Assembly: GCA_964035575.1 (NCBI GenBank) | Contig: OZ037844.1 | Location: 1,550,001-1,614,000 of the forward strand | Reading direction: 5' to 3' | Length of the DNA stretch: 64,000 nt | Source of the DNA: Rhynchopus sp. YZ270_cl-10 | Lineage: Eukaryota | Shown here: one piece after another, positions 1 to 64,000 of the stretch | Position numbering within the stretch: position 1 is the first letter of the stretch | Layout of the letters: each line of letters begins with the position of its first letter | Notes under the pieces: model-generated | The model's input: only the letters and a program-made list of their open reading frames with translations | Database searches by the model: none | Told to the model about the DNA's origin: nothing | Translations under genes and position numbers: made by a program

Positions 1-57
1 GTGTGGATGAATCGGGGGGGTGCTATTTTCTGCTATTTCGGGTTGGTCAGCCACACC
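1..57. mobile_element. Minimal MITE, GGTGTGGCTGA-TIR family (left end clipped by window)
   Basis: GTGTGGATGA...TCAGCCACACC inverted ends with internal TGCTATTTTCTGCTATTT; matches 35759-35813 and the ends of 42311-43049. Confidence 0.7.
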
Positions 58-325
58 AAATAAGTATCTTTTGCGTGCCAATAGTGACTAAGCAATGAGA
101 GGCTTATGGGGGTACATCTCAGAGGCCTTTCTTTTTTTAGGTGTATTGTTGCGAGAGGGCTTTTGTATTTCAACATTTTCATTCCCCATCACCCCGTTTC
201 TCAAAAAACCTTTTCCGTTACCAAAAAAAAGGGACAAAAAAAACCGTGACGCCTGTCTTTTACTCAAACCATTATATTCCTCACCCCTTTCCCGCTCCCC
301 TCTCACCCCGGCTTCTTTTTCTCTG

Positions 326-388
326 TGCTTTCATCCGGATGGCTGGCATCGTACAGCGGGTCAGTCGGAGGTGCCTGCATCAACAACT
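326..388 (+). repeat. Dispersed ~60-nt hairpin family B (representative copy)
   Basis: TGCTTTCATCCGG...GGGTCAGTCGGAGGTGCCTGCATCAACAACT; relatives near 3129-3180, 22619-22676, 24095-24148, 41871-41921, 47475-47537, all on +. Confidence 0.75.
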
Positions 389-1515
389 TCACTTCTCTGC
401 CAAAAAAAAGGTCATTCGGGGCAGATGCAGAGCAGGCCAGTAGTGTGCCCCTTTCGATAGAACACTAGGTTTTGCTGAGTCAGCGAGCTGGACGTAGATT
501 ACCTTTAGCTCCTGAGGGTGCGTTTGCGCTTGACGATTTGGGACGCCTCCAGGAAGGTTGCACAGAGCTGACCCATTTTGTTCCAGAGCACAGAGCACAG
601 AGGCGGGACTGCTGATTTCCTCTATCCATATAAGGGCTACCCTTTTTTCTGGCAGCGAGAGTTGAGCCGAAGCTACGATATGCGCATTGCATTCAGCAAT
701 GCTGTGAAGCACGAAAAAAGGAAGATGTATATGGGGTGCAGTGGAGGAAGGGAGGGGGGGGAGGAATAAAACCCTCAACAGGGGTTTTCAGAAAAACACA
801 AAAAAAAGAAAACGGAGGGCCACAGTATTGAGTACCATTTGTAAAGTACTGGGACTCTAAACAAAACGGAGGGCGTCGGGCTGCTATATCTTTTTATCTC
901 CTACTCTGTAAGGGTAGAAGCCGGGGAGGGCCGGGGGAACAAAATAGTCACCACATTCAGCAGAAACAAATATTTTGTTTGCGTTTTTTTCTCGCCCCCC
1001 CCCTCCCCCGCACGAACCTTTCGCACTAACGGTGCCAAAGACCTCCCCCCGCATTTTCCCCTTTTTGATTTTGTTTGTTTCTTTTTGACCTCTAAGAGTA
1101 CGATCATAAACACAAAAAAATGATTTTTTTTTTTTTTTGAATTTCCTTTTTTTGGAAAAACTACCTTTTGTTTCTGTGATACGGTGCAGGGGCAGGTGTG
1201 AACTCTGCACACAAAACTCACACTTTTCCCTCTGAATTCGAACTATTCCACCACCAACCCCCTTTTCCGCGAAGAGACATGCCAGGTTCCAACCAGCGTT
1301 CCCCGCACGAGAAACGGGAGAGTGGCGAGAAGATGTGTACCCTGTTAAAATGGGGCAGCTTCATCTTTCAAGACCTTTTTCAACACAAATTTTTCAACAC
1401 AGAATTTTTTTTTTGCGAGAAAAAATAGAAAAGAACAAAAGGTCCAACCAACAGTATCGACCTGCCAGGTCCTTTTCTCCCCCATTTTTTTTCCTCTCTC
1501 TGCAGCGTTTTCCAT

Positions 1516-1674
1516 ACAATGCAACGAGGCCGAGTAAACCTCGCTAAGGCCAGATACGTGCGTGGCTGCTGCGCACTAAAAACTTACAATCACGCCTCAG
1601 CCACGCCTCAGATCGATCTTCCATCCACCGACATTGCCTATTTTCAAAAGCGTAGTCGGCCTCGATTGCATTGT
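1516..1674. mobile_element. MITE with ~18-bp TIR
   Basis: ACAATGCAACGAGGCCGA ... TCGGCCTCGATTGCATTGT; diverged second copy at 9300-9475. Confidence 0.7.
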
Positions 1675-3018
1675 GTGGGTTTCTCCTTCTTTTTGCAATT
1701 AGGAACCACTCTCTTATCACAACCCTTTAAAATTCCACTCCCCCCTTTTCTTATTTTTTTTTTTTTTTTGTTTTTTTTTTTTTTTTTTTTGCATTTGCGC
1801 GAGGGAGCACTTTTGCACTTTGAACTTGACTTTTTATTGTCATAGCGTGCCTTCGTCTGCCTGCATCTGCCATCATATCTCTTTTTAAAGAACTTCATGC
1901 GAACTCAATAATTCTTCCTGACAGTTTTTTTTTTTTGCACTTTGAACTTCTCTTTTTGCACTGCGCTGTTGTACATGCACATGACATGATATTACTTAAT
2001 GAGACTTTTTTAAGGATTCATCACGTCATTTATGCCCAAAAAACAAGATTGCAGTATTCAACTTTGCAGATGGCTCAGCCCCACAGAGGCTCAGACTCAT
2101 CTTAAGCAACCTTTTCGCTTTTGTATAGGTGAAGTGTGGTTTTGTTTTTGATGCACACATCTCGGAATCTCGGAATCTTCAGGGCATCGTTCCCTTGCCA
2201 CTACAGTGTTCTGTCGGCCAGAGGCTTTTAGCTTAGACCTATTACAGTTAACGGTACGGCCTGATAGAACACAATGATACTAGTGGTACGTTCCGACCTG
2301 TATTTCAACCATGTACTCGAGATTTCAGCCCATTGGAGGTCCTGCAGCAAACACCTGTGGAGTGGAAATAGGTAGGGGGTGGGGAGGGTAAAAACTAAAG
2401 GTGTACTTTGCACGGCGGTCTCCGTATAACAGCATGTTAGGACACTCCCTCCTGACGGAGGATCGTGACTGAGCCTAGGCTCCGTATTATATTGCATGGG
2501 ATTTTACCTGGAGTTTTCACCCCACCGATATGTTGATGACTGTATGGTTATTAACAATGGCAGAGATGTGTGCGCATGAGGGGACGTATTCATCTTAGAA
2601 GGGGGAGGTTTGTTTTTGTTTTTTGTAAAGGTGACTGAGCACAGTGAGGCTTTAGTTCATTTCAAGGTTTGAAGCTGTATTTTGTTTTTTAATGCTTACA
2701 AAAGCGTACCCCCTCAAGGGTAATTGAGCAATCAACGAAAAAAAAAGTTTTTGTTCCTACTTTTGCACCTACTTCATTCCTCTTCCTCCAGAACCATTGA
2801 TCAAAGCTCAACACCCGAGAAAAAGACTTTTTTTTAAAATGAACAATGTTTACTTTCCCTTTTTTTGGGAAGTACAATAATTTGCCCCCCGTTTTTCACA
2901 ACACGGGCAAAGCCATTATTTCCTTTTCACATCTTCTGTTGGGTGGTTCCACAGTGTACTTTGTCCTTGCATTCTTCCAAAATTATCGGCCGTAACGCAT
3001 TTTAGCACGTTTTTTAAC

Positions 3019-3125
3019 TACCGTAATCGTAAAAATTGACCGTAATGTTCAAGCTTTTCAGGATTTTTTTTCTGAAAGTTTGACCTTTTTTTACGGTCGA
3101 GCATTTTTTTTATACGATTACGGTA
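3019..3125. mobile_element. Short TA-flanked MITE (Tc1/mariner-pogo-like ends)
   Basis: TACCGTAATCGTA ... TACGATTACGGTA; related copy at 24995-25084. Confidence 0.65.
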
Positions 3126-3652
3126 CTCAGCATCTGGCTTCCATACCGTGGGTTAGTCGGAGGTGTCTGCAGGAGTAACTACTATTGTTTTGCTTTTTGT
3201 TTTTGTTTGCTGTATGCGAGGTGCTCATTCATCTTGCAGAGTTTGTTGTTGTTATTATATTTTTGTTGAGTAAACAAAGCACGCAAGCCTCACAGCCTTT
3301 ATTACCTCTACCCCTGTCTTGAGGTGAAAAATAATAGTATGCAGTAGTGGGAAGTGGGGCAGCCAAGGAACATTTGCCCCAGGGTTCTAGCTTCGGGCGG
3401 GGTTTGGGGAGACTGTCCAGACATCAGCGAAACAGAGGAAAAAAAAAAAGGGGTTTTTCATTTTCATCCCATTCCCTATTCAGGTCCAAGCCTGCAGGTG
3501 CTGACCCTTTCTGAGAATTTGCAGCGCAGTTTCCCTGTCTAAGAGTGTGCCTTTGTACACGAGACCACCGCTATTCTGCGGCAGCACAGCACCAACCCCT
3601 ATTCCCGTACACCCACATGACGCACACACAGACAAGACAACTAATACTCAAT

Positions 3653-4878
3653 ATGCCCAAGAGAAAGGCAACGAGTGAACACGTGTCAGAAGACGAACTG
3701 CACTTACCAAAAAAGATGGCGAAGGCGGCCAGCGGAGCGGGCGCCAACAGTGTACCCCCCTCTTCCGCTTCCTCAGATGCCATCAACCTGACCTTCTTTC
3801 GCAAGGATGGCGCCGGACTGCACCCCACCAGGAAATGGGACCTGAAGTGGGTGGAACCCTTTTGCGATGTGCAATTTAAGAGTGGTCTTGGGTTCACCGA
3901 GGACAACCTCCAGAACGTCGAACTGTTGCCGCAACAGAGAGTGTTTGCCGAGTGCCCTGCGCGAAGGGACGACATCGTGGAAGAAACGTGGGAGCTGGAC
4001 TTGAAGGATGTGCCTGTATGTTGTAAAGGCCTGGTCGTCCAGAACGTAGGCGTTGTCTTCGTAAATCTGCAGAGGGTCCTCCGCCAACAGGACGGAACCT
4101 TGAGAGTGGATTCGCCGTGTGACAAGGAGAAGGCCGTGTTGACAGGTGTGGCCATGCAACTGCTGATGTTGTGTGGGTTTGATGATGGCAAGGATTTTAC
4201 GATCACCTGCCAACCAATCGAGTTCAAGTTTTCCGGAATGGAGATCAACAGTGAGGCTGACGTATTCGTGGTGAAGCGCTGCAAGGGAGGAACAGAACAA
4301 CCTGTGTTTATCTGGGAGGACAAACTGCCGAAGGACGAAAAGGGCAAAGAGAACACGATTGCGGATATGCTGGAGGCCTCTGCTGCTCAAATCATTGGGG
4401 AGATGATTGCAGTGCACTACCGGAACAAGATGCACAACTTTGAGTCATGTGAGCTGTACGCCATCCGCCTCATCGACGACAGGGTTGCTTTCTTCAGGAT
4501 GGAGATGACTGCAGAGCAGATTGAGGCAGTGTGCGAGGAGGGTGTCATCCCAGACCACAAGCTCAAGGTATAACTATTGTTGTGTATGTTTTTGTGTCAA
4601 CAATCACACTACCCCACGAGTGGAGATTAGAGTTCAATTCAATGAATATCACTTTTGTTGTATACTTCTTACAACAGGTGGAGCATGTTCCGATGGATGC
4701 ACTGACAGCAGGCGAGGACTACGGAGTGAGCCTTCTGGACCCTGACAACAGACTCTGGTTCGTGCAGATGATGGCGTGCATCCGTGCTGACATGCTGAAG
4801 CGTGAGCTGCCCGACTTACCAAAGTGGGTGTCGGACGTACATGGAAAAGCTATTGATCCGAAAAAACTCTGGGGATAG
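3653..4878 (+). CDS. PD-(D/E)xK restriction-endonuclease-fold protein, paralogue A; exons 3653-4567 and 4678-4878 (371 aa); NLS-like N-terminus
   Basis: Motifs EADVFVV...IWEDK...AAQIIGEMIA. A phase-0 GT..AG intron joins ORF 3545-4573 to the frame of 4531-4878 and is conserved in the paralogue. N-terminus MPKRK...PKKMAK. Confidence 0.75.
4568..4677 (+). other. Spliceosomal intron (110 nt); paralogous intron at 6559-6669
   Basis: AAG|GTATAA ... TTACAACAG|GTG; AT-rich; removal skips an in-frame TAA and restores the frame in both copies. Confidence 0.8.
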
Positions 4879-5661
4879 TGGTGCCCATGGCATGCCTTCG
4901 ATAAAGTGTTGTGAAGGAAAGGTGGCCTGGGTGAAATAGCAAGCTTCCTGGGGCAGTTGAAATAGTAGAGGACCTTGATCCCCGTAATCCTGTTAATACT
5001 GTTAATGTTAAGTCCACCTGTACCCCCACAAGATTCACCCCCCACCACGCTCAGGATGAAGGAGCATCAAGCTCCACGAAGTAAAGTTGTTTTGTTATGG
5101 TCATCAGAAACCACCACCCACCACCATGAATCTTATAAACCCAGTCCCCAGGTGCCCATGAGGGTGGCCACCTTTAATAATTAATTAGTTATGTGTACGT
5201 ACGGATGCAATGTAATGTCGAGCCCAGGATGTGGTGACGATGAGGGAGAGTATCGTTGGAACTTTGATGAAGTTGCATTTCCAAGATGAGAAGAGAAAAG
5301 ATGTGCTATGAAACAACGACCCAGAAGAAAGATGCTGCTGCTGCTGGTCCTTCCACGAAGACAAGAGACGTGGGTTGAGTTCCAGTGGTGGTGTTGGGAG
5401 CGAGATAGTGACTGTGATGTGTTGTAAAAGCAAGTGTGTTGGGACCCCAATGTGGTGGTCGACTGTTAAGTTTTTGTCAGCACCTGCTACATCCTTCTTT
5501 GCGAAGAGGTGTACTGTCTGTCTTCTGTCTGTCTTTGTTGTGAATAGCAATGTGCAAATACAGTGTACCCCTCCTCACCCCTTTGTTCTCTTCTTTCCTT
5601 CCCTCCAGCATCTGGGATAATACTCCAGGACCAAGAAGTTTACAAATAAAACACAAACACA

Positions 5662-6873
5662 ATGCGTCGTCTTCTGCTGTGCGCACGTACCACCAGGTTG
5701 CCATCATCTGTCTCGCGGGCGTTCTCAGTTACTCCCACGCTGTCGAACAAGACCACCCAGCCGATTGACCTGAAGCCCTTTAGGGAGTTCCAAATTGCAC
5801 CCAACAGAGCCACTGTCAAATGTAACCTGCACCCCACCAGGAAATGGGACCTGAAGGGGGTGGAACCCTTTTGCGATGTGCAATTTAAGAGTGGTCTTGG
5901 GTTCACCGAGGACAACCTCCAGAACGTCGAACTGTTGCCGCAACAGAGAGTGTTTGCCGAGTGCCCTGCGCGAAGGGACGACATCGTGGAAGGAACGTGG
6001 GAGCTGCCTCGTACAGGCCTGGTCGTGCGGGACGTCAGCGCTACCTTCAAAAAGCTGCAGAGGGTCCTCCGCCAACAGGACGGAACCTTGAGAGTGGAGC
6101 CGCCGTGTGACAAGGAGAAGGCCGTGTTGTTCGGTGTGGCCATGCAACTGCTGATGTTGTGTGGGTTTGATGATGGCAAGAATTTTACGATCACCTGCCA
6201 ACCAATCGAGTTCAAGTTTGCCGGAATGGAGATCAACAGTGAGGCTGACGTATTCGTGGTGAAGCGCAGCAACAAGGGAGGAACAGAACAACCTGTGTTT
6301 ATCTGGGAGGACAAACTGCCGAAGGACGAAAAGGGCAAAGAGAACACGACTGCGGATATGCTGGAGGCCTCTGCTGCTCAAATCATTGGGGAGATGATTG
6401 CAGTGCACTACCGGAACAAGATGCGCAACTTTGCGTCATGTGAGCTGTACGCCATCCGCCTCATCGACGACAGGGTTGCTTTCTTCAGGATGGAGATGAC
6501 TGCAGAGCAGATTGAGGCAGTGTGCGAGGAGGGTGTCATCCCAGACCACAAGCTCAAGGTATAACTATTGTTGTGTATATTTTTGTGCCAACAATCACAC
6601 CACCCCACGAGTGGAGATCTAGAGTTCAATTCAATGAATATCACTTTTGTTGTATACTTCTTACAACAGGTGGAGCATGTTCCGATGGATGCACTGACAG
6701 CAGGCGAGGACTACGGAGTGAGCCTTCTGGACCCTGACAACAGACTCTGGTTCGTGCAGATGATGGCGTGCATCCGTGCTGACATGCTGAAGCGTGAGCT
6801 GCCCGACTTACCAAAGTGGGTGTCGAACGCAGATGTAGAAGATCATGATGATCCTGATCCGACCAAACTCTAG
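5662..6873 (+). CDS. PD-(D/E)xK-fold protein, paralogue B; exons 5662-6558 and 6670-6873 (366 aa); mitochondrial-presequence-like N-terminus
   Basis: Core nearly identical to paralogue A; N-terminus MRRLLLCARTTRLPSSVSRAFS is Arg/Ser/Leu-rich with no acidic residues. Confidence 0.75.
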
Positions 6874-7690
6874 CCTCGTTCGGATCACCCTTGACATGTC
6901 TAGTAAGTGTGTATTCCTGTCGGGATGTTGGATGTGCTGTGAAGAAAAAGTTACATCAAACTTCCTGGGGTAGTTGGAAGAAGATGACTTAGTTCCTGTT
7001 AATCCTGTTAATGTTAAGTCCACCTGTACCCCCACAAGATTCACCCCCCACCACGCTCAGGATGAAGGAGCATCAAGCTCCACGAAGTAAAGTTGTTTTG
7101 TTATGGTCATCAGAAACCACCACCCACCACCATGAATCTTATAAACCGAATCCCCAGGTGTCCATGAGGGTGGCCACCTTTAATAATTAATTAGTTATGT
7201 GTACGTACGGATGCAATGTAATGTCGAGCCCAGGATGTGGTGACGATGAGGGAGAGTATCGTTGGAACTTTGATGAAGTTGCATTTCCAAGATGAGAAGA
7301 GAAAAGATGTGCTATGAAACAACGACCCAGAAGAAAGATGCTGCTGCTGCTGGTCCTTCCACGAAGACAAGAGACGTGGGTTGAGTTCCAGTGGTGGTGT
7401 TGGGAGCGAGATAGTGACTGTGATGTGTTGTAAAAGCAAGTGTGTTGGGACCCCCAATGTGGTGGTCGACTGTTAAGTTTTTGTCAGCACCTGCTACATC
7501 CTTCTTTGCGAAGAGGTGTACTGTCTGTCTTCTGTCTGTCTTTGTTGTGAATAGCAATGTGCAAATACAGTGTACCCCTCCTCACCCCTTTGTTCTCATT
7601 GTTCTCTTCTTCTTCCGCCACTTTTTTGGACATTTTTTACACCTGCACGGTGCGGTCTGTCGTGCTTGGAGTGTGTAAATAACGGACTTA

Positions 7691-7821
7691 CCCCCTGAGT
7701 CCGACAGTCGGACCCCCTGAGTCCGACAGACGGACTCAGGGGTCCGTCTGTCGGACTCTGGAGTCCGACAGACGGACTCTGGAGTCCGACTGTCGGACTC
7801 TGGGGTCCGACAGTCGGACCC
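7691..7821. repeat. Cluster of GTCCGAC(A/T)GTCGGAC palindromes
   Basis: About six iterated palindromes; reverse complement matches 13309-13370. Confidence 0.85.
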
Positions 7822-8217
7822 AAAAAAAAAAATTTTTTTTTTTTTTGGGCCGAAAAAAAAAATTTTTTTTTTGGCCAAAAAAATTTTTTTGGCCGAAAAT
7901 CGCCTTGTATAGCCACTACAGTACACATGGTTTTACCAAAATAGCCGTATTTTGGCTGAAAATTTGACTTGAAAATTTTTTTCATTGTTTGGTCAATCTG
8001 AGGTTTTCTTTGAATTTTTTGGGCCATTTTATGACCTACTACACCCAATTTTTGGGGGATTTTTTTTTTCTTGGTCAAAAAATAGCGCTTGTTGCCTACT
8101 ACTGGGTATAGGCTTGTTCAGAGGTGTGTATTTGGTGTACCCAGACATGGTCAAAACACATGAATTTTGCGTTTTTTTGCATTTTTAGGTTCTCGACCAA
8201 CCAGGGGGCGACCAATT

Positions 8218-9116
8218 TGGGTACTGGGTACTGGGTACTGGGTACTGGGTACTGGGTACTGGGTACTGGGTACTGGGTACTGGGTACTGGGTACTGGGTA
8301 CTGGGTACTGGGTACTGGGTACTGGGTACTGGGTACTGGGTACTGGGTACTGGGTACTGGGTACTGGGTACTGGGTACTGGGTACTGGGTACTGGGTACT
8401 GGGTACTGGGTACTGGGTACTGGGTACTGGGTACTGGGTACTGGGTACTGGGTACTGGGTACTGGGTACTGGGTACTGGGTACTGGGTACTGGGTACTGG
8501 GTACTGGGTACTGGGTACTGGGTACTGGGTACTGGGTACTGGGTACTGGGTACTGGGTACTGGGTACTGGGTACTGGGTTGGGTACTGGGTACTGGGTAC
8601 TGGGTACTGGGTACTGGGTACTGGGTACTGGGTACTGGGTACTGGGTACTGGGTACTGGGTACTGGGTACTGGGTACTGGGTACTGGGTACTGGGTACTG
8701 GGTACTGGGTACTGGGTACTGGGTACTGGGTACTGGGTACTGGGTACTGGGTACTGGGTACTGGGTACTGGGTACTGGGTACTGGGTACTGGGTACTGGG
8801 TACTGGGTACTGGGTACTGGGTACTGGGTACTGGGTACTGGGTACTGGGTACTGGGTACTGGGTACTGGGTACTGGGTACTGGGTACTGGGTACTGGGTA
8901 CTGGGTACTGGGTACTGGGTACTGGGTACTGGGTACTGGGTACTGGGTACTGGGTTGGGTACTGGGTACTGGGTACTGGGTACTGGGTACTGGGTACTGG
9001 GTACTGGGTACTGGGTACTGGGTACTGGGTACTGGGTACTGGGTACTGGGTACTGGGTACTGGGTACTGGGTACTGGGTACTGGGTACTGGGTACTGGGT
9101 ACTGGGTACTGGGTAC
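8218..9116. repeat. (TGGGTAC)n 7-mer tandem array, ~128 units
   Basis: Direct reading; two small interruptions near 8580 and 8955. Confidence 0.98.
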
Positions 9117-9299
9117 CAAGAGAAGGCAGCTTGACAGCAGCGAAGGCGGAGGCTACGGGGAAGACAAGGTATGTAAATGTTTAACTTTCAGTTACTTGTG
9201 TAGATGCAAACAACACACCCAGTGGTTTGCAGCATTTTATTTTCTTGTGTGCTTTCTCTTCTTTGAATCGAAAGTATGTGAACCTTATTACATCATGAT

Positions 9300-9475
9300 A
9301 CAATGCAACGAGGCCGAAACAGCCTCACTAAGGCCTCTGAAAATAAATGTTCAGACTTGGCACTTACTTATGTTTAGGTGCGCCTCAACCACACGCTTGA
9401 ATATATTTAATTTGCCACACCTCAGATAGATTTTCCAGATATGCCTATGTTCAGGTGTTCCAGGCCTCGTCACAA
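9300..9475. mobile_element. Diverged copy of the 1516-1674 MITE
   Basis: Shares ACAATGCAACGAGGCCGA, CTAAGGCC, CCTCAGAT, TGCCTAT and GGCCTCG in the same order. Confidence 0.6.
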
Positions 9476-9818
9476 ATAGACAAAAAAACAAAAGCCAAAA
9501 CAACAGAGAGAGAGCCAACAATTTTTTATCTCACTTGTGTAATAATGTTTAGCCGCGTTTTCGAAATTCCTTCCTGGAGATTACACAAAATACAGTAGAC
9601 ATTATCTCCGCACACAAAGAACAAAACAAAACCCATGCCGAGAGTAGGCGCAAAAGCAATGTGGAGGAGATCTGCGCATGCAACCAAAAGGGTTGCAGTC
9701 ATAGGACTTCGAGGAACTGTTCACCATACCCAACCTTGACGCCCCGTACTAGGTGGTCATACATCATTTGTCAAATATACTGTAGGAATTTCGAAAACGC
9801 AGCACAACATTATTGCCC

Positions 9819-10660
9819 GTGAGATAATAACTATTTATTCGAGTGAAATAAGAACTATTTTATTTCACGCGCCACTAAAAAGGTGCCCGAGTGCGTTATT
9901 TCCCGAGCGAAGCGAGGGGAATAAGAGTGAGAGTCACGAGGGTGCCTTTTTAGTGGCAAGTGCAAGAAAATGTTCTTATTTCACTCAATATGTAATTTTA
10001 TTCCACAAGTGAAAAACGTATTTATAGGTGTAAACAGTGGAACGTTGAGCCCACGCTCCACCCCTCACACCACCACACTTCAAATTACAGATTATTTATT
10101 GCCTCTTACACACATGCCTAAACCCACGCGCAAGTTTGCGGAGATGGAGGATGCATATGACAACTTGTTCGACGACATGAACAGTGGTGTGCAGTACAGG
10201 AAAACATGGGACGATTTCCTCCGTTTCAACAGACTTTCAGGAGCGAACGAGCCCAGGGAAGAACACGTCGTGTCCTTCAGATCACTCCGTGATCTTTTAT
10301 TTCACTCCCCCACCCAATCCTTCACGATTTGCGTGAAATAAAACGTGAAATAAAACGAATCTTATTTCACTCACTTTTTCACCTGTTTACGTTTTTCACG
10401 CGTGGTATAAAATTACGTATCGAAAACTAAAGTGAACATTATTTAACTGATGGGTGATTCACAAACTGGAATACGTGATACCCACTCGCTATCGCTCGTG
10501 ACATCACTTTTATGATTACACTCACTTCACTCATGAAATCAAAATGCTGAACTCCACTCGCTTCGTGAAGTTGAGCCCCAGTTTGAGTCACCCACCACCT
10601 CGTGAAATAATGTTCACTTTATTTCATGAGATAATAATTATCTAACTCAGTGAAATAAAA
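9819..10660 (+). mobile_element. Possible Crypton-like (tyrosine-recombinase transposon) relic
   Basis: Long hairpin 9841-9986 centred on CGAGCGAAGCGAG; many GTGAAATAA motifs; direct-repeat ends (GAGATAATAA...AGTGAAATAA at ~9821 and ~10628); short ORF 10114-10341 (QYRKTWDDFLRF...EPREEHVVSF) resembling an integrase N-terminal SAM-like domain. Confidence 0.4.
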
Positions 10661-12963
10661 CTCGTGTAATTTTGCAGATTATATGCCCTTTGTGTCACTC
10701 AATTGTAACCGAGAATGTAAGGCAGTGAGTATTTGATCTGCCCTTTATGTCGCGAAATACTATGTTTGGTGTTTTGACGTCTTCCAAGCAGATGGATATT
10801 CCCTCACTTGCACGCAATCTACCGAGGAACCGACTGCCTTTCTCAAAAGCCAGTACATGTCGGGGTGTCGAGGTCCGTGTCAATACAAAGCGGACCAAGT
10901 CGCTCGAGGTTTGAAAACCGCAAGAACTCGTCCCATTTCTTCTTGTACACCTCCTTGCTTCTCATACCCGCTGAGACTTGGTATCCGTAAGTGTCATACA
11001 TCCTGTCCTTCTTCGTTTTGGCAGTGTTTGAGGGGAGTGATGAAAAAGTTCTTTTTTTTACTGAGTGATTTTTTTAACCAAAAGAAAACCGACGCAGGAG
11101 CTTTTCTGGAACTGTTTTATTCTCCCCACCCCAACAACATCACATTTCAGAAAAACATTGTTTTTTCGTTTTTGTTCACTTTCTTTTCTTCTCCCTCACA
11201 CCTGTTTGCTGTGAATTAAATTTTTTCGTTTCGGCCTGGTCGCAAACGCGAGTTTTCCTGGAAGCGCAGGAAAAATGACTGGGGAGTGTTGGTGGCTCCG
11301 TGACGCCACAGAGCCGGCACACTCGTTGAGTGCCTCACAAAACCTCAAATTTATTCCGCTTTGATTTCATTTATTGTCTTCACGCTTTATCGTTGTTGTT
11401 GGGTTGGGAAATAATATTTCATTCTCCCATACATTCTCGGTTACAATTGAGTGACAAAGGGCACATTATCACCCACCTTTGTGGGAATTCACAAAATTAC
11501 ACGAGTTTTATCCCCTTTTTTTACCACATTAACCTCACCTTTCCCGATAACTGCGTTTCTACACCATACATTTCATTCATTAATCACACTCCACATTTAC
11601 ACTCATCACAGGATCGTGAAATCTGAACTGCATCTGCGATTGTGATGAGAAGCCTCGCCGCGTCTCCGACATTCAGCAACTCAAAATCCAAAGAGTATCA
11701 CCCGCATCAATCCATTCTGAGTTTGCGGACTAAGATCTGGGGTGGAAGGGGGATGGGTACACTTTGTCAGTCACTGCTATTGCCATTTAACCCAGGGAGC
11801 ATAGCTAGTGCAAGAAATTCGACTTTGGAAACCTTCCGGAAAGTCTGTCCTCTGCTTGCGGAGGACGAGGCACAAGAAAATATTGCGTTCCCCCAGAAAA
11901 CCAGTGCACATTTCACACTCCTTGTGGGTGGTCTTGTTGCCTTTTTGTCACAGTAATTTTGGCCCAGGCATGCTCTTGAAGCATGACAATTTAGTGTGTA
12001 TGGGGCAGGGTGTTGTTTTGTTCTGAATTCTCTTTGTTATAACATCTAAGTCAATCGCGGGTGGTGGTTTGTGTAGCGTGAGGCACTCTTTTTAACAAAC
12101 TTCCTGCGGCTGCTAAAGCGTTATTTCTTCGGATTTAACAACGTACAGCGTAACATAGTGGATTCGCCTGGTCGACACAACCTTTGATAGATGTGGGATA
12201 ACCAACCCCCTTCGACCCCTCGTGGGTTCACTAAACAAGCCCTCGTGGTAGTTAAACGCGATTGACATTTACATTCCTAGAGATGAAAGAACAAGATAAC
12301 ACTTCTGTACCCGCGCATCAAAATTGTGGAAAACTTTGCACCCCAAACACCCTCAACAACGCCCGCCAAAAGGCGCCCCTTGTTGCTGGGAGTTGGTTCT
12401 CATGATACCTGCACAGCGGGCATTCCTCTGAGTCCAACGCATGTTTGGCCTGTCTGCGGCGTTGTACTTCAGGTGCACGAAGACAGGGTCTGGTGGTAAA
12501 TTTTGCGTAGTGTCGCATTCCCTCATGTGTGGGTCACTCACACTTGGCGGTCATGTGCCACTGCGTGGGTCTGGGAATTTGGGTACCTGGGTACAGGAAA
12601 TTTGTTGTGGAAGACATCAACCACCATGCATTGAGGAGGGTAAGACAGTGTTCGCAGTTTCTACCTGATAGCATTACAACATTTAACTTCTCCACGGGGG
12701 TCTTGGGCCGTTCACTCGGTTCTACCTTGACTACCGGAAGATATTCTTGAGGCCTTTCTGGTCTCTAGAATATCCGGTCTTCCCGAACGGAGGCACACTT
12801 TGTGTGTTACTACGACCTGGCAATTTCCAGCAGTAGGTTAAGTAATCTTTCTTGTAAATTGTTGGATCATTATCTCCTCAGTGCATGAATGCCCCACGTG
12901 ACTGGACACTTTTGTGTTTGTCATGTGGAGCTGTGGTTGCTCTTTCACGACTTTTTTCCTGTT

Positions 12964-13398
12964 CCTGGGTACCTGGGTACCTGGGTACCTGGGTACCTGG
13001 GTACCTGGGTACCTGGGTACCTGGGTACCTGGGTACCTGGGCACCTGGGTGTGCCTGTCGGACCCCAGGGTCCGGCAGTCGGACTCAGGGGTCCGACTGT
13101 TCCTGGCTGTTCCTGGACCTGGACCTGGGTACCTGGGTACCTGGGTACCTGGGTACCTGGGTACCTGGGTACCTGGGTACCTGGGTACCTGGGTACCTGG
13201 GTACCTGGGTACCTGGGTACCTGGGTACCTGGGTACCTGGGCACCTGGGCACCTGGGTGTGCCTGTCGGACCCCAGGGTCCGGCAGTCGGACTCAGGGGT
13301 CCGACTGTGAGTCCGACAGTCGGACCCCTGAGTCCGACTGTCGGACTCAGGGGGTCCGACTGTCGGACCCCCTCGGACTCCGACAAAAGGGTCCGACA
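12964..13398. repeat. Two (CCTGGGTA)n 8-mer arrays, each followed by GTCCGAC palindromes
   Basis: Arrays at ~12964-13050 and ~13123-13258 within a duplicated array-plus-palindrome unit. Confidence 0.95.
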
Positions 13399-13822
13399 TT
13401 TCCAGGACAGACTGCACCGTGTGGAGAACATGGTCAGATCACTCTTCTCACCACCTGGGTATGCTTTTAACACCAAAAACTACTTTTTGTTCAGGGCATT
13501 TGTCCTGGGAAACCCAGTTCACCCAGTGCGCACACTCCGTTTGCAACCAAAAGAGTGTGCCTTTGTACACCCCCTCTGGTATAAAACAGATAAGTAAGAC
13601 CACCACTCTTCTACCCCAGTACAGCACCTACCTGCTTTTTTGGTTTTATAGACCACCCAAATACAACAATTCACCGCACACCACACCTTTTCAAAAGTAA
13701 TCCACACACCCCCACCCACGCAGCAGGGGGGGGCCTGTTCACTCATTCAACCCCATACCCCATACCCCACGCACCCACATACATCCTCTCTTGGCAACCT
13801 TGGTTTTCCCCGTGGCGGTGTT

Positions 13823-16800
13823 ATGGATGCTTTTTGTGGGCCGCTTATTGTGATTATTTTCGGCCTCATTTCGCCATGTAGTGCTGCTACCGTGCCGCCA
13901 GAGTGGATAGACACGTACACACCCCTGGTTGGGGTGGAGGTCAGTGCGCTTGTGGTGCGGAACACCTATCTGTATGCTGGGGTGGTGGGCGAGGTGATGC
14001 AGCTTTCTTATGACAGTGTGCTGCATCGGTTCACTGAGCAAGGGATTGGTATCTTTGCAGATGTGACCAGCTGGGCCCTGAAGCCGTACAAAGGGAGCAC
14101 CACGAGCATGATGGCGCTTATGACGACGCCTAGCGGGTTGAAATACGCGCGTCTCAATGTGCCGAAGCCGGTTGCAGACTTTACAGGTGCGGTGCGGTCG
14201 ATCAGCGGATCGCCCAATGTGCGGTGTTCGCGCATCGAACAGCATTCGGGTGTGACGGAGTGGTCGTATCTCTGTTGCGACCATGCGGTGCTGTATGCCG
14301 CGCATGTGGACGGCACGCACTCCCCCATAGCATTGGCAGGGAACTGTGTCGATGTGGCATATGTGCAGTCGTCGCAGCGTCTGTACGTAGGGCACACAGC
14401 AGGTGTTACAGTGTACGATGCGTCAAGCCCAGGTGCGCCAGTGGAGCTCCCTGCACGGTACATCCCCATGCCAGGTATTGTGACCTTCGACTACAGCAAG
14501 TCAGGCAACTTCCTCACAATGGTGGCAGAGAGCCCGACGTCGCCAGGGCAGACGTCGGTGCTCACCGTTCCGTTGACAGGCACAGTGTACGACAGGGAGA
14601 TCGCAGTGGGTGCGCCCTCAAGGTTGGCGTATTGTCTGAGGGCGGAAGCGCTCCTGTATGACCAGGTGGACACGTTCCTGTATAAAGGGAGCTCGACCTC
14701 GTTGGTGAATATGGGTGCCATGCCAGGTGGTGCCTGGCAGTTGGGTCCCGGCACCCCCACAATGGATTTCGTGGTGATGCGCGACGGTTGGGTGGTCTAC
14801 GTCTCGCACGACACAGTGTACATCTACTCGTCGGATTCGAATGTCATAGACACCACAGGAGTGCCGGATACGCCGTCGCCGCCGACACCCGCCCCAGCTG
14901 TCCCACCGACGCCTGCACCTGTTACTCCGGCACCGCCAACACCCGCGCCAGCGACGCCAGCACCCCCCACACCATCACCTGCAACACCCGCACCGGTAAC
15001 TCCAGCACCAGTGACACCTTCGCCCGCAACACCCGCCCCGCTAACACCCGCACCACTCACGCCTGCACCTGTTACTCCGGCACCGCCAACACCCGCGCCA
15101 GCGACGCCATCACCTCCCACACCATCACCTGCGACACCCGCACCGGTAACTCCAGCACCAGTGACACCAGCACCAGCGACGCCTTCGCCCGCAACACCTG
15201 TCCCGCTGACTCCGTCGCCACTCACAACATCACCGGAAACACCCGCACCACTCACTCCTGCACCACTCACTCCTGCACCACTCACGCCTGCACCTGTCAC
15301 TCCGGCACCGCCAACACCCGCGCCAGCGACGCCAGCACCCCCCACACCATCACCTGCGACACCCGCACCAGCAACCCCAGCACCAGTGACACCTTCGCCC
15401 GCAACAACAGCACCACTCACACCGTCACCGGAAACACCCGTCCCAGCCACACCTGCACCACTGACACCTCCGCCTGCAACACCATCACCACCAACACTTG
15501 CACCTGTAACAGCTGCGCCACAAACACCCGCACCGCCAACACTTGCGCCTGTCACCCTTGCACCTGCCACACCCGCACCAGCGACACCTTCACCGCCTTC
15601 CCCAGTTCCTGCAACACCTGCACCACAAACACTGGCACCTGCAACACCAGTACCTGCCACCCCTTCACCTGCCACTGCCTTCCCGGCAACACCCGCACCT
15701 CTTACCTCAGCACCCGTGACGTCTGTGCCCCTGACACTCACACCCCCCACTCCTTCACCGCCAACTCTCGCGCCCACCTCCCTTGCGCCTGCAACACCTT
15801 CACCAGCAACACTTGCACCTGTAACAACTGCGCCACAAACACCCGCACCAGCGACACCTGCACCCACGCCACTACCAATGGGGAACACGTTTTCACCTAC
15901 CGCAGTGCCACTGACCCCTGCACCACCGACACCCGCACCAGCGACACTTGACCCCACACCACTGCCAATGGGTAGCACATTTTCGCCCACTGCAGTACCT
16001 GCCACACCTTCACCACCAACACCCGCACCAACACCACTGCCAATGGGTAACACATTTTCGCCCACTGGAGTGCCACTGACCCCTGCACCTGCCACTCCAT
16101 CACCACCAACACCCGCACCCACACCACTCCCAATGGGGAGCACATTTTCCCCAACAACTCTCGTGCCACCCACATCAACACCAACGATGCTTCCTGCCGG
16201 GCAGACTGTTGTGCCTTCGACACCTCTCCCACAAACAGCAACGCCCACAACGTTGCCTGCCACCGCACTGCCTGCAGGCACCACATTGGCACCACCGACA
16301 CCTGCACCAACAACACTGTCCCCGCTGACGCTGTCGCCACCTACACTGGCACCACCAACACACGCGCCGCTAACAGCACTGCCACTCACACCCCTGCCAC
16401 CGACCTCGCAGCCCTTGGCTTCTTCGGCACCAACTGCAGCACCCGCAACAACAGTGCCCCACACTGCACTGCCGACAACAGCACCAACACCCGCGTCAAC
16501 GCTTTCCCCTGACCTGAGTGCAGGGCCCTTGGTTGCGACCCCACTGCCTTCGTCTGACATGCAGTCGCAGGTGCCACTCACACAGACACCGACTCCAGCA
16601 CCACTGCCCACCCCAACACAGGCCGTTGGTGCTGTGGGTGACAGTGACAGTGGCAGTGGGAAGCTCGACCACGTGCGTGCACACCACAGCAAGCACACGG
16701 TACAGACAATGGACAAGGCAACTGTGACGGCAGAAACAGTCTCCGGAGTGTCCAGTGCAGCGTCTGTCGTGTCCGGAGCCTCTGCCGGGTCAGCCCTTCG

Positions 16801-18172
16801 TCTTGCTGTGGTGGGGCAGCTGTGCAAGCTTGGCCAGCCGATGGAGAAAAGGACGTACCCACTGCTGCTGCACCCGACACAGTGGGTGCTGTTTGGGTCG
16901 CAAGCAGCTGGGGTTGTGGTGGGGAACTTTGTGATCACTATCTCGTTCTGGCTTGTGATGAGCCTTGTTGTGCAGGCTGTGCATTGCACTGGCTACTTCA
17001 AGAGCATGGATGCCATGGGTCTGTGCAGGTTCCCTTCGTCACCGCTGTTTGTGTTCCAATTTCTCCTGCAGGGAACATCGCTTGGTGCGATGGCACTTGT
17101 GTTCTACCCACCGTCAACACCACTCTTCCTGCTGGGCGCTGCGAGTCTTATGTTCTGCTGCGTTGTGCCGTTCTACGTGCTGTACTCTGTGTGCAACGGC
17201 GTTCCCCGGAAGGCGTACTACCTGCACGACGTGGACGTGGACAGGAAGACGTGGCTGAGTGCACTGATCGGGCCTGGTGAGTGGGTGAGCAGGTTTGAGA
17301 CGAACATGTGGTCGTACCGCTACGCAGCGGTGGTGCGTCCGTACCGACAGGAGTGGGCGTGCTACTCGTTTGTGGAGATGGCGGCAAGTCTGACTGTGGC
17401 AGCTGTGGACAGCACCACTGCACACAGCCTTGTTGCCTGTGGACACCAGAAGACGGGGAGTGCTGTGGTCTTCATTGTGCTTCTCGTTGCGGAGATATGC
17501 GCGTGGCCACATGCACGTGCACGTGACGGGTACATGCTGCCTGCGTTCCAATGCATGCAGGCGTCTGCACTGCTGCTTATGGCTACGGGGTACTACGTTG
17601 AGAACACAGACTACTGGACATTTGGTGCGGCAGCCAAACTGCTTGTTGCGTGTGCAGGGGTGCTTGTCCTCAAGGTTGTGCTGGACGTGTGTTCTGAGAT
17701 CTACATCTACTGCACGGGGCGCAGGGACAGACTGCACGAGCTTGCACTACAGCCGAAGCCGCTTTCCATGTGTGCTGTGGAGGTTGTGTCGCAGGACTGG
17801 GACATGGAGACGGCACATACGTCGTTTGACGTCAGCTGCAGTTTGGACATCACCTCAAGGTACGCACCTGCCACACCCGTCACACCTACCACACCGATCC
17901 CGGAGCTGATGTCGCCTTTGCACGCGTCGTTCCTGTCGACACCGCTCGCGACGCCTACAGGTCGCAGGCGGCGCAGCCACACACACCTCCTCCCTGGTGC
18001 AGCAACACCCTCGCCGCAGGACACCTTGTCCCCTACAGGCAGAGGCACCACGCCTACCAAGAGACGCACCCTCACGTACGACTGCATGGTGGACATGATC
18101 TCCGGTATCGACACTGTGCAGCACCCACAGAAGCAACGGAGCAGCAGCAGTAGCACCGCCACTGCGGCGTAA
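13823..18172 (+). CDS. Mucin-stalk multipass membrane surface protein, paralogue 1 (bodonin/adhesion-receptor-like architecture), 1449 aa
   Basis: Signal peptide, ~320-aa beta-rich Cys-containing head, TPAP/TPSP stalk (~14860-16620), multipass hydrophobic domain (~16720-17750), Ser/Thr-rich tail; three paralogues in window. Confidence 0.9.
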   Translation: MDAFCGPLIVIIFGLISPCSAATVPPEWIDTYTPLVGVEVSALVVRNTYLYAGVVGEVMQLSYDSVLHRFTEQGIGIFADVTSWALKPYKGSTTSMMALMTTPSGLKYARLNVPKPVADFTGAVRSISGSPNVRCSRIEQHSGVTEWSYLCCDHAVLYAAHVDGTHSPIALAGNCVDVAYVQSSQRLYVGHTAGVTVYDASSPGAPVELPARYIPMPGIVTFDYSKSGNFLTMVAESPTSPGQTSVLTVPLTGTVYDREIAVGAPSRLAYCLRAEALLYDQVDTFLYKGSSTSLVNMGAMPGGAWQLGPGTPTMDFVVMRDGWVVYVSHDTVYIYSSDSNVIDTTGVPDTPSPPTPAPAVPPTPAPVTPAPPTPAPATPAPPTPSPATPAPVTPAPVTPSPATPAPLTPAPLTPAPVTPAPPTPAPATPSPPTPSPATPAPVTPAPVTPAPATPSPATPVPLTPSPLTTSPETPAPLTPAPLTPAPLTPAPVTPAPPTPAPATPAPPTPSPATPAPATPAPVTPSPATTAPLTPSPETPVPATPAPLTPPPATPSPPTLAPVTAAPQTPAPPTLAPVTLAPATPAPATPSPPSPVPATPAPQTLAPATPVPATPSPATAFPATPAPLTSAPVTSVPLTLTPPTPSPPTLAPTSLAPATPSPATLAPVTTAPQTPAPATPAPTPLPMGNTFSPTAVPLTPAPPTPAPATLDPTPLPMGSTFSPTAVPATPSPPTPAPTPLPMGNTFSPTGVPLTPAPATPSPPTPAPTPLPMGSTFSPTTLVPPTSTPTMLPAGQTVVPSTPLPQTATPTTLPATALPAGTTLAPPTPAPTTLSPLTLSPPTLAPPTHAPLTALPLTPLPPTSQPLASSAPTAAPATTVPHTALPTTAPTPASTLSPDLSAGPLVATPLPSSDMQSQVPLTQTPTPAPLPTPTQAVGAVGDSDSGSGKLDHVRAHHSKHTVQTMDKATVTAETVSGVSSAASVVSGASAGSALRLAVVGQLCKLGQPMEKRTYPLLLHPTQWVLFGSQAAGVVVGNFVITISFWLVMSLVVQAVHCTGYFKSMDAMGLCRFPSSPLFVFQFLLQGTSLGAMALVFYPPSTPLFLLGAASLMFCCVVPFYVLYSVCNGVPRKAYYLHDVDVDRKTWLSALIGPGEWVSRFETNMWSYRYAAVVRPYRQEWACYSFVEMAASLTVAAVDSTTAHSLVACGHQKTGSAVVFIVLLVAEICAWPHARARDGYMLPAFQCMQASALLLMATGYYVENTDYWTFGAAAKLLVACAGVLVLKVVLDVCSEIYIYCTGRRDRLHELALQPKPLSMCAVEVVSQDWDMETAHTSFDVSCSLDITSRYAPATPVTPTTPIPELMSPLHASFLSTPLATPTGRRRRSHTHLLPGAATPSPQDTLSPTGRGTTPTKRRTLTYDCMVDMISGIDTVQHPQKQRSSSSSTATAA

Positions 18173-18262
18173 TGGTGGGAATTGGCGGGATGTGGGTGAT
18201 GGGTGTTGCTCCCTCGATTATGTGTACTGTTTCATAGTCGAAAACGTAGAAATAATATATAT

Positions 18263-19171
18263 TATTGACGTGTAATATTTTTGCCTTTATTTCACGCACA
18301 GCCCCAAAAAACCCCGAGGAGTGGTTTTTTTCCCCGAGGGCGCAGCCCGAGGGGAAAAAATACCACTCCGAGGGGTTTTGGGGCTGTAAGTGAAATTAAG
18401 GCAAAATATTACACCAACAATACATTTTTTTATTGCACAACGGGGCACTTTTATTTCACAACCCGGGGGTCTGCTAAACGCTTAGTTCTCAAGGCTTACG
18501 TTCATCGTATCAACTTCCCTTTGGTGTTGGGGTTATCTTCATTCAATTTTTTCTCTTTTCGAAATATCTTTATCTCCTGTATCACAACCTTGCAGAGTTG
18601 CTGATGTCCGACCTAAACACCATTGAGGCAGATGGAGTGGCCACTCCACAGGCAGCACTGTTCCCGTAGGTGGGCACACCCCACCCCCACCAGCCGCATC
18701 CGCTTCCATCTAAGGTGAAACAGGTGAAAAAATCCCTCAGATGGTCAAAATACCCAAATTTTGCGTTTTTTTGCATTTTTCGGTACCCCAAGACCCCACC
18801 CAGGAGTCGAAATTTTCCGGGGGGAAAAATTTTTTTTTCCCCGATTTTTCGGATTTTTGCTAAGGCGCTGGCCCATACAAACCGGTTTTTTGTACAGAAA
18901 ATGACCGGGGAATAAATATGTGATGCTCAAAACATCAAAATTCTTGCTTTATTTGCATTTTTGGGTCCATCTGAGCCCAAAAAAAAATTTTTTTTTTCGG
19001 CCGAAAATTTTGTCTTTGCGAAAAAAAAAAAAAAAAAATCGAGCAGTGAAATAAAGAGTGAAATAAAGAGTGAAATAAAGAAATAAAGCCTTTTTTATTT
19101 CACTGCCGTTTTTATTTTTCTACAGGAATTTGTTAGGGGAGTGAAATTAAAGTGCCCCGACGTGCAATAAA
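18263..19171. mobile_element. Non-autonomous element with long hairpin, related in style to 9819-10660
   Basis: ~160-bp palindrome 18263-18422 centred on GAGGGCGCAGCCCGAG; second inverted pair ~18427-18459 / 19141-19171; GTGAAATAA repeats at 19046-19090. Confidence 0.55.
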
Positions 19172-20851
19172 ACAACGTAAAATTTCTTTCAATGAGAAGA
19201 GAGGGTCCAGTCTGTCTTTTGTGGACTAGGATGAGCTCGTACCACTTTATTTCATTTGTCTGGTACACTGTCACGAGAGGGCTTTGTTCAAGTCAACTTT
19301 CATTTTTGTTCTGATATTTTGTTTTTCAGTATTTCCGTTTTTTTTGTTATCGTTATTTTTACTTTGAGACATAAGTACTACTGACCCGGTGCCCACCGGT
19401 TACAGCTTACACCAAACCATTTAGTTACCGGATCCCTGCATTTCCATAACCAACGCGGGGGATCCCGTACCTACGGTCCACAGAGGCGATTTGCACACCT
19501 TTTTTTTAGAGGCCTCGGATTTTATGTGACTTAAACACTGCGAAACTTATAACCATCTTACTCGCTTCCATTCCTCAATCACTCCTTTTGATCCCCCTGC
19601 TGTGTTAGGGGCTTTTTCCCAATTTTGTAATGTGAGGACTGCACGAGCCTAGGCTCATTTTTTATATCATTTTCTGTTGTTAGATGCGCAACGTAAAGAC
19701 GGTTCATCTTTCAAGTTTTGTTGCCAACTTAGGGAACTTAACTATTTTTCTCTCCCCCGCAGTTTTTCACTCACCGCTCCGGACAGGACACTGCTAAACA
19801 GTGGCAAACCTGGTCCTTTGATGCGAACGTTCGAATAAAATGGCAATGCCCGTCTTTTTTGCTGTTTGCTTTTTGTTTAGTTTTCTTGCTTAGTTTCTTC
19901 AAATCATTCTTTAAGGTGACTGCACGAGAGGCTGGGACTCATCTTATAATTGTTCTTGTTCCTTTTCCATGCGTATAGTAGGTGACTAAGCACACAAAAG
20001 GCTTAGGTTAAGCTTACAACAAACTTTCTTTTTTTCCCTTGCATCTTACTAATCATCTCTTTTTACCCCCTTATTTGTACCATTTCCCCCAACACAACTG
20101 GTTGCATGTACACATGCACAGTACTACGTACACCACCTATGTTAAGCACAACTGTTAAGTACAACTACACAAATTCACGAAAGTACGCACAAGTGAGGGA
20201 AGCATGCCACCATGTAAATGATCCAAAAAATTTTCCCAGCATTTTTTTAACGCAAAAAAATCCCCGTTTTTCTTTGAAAAGACAAAGCAGCTCATGAAAA
20301 GGGGGAAGGGACGGAGTTTTTTCATTTCCCCACTTCCAGCTTTTTCTTAGCGTTTATGGGAAAGGTTCTACAGGACGCACCCTCGGATGTGCAATGTGTT
20401 GCACGCAGGTAAATTGGCCCCCCATTTATTTGGGCCTTGGCATTTGCTCCTTTTTTTAAGGTGACTAAGCACGAGAGGCTTAGTTCATGATTTTTTCATT
20501 CTTTTACAATGTAGGTTTCGAAAACTGTCTGGGCCTTGAGCGACAGCGGAACACTAACTACAAGTCCACAGAGGGTCATGCACTGATGAAGTCCACCTCT
20601 GTTTACAACTAATGTATGCGTTTAGGACTGAAACATGGACTTGTGGTACAGATGTACCACCCTACAAAAACTTTTGAATATGCATATTTACAAAAAAACA
20701 AAAACAAAACAAAAAGGATCCAAAAATACAACAAAAAAGATTGATGAATAACCAATGTTCAAAACATTAAGTAATCTAATCAGACTAAGCACGAGAGGCT
20801 TAGGATCATCTTATAAACTTCTCTTTTTTTTGGAAAGGTGACTGATCTATT

Positions 20852-20973
20852 ACCTGATTTTTACCCCGCGTAGGCGTGTATAGGCGCGTAAAGGCCCGTA
20901 CAGGCCAGTATAGGCCAAACCCCACCCATTTTCCCCAGCCTTTACGCGCCTATACGCGGAGTAAAAATCAGGT
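20852..20973. mobile_element. 122-bp MITE inserted within a family-A hairpin
   Basis: ACCTGATTTTTAC...GTAAAAATCAGGT TIR plus internal inverted TATAGGCGCGTAAAGGC / GCCTTTACGCGCCTATA. Confidence 0.7.
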
Positions 20974-21265
20974 GGACCTAGCTCGCCTTACAAAAACTTA
21001 TCTCTTCTTTTTGTACAGAAACCCACAGGATGAAGCTATCGGCCTTTCAACTGTACTGGTGTCTGTGTTGTGTTCCCTCAATGGGAACACAACCCTTTTT
21101 TGTGTGTGTTCATCTTTTCGATTTTATCAGCTTTGTTCGTATTTTCTTTTCTTTTATGATTAGGCAATTTACAATGCCAAAATTTCAGATAAACATTATG
21201 TGGATTTTATCTCTTTCGAGTTTTCTTGTTTTGTTATGAAATGGAGAGCCGGGGGGGAAAAAATA

Positions 21266-21370
21266 CAGTAAGACAACAAAACACCGGAGGGGTAAAAACT
21301 AAGGTAGATTTTTGTAATTTCAAAACTCTAAGGAGTGTTATTACCCCCTCCGATGTTTGTTGTCTTATTG
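21266..21370. mobile_element. pogo/Tc1-like MITE
   Basis: TA|CAGTAAGACAACAAAACACCGGAGGGG ... CCCCTCCGATGTTTGTTGTCTTATTG; relatives near 24773-24900 and 2377-2544. Confidence 0.65.
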
Positions 21371-22171
21371 CAGTCATTTAGTCATTCAGACGAAAAGGCT
21401 CAGGACGCAGATTTGCCTTCGTATTGTATAGTTCTATTCCAAGATGTTTTGGTACTATTTGGCCATGAACACCCAGGGACTATACCGTATAACAGTCATT
21501 GTACTGACCTGAAGGTTGGTTGTGATGCATTTTCTAGGTCCCAATGTTACACACAGCAAGACCCCTGACAAAAATGGGTTCGTCCCAGCCTGGAGTCATC
21601 ACGCTTGCGTGAGCCTTGAATGGTAAAGCATGGAATAACAAGGGATCGATTCTCTCAGATCACTTTGTTGGTTTACTGCCTGGGAAGGGAGTAATTCGGA
21701 CTGTCGGACTATGTAGCCAATGTTACACAACAGCAAGGCGGACGGCTCTCTTTTTTTCGTACACACCTCCTCCACTCTCCTCCTCTTCCTCCTGAACTTT
21801 TGTTTCTTTCATTTGCTCTCTTTTTTTTTTTTTCATTTGAGGGATGTGTTGAACGTCCTTTGTGTGTCTCTTGGAAATTGTATTTGACATTTATTGATAT
21901 TTTTTTTTTGTACGAATTACGGTACATGAAAACCGATTTGTTTCTCTGTTTGGTGGAGCGTTTTCCGGGGGGGTGAATCGCGCTAAATCGGGTGTCATCG
22001 GGCGTCATCGTGCGTAATCCTGAGTAATCGTGCATAATCGGGAATCATCGTGCTAGGGGAAATTTTTTTTTTCCTCGGTGAAATCCTTGGTGAAGCTTTT
22101 AAACACCGGCATTTGCATTTTCGGAATCCGTCTGGCCAGTGGTGGGGTCAATTTGCCGAAATGGACAAGTC

Positions 22172-22268
22172 CACAGTACACACAGTATACACAGTATACA
22201 CAGTATACACAGTATACACAGTATACACAGTATACACAGTATACACAGTATACACAGTATACACAGTA
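22172..22268. repeat. (CACAGTATA)n 9-mer array, ~11 units, inside a dispersed repeat
   Basis: Upstream flank (CCGGCATTTGCATTT...GCCGAAATGGACAAGT) recurs inverted at ~42835-42900 next to the same satellite. Confidence 0.95.
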
Positions 22269-22729
22269 CCCAAAAAAAGAAAAAACGTAATCGTGCTGTC
22301 ATCGGCCGTCATCGTGCGTCATCGGGCGTCATCCCACAGACCCTAAAACGCTCCATTTGGTCTAGACTCCTTCATTTGTGGGTTCTGGCAAATGCACCGT
22401 GCCACCTCAGGGTTCTTCTTCTTGGAAGGGGGCGCAAAAAGTGCTTTTTTGTTTTACATTATGAAATAGAAAATAACGGACACGGTTGCTGTATGCATCT
22501 GTTGTTTTGGTCCGTTTGTTTGTTGTGTGGTGCAGGCCGTACTCCCCCTGATTCTGATAACCGACTCCTGTCCCGGAGGGCTTATTTTGTTAAAAAAACG
22601 CCCGTTTGGTTTTTCTTGTGCTTTCATCCGGGGCCAGCGTACACTGGGTCAGTCGGAGGTGTGCCTGCATCAATATCCCCTCCTTGTGTTTTGCTAGTTA
22701 TTTTTACCTCTTTTGTTTGCTAGCTTTCG

Positions 22730-22764
22730 AAGGTGACTAAGCACGAGAGGCTTAGGGTCATCTT
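22730..22764 (+). promoter_or_regulatory. Canonical copy of 35-nt GNRA hairpin family A (candidate RNA cis-element or retroposon 3' end)
   Basis: AAGGTGA-CTAAGC-A-C(GAGA)G-GCTTAG-GG-TCATCTT; 20 or more intergenic copies seen only on +, with compensatory stem changes. The repeat itself is well supported, the function is inferred. Confidence 0.55.
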
Positions 22765-23058
22765 AATAAACTTTTCTCTTCTTCTTCTTTCCCACACACC
22801 CCCTTTTTTTTTTGAGCCTCTTTGCGACACCTACTGTGTGCATGTGTGTGGTGTTTATAAAGCACTCCCACTCTGCCGCAGTACTTTCTTGGTTTTTGGA
22901 GGAAAAATGGAATATGACAAGTTGACAGTGATGAATATGTGTATGCAAGTGAGGCATGTTCATAACTGTCAACTTGTCGCTTGTTTCTGATGTGTGTGCA
23001 GGAAGGGGCACAGCTTGTCTTTTAATTTTCTTGTTCTTTTTTTGTGATAATCTAAGTA

Positions 23059-23151
23059 TAGTAGGACAAGAAACTTAATAGTGGCGGATTTTGGGGGTTT
23101 TCTTGTAATTTTGGCGAATTTTTTTGGTCGCCAATATTACTTGTCCTACTG
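23059..23151. mobile_element. TA-flanked pogo-like MITE
   Basis: TA|TAGTAGGACAAG ... CTTGTCCTACTG|TA. Confidence 0.65.
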
Positions 23152-25640
23152 TATTTAATGAAAAGTACGGTTTTTATCGCGATTCCATGGCTAAAAAATG
23201 TTTCAGATGAATAGCGCAGTAACGAGAGCAAACACCGTGCAGGCTATTTTTTTGAGGCAAAAAGAGGGGCAAAAGCGAAAACCGTTCGTTTTTATTTTTT
23301 GTAAATATAGGTGCCTACGCAACGTGAGGCTTAGGTTCATCTCATAATGTTTTATTTGTCTTTTTACCTTCTTCTTCTTCTTCTTCTTCTTTTTTGCTCT
23401 AAAAAGGTTTTCTTTCCTCCCTCGTTCTTCCCATCCCCTGACGGGGATGTTATTATACACATCCGATATTTTGCAAGGTAGCCTAATCACGCGAGTGCAT
23501 CAGGTGACAAAGAGTTTTATTTCAGGTTTTCGAGGGGAAAAAAACCAAATGATCCTGCAAGGGGTTCAAGGAGGTGTGTGGAATACCAACAACAACAACA
23601 ACGAATTGCTAAGAGAAAAAAAAATTCCGGGGGTGAACTGTGGAAAACCCCCGCGCCCGATTTCAAAGCCACTGTAGCATCCTTGCGCTTTGATGGCTGG
23701 CGAGTTTTTTTTTTTGTCTGGGTATTCTGTGTTCCTTCCGCACTCCTCCTCCGATGACGATGACGAGTGGGATCGAGTGTCCCCATATCGACAGGTCACC
23801 CCAATTATGAATTTGCCTCCCTCTCCTCCGGAGACAGGAGGAAACAGGACAACAACAAATCTTCGAATTTACGTTACTTCTTATTTTTTTTTGTTATTCT
23901 TCGTGTCAGCCTTTTTATTATTTTATACACCAAGAGCGGGGGAGACGTGTTGCACTTTCACCTCTTTCTCTTTCTCTCTTTTTCTCTCTTTTCTCTCTCA
24001 TACAAAACTGCGCCACGATACAGCTTCCTCCACCCTTACCTTGGGGTGTTGTCTTCTTTTCCTTTTATTGTGTTTGGGCACATTTCTTGCGCTTTTGTCC
24101 AGCTGGTATTGATACGTGGGTCAGCGGGGAGGTGCCTGCATTATTAATCTTTACTTTATTGTTCTGACTCCTTTTTGAATGAGCCGTATAGTTCATTGAC
24201 CCAGTGTGAGAAGGATGTGTATAGCAGGCAAGGGTTTTTGCTGCTTCTTAGCGAGCGTTTTTTGCGCTGACACAACGTTTTTTCTTTTTTTTTCATGTCT
24301 TTTTTTTTAGGGTGACCGAAGCACAAAGAGTCGTGTTAGTTTGCTGTACCAATGTTGTCTTTTTCTCTTTTCCTTTCGAATTATAGTTGTGCGAGAAATA
24401 TAATGGTGAGGTCAGTACTGTGCATCGGGGGCAATGCTATAGTCAAATATCTGTTTTTTGTTGTTCTTATTCTTACATTTGTGTCAGGCTTTTTGTTGTG
24501 TTGATTCCTTTTGTTGATTTTACCTTCATGAAGGTTTACTTACCGACCTTTTGGTGAGACTCAGGGTCCTCTCACTCTTTCTCCCCCTTTTTTTTTGCTT
24601 ACAAACTCTCTCGTGATAACCGTGTGTACACCAATGAAGTGCTCTCTGGGGGTTCGATAACCCGCAGAAAACCAGTGTCTGCTGCTGTCCACCGATGAAC
24701 GGAGAGGGGTTTGCACGTTCAATTTCTCTTTTCTTTTTGTTGAAAAATGTTCCCACTAGCGACAATAGTAATCACAGTCACAACAAAACACCGGGTGGGG
24801 CAGAATTGAGGATTTTTTTGGGATGTCAAACCTCACGAAGAGGCGTTTTTGGGTTTCTTTTTTTTTTTTTACCCCACCGATATGTGTTGGATGAACTGTG
24901 AATTTCAGAATGTGAACCTGCTGTATTACACGCCACTCTCTTAGGGCATGTTCCGCACCCAATAAGGTGTACCCAAAACACCGATGTTAAAGTGTACCGT
25001 ATTCGTACTAATGTTCGACCTTTTTCAGGATTTTTCTGGAAGTTCGACCTTTTTTTTACGGTCGATAATTTTGTACGAATACAGAATATCAAAAATCCCT
25101 GAGCCTCCTCTTCTTATTCACCGTGTAGGCAAGAGAGAGGAAGGGTTCAAATTTTTCAACCACCCCCCCTGTTGATGATAAAAAAATTCAACAAAAAAAT
25201 TGTGTGAGTAAGTTGCAAAGCACACCTCATGTTTAGCACTCATTTTCTATTCACTGCCTCCGTTTATGGAAGAAAGAAACAAAAACGTTGCATAGTTCTT
25301 TTCATTTCAGCCCCCTAGGCTGTTTGCTAATACACTTCCGGCCCTTCGCGGTATGGTTGGGGAAAAGTTTCTGCGGGAAAGAATGAAGGAAGCATGAAGC
25401 ATGTATAGATCCTAGGAGAGTTCACAAAATCAGCTAGCTCCCTTCGCTAGTTGGTTGTCTCCGCTTCTCTTACGGTACGGATCACTCACCTCTCATCCTT
25501 TGCATGAGCATGGCCGAGCTGCGTTTTTAGAAGGTTTCAATTGCTCTTTGTTTCGTTAAATGCATACACACATCAGGTCGTACACAGCGCTTCCACTTTA
25601 TTACACAGCCCTACCTACACCCACGTTGCCAGCAGCAGGC

Positions 25641-28600
25641 ATGCTGCGCTGTGTGCACGCACTCTCACTTCTGTGCATTGTGTGGGGCGTTGTTGTGCCT
25701 GCAGAGCACTATGACTCGTACACACCTGCCCCTGGGGTGGAGGTGAGCGGGTTCTTCCATCGTGATGGGTACCTGCTGATGGGGACAGTGGGGAAAATAA
25801 TGCAGCTGTCGATCGACACAGCCCTGAAGCAGGTCGTGCACGCAGGTGAGAAGGTGTTTGCAGACGTGACGTCGTGGGTGCTGCGACAAGAGGACGGCAA
25901 CGTTATCCGAATGCTCGTGCTCATGACAACACCGACAGGACTCAAGTTCGGGAAGCTCGTGTGCCAGCGGCCCGTCTCCGCGTTCAATGGCCAGATCAGA
26001 ACCCTGCCAGGCTCCCCAAACGTGCGTTGCTCCAAAATAGACCAGCACAACACCAGAGACTGGATGTACATGTGCTGTGACACACCCGTGCTCTACATTG
26101 GTAACACATATACCGCTGCACACACATCAGTGGCCCTCCCAGGGAACTGTGTCGACACGACGTATGACGCCGTGAACAAGCGTCTGTACGTGGCACACCC
26201 AACTGGTGTGGTTGTGTATGACGCAACGACGCCAGATGCATTAGTGGAGTTGCCTGCAAGAAACTTTGCGAAGGTGGGTATCGTGACGTTGCAATACAAA
26301 AAAAATGACAACTTTCTGACTATGCTTGCCGAAAGCCCAACATCGCCTGGTCAGACATCTGTGCAGACGTTTCCGCCCGACGGGACAGCGTACAATGACG
26401 AGATCAGCATTGGTGCTGCGTCACGGCTTGGGTGTATCAAAGACGCGATTGCGGTGGTCTACGACCAGACAGACACATACCGGTACAATGCATTGCCTTC
26501 TTTGACAAACGAAGGTGCGATGCCAGGAGGTGTGTGGCAGGTGGGGCCTGGCACACCCACGATGTCGTGCATCTACTGTGAGACGAAGTGGCTGTTCTAC
26601 ATGTCGTACGACACACTGCATGTGCACTCCACTGACTCAGTCACCATAGAATCGACTGCTGTCCCTCCTACGTTGGCGCCAACTCCAGCTCCACCAACAC
26701 TACCACCAACACCAGCACCTGCAACACCATCGCCACCTACACCTGCACCGCCAACTCCAGCGCCACCAATACCACCACCAACACCATCACCACCAACTCC
26801 ATCGCCACCTACGCCATCACCTCCGACACCATCACCGCCGACTCCATCGCCACCAACACCAGCACCACCAACGCCATCACCACCGACACCTGCACCGCCA
26901 ACTCCTTCACCACCGACACCATCACCACCAACTCCTTCACCACCGACTCCATCGCCACCAACACCAGCACCACCAACGCCATCACCACCGACACCTGCAC
27001 CGCCAACTCCTTCACCACCGACACCATCACCACCGACTCCATCACCACCAACTCCTTCACCACCGACTCCATCGCCACCAACACCAGCACCACCAACGCC
27101 ATCACCACCGACACCTGCACCACCAACTCCTTCACCACCAACGCCATCACCACCGACACCGTCACCACCAACACCTGCACCACCGACACCATCACCACCA
27201 ACTCCAGCTCCACCAACTCCTTCACCACCAACACCATCACCACCGACACCATCACCGCCAACTCCAGCTCCACCAACTCCTTCACCACCAACACCATCAC
27301 CACCGACACCATCACCGCCAACTCCAGCTCCACCAACTCCTTCACCACCGACTCCATCGCCACCAACACCAGCACCACCTACGCCATCACCACCGACACC
27401 GTCGCCACCAACTCCAGCTCCAACGACTCCTTCACCACCAACACCTGCACCACCTACGCCTGCACCGCTAACACAATCACCACCCACACCAGCACCACCG
27501 ACGCCGTCGCCACCAACACCGACCCCTCTTACCCCAGCACCTGTGACGTCTGTGCCCCTGACACTCACACCCGCTACCCCTGCACCTCCAACACTTGCAC
27601 CAACAACACCACCACCTGCAACACCTGCACCGCAAACTCGTGCCCCAGCGACACCTTCACCGCCAACACCAGCACCTGCCACATCCGCACCCACACCACT
27701 GCCAATGGGGAGCACATTTTCGCCCACTGCAGTGCTGACCCCTGCACCTGCCACCCCATCACCACCAACACCTGCACCACAAACTCTTGCCCCAGCGACA
27801 CCTTCACCTCCAACACCCGCACCAACACCACTGCCAATGGGGAACACATTTTCGCCCACTACAGTGCCACTGACCCCTGCACCACCAACACCCGCACCCA
27901 CACCACTGCCCATGGGTAGCACATTTTCGCCCACTGCAGTGCTGACCCCTGCACCTGCCACCCCATCACCACCAACACCTGCCCCCACACCACTCCCAAT
28001 GGGGAGCACATTTTCCCCAACAACTCTCGTGCCACCCACATCAACACCAACGATGCTTCCTGCCGGGCAGACTGTTGTGCCTTCGACACCTCTCCCACAA
28101 ACAGCAACGCCCACAACGTTGCCTGCCACCGCACTGCCTGCAGGCACCACATTGGCACCACCGACACCTGCACCAACAACACTGTCCCCGCTGACGCTGT
28201 CGCCACCAACACACGCGCCGCTAACAGCACTGCCACTCACACCCCTGCCACCGACCTCGCAGCCCTTGGCTTCTTCGGCACCAACTGCAGCACCCGCAAC
28301 AACAGTGCCCCACACTGCACTGCCGACAACAGCACCAACACCCGCGTCAACGCTTTCCCCTGACCTGAGTGCAGGGCCCTTGGTTGCGACCCCACTGCCT
28401 TCGTCTGACATGCAGTCGCAGGTGCCACTCACACAGACACCGACTCCAGCACCACTCCCGACACCCACAGATGCTGTTGATGGGACGCCTTCGCCAAGCA
28501 GCCTTGCTTCTGAGGAGTCTGTGGGTAGTGGCAGTGGGAAGCTTGACTACGTACGTGCACACCACAGTGAAGACGTCGTGGAGAAAATGGACAAGGCAAC

Positions 28601-29984
28601 TGTGACGGCAGAAACAGTCTCCGGAGTGTCCAGTGCAGCGTCTGTCGTGTCCGGAGCCTCTGCCGGGTCAGCCCTTCGTCTTGCTGTGGTGGGGCAGCTG
28701 TGCAAGCTTGGCCAGCCGATGGAGGAAAGGACGTACCCACTGCTGCTGCACCCGACACAGTGGGTGCTGTTTGGGTCGCAAGCAGCTGGGGTTGTGGTGG
28801 GGAACTTCCTCATCACTATCTCGTTCTGGCTTGTGATGAGCATTGTTGTGCAGGCTGTGCATTGCACTGGCTACTTCAAGAGCATGGATGCCATGGGTCT
28901 GTGCAGGTTCCCTTCGTCACCGCTGTTTGTGTTCCAGTTTCTCTTGCAGGGAACATCGCTTGGTGCAATGGCACTTGTGTTCTATCCACCGTCAACACCA
29001 CTCTTCCTGCTTGGCGCTGCGAGTCTTATGTTCTGCTGCGTTGTGCCGTTCTACGTGCTGTACTCTGTGTGCAACGGCGTTCCCCGGAAGGCGTACTACC
29101 TGCACGACGTGGACGTGGACAGGAAGACGTGGCTGAGTGCACTGATCGGGCCTGGTGAGTGGGTGAGCAGGTTTGAGACGAACATGTGGTCGTACCGCTA
29201 CGCAGCGGTGGTGCGTCCGTACCGACAGGAGTGGGCGTGCTACTCGTTTGTTGAGATGGCGGCAAGTCTGACTGTGGCAGCTGTGGACAGCACCACTGCG
29301 CACAGCCTTGTTGCCTGTGGACACCAGAAGACGGGGAGTGCTGTGGTCTTCATTGTGCTTCTCGTTGCGGAGATATGCGCGTGGCCACATGCACGTGCAC
29401 GTGACGGGTACATGCTGCCTGCGTTCCAATGCATGCAGGCGTCTGCACTGCTGCTTATGGCTACGGGGTACTACGTTGAGAACACAGACTACTGGACGTT
29501 TGGTGCGGCAGCCAAACTGCTTGTTGCGTGTGCAGGGGTGCTTGTCCTCAAGGTTGTGCTGGACGTGTGTTCTGAGATCTACATCTACTGCACGGACCGG
29601 AGGAACAGACTGCACGAGCTTGCACTACAGCCGAAGCCGCTTTCCATGTGTGCTGTGGAGGCAGGTCTGCAGAGGCACCACTCTGGGAGCAGAGCCGACA
29701 CAGAGGAGCTGGAGGAGCTGACACGCGTGAGCCTCCTGAGCGACGATGCACTGGATGTCACTGCCAGATACTTGTCCGAAATCCAGTCGCATGTGTCGTT
29801 CACATCGATGTCAAGCATGCCGTGCATTCAAGTGGAGCCCAGCGATCAGGTGTGTTCGCCACGGCGCGACAGGGGTATGTCCAGCACCTTCACTGCGCTG
29901 AAGACAGGCGACTCACTGCTGAGCAGTGAGTCCGTTGACGCGAACCGTTGGCACAGACGGCGGAGCCAGACCTTTAGGGCTTGA
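25641..29984 (+). CDS. Mucin-stalk multipass surface protein, paralogue 2 (likely start [11 protein letters not shown])
   Basis: ORF 25560-29984; ATG 25641 aligns with the starts of paralogues 3 and 4 and begins a signal peptide; ([10 protein letters not shown])n stalk. Confidence 0.9.
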
Positions 29985-31528
29985 CCTGCGGACGGTCCTA
30001 CTAGGATGTGTTGTACATGCGAGGTGATGTGCCCTGTTTTGCGTGGGTTTCACTTGCGACGAATATGCGACCAGATGTGTGTTCGCAGTAACTCATGTCC
30101 AGTTCCTGTGTGGAACATTACCCACTTTTTTCTGAGCGAAGTGCTTTCATGCCTCACTGCAGGGCATCACTACTTGGTACCTGCATGTGAAGATTTGCAC
30201 TTCGAACTACCTTCGCTTCTTTTAATTTAGCTCTATACCTGTACACTCGCAATTTTGGCAAGGGATTCCCGCAGCACTGACGTCTCAGTGCAAGGGACAC
30301 CTGCCAGGCTTTGTATTTTTCTGGTCTTGAAATATTGTGCTTTTTGATTTTTTTTCATTCTGTATTCAGTGTTTCCCAGCATCTCACCTAACTCTGAAAA
30401 TAGGTGAGATTTTGCGGTTTTGCGGGTTTTTGTATAGGTGTGGCGAGCCCGGGCGCGCTTCGCGCGCCCGGGTCCCCACCTTAGCTCAAGTTGAGGGCCT
30501 CCGGCGGAATGTGAGAATTTCTCGGAGTTCGGCACTTCATTGATATTTGCACCAGTACATTTACAAAATAAACGGCAGTCATGGCAGGCATGACACCCAA
30601 GCGAAGCCACGGTACGCAACATTTCTAAAAATTGTTGACATAAATGTCACTGTCGTTGGAAGATTGGGGGGTCAGCTTGTTTTTGTGCCCAAAATTTCTC
30701 AGCACTGCTGACAAGGGACATTGGGAACATAGGGATTTTTGCGGAGCAAAAAAAAAATCAAACAAATGGCGCCGCAGGCGAAAAAAAATTAGGGTACAGT
30801 GTAAAAATCTATCTTTTTTACAGCACATAGTCACACACCTATTATGGTCCTAACCCTTTTTTGCGGAGCAAAAAAGGGAAAATGGCGCCGCAGGCAAAAA
30901 AAAATTGAGGTACAGCCTGGATGGTGCGGTCAGCAACCCAGTTCCCCATGGTACTCCCGTGGTTCAACCATGATTTTTTTTTTTTTTTTTTTCCTGCAGG
31001 TGAGATTTCTCACCTCACTTTTTTTTTTTTTTTTTTTTTGTGAGATTTCTCACCCCAAAATCTCACCGTGGGAAACACTGTCTGTATTGCCATTTGTCTT
31101 CTCTCTTTCCCCCCCTCCACGCCCGTTTGTTCCTAAGTGAAGTGTCCTGCGTCCGCCGTGTCCGGTGTGGCGTGCACTTTCAATTTCTCTTTTTCCCTTT
31201 AGCCTCGGGCTAACTTTTACGTGATCTTCTTTTTTGTATTTGTGTGTTTTTTTGTTTGTGTTTATCATTCTTCAAGTAAGGTGGAGGTTTTGGCAGAAAA
31301 GGCTGTCCACAAGGTTGCTAGTTTTGTTTAAAAAGATTCCTTAATTGAACGATAAACGATGTCCATTTTTTTTTTTTTTGGAGTAAAAATTCAGGCCTTT
31401 TGCTAACCATCATGCCATCATGCCACGTTTTTGGCGTTTTTTATTTTTTTTTCCATCATGCCACCATCATGCCACGGGGGGTGGTGGGGCAAGGCTTTCG
31501 CTATCCATCACCTGGGGATTTCCCCCCA

Positions 31529-31727
31529 GATGGCATGATGGCATGATGGCATGATGGCATGATGGCATGATGGCATGATGGCATGATGGCATGATGGCAT
31601 GATGGCATGATGGCATGATGGCATGATGGCATGATGGCATGATGGCATGATGGCATGATGGCATGATGGCATGATGGCATGATGGCATGATGGCATGATG
31701 GCATGATGGCATGATGGCATGATGGCA
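31529..31727. repeat. (GATGGCAT)n 8-mer array, ~25 units, inside a probable non-autonomous element (~31512-32208)
   Basis: Inverted units at 31409-31475; internal segments shared with 43985-44250. Confidence 0.9.
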
Positions 31728-33231
31728 CCTTAAAATTTTTCTGCTCGCTGCGCTCGCGGAGGTATACCTCAAAAAAATTTCCGCTCGCTTCGCTCGCGCT
31801 GTACGCCATTTTCTTCCTGCCTACGGTGCCATTTTACAATGTCTAGGGGGATTCACTTGCATTTTACAGCCAAAAATGAAATTTGACCCAAGCTGCAAAA
31901 GTTTGACCATTTTTAGTTCAAAGTGACCCAGCCGTTGCAACAGCCCCTGCTTCTGGAAGACGTATTGATTTTGTACGGTTAGTGTACGTAAGGCGCAAGA
32001 CCAAGCGCCGTTAATAAAGGATTAGATTCCGTTTTTTTGTTATCTCGCAAAGCTGACCCTTCGCCTCTCCACCCTGTGGCTGGCAGGGAGGCGCGCGCGA
32101 AGCGCGCGACGACCGCTTTCACCAGGTGGGAAAGCTCGGAATGTACTTTTTTTCCAGGAAATTATTTTTTTTTGACCATCATGCCATTCAGGGGGAAAAT
32201 CCCAAAGTTAGCAAAAGGCCTGAGTAAAAATGCAGTTTTATTGCAATAATCTGCTGTCGTTTCTTTCCAGGAAAGAAAAAAAATCCACTGTTTAGAGATA
32301 AGGTATGCCGTCTGGATGTGTCATAACAGGATGGGTGCACTGAATTATTTATGGTGGTCACTGAGAACGGATCATGTTTCGTACTCTTTTTTTTTGAACC
32401 GCTCCCCTCCCCGGGAGGAAAACCTGCGGGGGAAAAAAATATGCGGAAATGCACCAATTTCAGCACCCAATTTACCTCAAATTATAATTCATTTCAAACA
32501 CTGTCTTTTGCCGTATCAGGCAATAGTCAGTACAACTAAAGGATGGGCTTCGTTCAAGCCGTCTTTCATTCCTTAACAACTAATTACTCGGGAAAGAAAC
32601 ACCCCTTTTCAGTTTTTGTTTTCTAAACCACAGACTGCCCCCAGAAACATACAGTTTCATGACAAGCTGTGTGTCCCGGTTTTTGCCCTCAGCAGGTCAG
32701 CGGGGTCTCAATTTCAAAAACTTTCCTTTTTTGTTTTATTTTAAATATTGAGGTGCCTAAGACTGCCGTGCCTAAGCACAACAGTATTAGCGTCATCTCT
32801 TGTCAACACTTTTCTCTCCCTCTCTCCCTCTTTCTTTCCTTCTTTCCTTTCTTTTTTCCAAATCCAATCGCGCTGAGGAAGGGCAATTTCCAGGTATGGT
32901 CAGACAATGACGCGGAGGGGAAAGAGTTGTGGAGTTGAGGAGTTGTGGAAATTTTTGCCCCACACCGGCATTTTTTTTCTTCTTCAATTCAACTTATTTT
33001 TCTTTTCTACGTTTTGCAAAACACACACCATAAAAAGAAAGATGGGGCCATTTTTGTTGATCCCTCACCATATACTATCAATTTATTGATTGCATATGAT
33101 GAAAATACTTCTTCAAAATATCACCAACACTAGTAGCGTCCCTTGGCAATCATTGTAGATAATAAAAACAAAAAATAAGGGGGAAAAAAAAAACTATCAA
33201 AGGAAAAACCCCCCCAAAGCGGGGGTTTTTA

Positions 33232-33271
33232 GTGCCTGTGTCCCAGAAGCGTTTGCACATATCAACTTCAC
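33232..33271 (+). repeat. Dispersed ~40-nt hairpin family C
   Basis: GTGCCTG(C/T)GTCCCAGA(G/A)GCGTTTGCAC..ATCAACTTCAC; also 33781-33816, 54722-54761 and a partial copy at ~43200-43225. Confidence 0.75.
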
Positions 33272-35101
33272 TTTTTTATGACTAATCACGAGAGGCTTAG
33301 GTTCATCTTAATAACCGTTTTCTCATGTATTGCCTTCTCTTTATGTGAGCCAAAAAAAAAGGTTGCTTCGCGCTGCGTTTTTTTTTGGCGTTCATTCCTT
33401 ATAGTGCTTGGTAATAACTTTTTTGAGCCCAATAGTCTGTCGAGTACAATAGTGAAGTGAAGAGGGGGGTATTTCATTTGTGTTCAAAAAACATGATCGT
33501 AAAATGTTGGGAATATGGACTAAAAAAAAGTGTTTGAAATTTACATTAGTTCGATTCCGACACATCGCTACTTGCCGCCACATGGCACAGCAGAGCCATA
33601 CTCTATCTCTGTTACACAAGGGATGATGATGGATCTGTCGTACATTATTTTATTTTTTTGACGTGCGTGTTAAAGAATACCACTGCTATTCTTTCGAGTA
33701 CCGTGTTACACCCCCTTTTTAATGCTTGCTGCCAAAGCAGTGAGGATACGAATTTTGTTTGTTTCTTTCTTTTTCAGTCAGCTGCGTCCCAGAGGCGTTT
33801 GCACTATCAATCTCACTTTTTTTTTTTTTTTTGAGTGTTGTTAGCTAGCCGCGACTTTGTACAGCAACACAACTTATTTTTCCAAGAATTATTTACCCTC
33901 CCCATTTTACCCCCCCTAATGGATTTCAAGTATCCTTCCTCTTGACTGTTAAACAGTTATCAATTGTCAACAGTTTTCGTTCTCCAGACTACGAGACACG
34001 CCCCCCTCCTCTTCGCACTCAATTACCCCCACCCTGGGGTGGCAAATACGTATACGTGATACGTAGCGGGTTTTTTTATACGTATTTTAACGCATCACAC
34101 GCGATACGTGGGGAGTAGTCACGTATTTGCCAACACAGACCCCCATCCGTGCGAGCCTCAACTCTCAACATTATATTCATTAACCAGCTCTTATCATCCT
34201 TTCTTTCAGCTCTCATCATCTATTCGTGTTTTCTTCTGTTCTTAATTGTTACGTTTTTTTAAAAGATGTGAGCCGAGAGGTTTGTGCATCTGACATGTTT
34301 TGTTATCTTTTAGTGTGACGAAACACCCTGCGAGGCCTTTTTCTGCATCTTACTCATTTTCTTCTTCAGTTTGAATCCCTTCTCCATGCATGTCCTCCCC
34401 CTCCCCCTTGCCAAGGTTCAATTGGTTACGCGACACGTAAAGGGAGTATTTAGTAGTGTACAATATATTTTTTTTTGTATTTCTGCATCCCAGTGGGTGT
34501 CTACACGTCTATCAATTTCCCTCCTTTAAATTGTGATTGCATTAGTGTGAACACTTCGTTCTTCACTTTTATTTTTCTTCCACGATTCCTTCTGAAAAAA
34601 AAAATATGTGTATTGTGTTCTTGGCAGCTTCACACTTTACTCCTTGTTTTGGATTGCGTCTCTAAAGGGCAATACTTCCTTTGTCTCTTTAAACCAATCT
34701 TGGTTGTGCGTGCATCCTGTGTGGAGCCTTTCTGCGTTGCTTCCAAACAAAATGGATAGTTTTGCTAAGATAGAGAGAGGAACAAAAAGCAAAAAAGAGG
34801 GGGAAAAACAACACCACTGAGATTCAAAAGCAGCCTTCTATTGTTGTCCTCTCGCGGGTTAGGGTGCATCGAAACGAAAACAAAAAATGTACATTCTGCG
34901 CTCGCGAGTAACCAAGCAGCAGGCCATCTTTGTCTCTGTTTTTTCCCCTCTTTTTTGTGCGGTTCCTTAACACGTGGCTCCTTGTGCAAAGATGCTCTGA
35001 GCATCTTGATATTTTTCATTTTTTTTTATGATTTTTTATATTTTTTTATGTGTGTGTACAAAAGAGGAAGATTTTGCTCTTTCTTTTCGTTGTTTCTTTT
35101 T

Positions 35102-35460
35102 CCTCTCTCTCTCTCTCTCTCTTGTCCTTGTAAATCCTCAGACAGCAATATTTGGACCGTTCTTTTTGCATTTGCATTCCTTGAGTGTGACGTGAAGGTT
35201 GTGTCTTGCAAGGAACCAGGACCGATACTGCACCATACGGGTCCTTTTTGGTGGTGCTTATGCTTCATAGGATGACAAAGACAAGCCTTGTGTCGAACAG
35301 GCAGTGGTGTCCCTTCAGGTGCGCACCATGCATGTGGCCTGGTGGGACTGTCGTGAAGTGTTCTGCAGCAGGTGTTTTGATAGCGGCAGCACTGCAAGGG
35401 GACGTCTACCTGCTTTTGTTCTTCGAAGGTGGCTAACAGAAGAAGGGGCTTAGGATCCTT
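35102..35460 (+). repeat. ~360-bp SINE-like dispersed repeat ending in a family-A hairpin (copy 1)
   Basis: Near-identical to 53962-54325, same orientation. Confidence 0.9.
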
Positions 35461-35758
35461 TTATTTTTCATTTTTTTCATTTTTTATTTTTGGCGTGCAT
35501 TCAAGACATTGTCTGCGCATTGTCAATTTTTTCACCCCCTCTCTCTCTCTCCTTCCGATTCCTGGCGGCAGTTTTTTTATTTTTTTATTTTAAAGTTTGT
35601 CAGAGCTCCCCATCTTTTGTCTGAATATGTGTGTGTTTTTTTTTCTTTTTGTGCACACACATAATTTCATTTTTTTTTCCACTACGATTTCCCCCTCTTT
35701 CCCCTTTCTTCTTTAATGTCAACGTGTCAAAGCTATGAAAATATTTTTAAAAGCTATT

Positions 35759-35813
35759 GGTGTGGCTGAAGGGGAGTGCTATTTTCTGCTATTTTGGGGT
35801 CGCCAGCCACACC
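35759..35813. mobile_element. 55-bp MITE, GGTGTGGCTG TIR
   Basis: TIRs plus imperfect 8-bp flanking duplication AAGCTATT / AGGCTATT. Confidence 0.75.
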
Positions 35814-36103
35814 AGGCTATTTTTGTTTTACAATCAATGGGACGCTTTTTTTCATTATTTTTTTTGGTGGCAATGGAAGATGTTTTCACCTTCCAACACT
35901 CATCCTTCCTTTGACTTCAACCTTGGTCCCTCCCTGGGATTCCCCCCCCCTAGAAATCAAGCGTGATCTACTGGTTGAGATGTGCATGCGCGCAATGCTA
36001 TTCAAACGCATACCTTTTGTTTACGCAAATTCAAATCATCGACAAATCAATAAATTCGTCATTGAAAGAAAGAAAGATTTACCCCCCCCCCCCCCCCCCC
36101 CCC

Positions 36104-37282
36104 TAGGTGGGGGCAAAACCTTCAGGACGGGTGAGGCATTTTGACTTTTTTGGACTTCCGCGCAAAGTACCCACAAACCACCCCTCATACCCACCCAGAA
36201 ATGGGTCAGAAACACCCTGTGACCCGAAAATCCATGCTAAGGGCGACTCAGAATATGAAAAAATGCAAAAAAATAGTGAAAAAGTGGCCTTTTGACGGTT
36301 TTGGCCATGTTGGGTAAAATGGCCATTTTTGGACAAAAAAATCAAAAAAACAGCAAAATTTCGACGTCATGACAGCTGCTTGGGCACAAACCTACCCCAG
36401 GGAGGTCCTGTGAGTCCATTCCGACCTGTTTTGGACACTTTAGGTACTTTTTTTGGCCGTTTTTTGGTGTTTTTAGGTCAAAAAATACCCTGGACTTTAC
36501 CCTGGACGTCCCTGGGCCGCGACTTGCGCCCTGCTTTCAGACCCACTCTGGGCCAAAAAATGGGTGAAAACCCCCGAAAAAGCACTCCGGGAACCCAGAT
36601 AGTTCCAAATATCCACTAGAAACCCACCCAAACACCTCAAAAACATGCCAGAAAAATATTTTCAAAAACACACTTTTTTCAAAAAGTTCATCTGGGCAGG
36701 TTCCATAATGACTTATTTGAAAAAGTGTGTTTTTAAAAATATTTTTCTGGCATGTTTTTGAGGTGTTTGGGTGGGTTTCTGGTGGATATTTGGAACTATC
36801 TGGGTTCCCGGAGTGCTTTTTCGGGGGTTTTCACCCATTTTTTGGCCCAGAGTGGGTCTGAAAGCAGGGCGCAAGTCCGGTCCGGGGATAGTCCGGGGAT
36901 GTTTTTTGACCTAAAAACACCAAAAAACGGCCAAAAAAAGTACCTAAAGTGTCCAAAACAGGTCGGAATAGACTCACAGGACCTCCCTGGGGTAGGTTTG
37001 TGCCCAAGCAGCTGTCATGACGTCGAAATTTTGCTGTTTTTTTGATTTTTTTGTCCAAAAATGGCCATTTTACCCAACATGGCCAAAACCGTCAAAAGGC
37101 CACTTTTTCACTATTTTTTTGCATTTTTTCATATTCTGAGTCGCCCTTAGCATGGATTTTCGGGTCACAGGGTGTTTCTGACCCATTTCTGGGTGGGTAT
37201 GAGGGGTGGTTTGTACGTACTTTGCGCGGAAGTCCAAAAAAGTCAAAATGCCTCAAAAAAATAGGGGTTTTGCCCCCACCTA
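36104..37282. mobile_element. 1.18-kb foldback element (arms ~36132-36687 and ~36711-37255)
   Basis: ~550-bp near-perfect inverted arms with a ~25-bp spacer; outer TIR TAGGTGGGGGCAAAACC; poly-C runs on both sides. Confidence 0.9.
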
Positions 37283-37402
37283 CCCCCCCCCCCCCCCCCC
37301 TTTTGAAATACCAGTTCCTACTGTACATTGCACAACACTACCTAGACCCACCCCACGAACAGCGTTTTGAGCACCCACTCCCCCCCAGCCCATCAGTAGA
37401 CG

Positions 37403-40400
37403 ATGCGATGTGTGCACGCACTCTCACTTCTCTGCGTTGCGTTCGGTGCCCCTGTCCCACCCGAGCACTACCATTCGTACACACCTGACCCTGGGGTGGA
37501 GGTGAGTGGCCTCTGTGAGCGTAGTGGACACCTCGTCTTGGGCATGGCGGGGAAGATCCAGCAGCTTCGTTTCGACAATCCCTTGAAGCAGGTCGTGCAC
37601 GCAGGTGAGAAGGTGTTTGCAGACGTGGTGTCGTGGGTGCTGAGCAATGACGACGCTAACACGAACGGCGTGCTCACACTCATGACAACACCGACGGGAC
37701 TCAAGTACGCAAAGCTGTACACCCAGCAGCCAACGGCCCTGTTCACAGGCTCTGTCAAAATCCTGACAGGCTCCCCAAATGTGCGTTGCTCCAAAATAGA
37801 CCAGCACAAAAGCAACAGAGACTGGATGTATATGTGCTGTGATACACCTGTGCTCTACATTGGTCACGTATCATCCGGTGCACAAACAACAGTGGCACTC
37901 CCAGGGAACTGTGTCGACACGACGTATGACTCGAACAACCAGCGTCTGTACGTGGCACACCCAACTGGTGTGGTTGTGTATGATGCAGCAACGCCAAATG
38001 CATTAGTGGAGTTGCCTGCAAGAAACTTTGCGAAGGTGGGCATCGTGACGTTGCGGTACTTCAAAGACGACAACTTTCTGCTCATGTTTGCCGAAAGCCC
38101 AACATCGCCTGGTCAGACATCTGTGCAGACGTTTCCGCCCGACGGGACAGCGTACAATGACGAGATCAGCATTGGTGCTGCGTCACGGCTTGGGTGTATC
38201 AAAGGCTCAGCTGCAGTCGTCTACGACCAGACAGACACATACCGGTACAAGGCTGCAGCTTCTCTGGTAAACAAAGGTGCGATGCCAGGAGGTGTGTGGC
38301 AGGTGGGGCCTGGCACACCCACGATGTCGTGCATCTACTGTGAGACGAAGTGGCTGTTCTACATGTCGTACGACACACTGCATGTGTACTCCACTGACCC
38401 TTTGGTCGTGGCAGCTTGGACAGACGCTCCTCCCACGCAGGCACCACCAACTCCACTTCCACCACTGCCGACAACTGCACCTGCCACGTCTGCACCACTG
38501 ACACTTTCACCACCAACACCTGCACCTCTCACACCTGCCCCTGCCACACCTGCACCTCTCACACCATCTCCGCCGACGTCTTCACCCGCCACACTTGCTC
38601 CTGATACCTCTGCACCAGCGACACCATCGCCACCGACTCTTGCCCCTGCTACACCTGCACCTGACACACCATCACCACCAACACCTGCACCGCTGACGTC
38701 CTCACCACTGACATCTGCACCACTGACGTCTGCACCACTGACGTCCGCACCACTGACGTCCGCACCACTGACGTCCGCACCACTGACGTCCGCACCACTG
38801 ACGTCCGCACCACTGACGTCCGCACCACTGACGTCTGCACCACTGACATCTGCACCACTGACGTCCGCACCACTGACGTCTGCACCACTGACGTCCGCGC
38901 CACTTACGTCTGCACCACTGACATCTGCACCACTGACGTCCGCGCCACTTACGTCCGCACCACTGACGTCCGCACCACTGACGTCTGCACCACTGACGTC
39001 CGCACCACTGACGTCCGCACCACTGACGTCTGCACCACTGACGTCCGCGCCACTTACGTCTGCACCACTGACGTCCGCGCCACTTACGTCCGCACCACTG
39101 ACGTCTGCACCGCTGACGCCGCCACCTCTCACTTCTGTGCCTGCAACACCTGCACAGGTGACACTTACGCCCACGACATCTCCTGCAACAACTGTGCCAG
39201 TAACATCGTCACCACCTACATCTTCACCTGCAACACCTTCGCCACCAACGGTTGCACCCACAACCCCTTCACCCCCAACAACATCACCTGCGACACCATC
39301 ACCCCCAACACTCGCACCTGCCACACCTCTACCTGCAACATCTGCACCTGGGACTGCAGGACCTACCGCAGTGCCACTGACCCCTGCGCCTGCAACACCG
39401 TCGCCACCAACACTTGCACCTGTAACACCCGCACCAGCGACACCTCTCCCACAAACAGCAACGCCCACAACGTTGCCTGCCACCGCACTGCCTGCAGGCA
39501 CCACATTGGCACCACCGACACCTGCACCAACAACACTGCCCCCGCTGACGCTGTCGCCACCTACACTGGCACCACCAACACACGCGCCGCTAACAGCACT
39601 GCCACTCACACCCCTGCCACCGACCTCGCAGCCCTTGGCTTCTTCGGCACCAACAGATGCTGCTTCGCCAAGCAGCCTTGCTTCTGAGGAGTCTGTGGGT
39701 AGCAGTGACAGTGGCAATGGCAGTGGCAGTGGCAGTGGGAAGCTCGACTACGTACGTGCACACCACAGTGAAGACGTCGTGGAAGAAATGGAAATTGTAG
39801 GGGTCACAACAAAAGTGGTCTCCGGAGTGTCCAGTGCAGCGTCTGTCGTGTCCGGAGCCTCTGCCGGGTCAGCCCTTCGTCTTGCTGTGGTGGGGCAGCT
39901 GTGCAAGCTTGGCCAGCCGATGGAGGAAAGGACGTACCCACTGCTGCTGCACCCGACACAGTGGGTGCTGTTTGGGTCGCAAGCAGCTGGGGTTGTGGTG
40001 GGTAACTTTGTGATCACTGTCGCGTTCTGGTTTGTGATGTGCATTGTTGTGCAGGCCGTGTTCTACACTGGCTACTACAAGGGTATGGATGTCATGGGTC
40101 TGTGTGCATTCCCTTCGTCACCGCTGTTTGTGTTCCAGTTTCTCCTGCAAGGAACGGCACTTGGTGCGATGGCACTGCTGTTCTACCCACCGTCAACACC
40201 ACTCTTCCTGCTTGGCGCTGCGAGTCTTATGTTCTGCTGTGTTGTGCCGTTCTACGTGCTGTACTCTGTGTGCAACGGCGTTCCCCGGAAGGCGTACTAC
40301 CTGCACGACGTGGACGTGGACAGGAAGACGTGGCTGAGTGCACTGATCGGGCCTGGTGAGTGGGTGAGCAGGTTTGAGACGAACATGTGGTCGTACCGCT

Positions 40401-41125
40401 ACGCAGCAGTGGTGCGTCCGTACCGACAGGAGTGGGCGTGCTACTCGTTTGTTGAGATGGCGGCAAGTCTGACTGTGGCAGCTGTGGACAGCACGACTGC
40501 ACACAGCCTTGTTGCCTGTGGACACCAGAAGACGGGGAGTGCTGTGGTCTTCATTGTGCTTCTCGTTGCGGAGATATACGCGTGGCCACATGCACGTGCA
40601 CGTGACGGGTACATGCTGCCTGCGTTCCAATGCATGCAGGCGTCTGCACTGCTGCTTATGGCTACGGGGTACTACGTTGAGAACACAGACTACTGGACGT
40701 TTGGTGCGGCAGCCAAACTGCTTGTTGCGTGTGCAGGGGTGCTTGTCCTCAAGGTTGTGCTGGACGTGTGTTCTGAGGTTCACGTCTACTGCACAGGGCG
40801 CAGGGACAGGCTGCACGAGCTTGCACTGCAGCCGAAGGTTGATGTGGAGGTGCCGGCGACACCAGCGCTAGAGATAGTGCGGACGCCACCTGCCAGGCAC
40901 GTCTCTGACGTGCAGCTGTCGCACTACTCCTTCGTGTCGATGCCGAGCTCCTCCTGCCTGCACGCCGAATCCTTCGATGAGGTGTCTCTGCCTCCTGGCC
41001 GTGCCATGTCCAGAGGAATGTTGGACGTAGGTGTGCTGTCCACAGCAGACGCATCGTCACGCCACAGTGGCTACTTCGACATGCCGTACGAGAGCAGACG
41101 GCGGAATTCAAACTTCACTGTCTGA
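37403..41125 (+). CDS. Mucin-stalk multipass surface protein, paralogue 3, 1240 aa
   Basis: Same architecture; stalk contains a 15-bp (LTSAP)n minisatellite at ~38693-39115. Confidence 0.9.
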   Translation: MRCVHALSLLCVAFGAPVPPEHYHSYTPDPGVEVSGLCERSGHLVLGMAGKIQQLRFDNPLKQVVHAGEKVFADVVSWVLSNDDANTNGVLTLMTTPTGLKYAKLYTQQPTALFTGSVKILTGSPNVRCSKIDQHKSNRDWMYMCCDTPVLYIGHVSSGAQTTVALPGNCVDTTYDSNNQRLYVAHPTGVVVYDAATPNALVELPARNFAKVGIVTLRYFKDDNFLLMFAESPTSPGQTSVQTFPPDGTAYNDEISIGAASRLGCIKGSAAVVYDQTDTYRYKAAASLVNKGAMPGGVWQVGPGTPTMSCIYCETKWLFYMSYDTLHVYSTDPLVVAAWTDAPPTQAPPTPLPPLPTTAPATSAPLTLSPPTPAPLTPAPATPAPLTPSPPTSSPATLAPDTSAPATPSPPTLAPATPAPDTPSPPTPAPLTSSPLTSAPLTSAPLTSAPLTSAPLTSAPLTSAPLTSAPLTSAPLTSAPLTSAPLTSAPLTSAPLTSAPLTSAPLTSAPLTSAPLTSAPLTSAPLTSAPLTSAPLTSAPLTSAPLTSAPLTSAPLTSAPLTSAPLTSAPLTPPPLTSVPATPAQVTLTPTTSPATTVPVTSSPPTSSPATPSPPTVAPTTPSPPTTSPATPSPPTLAPATPLPATSAPGTAGPTAVPLTPAPATPSPPTLAPVTPAPATPLPQTATPTTLPATALPAGTTLAPPTPAPTTLPPLTLSPPTLAPPTHAPLTALPLTPLPPTSQPLASSAPTDAASPSSLASEESVGSSDSGNGSGSGSGKLDYVRAHHSEDVVEEMEIVGVTTKVVSGVSSAASVVSGASAGSALRLAVVGQLCKLGQPMEERTYPLLLHPTQWVLFGSQAAGVVVGNFVITVAFWFVMCIVVQAVFYTGYYKGMDVMGLCAFPSSPLFVFQFLLQGTALGAMALLFYPPSTPLFLLGAASLMFCCVVPFYVLYSVCNGVPRKAYYLHDVDVDRKTWLSALIGPGEWVSRFETNMWSYRYAAVVRPYRQEWACYSFVEMAASLTVAAVDSTTAHSLVACGHQKTGSAVVFIVLLVAEIYAWPHARARDGYMLPAFQCMQASALLLMATGYYVENTDYWTFGAAAKLLVACAGVLVLKVVLDVCSEVHVYCTGRRDRLHELALQPKVDVEVPATPALEIVRTPPARHVSDVQLSHYSFVSMPSSSCLHAESFDEVSLPPGRAMSRGMLDVGVLSTADASSRHSGYFDMPYESRRRNSNFTV

Positions 41126-41725
41126 ACACATAGCTTATGGGTGGTCGTTTTTGCCACGTCAAGCAGGTCTCATCTGATATGCATGTACACATATGTTTCG
41201 TGCACACTATGCGAATTTGACCTACTAACGGGCATTGGGGTTTCCATTCCCTTCTGTGCCGTCTGGTGCAATACCCTAGGTGCATGGACTCATTTCCCAT
41301 TTCTCATTTCTGAAGGCTGTGATTGGTCCTTTGCGCATGCAAAGGTGTGTCCCCCCTATAATCTGTTATTGCGAACGTTTCTTTTACTAATGTATGTGGG
41401 GTAAGCGCGCTTGGGCAAGGATCTTGTTTTCCCGTTCTCTTTGCAAACCCCGCTTCCTCAATTTAGCTCTCTATAAATTTTTGTCATTCCATCAGATCTA
41501 TTTTGTGGCGTGCAAGAAACACTCGCGATTTTGTTTTTTGTTTTTTTGTTTTTTTGTTTTCCTTGGTGGCTGTGGTCCGGAATCTGTTACACCTTTGGGT
41601 TACGGTGTGCCGCCTGACGTCCATGCAAAAAATCCCTCAGAGAGGGTAAGACCCAACTGTCGGTCCAGCATGGGACGCCAAGAGACGTTGTGCCCACCTG
41701 CTCTCTTGTCTCCAGAATCGTTCAC

Positions 41726-41921
41726 TAAGCATTGGGTGAAGCGGACGGGGGTACCTTTAAGCTCATAACTCAACGGAAAGTAGACGTACGCCCCCTCGTT
41801 CACACTACGGTACGAGTAACCCATTAGGTTGCCTTGTAACAACTTGTGTTGTTGGTCGCAGGGTATTTTGTGCTTTCATCCGGATATCGTGCATCGTACG
41901 TGGGTGCCTGCATCAATAACT
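41726..41921 (+). repeat. ~200-bp diverged repeat ending in a family-B hairpin; second copy 47325-47537
   Basis: Shared TAAGC.TTGGGTGAAGCG.ACGGG.GTACCT, CGTTCACACTACG and TGTTGTTGG.CGCAGGGTA blocks in order. Confidence 0.75.
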
Positions 41922-42310
41922 ACCATTTTTTTTTTTTTTTTTGTTTTCACTGCGTCGGAGATTTTGTCTTTTACCATAAAGCAGAGCATACGTTACGTGA
42001 TCAGGTTTTGGCTGTCTCTGACCAGTACAATAGAAAATTGCGGGCCAGAAGTGCTTTTTTTTTAACCCGGATTATTTCCCCATTATTCCCTTAGTAAAGT
42101 ACCCAGATCACATATGGAAAGGAGTTTGTGCGGTCGGGTATGTTGGTCTTTCTCACCTTTTTTTTCCCTTGTTCTTTTGGTGGCTAAGCATAACAACTTC
42201 GAATTTCTCCCCCCCTTTCCCCCTTATCTTGTATGGTCAGCTTTTTTGCGTGCGTACGTTTGTCTCTTTTACTTTTACCTTTTTTCTTTTTCTTTTTCTT
42301 TTCTTTTTTT

Positions 42311-43049
42311 GGTGTGGCTGAAACCAGCAAATTTCACTGCTAAAGAACTGCTAACAAACTGCTAAATAATACCCTTTTTTTAGGGGTGGTGTATAAAAAC
42401 ATTTTTTTACCTTGGTTTTTCCACTCCCCCTGTTGGCGCGCCTCCACTCTTGCATACCCATGTGTGACCCCACCGTTGAACGCAATCGACTCGCTGAGTC
42501 AAAAGAACGCACAGAACGGGGCTGGTAAAAATCACGAAAAACGCGTACCGTGCGCCTGCGGCGCCCACAACGTGAGTTTTTCCCCTGAGTATACTGTGTA
42601 TACTGTGTATACTGTGTATACTGTGTATACTGTGTATACTGTGTATACTGTGTATACTGTGTATACTGTGTATACTGTGTATACTGTGTATACTGTGTAT
42701 ACTGTGTATACTGTGTATACTGTGTATACTGTGTATACTGTGTATACTGTGTATACTGTGTATACTGTGTATACTGTGTATACTGTGTATACTGTGTATA
42801 CTGTGTATACTGCGGAAATTGACCAAAAACGAGAACTTGTCCATTTCGGCGAATTGACCCCACCACTGGCCGGACGGATTCCGGAAATGCAAATGCCGGC
42901 GTTAAAAAGCTCACCAACGAAAAAAAAAAAAAATTTTTCCAACACCCGTGGGGAAAAAATTTTTTATACACCACCCCCCCAAAAATGCATGCTAACAAAG
43001 TGCTAACAAACTGCTAAATAATACCCTTTTTTTTGGGTTCAGCCACACC
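42311..43049. mobile_element. GGTGTGGCTGAA-TIR element carrying a (TATACTGTG)n array (42589-42812, ~25 units)
   Basis: GGTGTGGCTGAA...TTCAGCCACACC; subterminal TGCTAA repeats. Confidence 0.8.
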
Positions 43050-43297
43050 ATTTTTTCTTTTTTTTTTCTTCTTCTTTTTGTGAACACACTCATGCTTCTG
43101 TTCGCCCTGAGCAGATGGTACATGAATTCCTTTTAGAAAGATGTGTAAACACGCGAGGCAAATTCTCTCAACTCTTTAATCTGCCTCTACCCATGACCGA
43201 TGGGGCGTTTGCACTTTCAACTCTCCCCCCAGGTCCCCTTGGGAAGATCGACTAAGCACGAGAGGATTAGGTTCTTCTCATATTTGTGTGTATTTTT

Positions 43298-44440
43298 CAT
43301 AGATGGTAGTCGGGCCGACTCGGGCCGACCACTTTTCGTTATTTTTTTTTTCAAAAATTTTTTTTTCAGGGTCGGGCCGAGTCGAAAAAACTCGGCCCGA
43401 CTCAAAAAAAAGTCGGCCCGAGTCGGGCCGAGTCGAATTTTTTTTGGTTTTTTTTTTTGTTTTGTTTTTTTTTGGCTTTTTTTTTTTTGGAAAAGATTTT
43501 ACTGTGGGGGGGCCGACGGGACCCGAGTCGGGCCGACTCGGGCTGACTCGGGCCGAGTTTTTTTTTCGACTCGGGCCGACTTTTTTTTAAAAAAAAAATT
43601 TTTTTTTCGACTCGGCCCGAGTCGGCCCGACCAGGGTCCTCAAGGGGGTGCAAAAAAAATTTTTTGCACCCAAAAAAAAAAAAATAAAAAATTCGGGGGG
43701 TGCAAAAAATATTTTTGCACCCCCCAAAAAAAAAGTTTTTTTGGGGCGAAAAAATTTTTTTGAGGGGGTATTTCAGGCTTCAGCAGGGATTCTCTGGCAT
43801 TTCGTCAGCACCACAACGGACACAGCCAAGCACCACTCGGTGGCTGTCACACTCACAATGTGTGAAAGTGGTGCCAGGGATGCACCCTGCGATTGTCGCC
43901 ACCTTTAGCAGTTCCAGGAAAGCAAGCGAAGTGATTATGTGGAAGTGTATTTCGTTTTATGCATGGGTACTGAGTATAATTTTCCGCGCTGCGCTCGCGG
44001 AGGTACACCTTAAAAATTTTTTCCGCTCGCTTCGCTCGCGGAAAGACACCCCAAATGTGAAATAAAAAAACGGGCGCAGGAAAATTTTTTGGAGCCTCCC
44101 ACGATTTCACAAAAACCCAAAAAAAAAATAGCGTCAGGCCCTGGTTTCCCCATTTTCCCGTGAATTTTCACACCTCTTCCAACTTTGTCAGGGAGGAGCG
44201 CGCGCGAAGCGCGCGCGACGACCGCTTGTGTGGGGGAGAAAGCTCGGAATAGACTTTTCTGAAGGGTTTTGTACAGAAAAAAATTTGCACCCCTAAAATT
44301 CCCAGAGGGGGGTGCAGGCTGAGGACCCTGGGCCCGACTTTTGAAAAAAAAAAAAAAAAAAAAAAAAAAGTCGGCCCGAGTCGGCCCGACTCCCAGATTT
44401 TCCAAAAACTCGGCCCGACTCGGGCCGACTACCATCTATG
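43298..44440. mobile_element. Non-autonomous TIR element with TCGG(G/C)CCGA palindromic subterminal repeats
   Basis: 16-bp TIR CATAGATGGTAGTCGG / CCGACTACCATCTATG. Confidence 0.8.
43632..44330. mobile_element. Nested hAT-like non-autonomous element
   Basis: CAGGGTCCTCA...TGAGGACCCTG termini with perfect 8-bp TSD GGCCCGAC (43624-43631, 44331-44338). Confidence 0.85.
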
Positions 44441-47400
44441 ATTTTTTTTATATAGGAAACTTCTTGTCCTTCTTGTCTTCCCTCCCCCTGAACACCGTTC
44501 CTTCCCTCACGTCTATTAGATGTGGTGTGCACGAGAGGCACGCTCATCTTTCAAGTTTTTTTTTTTTTTTTGTTTTATTCCTTCAGTGGCTTCTGCTAGA
44601 GCGTGGCGGGGGAGAACGGTGTCCCAGGCATTTGGGGTAGGCTTTCATTTATCCAGAACGAAAAAAAAAAACAGCGAATTTTTATTTTTTAAAAACGGAC
44701 AGTGGAGACTTGTACAGGTGGCAACTACACTATTCCAACAATTTTTCAAAAAAGAAAAAAAGAAAAATTCTTTTAAAAAATACAGAAGTCATCTTCATCT
44801 CCTCTCCCCTTCTTTTGCTTGCATCGTCCAGGGGAGGCATTTTTACATCCCCTTTATCCATTGACTACTCTCTCTCTCCTGCTCTGTTTTTTTACTTTTG
44901 TCGGGGGGGTCTCTAGTCCATTTGCGCACTTTTTGTATTTCAAGTCATCCCTTCTACACATCATTGGCGCATGTGGACTTGAGCCCACCGTTATCGACTC
45001 TTTATTCATCGCGTTACATCATGCTCATGCGCGAACACTACATTCGTGCGTGCAAAATATTACAAAAAAAACTCAGGTCTGCGGATGTGGTAATATCCCA
45101 GGCAAAAGCCCTTAGTGCAAATTACACACAACAGCCGATGCGGTCGCATCATTCCAATAATGATTGTGACCTGGTGAGAAGCAGCTCTGCATTGATACCT
45201 TCACTTTCTGTTGAACACAGTTCATCTTAGTTACAAAACCGACCTTCCCTTTCTTTGTGACTAAGCACGAGAGGCTTAGGTTCTGGTCCCGATTTTTTAA
45301 TTTTTTTGGTATTTTAAACTGTGGTGTTGTGATATTCTTGTCTTGTCCTTCTCCTTTTTCAAGGCGAATAGGCGCGTGTGGACGCCTGGGTGTACCTTGC
45401 AAAAAGGAAAAAAAAAAAAAAAAAAAACGTTTTTGTCTTCTTTTTGAACTGAGTTGTGCAGTGTGGCACATTCATTTTTTATCAAAAGGTTCTTAGGTCG
45501 AAACTTTCCTCCCCTTTTTTTACAATTTTTTATTTTGCTTTTTTTCTCGTATTTCACGATTGATTCCTTTTTTAGGATATCTGCATCCATTGGGGTTTCA
45601 TCAAAATGCATAAATTTCAAAGAACGTAGTAGGCGTGGACTGCCTATGTCTAACACCACTCTACCTGTGCTTGGCAATGTGGCATGGCAACTTCTTAGAA
45701 TCTAGCATGTTCTTACGCATTGCGAAAAAAGTCACTTTTGTCGACGTTTATCAGTTCCTTTTTCCATTGTTTAAACGGTATTTTTTAGATGCGTGATTTT
45801 TTCCCCCAACCTTTCTTACTGTAGGGTCAACACTCAGGATGGTGAGGTATAGTATTGACGGGGTAAAGGGTGCAAAAACCGGATTTTGGGGAAAATTTTG
45901 GCTGGTGCTTACGGAAATCGGTCAATCCCCCACCCCCCGCGGAGAACCAATTATTTTTATTTCTTTTCTGAAAAGTCAAATTTTGGGTAATTCCTGCACG
46001 GTAACATCGCCCGTTGTTGTGCGTTGGTCTTTGCCTTTGTGTTATGTATGCATCAAAAACGTTCATTCGACTTTTTTTTTTGTTTGATTTTTTCCCCCCA
46101 ATTCCCCTCATCGCTTTTCGAAGCAACGATAGAAAATAAATGTTATGTGCTCTACTCTCTAGCTTTCTGTTTTCCAGACAAAAGCTGATAAACGTACTTT
46201 GATGAGGGAACGTGGAATAAAGTTTTCTGCCACCATCCCGCTAGTCCAACCAAATTGGCTAGGGGGGATTGTTGACACAAATAGTCCATGTTCCCAATAT
46301 CAATACGGTTTGACTTAGTCGACCCACGCGATAGATGAAAGAAGATCTGTAAGTGTTCTCTGGCTAAGTGAGGTGCTGATCGGGCAGCGCAACATTTTAA
46401 ACCCCATTTTTTGTTTTGTTTTTCGCGATTCCTTTTTTCCCCCCGTTCGTTACGATTTTTTTTAAACTCCTTTCGACACAATACTGTATCCCGAGGAAAG
46501 TTAAGGCAACCCCGGTAATCACGCAGAACAACAAATTAAGGTTTATCGTTGCTTACCTTTTCTAGGTTACGGTGTTTTGACACCTTCGACTTCACGTTCG
46601 TTCAGATGGGAGCGCATATTTATTAGTTTAGTTTTTTTTTTTTGGTCTAAGTTTGCGTGCCACGAGGCGTGCACAACGTTGTCCCCCACTCCCCATTTCT
46701 TTTAGATCTGTCTCAGCACGACAGAAGCACACGAGGTTTTCCGAGGTCAGCATCTTACCACCCTGCAGGACTGCACGGTTCGGGTCCACTCACGGCGTAC
46801 ACCAACACAGCGGCGTCAGGGGGACTACTAGTGGAACCATCTTAAAAAACTAGTCATTTGGTCACCCTGACCAGTCCGCGCGTGAAGGTGTGCTGTTCAC
46901 GAGAGGGCTTTTTTCCGTCTTCCGTTGACACCTGATCTTTTTTTTCATTCTGAAAGAGTTCAGTTCGTGCGATCTTTTTGTTTTTTTGTTTTGTTTTGTT
47001 TTTCACTCTCATATCTTGTCCTTATCTTAGCTCAGACGGAGACACAATTTGGGGAGATTTTGTTAGGTTTTGTGCCATATTCTTCTCCCCTCACCGGGCG
47101 GAAGCAGGGCTTAGGAACCACGTCAGATATTTCCCCTCACTCCGGGTGCTTCATTTCGAACGGGAAGGTGCGCTAAGCTAGGCGAGAGGCTTAGGACCAC
47201 CTTGCTCAGAGCAATATTAGGTGATCGCTTTTTATTTTATTTTGTGTTTTTTATATTTCACCTCCACTTTTTTTTCCACCAATTCTCTCCACCCCCTGCC
47301 TTATTCTGTGTTTCCTTTTTCTTTTAAGCGTTGGGTGAAGCGAACGGGAGTACCTGCAAGCTTCGCCACTCTTCAGCAGAAGGTGGGTTGTGCACCTGCC

Positions 47401-48059
47401 CCGTTCACACTACGCCACCGGTGCCCCATTGGGCTTCCTTTTTACATCTTCTGTTGTTGGCCGCAGGGTACTTTGAGCCTTCATCTGCGGAGGGCTGACA
47501 TCGCGGGTCAGTCAACCGGTAATGCAATCCAACAACTCTTCTTCTGTTTAAAAGATGTGTTTTGCACGAAAGGCACATTCATTTCAACTTTACTGTTTAT
47601 AAAGCTCAAAAGCAAAAGCCCATTCTTCCCTTTCTTTGAACACAACACCCCTGATGTCCCCTTGTCAAGCCGGCTACCAGGACCTGGAGATACGGAGACA
47701 CCTGCATCCTATGATAGGATCTACACCTTTTTTCTGCAGTGTAGTCGTTTCGTTGTGGCCACAGACTCCCATCGTCCTGGGGAACTTCTATCGTAGTGTG
47801 TGTGTGTGTGGGCACAGCGTTCTTGAGGTTGTTCCAGGTGTCCAGGTGATGCGATTCGATCGTCGGAACCATGCAGTAGAGTAATCCCTTGGCAATGTCT
47901 GCTTGTCTGACCGACTGCCATGTGTTGCGGCAGAAACTGCCCACATCTCCACATCTGTTTTCAAAGGATATTTTTTTTGGTTTTGTAAAAAAAACACCTC
48001 ATAACAGCATTACACTCCACCATATCCAGACACAGCGCATCCTGAAGGTGCGTGCAGGC

Positions 48060-51000
48060 ATGCTGCGCTGTGTGCACGCACTCTCACTCCTGTGCATTGT
48101 GTGGGGCGGGGCCCCAGCGCCACCGATCGTGCCTGCAGAGCACTATGACTCGTACACACCTGCACCTGGGGTGGAGGTGAGTGGCCTCTTCGAGCGTGAC
48201 GGCTACCTCATCATGGGCGTGGTGGGGAAGATCCAGCAGCTCGCCATCGACACAGCCCTTAAGCAGGTCGTGCCTGCAGGTGACAGGGTCTTCGCAGACG
48301 TGACGTCGTGGGTGGTGCGCAGTGACGACACTAAACCGACCAGCATGCTCGCACTCATGACAACACCGACAGGACTCAGGTACGCGAAGCTGACGTCCCA
48401 GCGGCCAACGGCCTTGTTCCAAGGCTCTGTCCAAACCCTGACAGGCTCTCCAAACGTGCGTTGCTCCAAACTCGAGCAGGACAAGTATCAATCTAATTGG
48501 CTGTACATGTGCTGTGACACACCCGTGCTCCACGTGGTGGACTTAAATGGTGCACAAAAGAAGGTGACCCTCCCAGGGAACTGCGTCGACACTACGTATG
48601 ACGCCGTGAACAAGCGTCTGTACGTGGCACACCCAACTGGTGTGGTTGTGTATGATACAAGAACGCCAAACGCAATAGTGGAGGTGCCTGCAAGAAACTT
48701 TGCCAAGGCGGGTATCGTGACGTTGCACTTTAACAGAAATGACAACTTTCTGACTATGCTTGCCGAAAGCCCAACAGCGCCTGGTCAGACATCTGTGCAG
48801 ACGTTTCCACCCGACGGGACAGCGTACAACGGGCAGATCAGCATTGGTGCTGCGTCACGGCTTGGGTGTATCAAAGACGCGATGGCGGTGGTCTACGACC
48901 AGACAGACACATACCGGTACAAATCGATGCCATCCTTGAGGAACGAAGGAAAGAAGCCAGGAGGTGTGTGGCAGGTGGGGCCTGGCACACCCACGATGTC
49001 GTGCATCTACTGTGGGAAGACTTGGCTGTTCTACATGTCGTACGACACAGTGCATGTGTACTGTACCGACCCAGTGGTCCTAGGTTTGACTCCAGCACCA
49101 ACACCCGCACCCGAAACAGCTGCACCACTAACACCTGCACCTATGACGTCTGTCCCGCCAACAGTTGCACCTGACACAGAAGCCCCGGCAACACTTTCGC
49201 CACCTACGTCTGTCCCGGCAACACTTTCGCCACCTACATCTGTCCCGCCAACACTTGTTCCTGCAACGTCCTCGCCCAATAAAAGCCCCACTCCAGATAC
49301 AGCTGCACCCATCACCTCTTCACCTGCAACACCTTCGCCACCAACGGTTGCACCCACAACCCCCTCACCCCCAACAACATCACCTGCCACACCATCACCC
49401 CCAACACTCGCACCTGCCACACCGCTACCTGCAACATCTGCACCTGGGACTGCAGGACCCACCGCAGTGCCACTGACCCCTGCGCCTGCGACACCGTCGC
49501 CACCAACACTTGCACCTGTAACACCCGCACCAGCGACACCTCTCCCACAAACAGCAACGCCCACAACGTTGCCTGCCACCGCACTGCCTGCAGGCACCAC
49601 ATTGGCACCACCGACACCTGCACCAACAACACTGTCCCCGCTGACGCTGTCGCCACCTACACTGGCACCACCAACACACGCGCCGCTAACAGCACTGCCA
49701 CTCACACCCCTGCCACCGACCTCGCAGCCCTTGGCTTCTTCGGCACCAACTGCAGCACCCGCAACAACAGTGCCCCACACTGCACTGCCGACAACAGCAC
49801 CAACACCCGCGTCAACGCTTTCCCCTGACCTGAGTGCAGGGCCCTTGGTTGCGACCCCACTGCCTTCGTCTGACATGCAGTCGCAGGTGCCACTCACACA
49901 GACACCGACTCCAGCACCACTCCCGACACCCACAGATGCTGTTGATGGGACGCCTTCGCCAAGCAGCCTTGCTTCTGAGGAGTCTGTGGGTGACAGTGGC
50001 AGTGGAAGTGGGAAGCTCGACCACGTGCGTGCACACCACAGCAAGCACACGGTACAGACAATGGACAAGGCAACTGTGACGGCAGAAACAGTCTCCGGAG
50101 TGTCCAGTGCAGCGTCTGTTGTGTCCGGAGCCTCTGCCGGGTCAGCCCTTCGTCTTACTGTGGTGGGGCAGCTGTGCAAGCTTGGCCAGCCGATGGAGAA
50201 AAGGAAGTACCCACTGCTGCTGCACCCGACACAGTGGGTGCTGTTTGGGTCGCAAGCAGCTGGGGTTGTGGTGGGGAACTTCCTCATCACTATCTCGTTC
50301 TGGCTTGTGATGAGCATTGTTGTGCAAGTCGTGGTGTGCACTGGGTTCTTCACCAATGCGGATGCCATGGGTCTGTGCAGGTTTCCTTCATCACCGCTGT
50401 TTGTGTTCCAGTTTCTCTTGCAGGGAACATCGCTTGGTGCGATGGCACTTGTGTTCTATCCACCGTCAACACCACTCTTCCTGCTGGGCGCTGCGAGTCT
50501 TATGTTCTGCTGTGTTGTGCCGTTCTACGTGCTGTACTCTGTGTGCAACGGCGTTCCCCGGAAGGCGTACTACCTGCACGACGTGGACGTGGACAGGAAG
50601 ACGTGGCTGAGTGCACTGATCGGGCCTGGTGAGTGGGTGAGCAGGTTTGAGACGAACATGTGGTCGTACCGCTACGCAGCAGTGGTGCGTCCGTACCGAC
50701 AGGAGTGGGCGTGCTACTCGTTTGTTGAGATGGCGGCAAGTCTGACTGTGGCAGCTGTGGACAGCACGACTGCACACAGCCTTGTTGCCTGTGGACACCA
50801 GAAGACGGGGAGTGCTGTGGTCTTCATTGTGCTTCTCGTTGCGGAGATATACGCGTGGCCACATGCACGTGCACGTGACGGGTACATGCTGCCTGCGTTC
50901 CAATGCATGCAGGCGTCTGCACTGCTGCTTATGGCTACGGGGTACTACGTTGAGAACACAGACTACTGGACGTTTGGTGCGGCAGCCAAACTGCTTGTTG

Positions 51001-51377
51001 CGTGTGCAGGGGTGCTTGTCCTCAAGGTTGTGCTGGACGTGTGTTCTGAGATCTACATCTACTGCACGGGGCGCAGGGACAGGCTGCACGAGCTTGCACT
51101 ACAGCCGAAGCTCTCTGGTGTGGAGGATGTGGAGGTCGCGGAGATGCTGCTGGTGTCTGCCAAGCACGTCTCTGACGTGCAGCTGTCGCAGACGTCGTTG
51201 ACGTCGCTGCCGAGCACCTCCTGCCTGCACGTCAAGCCCTACGAGAAGGCACCGTCGCCTGCGACAGTCACATTGGACGTTGGTGTGCTGTCCACAGCAG
51301 ACGCATCGTCACGACACAGTGGCCACTTCGACATGACGTACAAAAGCAAACGGCGGAGTTCGAACTTCACAGTCTAG
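48060..51377 (+). CDS. Mucin-stalk multipass surface protein, paralogue 4 (likely start [11 protein letters not shown])
   Basis: ORF 47889-51377; first in-frame ATG at the conserved signal peptide is 48060; shortest stalk. Confidence 0.9.
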   Translation: MLRCVHALSLLCIVWGGAPAPPIVPAEHYDSYTPAPGVEVSGLFERDGYLIMGVVGKIQQLAIDTALKQVVPAGDRVFADVTSWVVRSDDTKPTSMLALMTTPTGLRYAKLTSQRPTALFQGSVQTLTGSPNVRCSKLEQDKYQSNWLYMCCDTPVLHVVDLNGAQKKVTLPGNCVDTTYDAVNKRLYVAHPTGVVVYDTRTPNAIVEVPARNFAKAGIVTLHFNRNDNFLTMLAESPTAPGQTSVQTFPPDGTAYNGQISIGAASRLGCIKDAMAVVYDQTDTYRYKSMPSLRNEGKKPGGVWQVGPGTPTMSCIYCGKTWLFYMSYDTVHVYCTDPVVLGLTPAPTPAPETAAPLTPAPMTSVPPTVAPDTEAPATLSPPTSVPATLSPPTSVPPTLVPATSSPNKSPTPDTAAPITSSPATPSPPTVAPTTPSPPTTSPATPSPPTLAPATPLPATSAPGTAGPTAVPLTPAPATPSPPTLAPVTPAPATPLPQTATPTTLPATALPAGTTLAPPTPAPTTLSPLTLSPPTLAPPTHAPLTALPLTPLPPTSQPLASSAPTAAPATTVPHTALPTTAPTPASTLSPDLSAGPLVATPLPSSDMQSQVPLTQTPTPAPLPTPTDAVDGTPSPSSLASEESVGDSGSGSGKLDHVRAHHSKHTVQTMDKATVTAETVSGVSSAASVVSGASAGSALRLTVVGQLCKLGQPMEKRKYPLLLHPTQWVLFGSQAAGVVVGNFLITISFWLVMSIVVQVVVCTGFFTNADAMGLCRFPSSPLFVFQFLLQGTSLGAMALVFYPPSTPLFLLGAASLMFCCVVPFYVLYSVCNGVPRKAYYLHDVDVDRKTWLSALIGPGEWVSRFETNMWSYRYAAVVRPYRQEWACYSFVEMAASLTVAAVDSTTAHSLVACGHQKTGSAVVFIVLLVAEIYAWPHARARDGYMLPAFQCMQASALLLMATGYYVENTDYWTFGAAAKLLVACAGVLVLKVVLDVCSEIYIYCTGRRDRLHELALQPKLSGVEDVEVAEMLLVSAKHVSDVQLSQTSLTSLPSTSCLHVKPYEKAPSPATVTLDVGVLSTADASSRHSGHFDMTYKSKRRSSNFTV

Positions 51378-51935
51378 AGGAGCCACAGCAGTGGAGATGT
51401 TCGCACGGAAGTGGATGCTTGGGACAGGTTTTAATTAACTATTGTACGTCACATCGTAGTCATCGTATGCGTCTCGTTCTTCGTGTGTACACGGAGTTGC
51501 GGTGCACAGGAACTACGGTTTGCATTGTCATTCTCGATCAATTTCTTTTTCGTTTTTTCCCCACTTCTTCAGTTTTGTTTTATACGGTTTTGTGCGTACT
51601 GATCACACGAGGCTAGCCAATGCGAACCTCTTGTGACGTTCTTTTGTTTCACTTGTCTGCTTATTTGCAACTGCATTCTTTCATTCGCGTCTTTGGTGCG
51701 TATTTTGTTTGCACGTTTTCATTAACGCATGCTGCCTTTTGTATCGGTCACGGTTCTTTTGTGGCCTATTCCCATTCTTTCCACTTCCCGCTCCCCGCAA
51801 GGGCCTCTCCCTCACCCCTTATCAGCGTGTCGCCCCTTCCTTGGGATACTTGGCATCGCCCGATTGACTTTTTTTTTTTGCGAAGTTTATTACCAAACCC
51901 TTGTAGCGCCGTGGCAGGGTTGCTGAGTTGCTTTG

Positions 51936-52039
51936 GCCTGCATGCCTGCATGCCTGCATGCCTGCATGCCTGCATGCCTGCATGCCTGCATGCCTGCATG
52001 CCTGCATGCCTGCATGCCTGCATGCCTGCATGCCTGCAT
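51936..52039. repeat. (GCCTGCAT)13 8-mer array
   Basis: Direct reading. Confidence 0.97.
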
Positions 52040-52727
52040 AGACAGAGACGTAGAGACGTGAGACGTGTGGTGGTACGTTGAATTCTGCAATGTCACCTGC
52101 CTTCTGTGCTCGTTTTATTTGCCTTAATTGATGCTCCTCCCGACCGGTGGTTTATTTATTAGAAACTGGTAGTGTCTGGCAAAAGACACACCGCCTCGTT
52201 TCTGAAAATAGTTCACTTCACGCGGGAAACACTTGCTTTATTTTCTTTTTTCTTTTTTGCTTACACGCAGTTATAAGAAAACTGAACACGGCTGCTGCCA
52301 AATGGCAAATTTGTCAAATAAATGTAACAAAGAGCCTGCCAGTTGCCCCTGCCTTCTTTTCCTTCTTTTACAGTGAATACCATATACCACCCGTTCTCTA
52401 GGCAATCCCTTATGAGATCTTGTTTGTTTTGTTTTGTCATATCCACCCCCTCTCTTGGGTGTGCACACATGAGGCATATTCATCTTTCCATGATCGTTCT
52501 TTCTCCAATTTTGGTTGACGTACGGCCCGACATGCCGTCAAGACGCAATGTGCGTAACTTATCCTAACTGTCATAAAATCTGACGTGATTCCCACATTAG
52601 GAAACGCCTCTATCACTATGTACGCGACACTTCTCCGCTATGTGTCCGGCGAGTTGTTGTGCACTTTCAAACTTCTGCTTAGGTACGTCTTTTTTTTTTT
52701 GCTTTCTCTTGCTTCTCTTGTTTTGAG

Positions 52728-52814
52728 GTATTGGGCAATTTGCGCGCCTGCTGCCATCCTTAGATGTGGTAGCCGTTTCTCAGGCTCCCTCTCCGGAATC
52801 GAACCCTAATTCCC
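52728..52814 (-). pseudogene. 87-bp orphan fragment of 18S (SSU) rRNA
   Basis: Reverse complement reads GGGAATTAGGGTTCGATTCCGGAGAGGGAGCCTGAGAAACGGCTACCACATCTAAGGATGGCAGCAGGCGCGCAAATTGCCCAATAC, a highly conserved eukaryotic SSU segment; flanks are not rRNA-like. Confidence 0.92.
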
Positions 52815-53961
52815 TGCAGTCAGCGTTGTATTCCATCATTTATCAACTCTGTACAGCAACAATCCCCTCAAGCATTTGGCAATGAGGGGGGCTTCTGGAA
52901 GGTCTCAGCAGGTCCTTTATCTCATGCAAAAAGCTCCTTTGTTTTTTTTCTATCACTCAACCAAAAAGCGTTGTCTTTCCCCTTGAAATATGCGTGCAAC
53001 GTTAAGATGACTAAGTCCGTGAGTGTCCACACGGTACCACTGTTCATTTGGCGTTCTTCAAAACTTTTTTTTTTGAGGTTTCTTGTCCTTTTTCGCTCTC
53101 TCTTTCCCCCTCTTTTTTGTTTCACTTTTAAGTGCGTTAATTAGAATAACGTCGTCATTTACCTAAAATGTGGTTTTGATTACAAAACACCACAAACCAC
53201 CCCCATCCTTACCCGCTCGCGCTTCGTATTGCGATTCCTCTTAACAATTATTATCCTCTCTTTTCAATTTAAAGATGTGTGTGTGTGCGCATGAGGCACA
53301 TTTCATCTTATAAGCTTTCTTTTCAGTCGTCTGTATTTCAAAAAAAGCAGTACAGTGAAAACTGGAATTTTTTTTTTATACCCTGCGTCTTTTTGTAGTA
53401 CCGTAGTTGGCAATTGTGCTTTGCGTTGTTGCTGGGTGTCCTTCCTCTCCCGGTGAGGCGTTTTTGTGCATTTTTTTCCCCAACTCTGCCACGGAGTGGA
53501 GTCGGCCCAAAAGGGTCCGCCCATTTTGGGCGGACTCCACCGTGCATCGTCTACGGCGCGAAGAACTAGGAACACTCCAAACGAACAAGAGAGTTGAGTT
53601 GATAGTGCAATCAATCACCCATAGGGTGTTATTCGATGCAACTCTCTCTTTTTACGCGTTTCGCAAAAAAAAAAAAAAGAGTTGCGTCTCCCCAGCGTTT
53701 ATCTGCTCCACGTGTCAAAAATATCAACGTTTCCCCCCCAAAAATGTGTGGCTCAAAACACGCCCTGGATAGCGTACGAAAAAAAAAAGTACCTAATACC
53801 AGGGGACCGCACGATATAGCTCTCTGTGTCTTTTTTTTCGGTAACGCAAACAAGGCTCTGTGAAGGGGAGGCTTGACTGTCACCCCCTGACATTGCTTTT
53901 CTCCCCCCCCTTTTTTTGTTTCCCTTCACGCGACGCTTTTGCGACATTTTTGCCTTTTCTC

Positions 53962-54325
53962 TCCTCTCTCTCTCTCTTGTCCTTGTAAATCCTCAGAGCA
54001 ATATTTGGACCGTTCTTTTTGCATTTGCATTCCTTGAGTTTGACGTGAAGGTTGTGTCTTGCAAGGAACCAGGACCGATACTGCACCATACGGGTCCTTT
54101 TGGTGGTGCTTATGCTTCATAGGATGACAAAGACAAGCCTTGTGTCGAACAGGCAGTGGTGTCCCTTCAGGTGCGCACCATGCATGTGGCCTGGTGGGAC
54201 TGTCGTGAAGTGTTCTGCAGAAGGTGTTTTTGTGTGACCTATGATAGCGGCAGCACTGCAAGGGGATGTCTACCTGCTTTTGTTCTTCGAAGGTGGCACA
54301 GAAGAAGGGGCTTTAGGATCCTTTT
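53962..54325 (+). repeat. ~360-bp SINE-like dispersed repeat (copy 2)
   Basis: Near-identical to 35102-35460. Confidence 0.9.
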
Positions 54326-56837
54326 ATGATTCATTTTTCATATTTTTTAGCGGATAAAGGAGGTCACAGCTTTTCTTTGTTACGCAGCTGATGCTGTGCG
54401 ATAACGGATGTGATGAATGTGACCAAGCAGAGTCAGTGGTGCAATGGGAAATCGGGCAACGACCTGTCAGCGACCTGTCAATATCGACCCCCTCCCGGAG
54501 TGCCATTACTGTCATCTTATCAACTTTTCTTCGGTGGTTTACAGAGAGAGGCTTAAGGATTTCATCTTTTATCTTTCTCTCTTGACAACTTTGTGGATGC
54601 GCTTTGCACCCTGTTGGGTTCGAGGTTGTCTGCACAAATTTTGTTTGAGGTGACTAAGCACGCTTAGGCTCCGGTTCATCTCAACCTTTTGTTTGGGGTT
54701 CGATAACCCCGCGGAGTGTTCGTGCCTGCGTCCCAGAGGCGTTTTGCACTATCAACTTCACTTTGTTTCACATGCCATCAGCCTTTGAAGGTTCTGTGTC
54801 TACACATCTACAAAATCCGAATTCACCTTGTTTCACCCATTCCCCTCAAAGGGAGTTTTTTTTTCTAACCTTTTTGACGTCTCTTTTCATCCTTTAACGA
54901 CCCATATCTTAACAACGAATGAAGGTGACTCAGCACGGGAGGCTCAGCGTCATCTCATGTAACCTTTTCTATCCTTTTTTTTTCCATTCAACTTTTTTCA
55001 ATTCATGACAACTTCAAAGATGTGCTCATGTCCCTAGAGGCCCACTATTTCAAGTTGCGTTCTATACTTTGTTCATATGTTAGCTCCCGGAAAACAGGAG
55101 CGGTGAACATCAATTGCCACGTTTTGTGGATAAGTGTGTGTGCACTGTGAGGTGGCAGATTGGTCTTACGGCCTTTCTTATATTTGTGAGTGTGCGAGAG
55201 AGTGTCTATTGTTTGGGGAAGTTACAACTGCAGAAATAGGCAAACCCCTCAATCAGTCTACGTCAGGGTTGATTACCATTGACAAAAAAATATGTAACTG
55301 CCGATAAACAAAATTGCAACCCCCTTCAATGAGTCTGCGTCAGGCGCAGGACGTTGGACCTTTGCTTTTGTATAGTCGACTAAGAGAAGAGGTTCACCTC
55401 ACCCGGGTCTTCTTCCTGTTCTTTCTTTGCATGCCCACCCTTTGCATGAGCTCGACTGAGATGCGTTTTTAGCACATTTCAACTTCTCTTTATTTTGAAA
55501 AACATTCCAAAAAAAAGCAAGGGTCCATTTGTCGCACCCTCTTTGCTTTCTTTTTCGTTTCGTTTAAGAAAAGAAAGTATATGAAATAACATTTCAACTT
55601 CTCTTTGTTTTCCTTTTTTTTTGATCGTCGTCAACTTCGTTGTCTTAGTGTAGGACCCCAGGATGCGTTACACATAAGTATTTGTGTTAACTCTGAGTTG
55701 ATGTGTACGAAGTGTACATTCATCTTGCAAGGCGGTTCCTCCTTATTGCTGTTAGAATAAACTGAAACACGATTTTTACTGCCAACAGTTTTTTGCCCTC
55801 ACGCTTTTCCGTGTATGTTCTTCCCCCTCACCCAGGTATCATCGTGCGCTAAGGAAAAAGTCTAAATGGGCTTCCTAAATGGCTGCGGGCAACGAAACAA
55901 GATGCAGTAGTGGATTAAGTGAGGATGAAGTCTGTGGCAGTGTTGTTTTGTTCAGTTTATCCCCGCCCCCCGGCATTGCCACTATCACACGCCTGCCCTC
56001 TTTGCTACACTCCACACCATCGGGATTACCCTGAAACACTGCTTTTTTTTAACATTTTTAACACCCACACCAACACTCCGATGTCGTGTTTAACGCTTTC
56101 CTTACTCACGTAAACTCCACTCTCATAATCTAGCTTTTGATTTACGCTTTCTGGGATGTGTGTTTTTGAACGTCCTTTGTGTGCTTTTCTCTTCTTAGAA
56201 AGTAGATGAAATTGATCTTTTTTCTGTGGCCATATTTACCTATGTTAAAATCCGACGGCCATAATATATATTATTAGTGTCCACTCTTCAGAGAAAAAAA
56301 CAAAAAAATGCCCACGAACCAAAAAAAAGCCCGCCCCCGGTTTCATGAAGTGCGCAATATGGGGTTTTCAGGAGGAGCACCAAAATTGTATTGTTGTCTT
56401 TTATCCACGCATCTCTGTGGATGTCTCACCTTTTGTGTTCCGGCCGGAATCTGACCTCATGACCCTGTGTCTGCAAAGATGCTGTTCATTTGATTGATGA
56501 GAGGAAGCGGAGGGTGGAGAGGGTGGAGAGGTTGGAGGGCATATCAGATGCAGACCTCGCATTGGGGTGCATACACAGCACAGTCCTTGCAGCTATATTC
56601 ATTTCGTGTCTCCCTCAGGTCTCCCAGATCAGCGGCGCAGGGATTAGCTCCACGTAGCCTCACCCACGGGGAAGAGGACCCCAGCCAGAACCACTGTACG
56701 AACGGAAGAACTGCAGCAAAACGCCAATCACGACGTTTTCGAGCATTTGTTCAGGGTTGAAACCACTGCTAAATGGGGTATTTCTTGTCCACACCACACC
56801 ACACACAGAGCTCAGAACACAAAACCACAACAAACGA

Positions 56838-57367
56838 ATGGACGTGCACTTCGAGGATTTCAAAGCGACTCAGCACACAGTCGAGGTGGGTGAAGATGAC
56901 ACGGCGGAGGACTTGCGGCGGAAGGTGGCGTTTGCAGTGGGGTTGCCTGCAGACAGCTTTTGCATGAGTTTCGGAGTCGAAGCGATAGGCGAAGGATACG
57001 ACATGACGCAGCTAAGTGCTGGTGACACAATCGTGCTGAAGAAGTCGATGAAGTACGAAGCCCTTGCAGCGCTTCATGCGTTGGGTGAGACAGACCTGAC
57101 GGCCGAGAGGTTGAAGAAGGTGACGAATCCTGAGGTGGCGTGTTTGCTTCTGCAGGCGGGGGTTGCGACTGTCATTCCTGATGGGTTCTTGACGAAGGCA
57201 TCCTTAACGCGACTTGATCTGAGTGCTGTGTCCTTTGTGACACAGATTGGAGACAAGTTTCTTTTGGAATGCACCTCGTTAACAAGTATTGACCTCTCTG
57301 GGTTGAGCAATGTGACGCGGATTGGCAGTCACTTTCTTTACGGCTGCAGAGCTTTAACCACCCTGGA
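56838..57367 (+). pseudogene. Ubiquitin-like N-domain + BspA-type LRR gene, interrupted by retrotransposon
   Basis: MDVHFEDF...TVEVGEDDTAEDLRRKVA (Ubl-like), then VTQIGDKFLLECTSLTSIDLSGLSNVTRIGSHFLYGCRALTTL LRRs; the pattern breaks mid-codon at the expected Asp of TLD; read-through stop at 57404. Confidence 0.8.
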
Positions 57368-57497
57368 GGGATACACACAACGTACACAAAAAGAAAGAAT
57401 ATAAACAATGTTTTCGTACATGGTGTCGAAGTCACGTCCAGCCTCCACGCGGAGTATCCCGGGCAACGATCCGTCACACGGATCGGCCAAGTGGACG
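57368..57497 (+). ncRNA. HDV-like self-cleaving ribozyme
   Basis: P1 GGGATAC(57368-74)/GTATCCC(57454-60); P2 CGTCCA(57435-40)/TGGACG(57492-97); P3 GCC/GGA (one mismatch); L3 TCCACGC; P1.1 CC/GG; GGGCAAC; P4 GATCCGT/ACGGATC; J4/2 GGCCAA with candidate catalytic C57487. Confidence 0.85.
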
Positions 57498-57626
57498 CCA
57501 CACCCGCCGGCGCCTGTGTGCTGCAGGTCGTGGAACTGCTATTGCAGTGACGAGGTGACGGCGGCGGCGGAGCAGGCGCACTGGACTGAGGGGCTACGGC
57601 AGCCCGCCTACCCGGGGGCAGGCGGC

Positions 57627-60272
57627 ATGAAGCGCAGTGCAGGGGAGGAGAGGAAGGATCCCGATGTCTTCATCGGAGTAGTGACGGGCGAGAAGGTGCG
57701 GGACACGACGGGGCTGTGTGCGCTGGCGCGTGATGCGACGGAGGAGGAACCAGGAACGCACTGGGAAGTAACCCGCCGCCTGGCAAACATCACCAAGGCA
57801 GAAGCCGCGTACGAGGGCATCCTGCTCGGGCTTCAAGGGGTGGCCGACGGGTCGTACCCGAAGGGCACCCACGCGCGCGTGTGGGTCACGCACTTGGTGG
57901 TCTGGAGGCAGGTGGCTGAGGGGCACGCCTGCGACTCGTCGTTGCTGAAGCAGAGGCTGGAGAAGGTGAAGGCGCTGCTGGGCGAGTTGAAGAAGAGGGG
58001 GATAAGGGTATCGCTGCAGCACTGCGCGAAGGCGGGGAAGGGGATGAAGGAGGCAGAGAGCAACGCCCAGCTGGTTGCAGGAGGGGTGTACGCCGCAAGG
58101 GGATGCAGGACGGAGACGCTGGCAGCTGCCGTGCAGCCAGGTGTCAAGGGACACCTGGAAAGATGGGGGTTGCGATGGGAGGAATGTGGGGGCAAGGGGG
58201 ACTGTCTGTTCCGGTCGGTGGCGTGGTCTGTGGAGCGGTCCCCGAATGGTCACGCAGGCTTCCGCAGGCTCGCAGTTGAGGTGATGAAGGAGCAGAAGGC
58301 ACACTACAGCCCATTTGTGGACGAGGGGTGCATTGATGCATACCTGGCAGGCATGGCGCAGCTGGGGACATGGGGGGACCATTTGTGTCTCCATGCGATC
58401 GCCAAGGTGATGAAGGTCCGCATTGTTGTGCTTGACGTTGGACCGGAGAACGCGCTACGGGCTACGCTGATCGACGGGCAGTCCGACGGGCAGCTGGCAG
58501 AAGGAACTCCGGAGAAGGCTAACCTCACCTTCACGGAGTCTGACGTAGTCCTGGGGTTCGAGGGGGTACACTACGGTGCTGTGGAATCGGCAGGGTTGAA
58601 GGTGGGGGAGGAACTTCTGTGCGCAGTGGGACAACCGCAACTGCACGTACCGGCTACAGCTGTGAAGGGGAAGAAGAAGGCGACGGCGGTGACCCAGAGC
58701 GCAGCGGAGGATGCACTGAACCTGGCGCCCCAGGGATGGAAAATACCGGTGTGGGATGCAGTGCCCAGCAATGTGGAAGGGGTGACGCAGGTGGCGGCAG
58801 TTGCGTGGAAGGCGAGCGAACTTCTGCAGGGGTTACAGTTGCTGCACCAACTTCCGCAGATGGTGATTGTGTCCCGTTCGAAGTGTACGGGTGCAGCGCG
58901 CACGAAGAAGGCGAAGGTGGCGGTGAAGACGGAGCGGGGAGCAAAGGTGGAAGAAGTGTGGCTGTCGTCCATGACAACTAACTTGGACGACGTGGTGAAG
59001 CCGGTGGAGAGCACGTTCTCGAGCAAGCTGATTACGCTGATGGGCAGAACGATGTTGCTCCAGGGGGAGGGGCGCACAAAGGGAGAGCAACGCATGCGTC
59101 GGTGGTACGGGTTGCAGGGGGTGCGGTGTGGACGCGGCTTGGAGAGAGGAGGATGGATGGAGATGTCTGTGGACGTGACGGAGGACATGGTGTGCGCCAT
59201 GCTGAGGAGAAGCGGACGGGAAGGGGTATTTGTGCGGCACCTCTTCCAGGCAAAGGAGTACGGGGACTGTGGGTTGTTGTGGAAGGCGGAACCGCTGGAG
59301 TCTGCTCTGGCACGGCTGGACCTTGTTGAGGAGAACATGGAGGATAGCGTGCGCGGACTCGCCGTAGGGGAAGGGGGCTACGCGGTGCGGGTGATGAAGG
59401 GGGACTTGGAGGCTGCGAAGAGGCTTCTTGTGCAGGAGGACGTCGTCGTGCAGGGACACAGGTACGAGATTGGGGGAATTCCGGCGAACACGTCGGTCCA
59501 GCTGTTGTGTGAGGGGCTGGTGAGGGAGGCGAGCTGGACGGTGAAGGTGCTGTCGCGAGGGCACAAGTGGACGGTTACGTCGGATGTGCCGTGCCCGAGC
59601 ACAGAAGGGGTGCTGGAGGTGGGTGGATTGGTGTTGACGGTGTGTGCGGTGAAGGAAGGGCGTCGTGTGCAGAAGGTGGGTGCGAATCCGTGGGGTTTCC
59701 CTCTGGCGCAGTTCCCAGTACCGAGGCAAGGAGCAGCAGAGAGCGGCGCTGGCACGTGGGCGGCTAAGGCGAGGGGATACGCACCACCTGCAGCTCGACC
59801 CCACCCTGCAACAGGGGCACCGGCGGCTCCGGCACCTCCCGCAGCTTCATCAGCAGCGCAGGACGAGATAGAGATGATGAAGAAGGAGATGAAGGAATTG
59901 CGGGAGATGATGAAGGGCGTCATGGAGCAGCAGAAGGAGATGTTGGAGGCACAGAAGCGGATGATGGGACAGCCGCAGCAGTCGGCACCAGTCGCGCAAC
60001 CGCCGCAGCCTCTCGACATGGAACAGCTCAGAGCAGAATGTGCTGAGATGAAGGAGACGGTGCAGCAGTGCAAGGACCAGAACGTGCAGCTGGCAGCGGA
60101 GAGCAAGCGGCTCACGGAGGAGAACGAGGCGCTGAAGAAGGCAGCTCGCGAGGCCAAGGACAAGGCCAGGGATGCTCAAGATCGTGGCGGTGAGGAGAAG
60201 AAGAAAGATACGACGACGGACGAGAACAGCCGCCCCCGCGACACGGACAATAACCGAGAAAGGTCGTATTAA
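57627..60272 (+). CDS. Retrotransposon ORF1: degenerate RNase H-like domain + OTU cysteine protease + possible RRM-like region + coiled coil (881 aa)
   Basis: TKAEAAYEGILLGL / VWVTHLVVWRQV / VSLQH..AESNA follow the RNase HI pattern; GDCLFRSVA...WG...HY are OTU motifs; E/K/M/Q-rich coiled coil near the C-terminus. ATG 57408 lies inside the ribozyme, so 57627 is preferred. Confidence 0.85.
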   Translation: MKRSAGEERKDPDVFIGVVTGEKVRDTTGLCALARDATEEEPGTHWEVTRRLANITKAEAAYEGILLGLQGVADGSYPKGTHARVWVTHLVVWRQVAEGHACDSSLLKQRLEKVKALLGELKKRGIRVSLQHCAKAGKGMKEAESNAQLVAGGVYAARGCRTETLAAAVQPGVKGHLERWGLRWEECGGKGDCLFRSVAWSVERSPNGHAGFRRLAVEVMKEQKAHYSPFVDEGCIDAYLAGMAQLGTWGDHLCLHAIAKVMKVRIVVLDVGPENALRATLIDGQSDGQLAEGTPEKANLTFTESDVVLGFEGVHYGAVESAGLKVGEELLCAVGQPQLHVPATAVKGKKKATAVTQSAAEDALNLAPQGWKIPVWDAVPSNVEGVTQVAAVAWKASELLQGLQLLHQLPQMVIVSRSKCTGAARTKKAKVAVKTERGAKVEEVWLSSMTTNLDDVVKPVESTFSSKLITLMGRTMLLQGEGRTKGEQRMRRWYGLQGVRCGRGLERGGWMEMSVDVTEDMVCAMLRRSGREGVFVRHLFQAKEYGDCGLLWKAEPLESALARLDLVEENMEDSVRGLAVGEGGYAVRVMKGDLEAAKRLLVQEDVVVQGHRYEIGGIPANTSVQLLCEGLVREASWTVKVLSRGHKWTVTSDVPCPSTEGVLEVGGLVLTVCAVKEGRRVQKVGANPWGFPLAQFPVPRQGAAESGAGTWAAKARGYAPPAARPHPATGAPAAPAPPAASSAAQDEIEMMKKEMKELREMMKGVMEQQKEMLEAQKRMMGQPQQSAPVAQPPQPLDMEQLRAECAEMKETVQQCKDQNVQLAAESKRLTEENEALKKAAREAKDKARDAQDRGGEEKKKDTTTDENSRPRDTDNNRERSY

Positions 60273-63200
60273 TCACGACCGTGGGCCTTGCCCCACTAAA
60301 GATAGTGTGCAGCAATGTGACGGCGCTGCAGACAGGCGGGAGCTCTCTGCTGAAGGTTGCGGAGGATGCTCACGTTGTTCTGGTGCAAGAGACAAAGTGC
60401 ACCGTGACGACGCAGAAGCGCCTCTCCATCGAGTACCGCGAGCAGGGTTGGCAGGTGGTGTGGGGTAAGGAGTTGCCGGAATGGAGGTCGGCCGAAGAAG
60501 CGAAATCTGGTGGTGTTGCGATTCTGGTGCAAGAGGGAATACCTGTGCTCACGAGCCCGCCCTCCTCAACCTTGGAAAAGAACCTCTGGGACTCAACGCG
60601 ATGGGTGAAGGCGAAGGTGGCGTACGGCAAAGGCAACGAGTGGATCGACGTGACCTCCGTCTACGCGCCGTCGGCGGACCCGGAGGCTAGGGAGAAAATA
60701 CTTGGCGAGGTGATGGAGGCTGCTGCAGAGCTTGGTGATATTCCTGGGGTGATTGGTGGGGATTTCAACGCAGGTCCAGGGAAATCAGGTGTGCTGGCTG
60801 CTACACTGGACACAGGATGGTGGAAGGACACTGCCGAAGAGCACGCAAGGGTGCTTGGGACGACCCCGGACAACACCTACTTCTCGGTGAAAGACGGCAA
60901 GGAGATCCGCAAGAGGCTCGATTACGTTCTGCTGAACCGAGCTGCGTGCACAGGGCTGTCGTCTGTGAAGGTTGTCCACGACTCTGGGCTCCCGCAGCAC
61001 AGACCGGTAGAGATAGCGCTGGATGTAGGTGCGTACAGGCAGATCGTGCTCGCGTACACTCTGCCGAAGCAGTTCCCTTTGGACAAGTGTGGACAAGGCG
61101 TGAAGAATGCACAAAAGGCGTTTGCGAGCAAGGAGCTGCAGTGGGGGGCGCTTCAACACCCTCAGGATAGGTGGATACAGTGGAACAAGTGGGCAGAGGA
61201 CTTCTTGCTGCAGGCGTGCGAAGGCGAGATTGAGGGCCCGACGAAGGCGTATTGCGGAAGAGGCAAAACGTTTGACCCGAAGCCGAAGCACCGGACTGCG
61301 AAGCAGAGCAAGGAAGGGGACGCTCTGACAGTGAGCCAGAGAAGGCTGACGAAGAACGTGGGCAGGCTGGAAGAATGTCGGCTGTGGTACGTGAGGAGCA
61401 ACGGTGGTGTGCCGCCACATGACGTGTGCAATTGTTGGAGCAAGGCGCGGAAGGAACTGCGTGTTCTGCTGGACGACGACTCACTGCAACAGGATATGCC
61501 TAGCGAGGAGGCTTTGGTGGATCTGTGCAGAGCCGTGCGAGTGAAGGTGTCAACGCTTGCGGACCGAGTGAAGCGGAAGCGACTGGAGGACTGGCGGCAG
61601 CGCCTACGGGATGCATGGCACAATGCTCCCAAGGCGATCTTCAAATACTGCAAGGACGAACAGTACAGGAAGATGACTGCCCTGAAGAACGAGGATGGGA
61701 AGTTCACCGCCAACGCTGAGGAGATGGACACCCTCCTGCATGAGGCGTGGATGCCGATTCTTCGCCGATATGCGGAAAAGCCAGAACCCGACTGGGGTGC
61801 GTTCAGGGAGAAGTTTACAGAAGACATCGCAGGCAAGGGGCAAGCGATGCAGATGGACAGGCTGACGGGGAAGGAGTTGCAGCAAACTCTGGGGAGGATG
61901 AAGACGCAAACTTCTGCTGGGGTGGAGGGTTGGCGCATGGCAGAGCTGAAGGCGCTTCCTCTGGTGCTGCTCGACAGGTTGGCAGATGTGTTTGATGCGA
62001 TTGAGTGTACGGGGGAGTGGCCGCCTTCTTTGATGAGAGCACTCATTGCGCTCATCCCCAAAGGGGAAGACGACACCCCGCTGAAGCAGCGACCTATCAC
62101 GATCACTTCGTGTATCTACAGACTGTGGGCGGCAGCGAGGTTGCGAAGACTGATAAAGTGGCAGGAAAGCTGGATTGGTGAGCAACAGCACGGCTTCAGA
62201 GCAGGACACAGCACTGCACACCTGTACTGGCACTTGTCGCTCAAGCTGGAGAAGGCGGTGCTGTCGGGTGACGACACAGACCAGGTATGGGGCTTCACGA
62301 TTGACTACGCCAAATGTTTCGATCGTGTGCCTCATGAGATTGTGCTATCGCTGGCGGAGGAGTGGGGCGCGCACTGGCGTATTCTTGGACCACTGAGGGC
62401 GGCGTACACTGCCATGGAACGCCGTTTCAAGTTGGGAGACGTAGGTGTGGGAGGCGCTTTCCGTACGACAAATGGTATCCTGCAAGGTTGCCCACTTTCT
62501 GTCGTGCTGTTGAACGCGCTGATGGCAGTGTGGGGATCTGCAGTGACGAGAAGGACGGGAGCAATCGCCATGGGGTACGCTGACGACGTGTATGCTGTGG
62601 CGAACACGGAAGCGGAGGTGCATGGTGCTGCGAGGGTGACGAAGGAGTTTATCACTGCTGCGGACATGGAGGTCAAGGCAGAGAAGTGCGTAGGGTTTAC
62701 CTCGAAGGAGGGAACAAAGACGAAGTTTGGACTTGGCGACGGGTTCTTCCCCGACAAGAAGCAGTTCGGGGCGGTTGGAGCAGACATTTTGGCTGGAAAG
62801 GGGAACTTCGGGCCCATCGCGCGTGAGCGTGCGGTTACTGCGCACCGTGTGTTTACGAGGGTTTCGAGTGTGCCATTATCCTTCACTGAGAAGGCACTTA
62901 TTGGCGCAAGGGGACCAATGATGGCAGCGTTGCATGGGTGTGAAGTGACAGATTTCTCGAAGCAGACCATCGAGACGTTGAGGCAAGGGGCTGCACTAGC
63001 AGTCTGGGGGCAGGGCAGGAAGCAGCGCACGCTGAACATTGTGTGGCATGTGTTGTCTCCGGTCGGGATTGATGCGCCAGCGGAGATTGTACAGAGGAGG
63101 ATGGCGGCCTTTCTCCGACTGACAGAAGATGACGGCATGCGAAGAGAAGCAGAAGAAGTGTGGAGGCTGGCACATGACCGAAGAGCGGAGCGGGAGGTGA

Positions 63201-64000
63201 GGCGGCGTGACAGGGCTTCAGATCTGGCACGTCTCCGGCGTGAGAACCCTGGGGTTGCCAACCCAAGGGTAACTGAAATGCACAAGAAGGGTGTGATAGA
63301 GTTGTTGTGGGACGACCTGGAGCGATACGGATGGCGGTGGAGCAGCTTCGACTTCTGGACCACACACATCGGGTTGAGGGTGCACGTTCGTCTGTGGGAC
63401 AAGGGCAAATGGCTGCATGAGCTGAGAGAGGGCATCCGTGCACACGCGTACCGCCTGACAGTGACGACGAGGCCGTCGATGCAGGGCATTGAGGGAGGTG
63501 TGGATCGCCAGGCGACGAACGCAGTGTGGAAGGACCGCACGACCGACAGATACCTGGCGGGCGCGATACGCGGAGCCTTGTCGGGCTCTCAGTTGGTGGG
63601 GGTGCAGCTGCTGAGGAACAAGGAGGTGGAGACTTCGTTGTGCCGATACTGTGGTGAGGCGATAGAGGACCGGAGACACGCTTGGTGGTGGTGCCCGCAG
63701 TGGGACGAAATTCGTGGAGAGGACATCGGAAAACTCCGGGTTTTGCTCAAAGACGCACCCCCGTGCTTCTTGGACTTTGGCCTGGTGCCGACGATATTCT
63801 TGCAGGAGCTGAGTGTTGCGGAGAGAGAGCAGACGGTGCGTCGTGTGCAACTGATGCTGGTCAGCATCGCGCTGGCAAGGCAGAAGTACGACGTGGAACA
63901 TGGGTTTTCGCAGAAGAAGAAGAAGCAAGCGGTGGTGGGCCAATCCCTTTTTCCTTGGGGCTGGAATCCTCAGGAGGGTGCAGTGCTTGAGAGCTACAAC
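60254..64000 (+). CDS. Retrotransposon ORF2: AP-endonuclease, reverse transcriptase, CX2CX8HX4C; open to window end; no AUG before the endonuclease
   Basis: My translation: SNV, QETK, GGVAIL, VYAP, GGDFN, RLDY, PQHRPV; LIPK, RPIT, QHGFR, DYAKCFDRV, QGCPLS, YADD (62576-62587); CRYC..H..C (63641-63694). Absent from the ORF track, consistent with no stop in the window. Confidence 0.93.

Follow-up and report, generated by a model that had tools for sequence, protein, structure and literature searches.

Bacterial REP/BIME elements are imperfect hairpins of about 35-40 nt that lie between genes in many copies, occur in mixed runs of modules and serve as insertion targets. In Leishmania, SIDER1 and SIDER2 are short, high-copy, non-coding and intergenic in co-oriented clusters, mostly in sense and with T-rich DNA upstream, and passages of PMC2323293 and PMC2689281 describe SIDER2 as extinct and degenerate, with a core of 538 bp, signatures of 79 bp, a 3' end rich in A, vestiges of a duplication in 18.9% and sense orientation of about 4:1. 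Non-autonomous Helitron2/HLE2 elements, in passages of PMC3627910 and PMC11417382, have a 3' hairpin, a T-rich context and no target duplication, with 8-15 bp asymmetric inverted repeats, two hairpins and non-autonomous examples of hundreds of bp. The non-canonical hairpin introns of hemistasiid diplonemids and Euglena and the introners of Amoebophrya, as partly described in PMC12621601, PMC12501133 and PMC7789003, are about 37 nt long with paired ends and a proposed repeat origin, interrupt genes and are spliced. The sequence-specific non-LTR elements covered in part of PMC4640811 target rRNA, snRNA, tRNA and spliced-leader genes, transposons and microsatellites, repeated sequences hit at one fixed base with target duplication. 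About half of diplonemid genomes consists of repeats, many without known origin, and in Diplonema papillatum 3' UTRs are long and genes lie in co-oriented clusters (PMC10161547).

The window, the whole 64,000-nt stretch of DNA analysed here, comes from a euglenozoan, probably a diplonemid, and carries a family of short hairpins that resembles each of these systems in part. The unit has in common with SIDERs the euglenozoan host, the sense orientation and the T-rich upstream DNA, as observed in one gene cluster. Unlike SIDERs, it is T-tailed, about 42 nt long, all sense in the window and without duplication excess, and unlike these extinct elements it has a large near-identical young class. A SIDER or other ingi-clade short retroposon was rejected on the body of ~550 bp, the A-rich 3' end and the duplication: a unit of 36-42 nt with sharp ends cannot, compared by size, hold the 79-bp signature, and since neither a target-site duplication (11-19 bp in SIDERs) nor poly(A) was found, it is not a SIDER. 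Unlike HLE2, it consists of one hairpin whose ends are fixed, and it lacks asymmetric terminal inverted repeats and a separate 3' hairpin. The host is related to those of the short introns, but the unit avoids ORFs, and introns present in the window are of the GT-AG type. It differs from REP/BIME in its eukaryotic host and strict head-to-tail polarity, no RAYT-like partner being identified, and from known non-LTR targets in being a 36-nt hairpin without an Rfam match.

The repeat unit and its polarity

In sequencing-run contigs, the unit consists of a hairpin of ~36 nt and a short ATAAAC tail, ~42 nt in total, with sharp bounds at both ends, and the contig consensus is T-rich on either side genome-wide. 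Near-identical copies number at least hundreds and probably thousands: the depth of the 36-mer was 1.76 million in run X2 and 0.49 million in run X4, compared with 90-97 and 96-218, respectively, for unique pieces; depth dropped from ~474,000 to 2,560 one bin beyond the 5' end; and different upstream flanks were found on 367 contigs (X2). Among the variants listed, the sole core variant at 2% or more sits in the bulge. The loose-end consensus contained no conserved upstream part, and a single hairpin spans the unit. The near-consensus reference copy at 22730 (RNA fold z -4.55) has a base stem of 7 bp with one G-U, a 2-nt bulge and a 6-bp stem, above which lie a bulged A and C-GAGA-G, with the tail after. 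Two subfamilies, A and B, have the tip and base in common and differ in the middle stems. No copy matched an Rfam covariance model at gathering thresholds or E<=1 (positions 1-56800), or at E<=10 in 22590-22810 and 20440-20860, with snoRNA, snRNA, rRNA piece and ribozyme classes included.

All 24 hairpin sites of an earlier note on this DNA were present within a few bases and all lay on the + strand, figures that cover one gene cluster and copies that are not independent, as 35426 and 54290 share one segmental duplicate and 20458 and 20783 are probably halves of one copy. The note's claim that coding sequences are free of copies also stood, with no match inside long ORFs; the one ORF that copy 43244 overlaps, of 187 aa, lies in repetitive DNA. 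A single-copy query (22730-22765) gave 16 matches at E<0.05, itself included, all on +, and 22 at E<=1, three of them minus, while 20 block-shuffled windows gave 0-5 matches each. Profile searches found further degenerate copies (Table 1): an HMM seeded on the 24 copies yielded 32 matches at E<1, all +, eight of them absent from the first list, with 5 of 62 on minus when matches to E=50 were taken, and a covariance-model scan of the window yielded 21 at E<=0.21, all +, including 17 training copies. The copies lie in T-rich DNA separating co-oriented genes, on the strand of these genes, 508-5727 nt from the next ATG and 1080-6427 nt from the previous stop; a spacer has between 0 and 6 of the listed copies, and there are none in 6873-13823. 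Colinearity is lacking between the spacers of the four large paralogous genes, and the copies were therefore not inherited via gene duplications.

Because 66-85% of T or pyrimidine tracts are on +, the probability of finding 24/24 copies there would be 0.00005-0.02. The strict + polarity in the window exceeds the T-tract bias, and a target-strand model alone accounts for it poorly. Strand was likewise kept in 11/11 module-module joints among the joints listed, and no fewer than seven further short module families run in this direction too, with 3' ends resembling those of the unit.

Table 1. Hairpin copies, related modules and inserts in the window
Feature	Position	Strand	Evidence
Subfamily A, degenerate	81..120	+	site check, HMM, covariance model
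Degenerate module straight after copy 84	139..175	+	
Extra B-like copy, new versus first list	1330..1367	+	HMM E 0.047
Subfamily A variant	2067..2103	+	HMM, covariance model
Subfamily B	2563..2596	+	HMM, folding
Subfamily A, tandem after 2563	2628..2663	+	HMM, covariance model
Tandem pair of degenerate copies (19626, 19682)	19626..19710	+	HMM
Subfamily A, 2-nt deletion	19913..19945	+	HMM, covariance model
Subfamily A, tandem after 19913	19979..20015	+	HMM, covariance model
Likely 5' half of split copy; 5' end intact, normal 3' arm absent	20458..20483	+	
First copy of 21-bp duplication	20463-20483	+	
299-bp insert, likely retroposed into hairpin	20484..20782	+	
Likely 3' half of split copy; 5' AAGGT absent, 3' arm and tail normal	20783..20818	+	
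Diverged copy broken by inverted-repeat element at 20852-20973	20833..20995	+	
Near-consensus reference copy	22730..22771	+	
Subfamily A, GUGA loop	23308..23343	+	HMM, covariance model
Extra subfamily A copy, internal duplication	32750..32799	+	HMM
Subfamily A, right after other-family module 33229-33277	33276..33309	+	HMM
Subfamily B, short	34263..34292	+	HMM, folding
Degenerate copy within segmental duplicate 35099-35486	35426..35461	+	
Subfamily B, degenerate, GCGA loop	43138..43170	+	HMM
Subfamily A	43244..43279	+	HMM, covariance model
Best copy of subfamily B	44517..44550	+	RNA z -3.07
Subfamily A, base stem lost	45257..45288	+	HMM, folding
Subfamily A variant, Watson-Crick base stem	47165..47203	+	folding
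Subfamily B, GAAA loop	47552..47585	+	HMM
Subfamily B	52455..52486	+	HMM, folding
Subfamily B	53272..53309	+	HMM, folding
Degenerate copy within segmental duplicate 53955-54349, pair of 35426	54290..54324	+	
Extra degenerate copy	54529..54578	+	covariance model E 0.06
Subfamily A, in head-to-tail run of different modules	54647..54682	+	8-nt T-rich direct repeat on both sides
Subfamily A, GGGA loop, stem C-C mismatch	54922..54956	+	
Extra degenerate copy	55371..55410	+	covariance model E 0.21
Extra B-like copy	55697..55731	+	
Second high-copy module family, example (also 316-383, 3144-3171, 41868-41918)	22610..22675	+ (same polarity)	

Pairing within and between subfamilies

The stem and loop variants quoted in the earlier note are real in the sequence, and its statement that the loop varies within GNRA is right for 10 GAGA copies and four with another GNRA loop, whereas 10 of the 24 lack C-GNRA-G. 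Single loop changes stay GNRA in four cases out of five (P 0.045). The note had also taken covariation as a sign of selection, which the copies do not bear out: in subfamily A, the main one (17 copies, 76.7% of cells pairing), the covariation score was 0.088 versus 0.089 in shuffled alignments, with 251 of 500 shuffles as high, and departures to G-U (9) and to A-C (9) were equal in number. There is no measurable selection on pairing among subfamily A copies. A + strand wobble preference was seen only in subfamily B (G-T 18, A-C 4; P about 0.01, with copies that are not independent), for which automatic alignment gave no consensus fold. The + strand is the better RNA fold in 22/24 copies, compared with 497/955 random non-coding 40-mers, and also the better fold with DNA parameters in 20/24; G-T wobble would be tolerated in single-stranded + strand DNA as well, so the wobbles are not RNA-specific, contrary to the note's claim. 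The diverged copies show even decay: differences affect 80/446 stem cells versus 35/112 unpaired positions, 14 of these 35 coming from one polymorphic bulge column. We infer that structure is conserved between the subfamily founders and not within each copy.

These results bear on whether the host selects the hairpin, whatever its origin, as an RNA cis-element, in which a GNRA hairpin bound by protein, together with a pyrimidine tract, would control processing or decay from within polycistronic precursors or long 3' UTRs. We consider this unlikely, as the key support for a selected RNA-level element is missing in subfamily A, even though the wobble excess of subfamily B is also predicted by selection on RNA structure. 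The retention of GNRA in single loop changes and the better + strand fold are consistent with such selection, but only 10/24 copies reach a fold z<-2, the other 14 being no better. Likewise, the polarity beyond T-tract bias, the tip and base common to both subfamilies, the further module families of the same polarity and the gene organisation of D. papillatum (PMC10161547) would suit an element in co-oriented transcripts, whereas the copies have no fixed position relative to genes and a generic test of whether hairpins precede YNAAN and a pyrimidine tract did not reach significance (76 sites, P 0.25). Should the unit turn out to be a host signal, diplonemid gene control would gain one of its rare defined RNA motifs.

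Proposed mobility and use as an insertion site

Our own reading, to which we give about even chances and in which movement is deduced from the copies, is that the unit is a non-autonomous mobile repeat of minimal size that is copied off the transcribed strand and serves as a retroelement landing site. Copying would probably proceed via an RNA intermediate, with resident non-LTR elements probably supplying the reverse transcriptase and the hairpin likely acting as the handle for its own mobilisation. Copies would decay after insertion, and their T-tails and 5' ends may offer new insertion sites, giving head-to-tail runs of mixed modules. The earlier note had suggested, besides an RNA-level element, the 3' recognition stem of a SIDER-like retroposon family; the mobile half of this proposal is the better supported one, but the 3'-stem form is not, the ~42-nt unit being complete. 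Target-site duplications averaged 4.3 nt in 21 copies versus 4.2 nt in crossed flanks, without excess, those of 6 nt or more occurred in 4/21 versus 15%, and on the sense strand the unit has no poly(A) tail next to it. Since the sequencing runs hardly differ from the window, they showed no empty-site allele. The window contains a co-oriented APE-RT LINE whose 3' end lies beyond it, and a full-length relative, 98% identical, belongs to a cluster of 33; no pieces of LINE coding sequence were found near any copy in the window. With ~42 nt, probably thousands of near-identical copies and neither duplication nor poly(A), the unit falls outside the standard eukaryotic transposition routes, so its mobiliser would show the minimum size of a mobile unit. 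The polarity links the unit to polycistronic transcription, and inserted pyrimidine tracts could shift processing sites.

The hairpin has itself been an insertion site. Copies 20458 and 20783 look like the halves of one hairpin around an insert of 299 bp that is A-tailed and has a duplication of 21 bp; the last 120 nt of this insert are 57% A, and a hammerhead-like core lies at 20583-20635. Unlike the hairpin copies, the insert has a target-site duplication, and it was likely retroposed into the hairpin. The same hairpin/insert junction was found at two further loci in contigs; in all, three loci have a second element that went into the hairpin at a single fixed base. Copies tolerate disruption, both by this insert and by an inverted-repeat element, and sequence-specific retroelements may use the abundant, dispensable hairpin sequence as a safe landing site; the unit is a candidate new target class for them.

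It is doubtful, though conceivable, that these modules are a eukaryotic counterpart of REP/BIME: several families of 40-70-nt hairpin modules, well short of normal SINE or MITE size, that are moved in trans off the transcribed strand and leave no target duplication. Such modules would stack head to tail into a large share of the spacers in polycistronic units, bring in hairpins and pyrimidine tracts with effects on RNA processing, and be common enough for a sequence-specific retroelement to have evolved landing inside them.

Mobilisation as single-stranded DNA, of HUH, Helitron2 or REP type, is quite unlikely; the hairpin would here be a DNA signal, with insertion behind same-strand T-runs and without duplication. 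The lack of target-site duplications, the fold with DNA parameters and the T-rich flanks (right 55% T, left 45%, background 33%; TTT at most 8 nt upstream in 10/21 copies versus 23%) agree with it, as Helitron2 inserts after TTTT without duplication and by one-ended transposition in a passage of PMC3627910, and Helitron-like ORFs are reported for D. papillatum. However, the unit is one hairpin without a separate asymmetric inverted-repeat pair, its 5' end is fixed and not variably truncated, and the polarity is stronger than T-tract bias by itself would give. A cut-and-paste MITE was ruled out by the asymmetric tail, strict polarity and absence of duplication.

Very unlikely is an introner-like origin, in which either the unit, from AG/GT to the end of the pyrimidine tract, or just the paired 36-mer would be spliced from non-coding parts of precursor RNA and spread as an intron. 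The AAG/GTG start of subfamily A equals the junction of the window's two real GT-AG introns, but subfamily B starts with AG/AT, and although GT follows the first AG behind the tail in 8/24 copies versus 67/788, six of the eight trace to a module that follows, to the insert or to an AG ahead of the tract, the remaining 2/18 equal background, and the first AG is CAG in only 4/24. The ends of non-canonical introns in hemistasiids pair, and their median length in A. motanka is 37 nt (PMC12621601); in addition, a weakly similar stretch, noticed post hoc and with 1-3% of controls scoring as high, lies inside a real intron, whereas ~16 kb of large ORFs holding 62 AGGT sites contain no copy. A Euglena non-conventional intron was rejected on direct reading of copy 22730, which lacks the signature N3CDG ... 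CHG N5-6/R given in part of PMC12501133.

With regard to copying of RNA at this locus, a piece of rRNA lies at 52728-52816, showing that RNA gets copied into local DNA; it is antisense, so RNA-derived inserts here are not always sense.

Strand, placement and abundance of the hairpin family

All 24 hairpin sites listed in the earlier note were present in the window, and its claim that they occur on the sense strand only was upheld by three kinds of search. A single-copy query gave 16 of 16 matches at E<0.05 on the + strand (each of 20 shuffled control windows gave 0-5 matches at E<=1), an HMM gave 32 matches at E<1, all on +, and the proposed covariance-model scan, run on the window (17 copies), gave 21 matches at E<=0.21, again all on +. 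Six weaker covariance-model matches fell on the minus strand, four of them being the reverse strand of + copies. As also claimed, no copy was found inside any credible ORF; the copies had no fixed position relative to genes, and the spacers between the four large paralogues showed no colinearity. One 7-kb spacer (6873-13823), rich in inverted repeats, had no hairpin copy. Gaps of 120 nt or less separated 3 of the 23 neighboring pairs of listed copies (P 0.24), and 9 of 35 when 12 extra copies, partly chosen by eye, were added (P 0.008).

We compared contigs from public sequencing runs with 19400-25600 (runs X2-X5) and 22590-22810 (X2 and X4) of the window. Long pieces were nearly identical to it, and this near-absence of differences indicates that the runs represent one strain, or almost one, and are not independent species. 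The depth summed over the hairpin reached 1.76 million in X2, where unique pieces had 90-97, and 0.49 million in X4, where they had 96-218; these values differ from copy number, being inflated by overlapping contigs. In X2, 296 plus 71 contigs had different upstream flanks, which puts the number of near-identical copies in the hundreds at the least and probably in the thousands. The unit (hairpin plus short tail) had a sharp boundary at both ends, and the only core variant among those listed at 2% or more was 22757 G>T, in the bulge. The loose-end consensus was T-rich upstream and TAAAC followed by T-rich sequence downstream, and the joints were on the same strand in 11 of 11 listed for 22590-22810 and in the 15 listed of 351 for 19400-25600.

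Overall, the family is real, high-copy and apparently undescribed. No description was found in titles or opening abstracts of the accessible literature, which takes in few subscription papers; the main supplement of PMC10161547 and those of PMC12621601 may hold related repeats or snRNA sequences. The core was absent from viral, metagenome and genome contig collections in exact-pattern scans, protein-led scans of viral contigs gave zero loci, plasmid blastn gave a single 19-nt match at chance level, and an Atlas search gave nothing beyond leads under 0.9.

Folding of the hairpin and possible selection at the RNA level

The near-consensus reference copy (22730-22764) folds with a base stem of 7 bp, one of them G-U, then a bulge of 2 nt on the 3' side, a further stem of 6 bp, a bulged A and C-GAGA-G; the fold z is -4.55 on + and -2.91 on minus. 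The copies form two subfamilies, A and B, with a common tip and base and different middle stems. The covariation reported earlier was not recovered: the score of subfamily A (17 copies) equaled the shuffle mean, 251 of 500 shuffles scoring as high, with 76.7% pairing cells and two-sided change in three pairs, and the claimed stem compensations were mostly the difference between subfamilies, representing few events. In copies 2068 and 54922 both stem arms were altered, giving a C-C mismatch. Differences from the reference in subfamily A occupied 80 of 446 stem cells and 35 of 112 unpaired positions (14 of them in the polymorphic bulge column). Wobbles gave no sign of + strand pairing in subfamily A, where departures were G-U 9 versus A-C 9. 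Under a strand-neutral pairing routine, A copies (n=14) had G-T 14 versus A-C 5, or about 8 versus 5 without an inherited pair (P 0.44), and B-type copies (n=10) had 18 versus 4, the background share of G-T being 55.5% (P 0.0095, the copies not being independent). The GNRA loop held in part, as four of five single loop changes remained GNRA (P 0.045), but 10 of the 24 copies had no C-GNRA-G. With RNA parameters the + strand was the better folder in 22 of 24 copies, and with DNA parameters in 20 of 24.

Taking the subfamily-B wobble, loop and strand-fold results together with the covariation at shuffle level, we conclude that the subfamily founders were + strand hairpins; per-copy selection is not demonstrated. 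An RNA element selected by the host, to which the B wobble excess and the retained GNRA loops point weakly, is doubtful given the shuffle-level covariation and the even wobble counts of subfamily A. RNAalifold on 10 subfamily-B copies gave zero consensus pairs, in large part owing to the alignment; a general rule of hairpin, YNAAN and pyrimidine tract was not significant, and neither Rfam nor ARAGORN matched any copy. A likeness of the loop to the sarcin-ricin loop was unsupported in a comparison limited to E. coli 23S rRNA, and was rejected: the longest common word, 10 nt, lay elsewhere and was equaled in 115 of 1000 shuffles. An H/ACA-type guide is unlikely by the usual anatomy of such guides, the hairpin being too short and the supposed pocket strands base-pairing together.

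Probable mobility of the unit, and other modules of the spacers

The family is probably a mobile mini-repeat, and a regulatory RNA role is not demonstrated. We give an even chance to a minimal non-autonomous mobile repeat in which the transcribed strand would serve as the source of new copies, likely with RNA as intermediate and a reverse transcriptase supplied by resident elements, the hairpin would act as recognition handle in its own mobilisation, and copies would decay after insertion. The main weakness of this reading is the missing target-site duplication, of which no excess was found around the copies, and poly(A) was not found there. A T-tract bias predicts 66-85% of copies on +, and 24 of 24 would then be improbable (0.00005-0.02), with about 22 copies independent.

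A DNA route of the HUH/Helitron2 or REP type is unlikely. The unit may resemble REP/BIME repeats. Helitron2 inserts in a T-rich context and lacks duplication (PMC3627910, PMC11417382), as the unit may also do, but has inverted repeats and a second hairpin that the unit does not. An introner is very unlikely. The idea arose from an overrepresentation of AG|GT after the tail (8 of 24, P 0.0006), which came mostly from following modules, only 2 of 18 remaining. The unit is about as long as hemistasiid hairpin introns (PMC12621601) but keeps out of ORFs, and the Euglena intron signature (PMC12501133) is absent from the reference copy. The SIDER-like retroposon suggested previously agrees with the unit in placement but not in size, tail or duplication (PMC2323293, PMC2689281).

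At least seven other short families were all on +, bar one weak 24-nt minus match to a tail, and several finish with a similar CAY-YTCAAC/TGAAC motif and a pyrimidine tract. In the 22610 family the 3' part had about ten times the depth of the 5' part, and the fold was no better than shuffles. A head-to-tail array of five or six different modules lies at about 54480-55050. In contrast to this polarity, these spacers also contain many inverted-repeat elements that show symmetry.

Features of the window besides the hairpin copies
Feature	Coordinates	Strand	Remarks
Other short family	316-383, 3144-3171, 22610-22675, 41868-41918	+	high-copy in public runs
Other short family	33229, 33782, 54719	+	
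Other short family	24649, 54695	+	
Other short family	3043, 25009	+	
Other short family	1, 35760	+	
Other short family	25494, 55436	+	
Other short family	24674, 31140	+	
Other short family	41726, 47325	+	
Inverted-repeat elements	7690-9115, 12960-13390, 21980-22340, 31390-31800, 42330-43060, 43297-44441		several with internal 7-9-nt tandem repeats
Two tandem paralogous genes	introns 4568-4677, 6559-6669	+	each with one 110-111-nt GT-AG intron at an AAG|GTG junction; no Pfam family
Four tandem paralogues, 1160-1474 aa	13823-18172, 25560-29984, 37403-41125, 47895-51377	+	15-nt Pro/Thr-coding repeats; sole domain match weak extensin
Ubiquitin-LRR gene	56838-57404	+	
Non-LTR element (LINE)	57370-64000	+	OTU-bearing ORF1; endonuclease-RT ORF2 continuing beyond window end

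One inverted-repeat family lies in opposite orientations at 22060-22170 and 42835-42936, and a near-perfect 1.18-kb palindrome (36104-37282, arms 93%) stands immediately upstream of the third large gene. A piece of SSU rRNA of about 88 nt (52728-52816, minus strand), antisense to the genes, lies behind a T-rich run; a 48-nt part of it was in no metagenome contig by exact-pattern scan. Scattered 28S pieces are reportedly present in D. papillatum.

The hairpin as a probable landing site, and the host genes

In copy 20458 the 5' end is intact and the normal 3' arm is missing, while copy 20783 is missing the 5' AAGGT and has a normal 3' arm and tail; an exact 21-bp stretch is common to both, with 299 bp between them (20484-20782). 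Since the 21-mer is the family core, this match alone is weak proof. The first 30 nt of the insert resemble an ordinary T-tail, and its last 120 nt are 57% A. At two other loci, of single-copy depth in both X2 and X4, pieces of 9 nt and 33 nt like the 3' end of the insert occur at the same hairpin base, directly before GACTAAGC, with a 15-bp duplication. On this stronger evidence, we infer that a 5'-truncated retroelement was placed by target-primed insertion at a single, constant hairpin base. Sequence-specific non-LTR elements target multicopy sequences, transposons among them (PMC4640811). The insert also holds the only hammerhead-like core of the window that has a 5-bp stem II (20583-20635, +; shuffled windows would give 0.1 each), a possible lead, with stems I and III incomplete and no Rfam match.

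The LINE at the window end apparently truncates the ubiquitin-LRR gene. Because 6 of 120 homologues listed (188, 188, 213, 213, 265 and 276 aa) share a terminal tail of 10 residues behind an LRR unit with the gene, the LINE appears site-specific for ubiquitin-LRR genes and not for the hairpin, and the shared tail suggests sense insertion at one site of the LRR repeats. With 99 LINE proteins, tblastn detected no truncated LINE pieces before 56800. The nearest named relatives of ORF2 were Diplonema papillatum proteins (37-46% identity).

The window is eukaryotic with all credible genes on +, and its content points to a euglenozoan, probably diplonemid, host. The four large paralogues are probably surface proteins. 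In D. papillatum, gene clusters are co-oriented, 3' UTRs are long and repeats make up about 52% (PMC10161547). The donors of the two window introns (G|GTATA) are near the G|GTATG reported for Diplonemidae (PMC12621601). The intron at 4568-4677/6559-6669 contains a stretch weakly resembling the hairpin (1-3% of controls).

Follow-up and report, generated by a model that had tools for sequence, protein, structure and literature searches.

A variant HDV-like ribozyme fold at the 5′ end of a two-ORF non-LTR retrotransposon residing in leucine-rich-repeat genes of a probable diplonemid

HDV-like ribozymes at the 5′ end of non-LTR retrotransposons are already known, as is an insertion hot spot in a protein-coding gene family, namely the retrotransposon hot spot (RHS) of Trypanosoma (PMC7563717). 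For R2 and L1Tc, cleavage of the element RNA from co-transcripts was shown (PMC3774820, PMC3185411, PMC4035085). R2 inserts site-specifically into a multicopy transcribed gene and is released by an HDV-like ribozyme that tolerates a long J1/2 (PMC3774820); it is described as having a single ORF, a restriction-like endonuclease and 28S rDNA as target (PMC6765202, PMC4640811). The L1Tc/ingi elements of trypanosomatids, a host group with read-through transcription, carry the Pr77 ribozyme (L1TcRz), an HDV-like fold located at the first base of a non-LTR element with an AP endonuclease (PMC3185411, PMC4035085). Elements of the ingi clade possess a single ORF (PMC3894237), and both 2A and RNase H are reported for L1Tc (PMC3185411). 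An AP-type endonuclease in combination with a fixed multicopy target is also a property of the Tx1 and R1 clades (PMC4640811). The targets listed for target-specific elements in PMC4640811 and PMC8869645 comprise RNA genes, spliced-leader exons, microsatellites, telomeric repeats and transposons.

The window analysed here, that is the whole stretch of 64,000 nucleotides, contains the 5′ end of a non-LTR retrotransposon with two ORFs and an AP endonuclease. The element is seen from its 5′ side, its 3′ end being located beyond position 64000 and thus outside the window. It encodes the following features:

57408..60272, + strand: ORF1, 954 aa from the first ATG; codons 10–30 overlap the ribozyme core
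~58191–58436, + strand: OTU protease-like domain in ORF1 (Pfam OTU, E 1.7e-12; PDB OTU matches)
60262..60296, + strand: ORF1/ORF2 junction; a 6-bp hairpin holds the ORF1 stop in its loop, with GTG 60281 and another hairpin behind it
60254..64000, + strand: ORF2, encoding an AP-type endonuclease and a reverse transcriptase (YADD), still open where the window ends

ORF1 and ORF2 are both open, and P0001 and P0003, which derive from other copies, agree with the two-ORF layout. In ORF2, Pfam matches above cut-off identify an AP endonuclease followed by a reverse transcriptase of the non-LTR type, and the PDB matches of this region are LINE-1 ORF2p and R2 proteins. The full-length ORF2 relative P0003 comprises 1588 aa, the ORF2 cluster holds 33 member sequences, and the best named relatives are proteins of Diplonema papillatum with 30–34% identity, which makes a diplonemid the probable host. 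ORF1, with its relatives P0001 and P0002, is represented by two clusters that comprise 15 and 6 sequences. Among the 27 ORF2 matches there is no named ingi or L1Tc sequence, and no viral relative of ORF2 was found; a 2A motif is absent from P0001–P0003 and RNase H is absent from the ORF2 relative P0003. Blastn detected neither a second element nor a second LRR copy in the window. The first-pass annotation of this DNA had likened the locus to R2 and L1Tc/ingi, which holds for the ribozyme but not for the architecture of the element. In contrast to ingi/L1Tc, as far as their published descriptions go, the present element has two ORFs and is devoid of a 2A motif and of an RNase H in ORF2; in contrast to R2, it combines two ORFs with an AP endonuclease and an LRR target. 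Judged by these sequence features, it belongs neither to the ingi nor to the R2 elements.

P0002 is 97% identical to P0001 over residues 1–40 and 93–100% identical over residues ~554–913, with 60–80% identity in between, an ORF1 mosaic between subfamilies that suggests template switching or recombination. OTU domains recur across this group of retrotransposons (P0009, P0015 and P0022 in addition to 58191–58436 of the window); in the present element the domain is part of ORF1, and in the single-ORF relatives it precedes the endonuclease. OTU domains are also known from Ginger and Helitron transposons (PMC2836005). One of the 29 proteins checked, the D. papillatum relative P0012, contains a 2A-like motif at residues ~313–332, just before the endonuclease. 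An RNase H-like domain was considered for ORF1 residues 85–235 from motifs discerned by eye, but it is unsupported: BLAST comparison with P0009 gave an E-value of 3.3, there is no PDB match and the single-sequence model has a mean pLDDT of 43. Elsewhere, the window harbours four long ORFs on the + strand (13652–18169, 25560–29981, 37400–41122 and 47880–51377), which are spaced by ~10–12 kb and contain Thr/Pro-rich repeats; three have similar N-terminal sequences and the one at 47880–51377 has no Pfam match. Perfect or near-perfect tandem arrays of 7–9 bp units are found at 8218–9116, 12964–13258, 31529–31727, 42585–42812 and 51936–52039, the longest with 129 copies of TGGGTAC.

The element resides in sense orientation within a host gene, of which the following parts precede it:

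56838..57367, + strand: 5′ part of the interrupted host gene, which belongs to a multigene family and encodes a ubiquitin-like domain and leucine-rich repeats
57354..57367, + strand: upstream half of the target (TTAACCACCCTGGA), the sole match in the window at no more than two mismatches

The Pfam LRR_5 and ubiquitin matches of the host gene are weak and below the curated cut-offs. The break is located after the second base of an Asp codon, in the repeat motif T-T-L-D-L. Contigs of intact paralogs follow the window up to 57367 and then continue as LRR sequence, which identifies G57368 as the first foreign base; loose ends and joints at 57367 are seen in runs X6 and X8. This divergence, together with the junctions in LRR paralogs described below, bears out the 5′ end that had initially been claimed at G57368. 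Contigs X3 record 6 and X8 record 24 start at 57363 and 57362, respectively, and there are hints that the element copies may share only 5–6 upstream bases (CTGGA).

The last 42 residues of the truncated host product were used as junction query, which is able to reveal junctions with LRR genes only. This query returned 40 proteins, 39 of which are family matches. Nine of the 40, including the window's own, terminate in an identical tail of 12 residues encoded by the element, which is attached at one common repeat position and follows T-[T/N]-L. In a tenth protein, P0063, the junction follows A-N-L and 62 element residues are read in another frame, which fits a junction without host base 57367; three contigs of run X6 lack this base. 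Accordingly, ten of the 40 proteins represent different LRR paralogs fused to the element, with nine of the ten junctions being identical, a count that is biased by the query; judging by the longest contig of each, the ten are distributed over at least six contigs. Any in-frame LRR junction would give the same tail, yet the junctions of all nine proteins fall on one codon of the ~25-residue repeat. Repeats of the T-T-L/T-N-L type account for 56 of 154 intact repeats as counted by a rough regular expression, with P0069 left out and a query that favours this type. The last 24 host residues are 46–79% identical among the nine junction genes whereas the tail is invariant, and host variation sets in two codons ahead of the junction. 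One to seven repeats precede the junctions (again by rough regular expression). The LRR paralog P0066 has an unrelated tail that starts one residue before the usual junction, possibly reflecting another insertion or a frameshift at this same site.

A host tree was calculated for 38 family members, leaving out P0056, which has no anchor motif, and the bacterial match P0069. The ten junction genes need seven label changes on this tree, at least four of which are forced by well-supported branches, and a single origin was obtained in 0% of 200 bootstrap trees. Thus, the ten junction genes do not form one clade. The best reading of these sequences is that independent insertions took place at a preferred LRR sequence of a protein-coding multigene family. 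Alternatively, one or a few old insertions might have spread among the LRR paralogs by gene conversion or unequal crossing-over, for which the ORF1 mosaic between P0001 and P0002 and the weakness of 19 of the 35 inner branches of the host tree could be cited, and recombination at the insertion site has been invoked for RHS pseudogenes (PMC7563717). However, the junction genes differ in repeat numbers and last repeats, and host variation reaches to within 7 nt of the insertion point. Every conversion event would need a tract terminating only a few bases away from that point, and P0063 has a junction of its own. We therefore regard such a spread as improbable.

Independent insertion into a protein-coding multigene family, with non-LTR elements at one site and truncated products, is reminiscent of RHS (PMC7563717). 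In contrast to RHS, the target is here a position within the tandem LRR unit, which is hit in different repeats; moreover, the host family is unrelated by domain content and the architecture of the element differs. As compared to the Tx1 and R1 clades, the target consists of protein-coding repeats, a class that is absent from the target lists in PMC4640811 and PMC8869645.

The fold at the element's 5′ end begins with P1 at precisely the base where the sequence departs from the intact paralogs. It is composed as follows:

57368–57497, + strand: HDV-like fold, 130 nt, pairing checked
57368..57374, + strand: P1 5′ strand, opening with G57368, the first base of the element and the predicted +1 of cleavage
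57375..57434, + strand: J1/2, 60 nt, A-rich, weakly folded
57435..57462, + strand: P2 5′ strand, P3 with basal G·A, L3, P1 3′ strand and the GG of P1.1
57463..57485, + strand: J1/4 and the 8-bp P4 hairpin, by pairing check and nested folding
57486..57497, + strand: J4/2 with the predicted catalytic C57487 and the extra G57491, then P2 3′ strand

In P1 (57368–74/57454–60), all seven pairs are of the Watson–Crick type, with G at +1. P2 (57435–40/57492–97) is paired at six of six positions, P1.1 at two of two (C57445–G57462 and C57446–G57461), and P4 (57467–74/57478–85) at eight of eight, where 7 bp had been annotated before. L3, with the sequence TCCACGC (57444–50), matches the L3 consensus. J4/2 reads G-C57487-C-A-A-G; its candidate catalytic C precedes adenosines, as the HDV-like class requires, and falls on the catalytic position when aligned with either of the two Rfam HDV models. 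P2, P1.1 and P4 occur in nested double-pseudoknot order, and the pairing check supports the first-pass annotation in that all elements of the double pseudoknot are present in order. The G-A at the base of P3 was recovered as well: the mismatch G57441·A57453 leaves two of three pairs, which falls short of the 3-bp P3 of HDV-like ribozymes. Hence, the fold appears to be a variant HDV-like structure rather than a regular member of the class, and it likely functions like an HDV-like ribozyme. It spans 130 nt as against the 77 nt of Pr77, and its 60-nt J1/2 contains a stop codon and an ATG. In the region 57361–57370, the host CCC can pair with the first GGG of the element; the resulting 3-bp hairpin would span the cleavage site and compete weakly with P1, in a manner that hinges on the target sequence.

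In the antigenomic HDV ribozyme, the G·U wobble is positioned at the cleavage site. The wobble is drawn in the published scheme of this ribozyme (PMC2175327), whereas a G-C pair is present here, along with the basal P3 G·A and the long J1/2. In other respects, the antigenomic form resembles the fold: its J4/2 likewise comprises five nucleotides and ends in a G, namely G80 (PMC2175327), and RF00094 aligns over the core. For J4/2, the parallel is therefore with the antigenomic and not, as proposed originally, with the genomic HDV ribozyme, and G57491, listed at that time as an extra G before P2′, is indeed present but loses its status as an oddity. A theta ribozyme with elongated J4/2 is also active (PMC10879173). 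As judged by translation, the P3 G·A is common to P0001 and P0002; G57441 and A57453 are the first bases of an Ala and a Ser codon that are kept in both relatives, and contig X3 record 6 shows no difference over 57363–57490. The mismatch is thus a family trait and not the defect of one copy. By the standard of the antigenomic HDV ribozyme, in which at least 98% of the selected active variants formed any given P3 pair (PMC2175327), it is nonetheless a real defect, which may slow the predicted cleavage.

Statistical support for the fold was obtained with a descriptor that was written with the sequence already known and that tolerates the P3 mismatch. Its single match on both strands of the 64-kb window is the ribozyme locus. 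Nested folding recovers P1 with a pair probability of ~0.84 and P4 with 0.81–1.0, and the z-score of folding stability is −2.1, with 7 of 200 shuffles being equally stable. Rfam model RF00094 scores 21.1 bits over the core against a threshold of 50 (E 3.6), and RF02682 aligns on the ribozyme with 19.8 bits against a threshold of 44 (E 0.94). All copies seen are identical over the ribozyme core, hence there is no covariation signal in the helices. Two narrow pattern scans yielded two core-pattern matches in metagenome contigs and 26 looser-pattern matches in viral contigs; none of these 28 loci combines a 7-bp P1 with a P2 of at least 5 bp, and none has the full HDV fold with a basal P3 G·A. 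One could suspect that the pairing is an accidental arrangement in coding sequence, as the Rfam E-values are not significant, covariation is lacking and the descriptor was fitted after the fact. However, 300 dinucleotide-shuffled windows gave one descriptor match in total and none of equal strength, and P1 starts exactly at the junction, leaving chance as an extremely improbable explanation.

Since the fold starts with the first base that is not of host origin and the element is inserted into a gene in sense orientation, release from read-through transcription would be its natural role. What is observed is that the element occupies LRR coding sequence in sense orientation, with the insertion at one codon position shared by ten paralogs. 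The endonuclease would recognize the LRR sequence surrounding CTGGA^T as its target, the loss being tolerated by the multicopy family. Transcription of the host gene would then read into the element; D. papillatum is described to transcribe long gene clusters (PMC10161547). C57487 is predicted to drive Mg-dependent cleavage just before G57368, probably at a slower rate than in HDV. Initiation of ORF1 would occur at ATG 57408 in J1/2, and the freed element RNA would serve reverse transcription. We consider it likely that cleavage will prove measurable, and the whole account, that is an LRR-site element with an HDV-type ribozyme likely freeing its RNA from the host transcript, appears quite probable to us.

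Two observations on related systems have to be weighed here. For R2, cleavage exactly at the junction goes along with variable junctions, and retention of upstream target sequence with uniform ones (PMC3774820); by this rule, the identity of nine of the ten junctions counts against the cleavage account. In addition, well-folded ribozyme candidates of trypanosomatids are sometimes inactive (PMC4035085). The ribozyme might accordingly be slow or nearly dead, with the uncut, capped LRR-element co-transcript acting as the working RNA and a few retained target bases annealing upon integration and thereby yielding the uniform junctions, as in the R2 precedent (PMC3774820). The layout of the reading frames is compatible with this idea. 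Over the first 900 bases of the element, the host frame encounters just one stop, TAA 57402–04 in J1/2, which is followed by ACA and then by ATG 57408 opening ORF1 in the same frame; ribosomes on the LRR frame could thus stop at this TAA and restart 3 nt downstream, within J1/2. The fixed phase of insertion preserves this stop-ATG arrangement in nine of the ten junctions, and the P3 G·A shared by P0001 and P0002 would fit a ribozyme of this kind. Farther downstream, the ORF2 frame lacks an ATG until 60713 (153 codons) and is preceded by a stop within 8 nt, and ORF2 likely needs non-AUG or coupled initiation. The arrangement of ORF1 stop, GTG and hairpins ahead of ORF2 recalls SART1, in which stop-start coupling operates between the ORFs (PMC3894237). 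However, ribosomes are said to re-initiate inefficiently once they have translated a long upstream ORF (PMC3894237), P0063 is out of phase, and the variation of host residues two codons before the junction indicates that no long upstream tract is carried along. Moreover, a perfect 7-bp P1 at the junction is hard to explain without cleavage. Altogether, we judge an uncut working mRNA to be rather unlikely and favour release by cleavage.

Where ORF1 begins bears on a further possibility. The next ATGs of ORF1 are found at 57420, likewise in J1/2, and at 57627. An internal promoter comparable to Pr77 could set the RNA's 5′ end, the ribozyme being a back-up or relic and ORF1 starting at ATG 57627; in L1Tc, the first 77 nt act as both promoter and ribozyme (PMC4035085). 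The open stretch between the start sites, 72 codons at 57411–57626, arises by chance in 16.5% of shuffles, which leaves room for such a late start. However, residues 41–80 are 62% identical between P0001 and P0002 and contain in-frame gaps only, like the remaining divergent coding part, and this speaks for a coding function upstream of 57627. A constant sense position in a host gene would also benefit an element less if it had a promoter of its own. We consider a promoter-defined 5′ end unlikely, even more so than an uncut mRNA. The first 39 residues of P0001 and P0002 are identical, which may reflect recombination instead of constraint, P0002 being a mosaic; moreover, gene callers tend to pick the first ATG. 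On balance, we lean towards ORF1 starting at ATG 57408 inside J1/2, in which case the catalytic core would also be protein-coding and the ribosome would have to unfold it. No precedent for a start codon inside an HDV-like ribozyme was found in the literature searched, which covered few subscription papers.

How ORF1 may be translated depends on which RNA is used. The first-pass annotation held that uncapped RNA needs non-canonical translation. This stands as one option, but the presence of TAA 57402 three bases before ATG 57408 opens another route that starts from the capped, uncut mRNA. On the cut RNA, cap-independent initiation is a realistic though tentative option, and HDV-like ribozymes are reported to support initiation of this type (PMC6765202, citing Ruminski 2011). 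Stop-restart from capped host mRNA appears doubtful by comparison, and the same low likelihood applies to other routes taken together. Two AGs in J1/2 could be considered as spliced-leader sites; the pyrimidine content upstream of them is low, and that of the host leader is barely higher. A more speculative scheme, which we regard as unlikely, envisages a switch between translation and template: the fixed codon phase, the stop-restart in J1/2 and a dual-coding ribozyme slowed by the G·A mismatch would split the transcripts into uncut and cut RNA. If this were true, the element would exploit the host mRNA twice, using the uncut form for protein and the cut form as template.

Taken together, release by a variant HDV-type ribozyme from LRR transcripts would extend ribozyme-released retrotransposons to a two-ORF lineage outside R2 and ingi, in a probable diplonemid. 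No publication on an HDV-like ribozyme in Diplonema or diplonemids was present among the matches listed, which covered few subscription papers. If the ribozyme with its basal P3 G·A is active, search descriptors for HDV-like ribozymes will have to be widened. The locus also provides a compact test of the translation of uncapped RNA, as 130 nt accommodate the stop of the host frame, the first ATG and the catalytic core, each of which can be altered on its own. Finally, a fixed position in coding repeats would add a rare class to the targets of such elements, with each insertion truncating a member of a large LRR repertoire.
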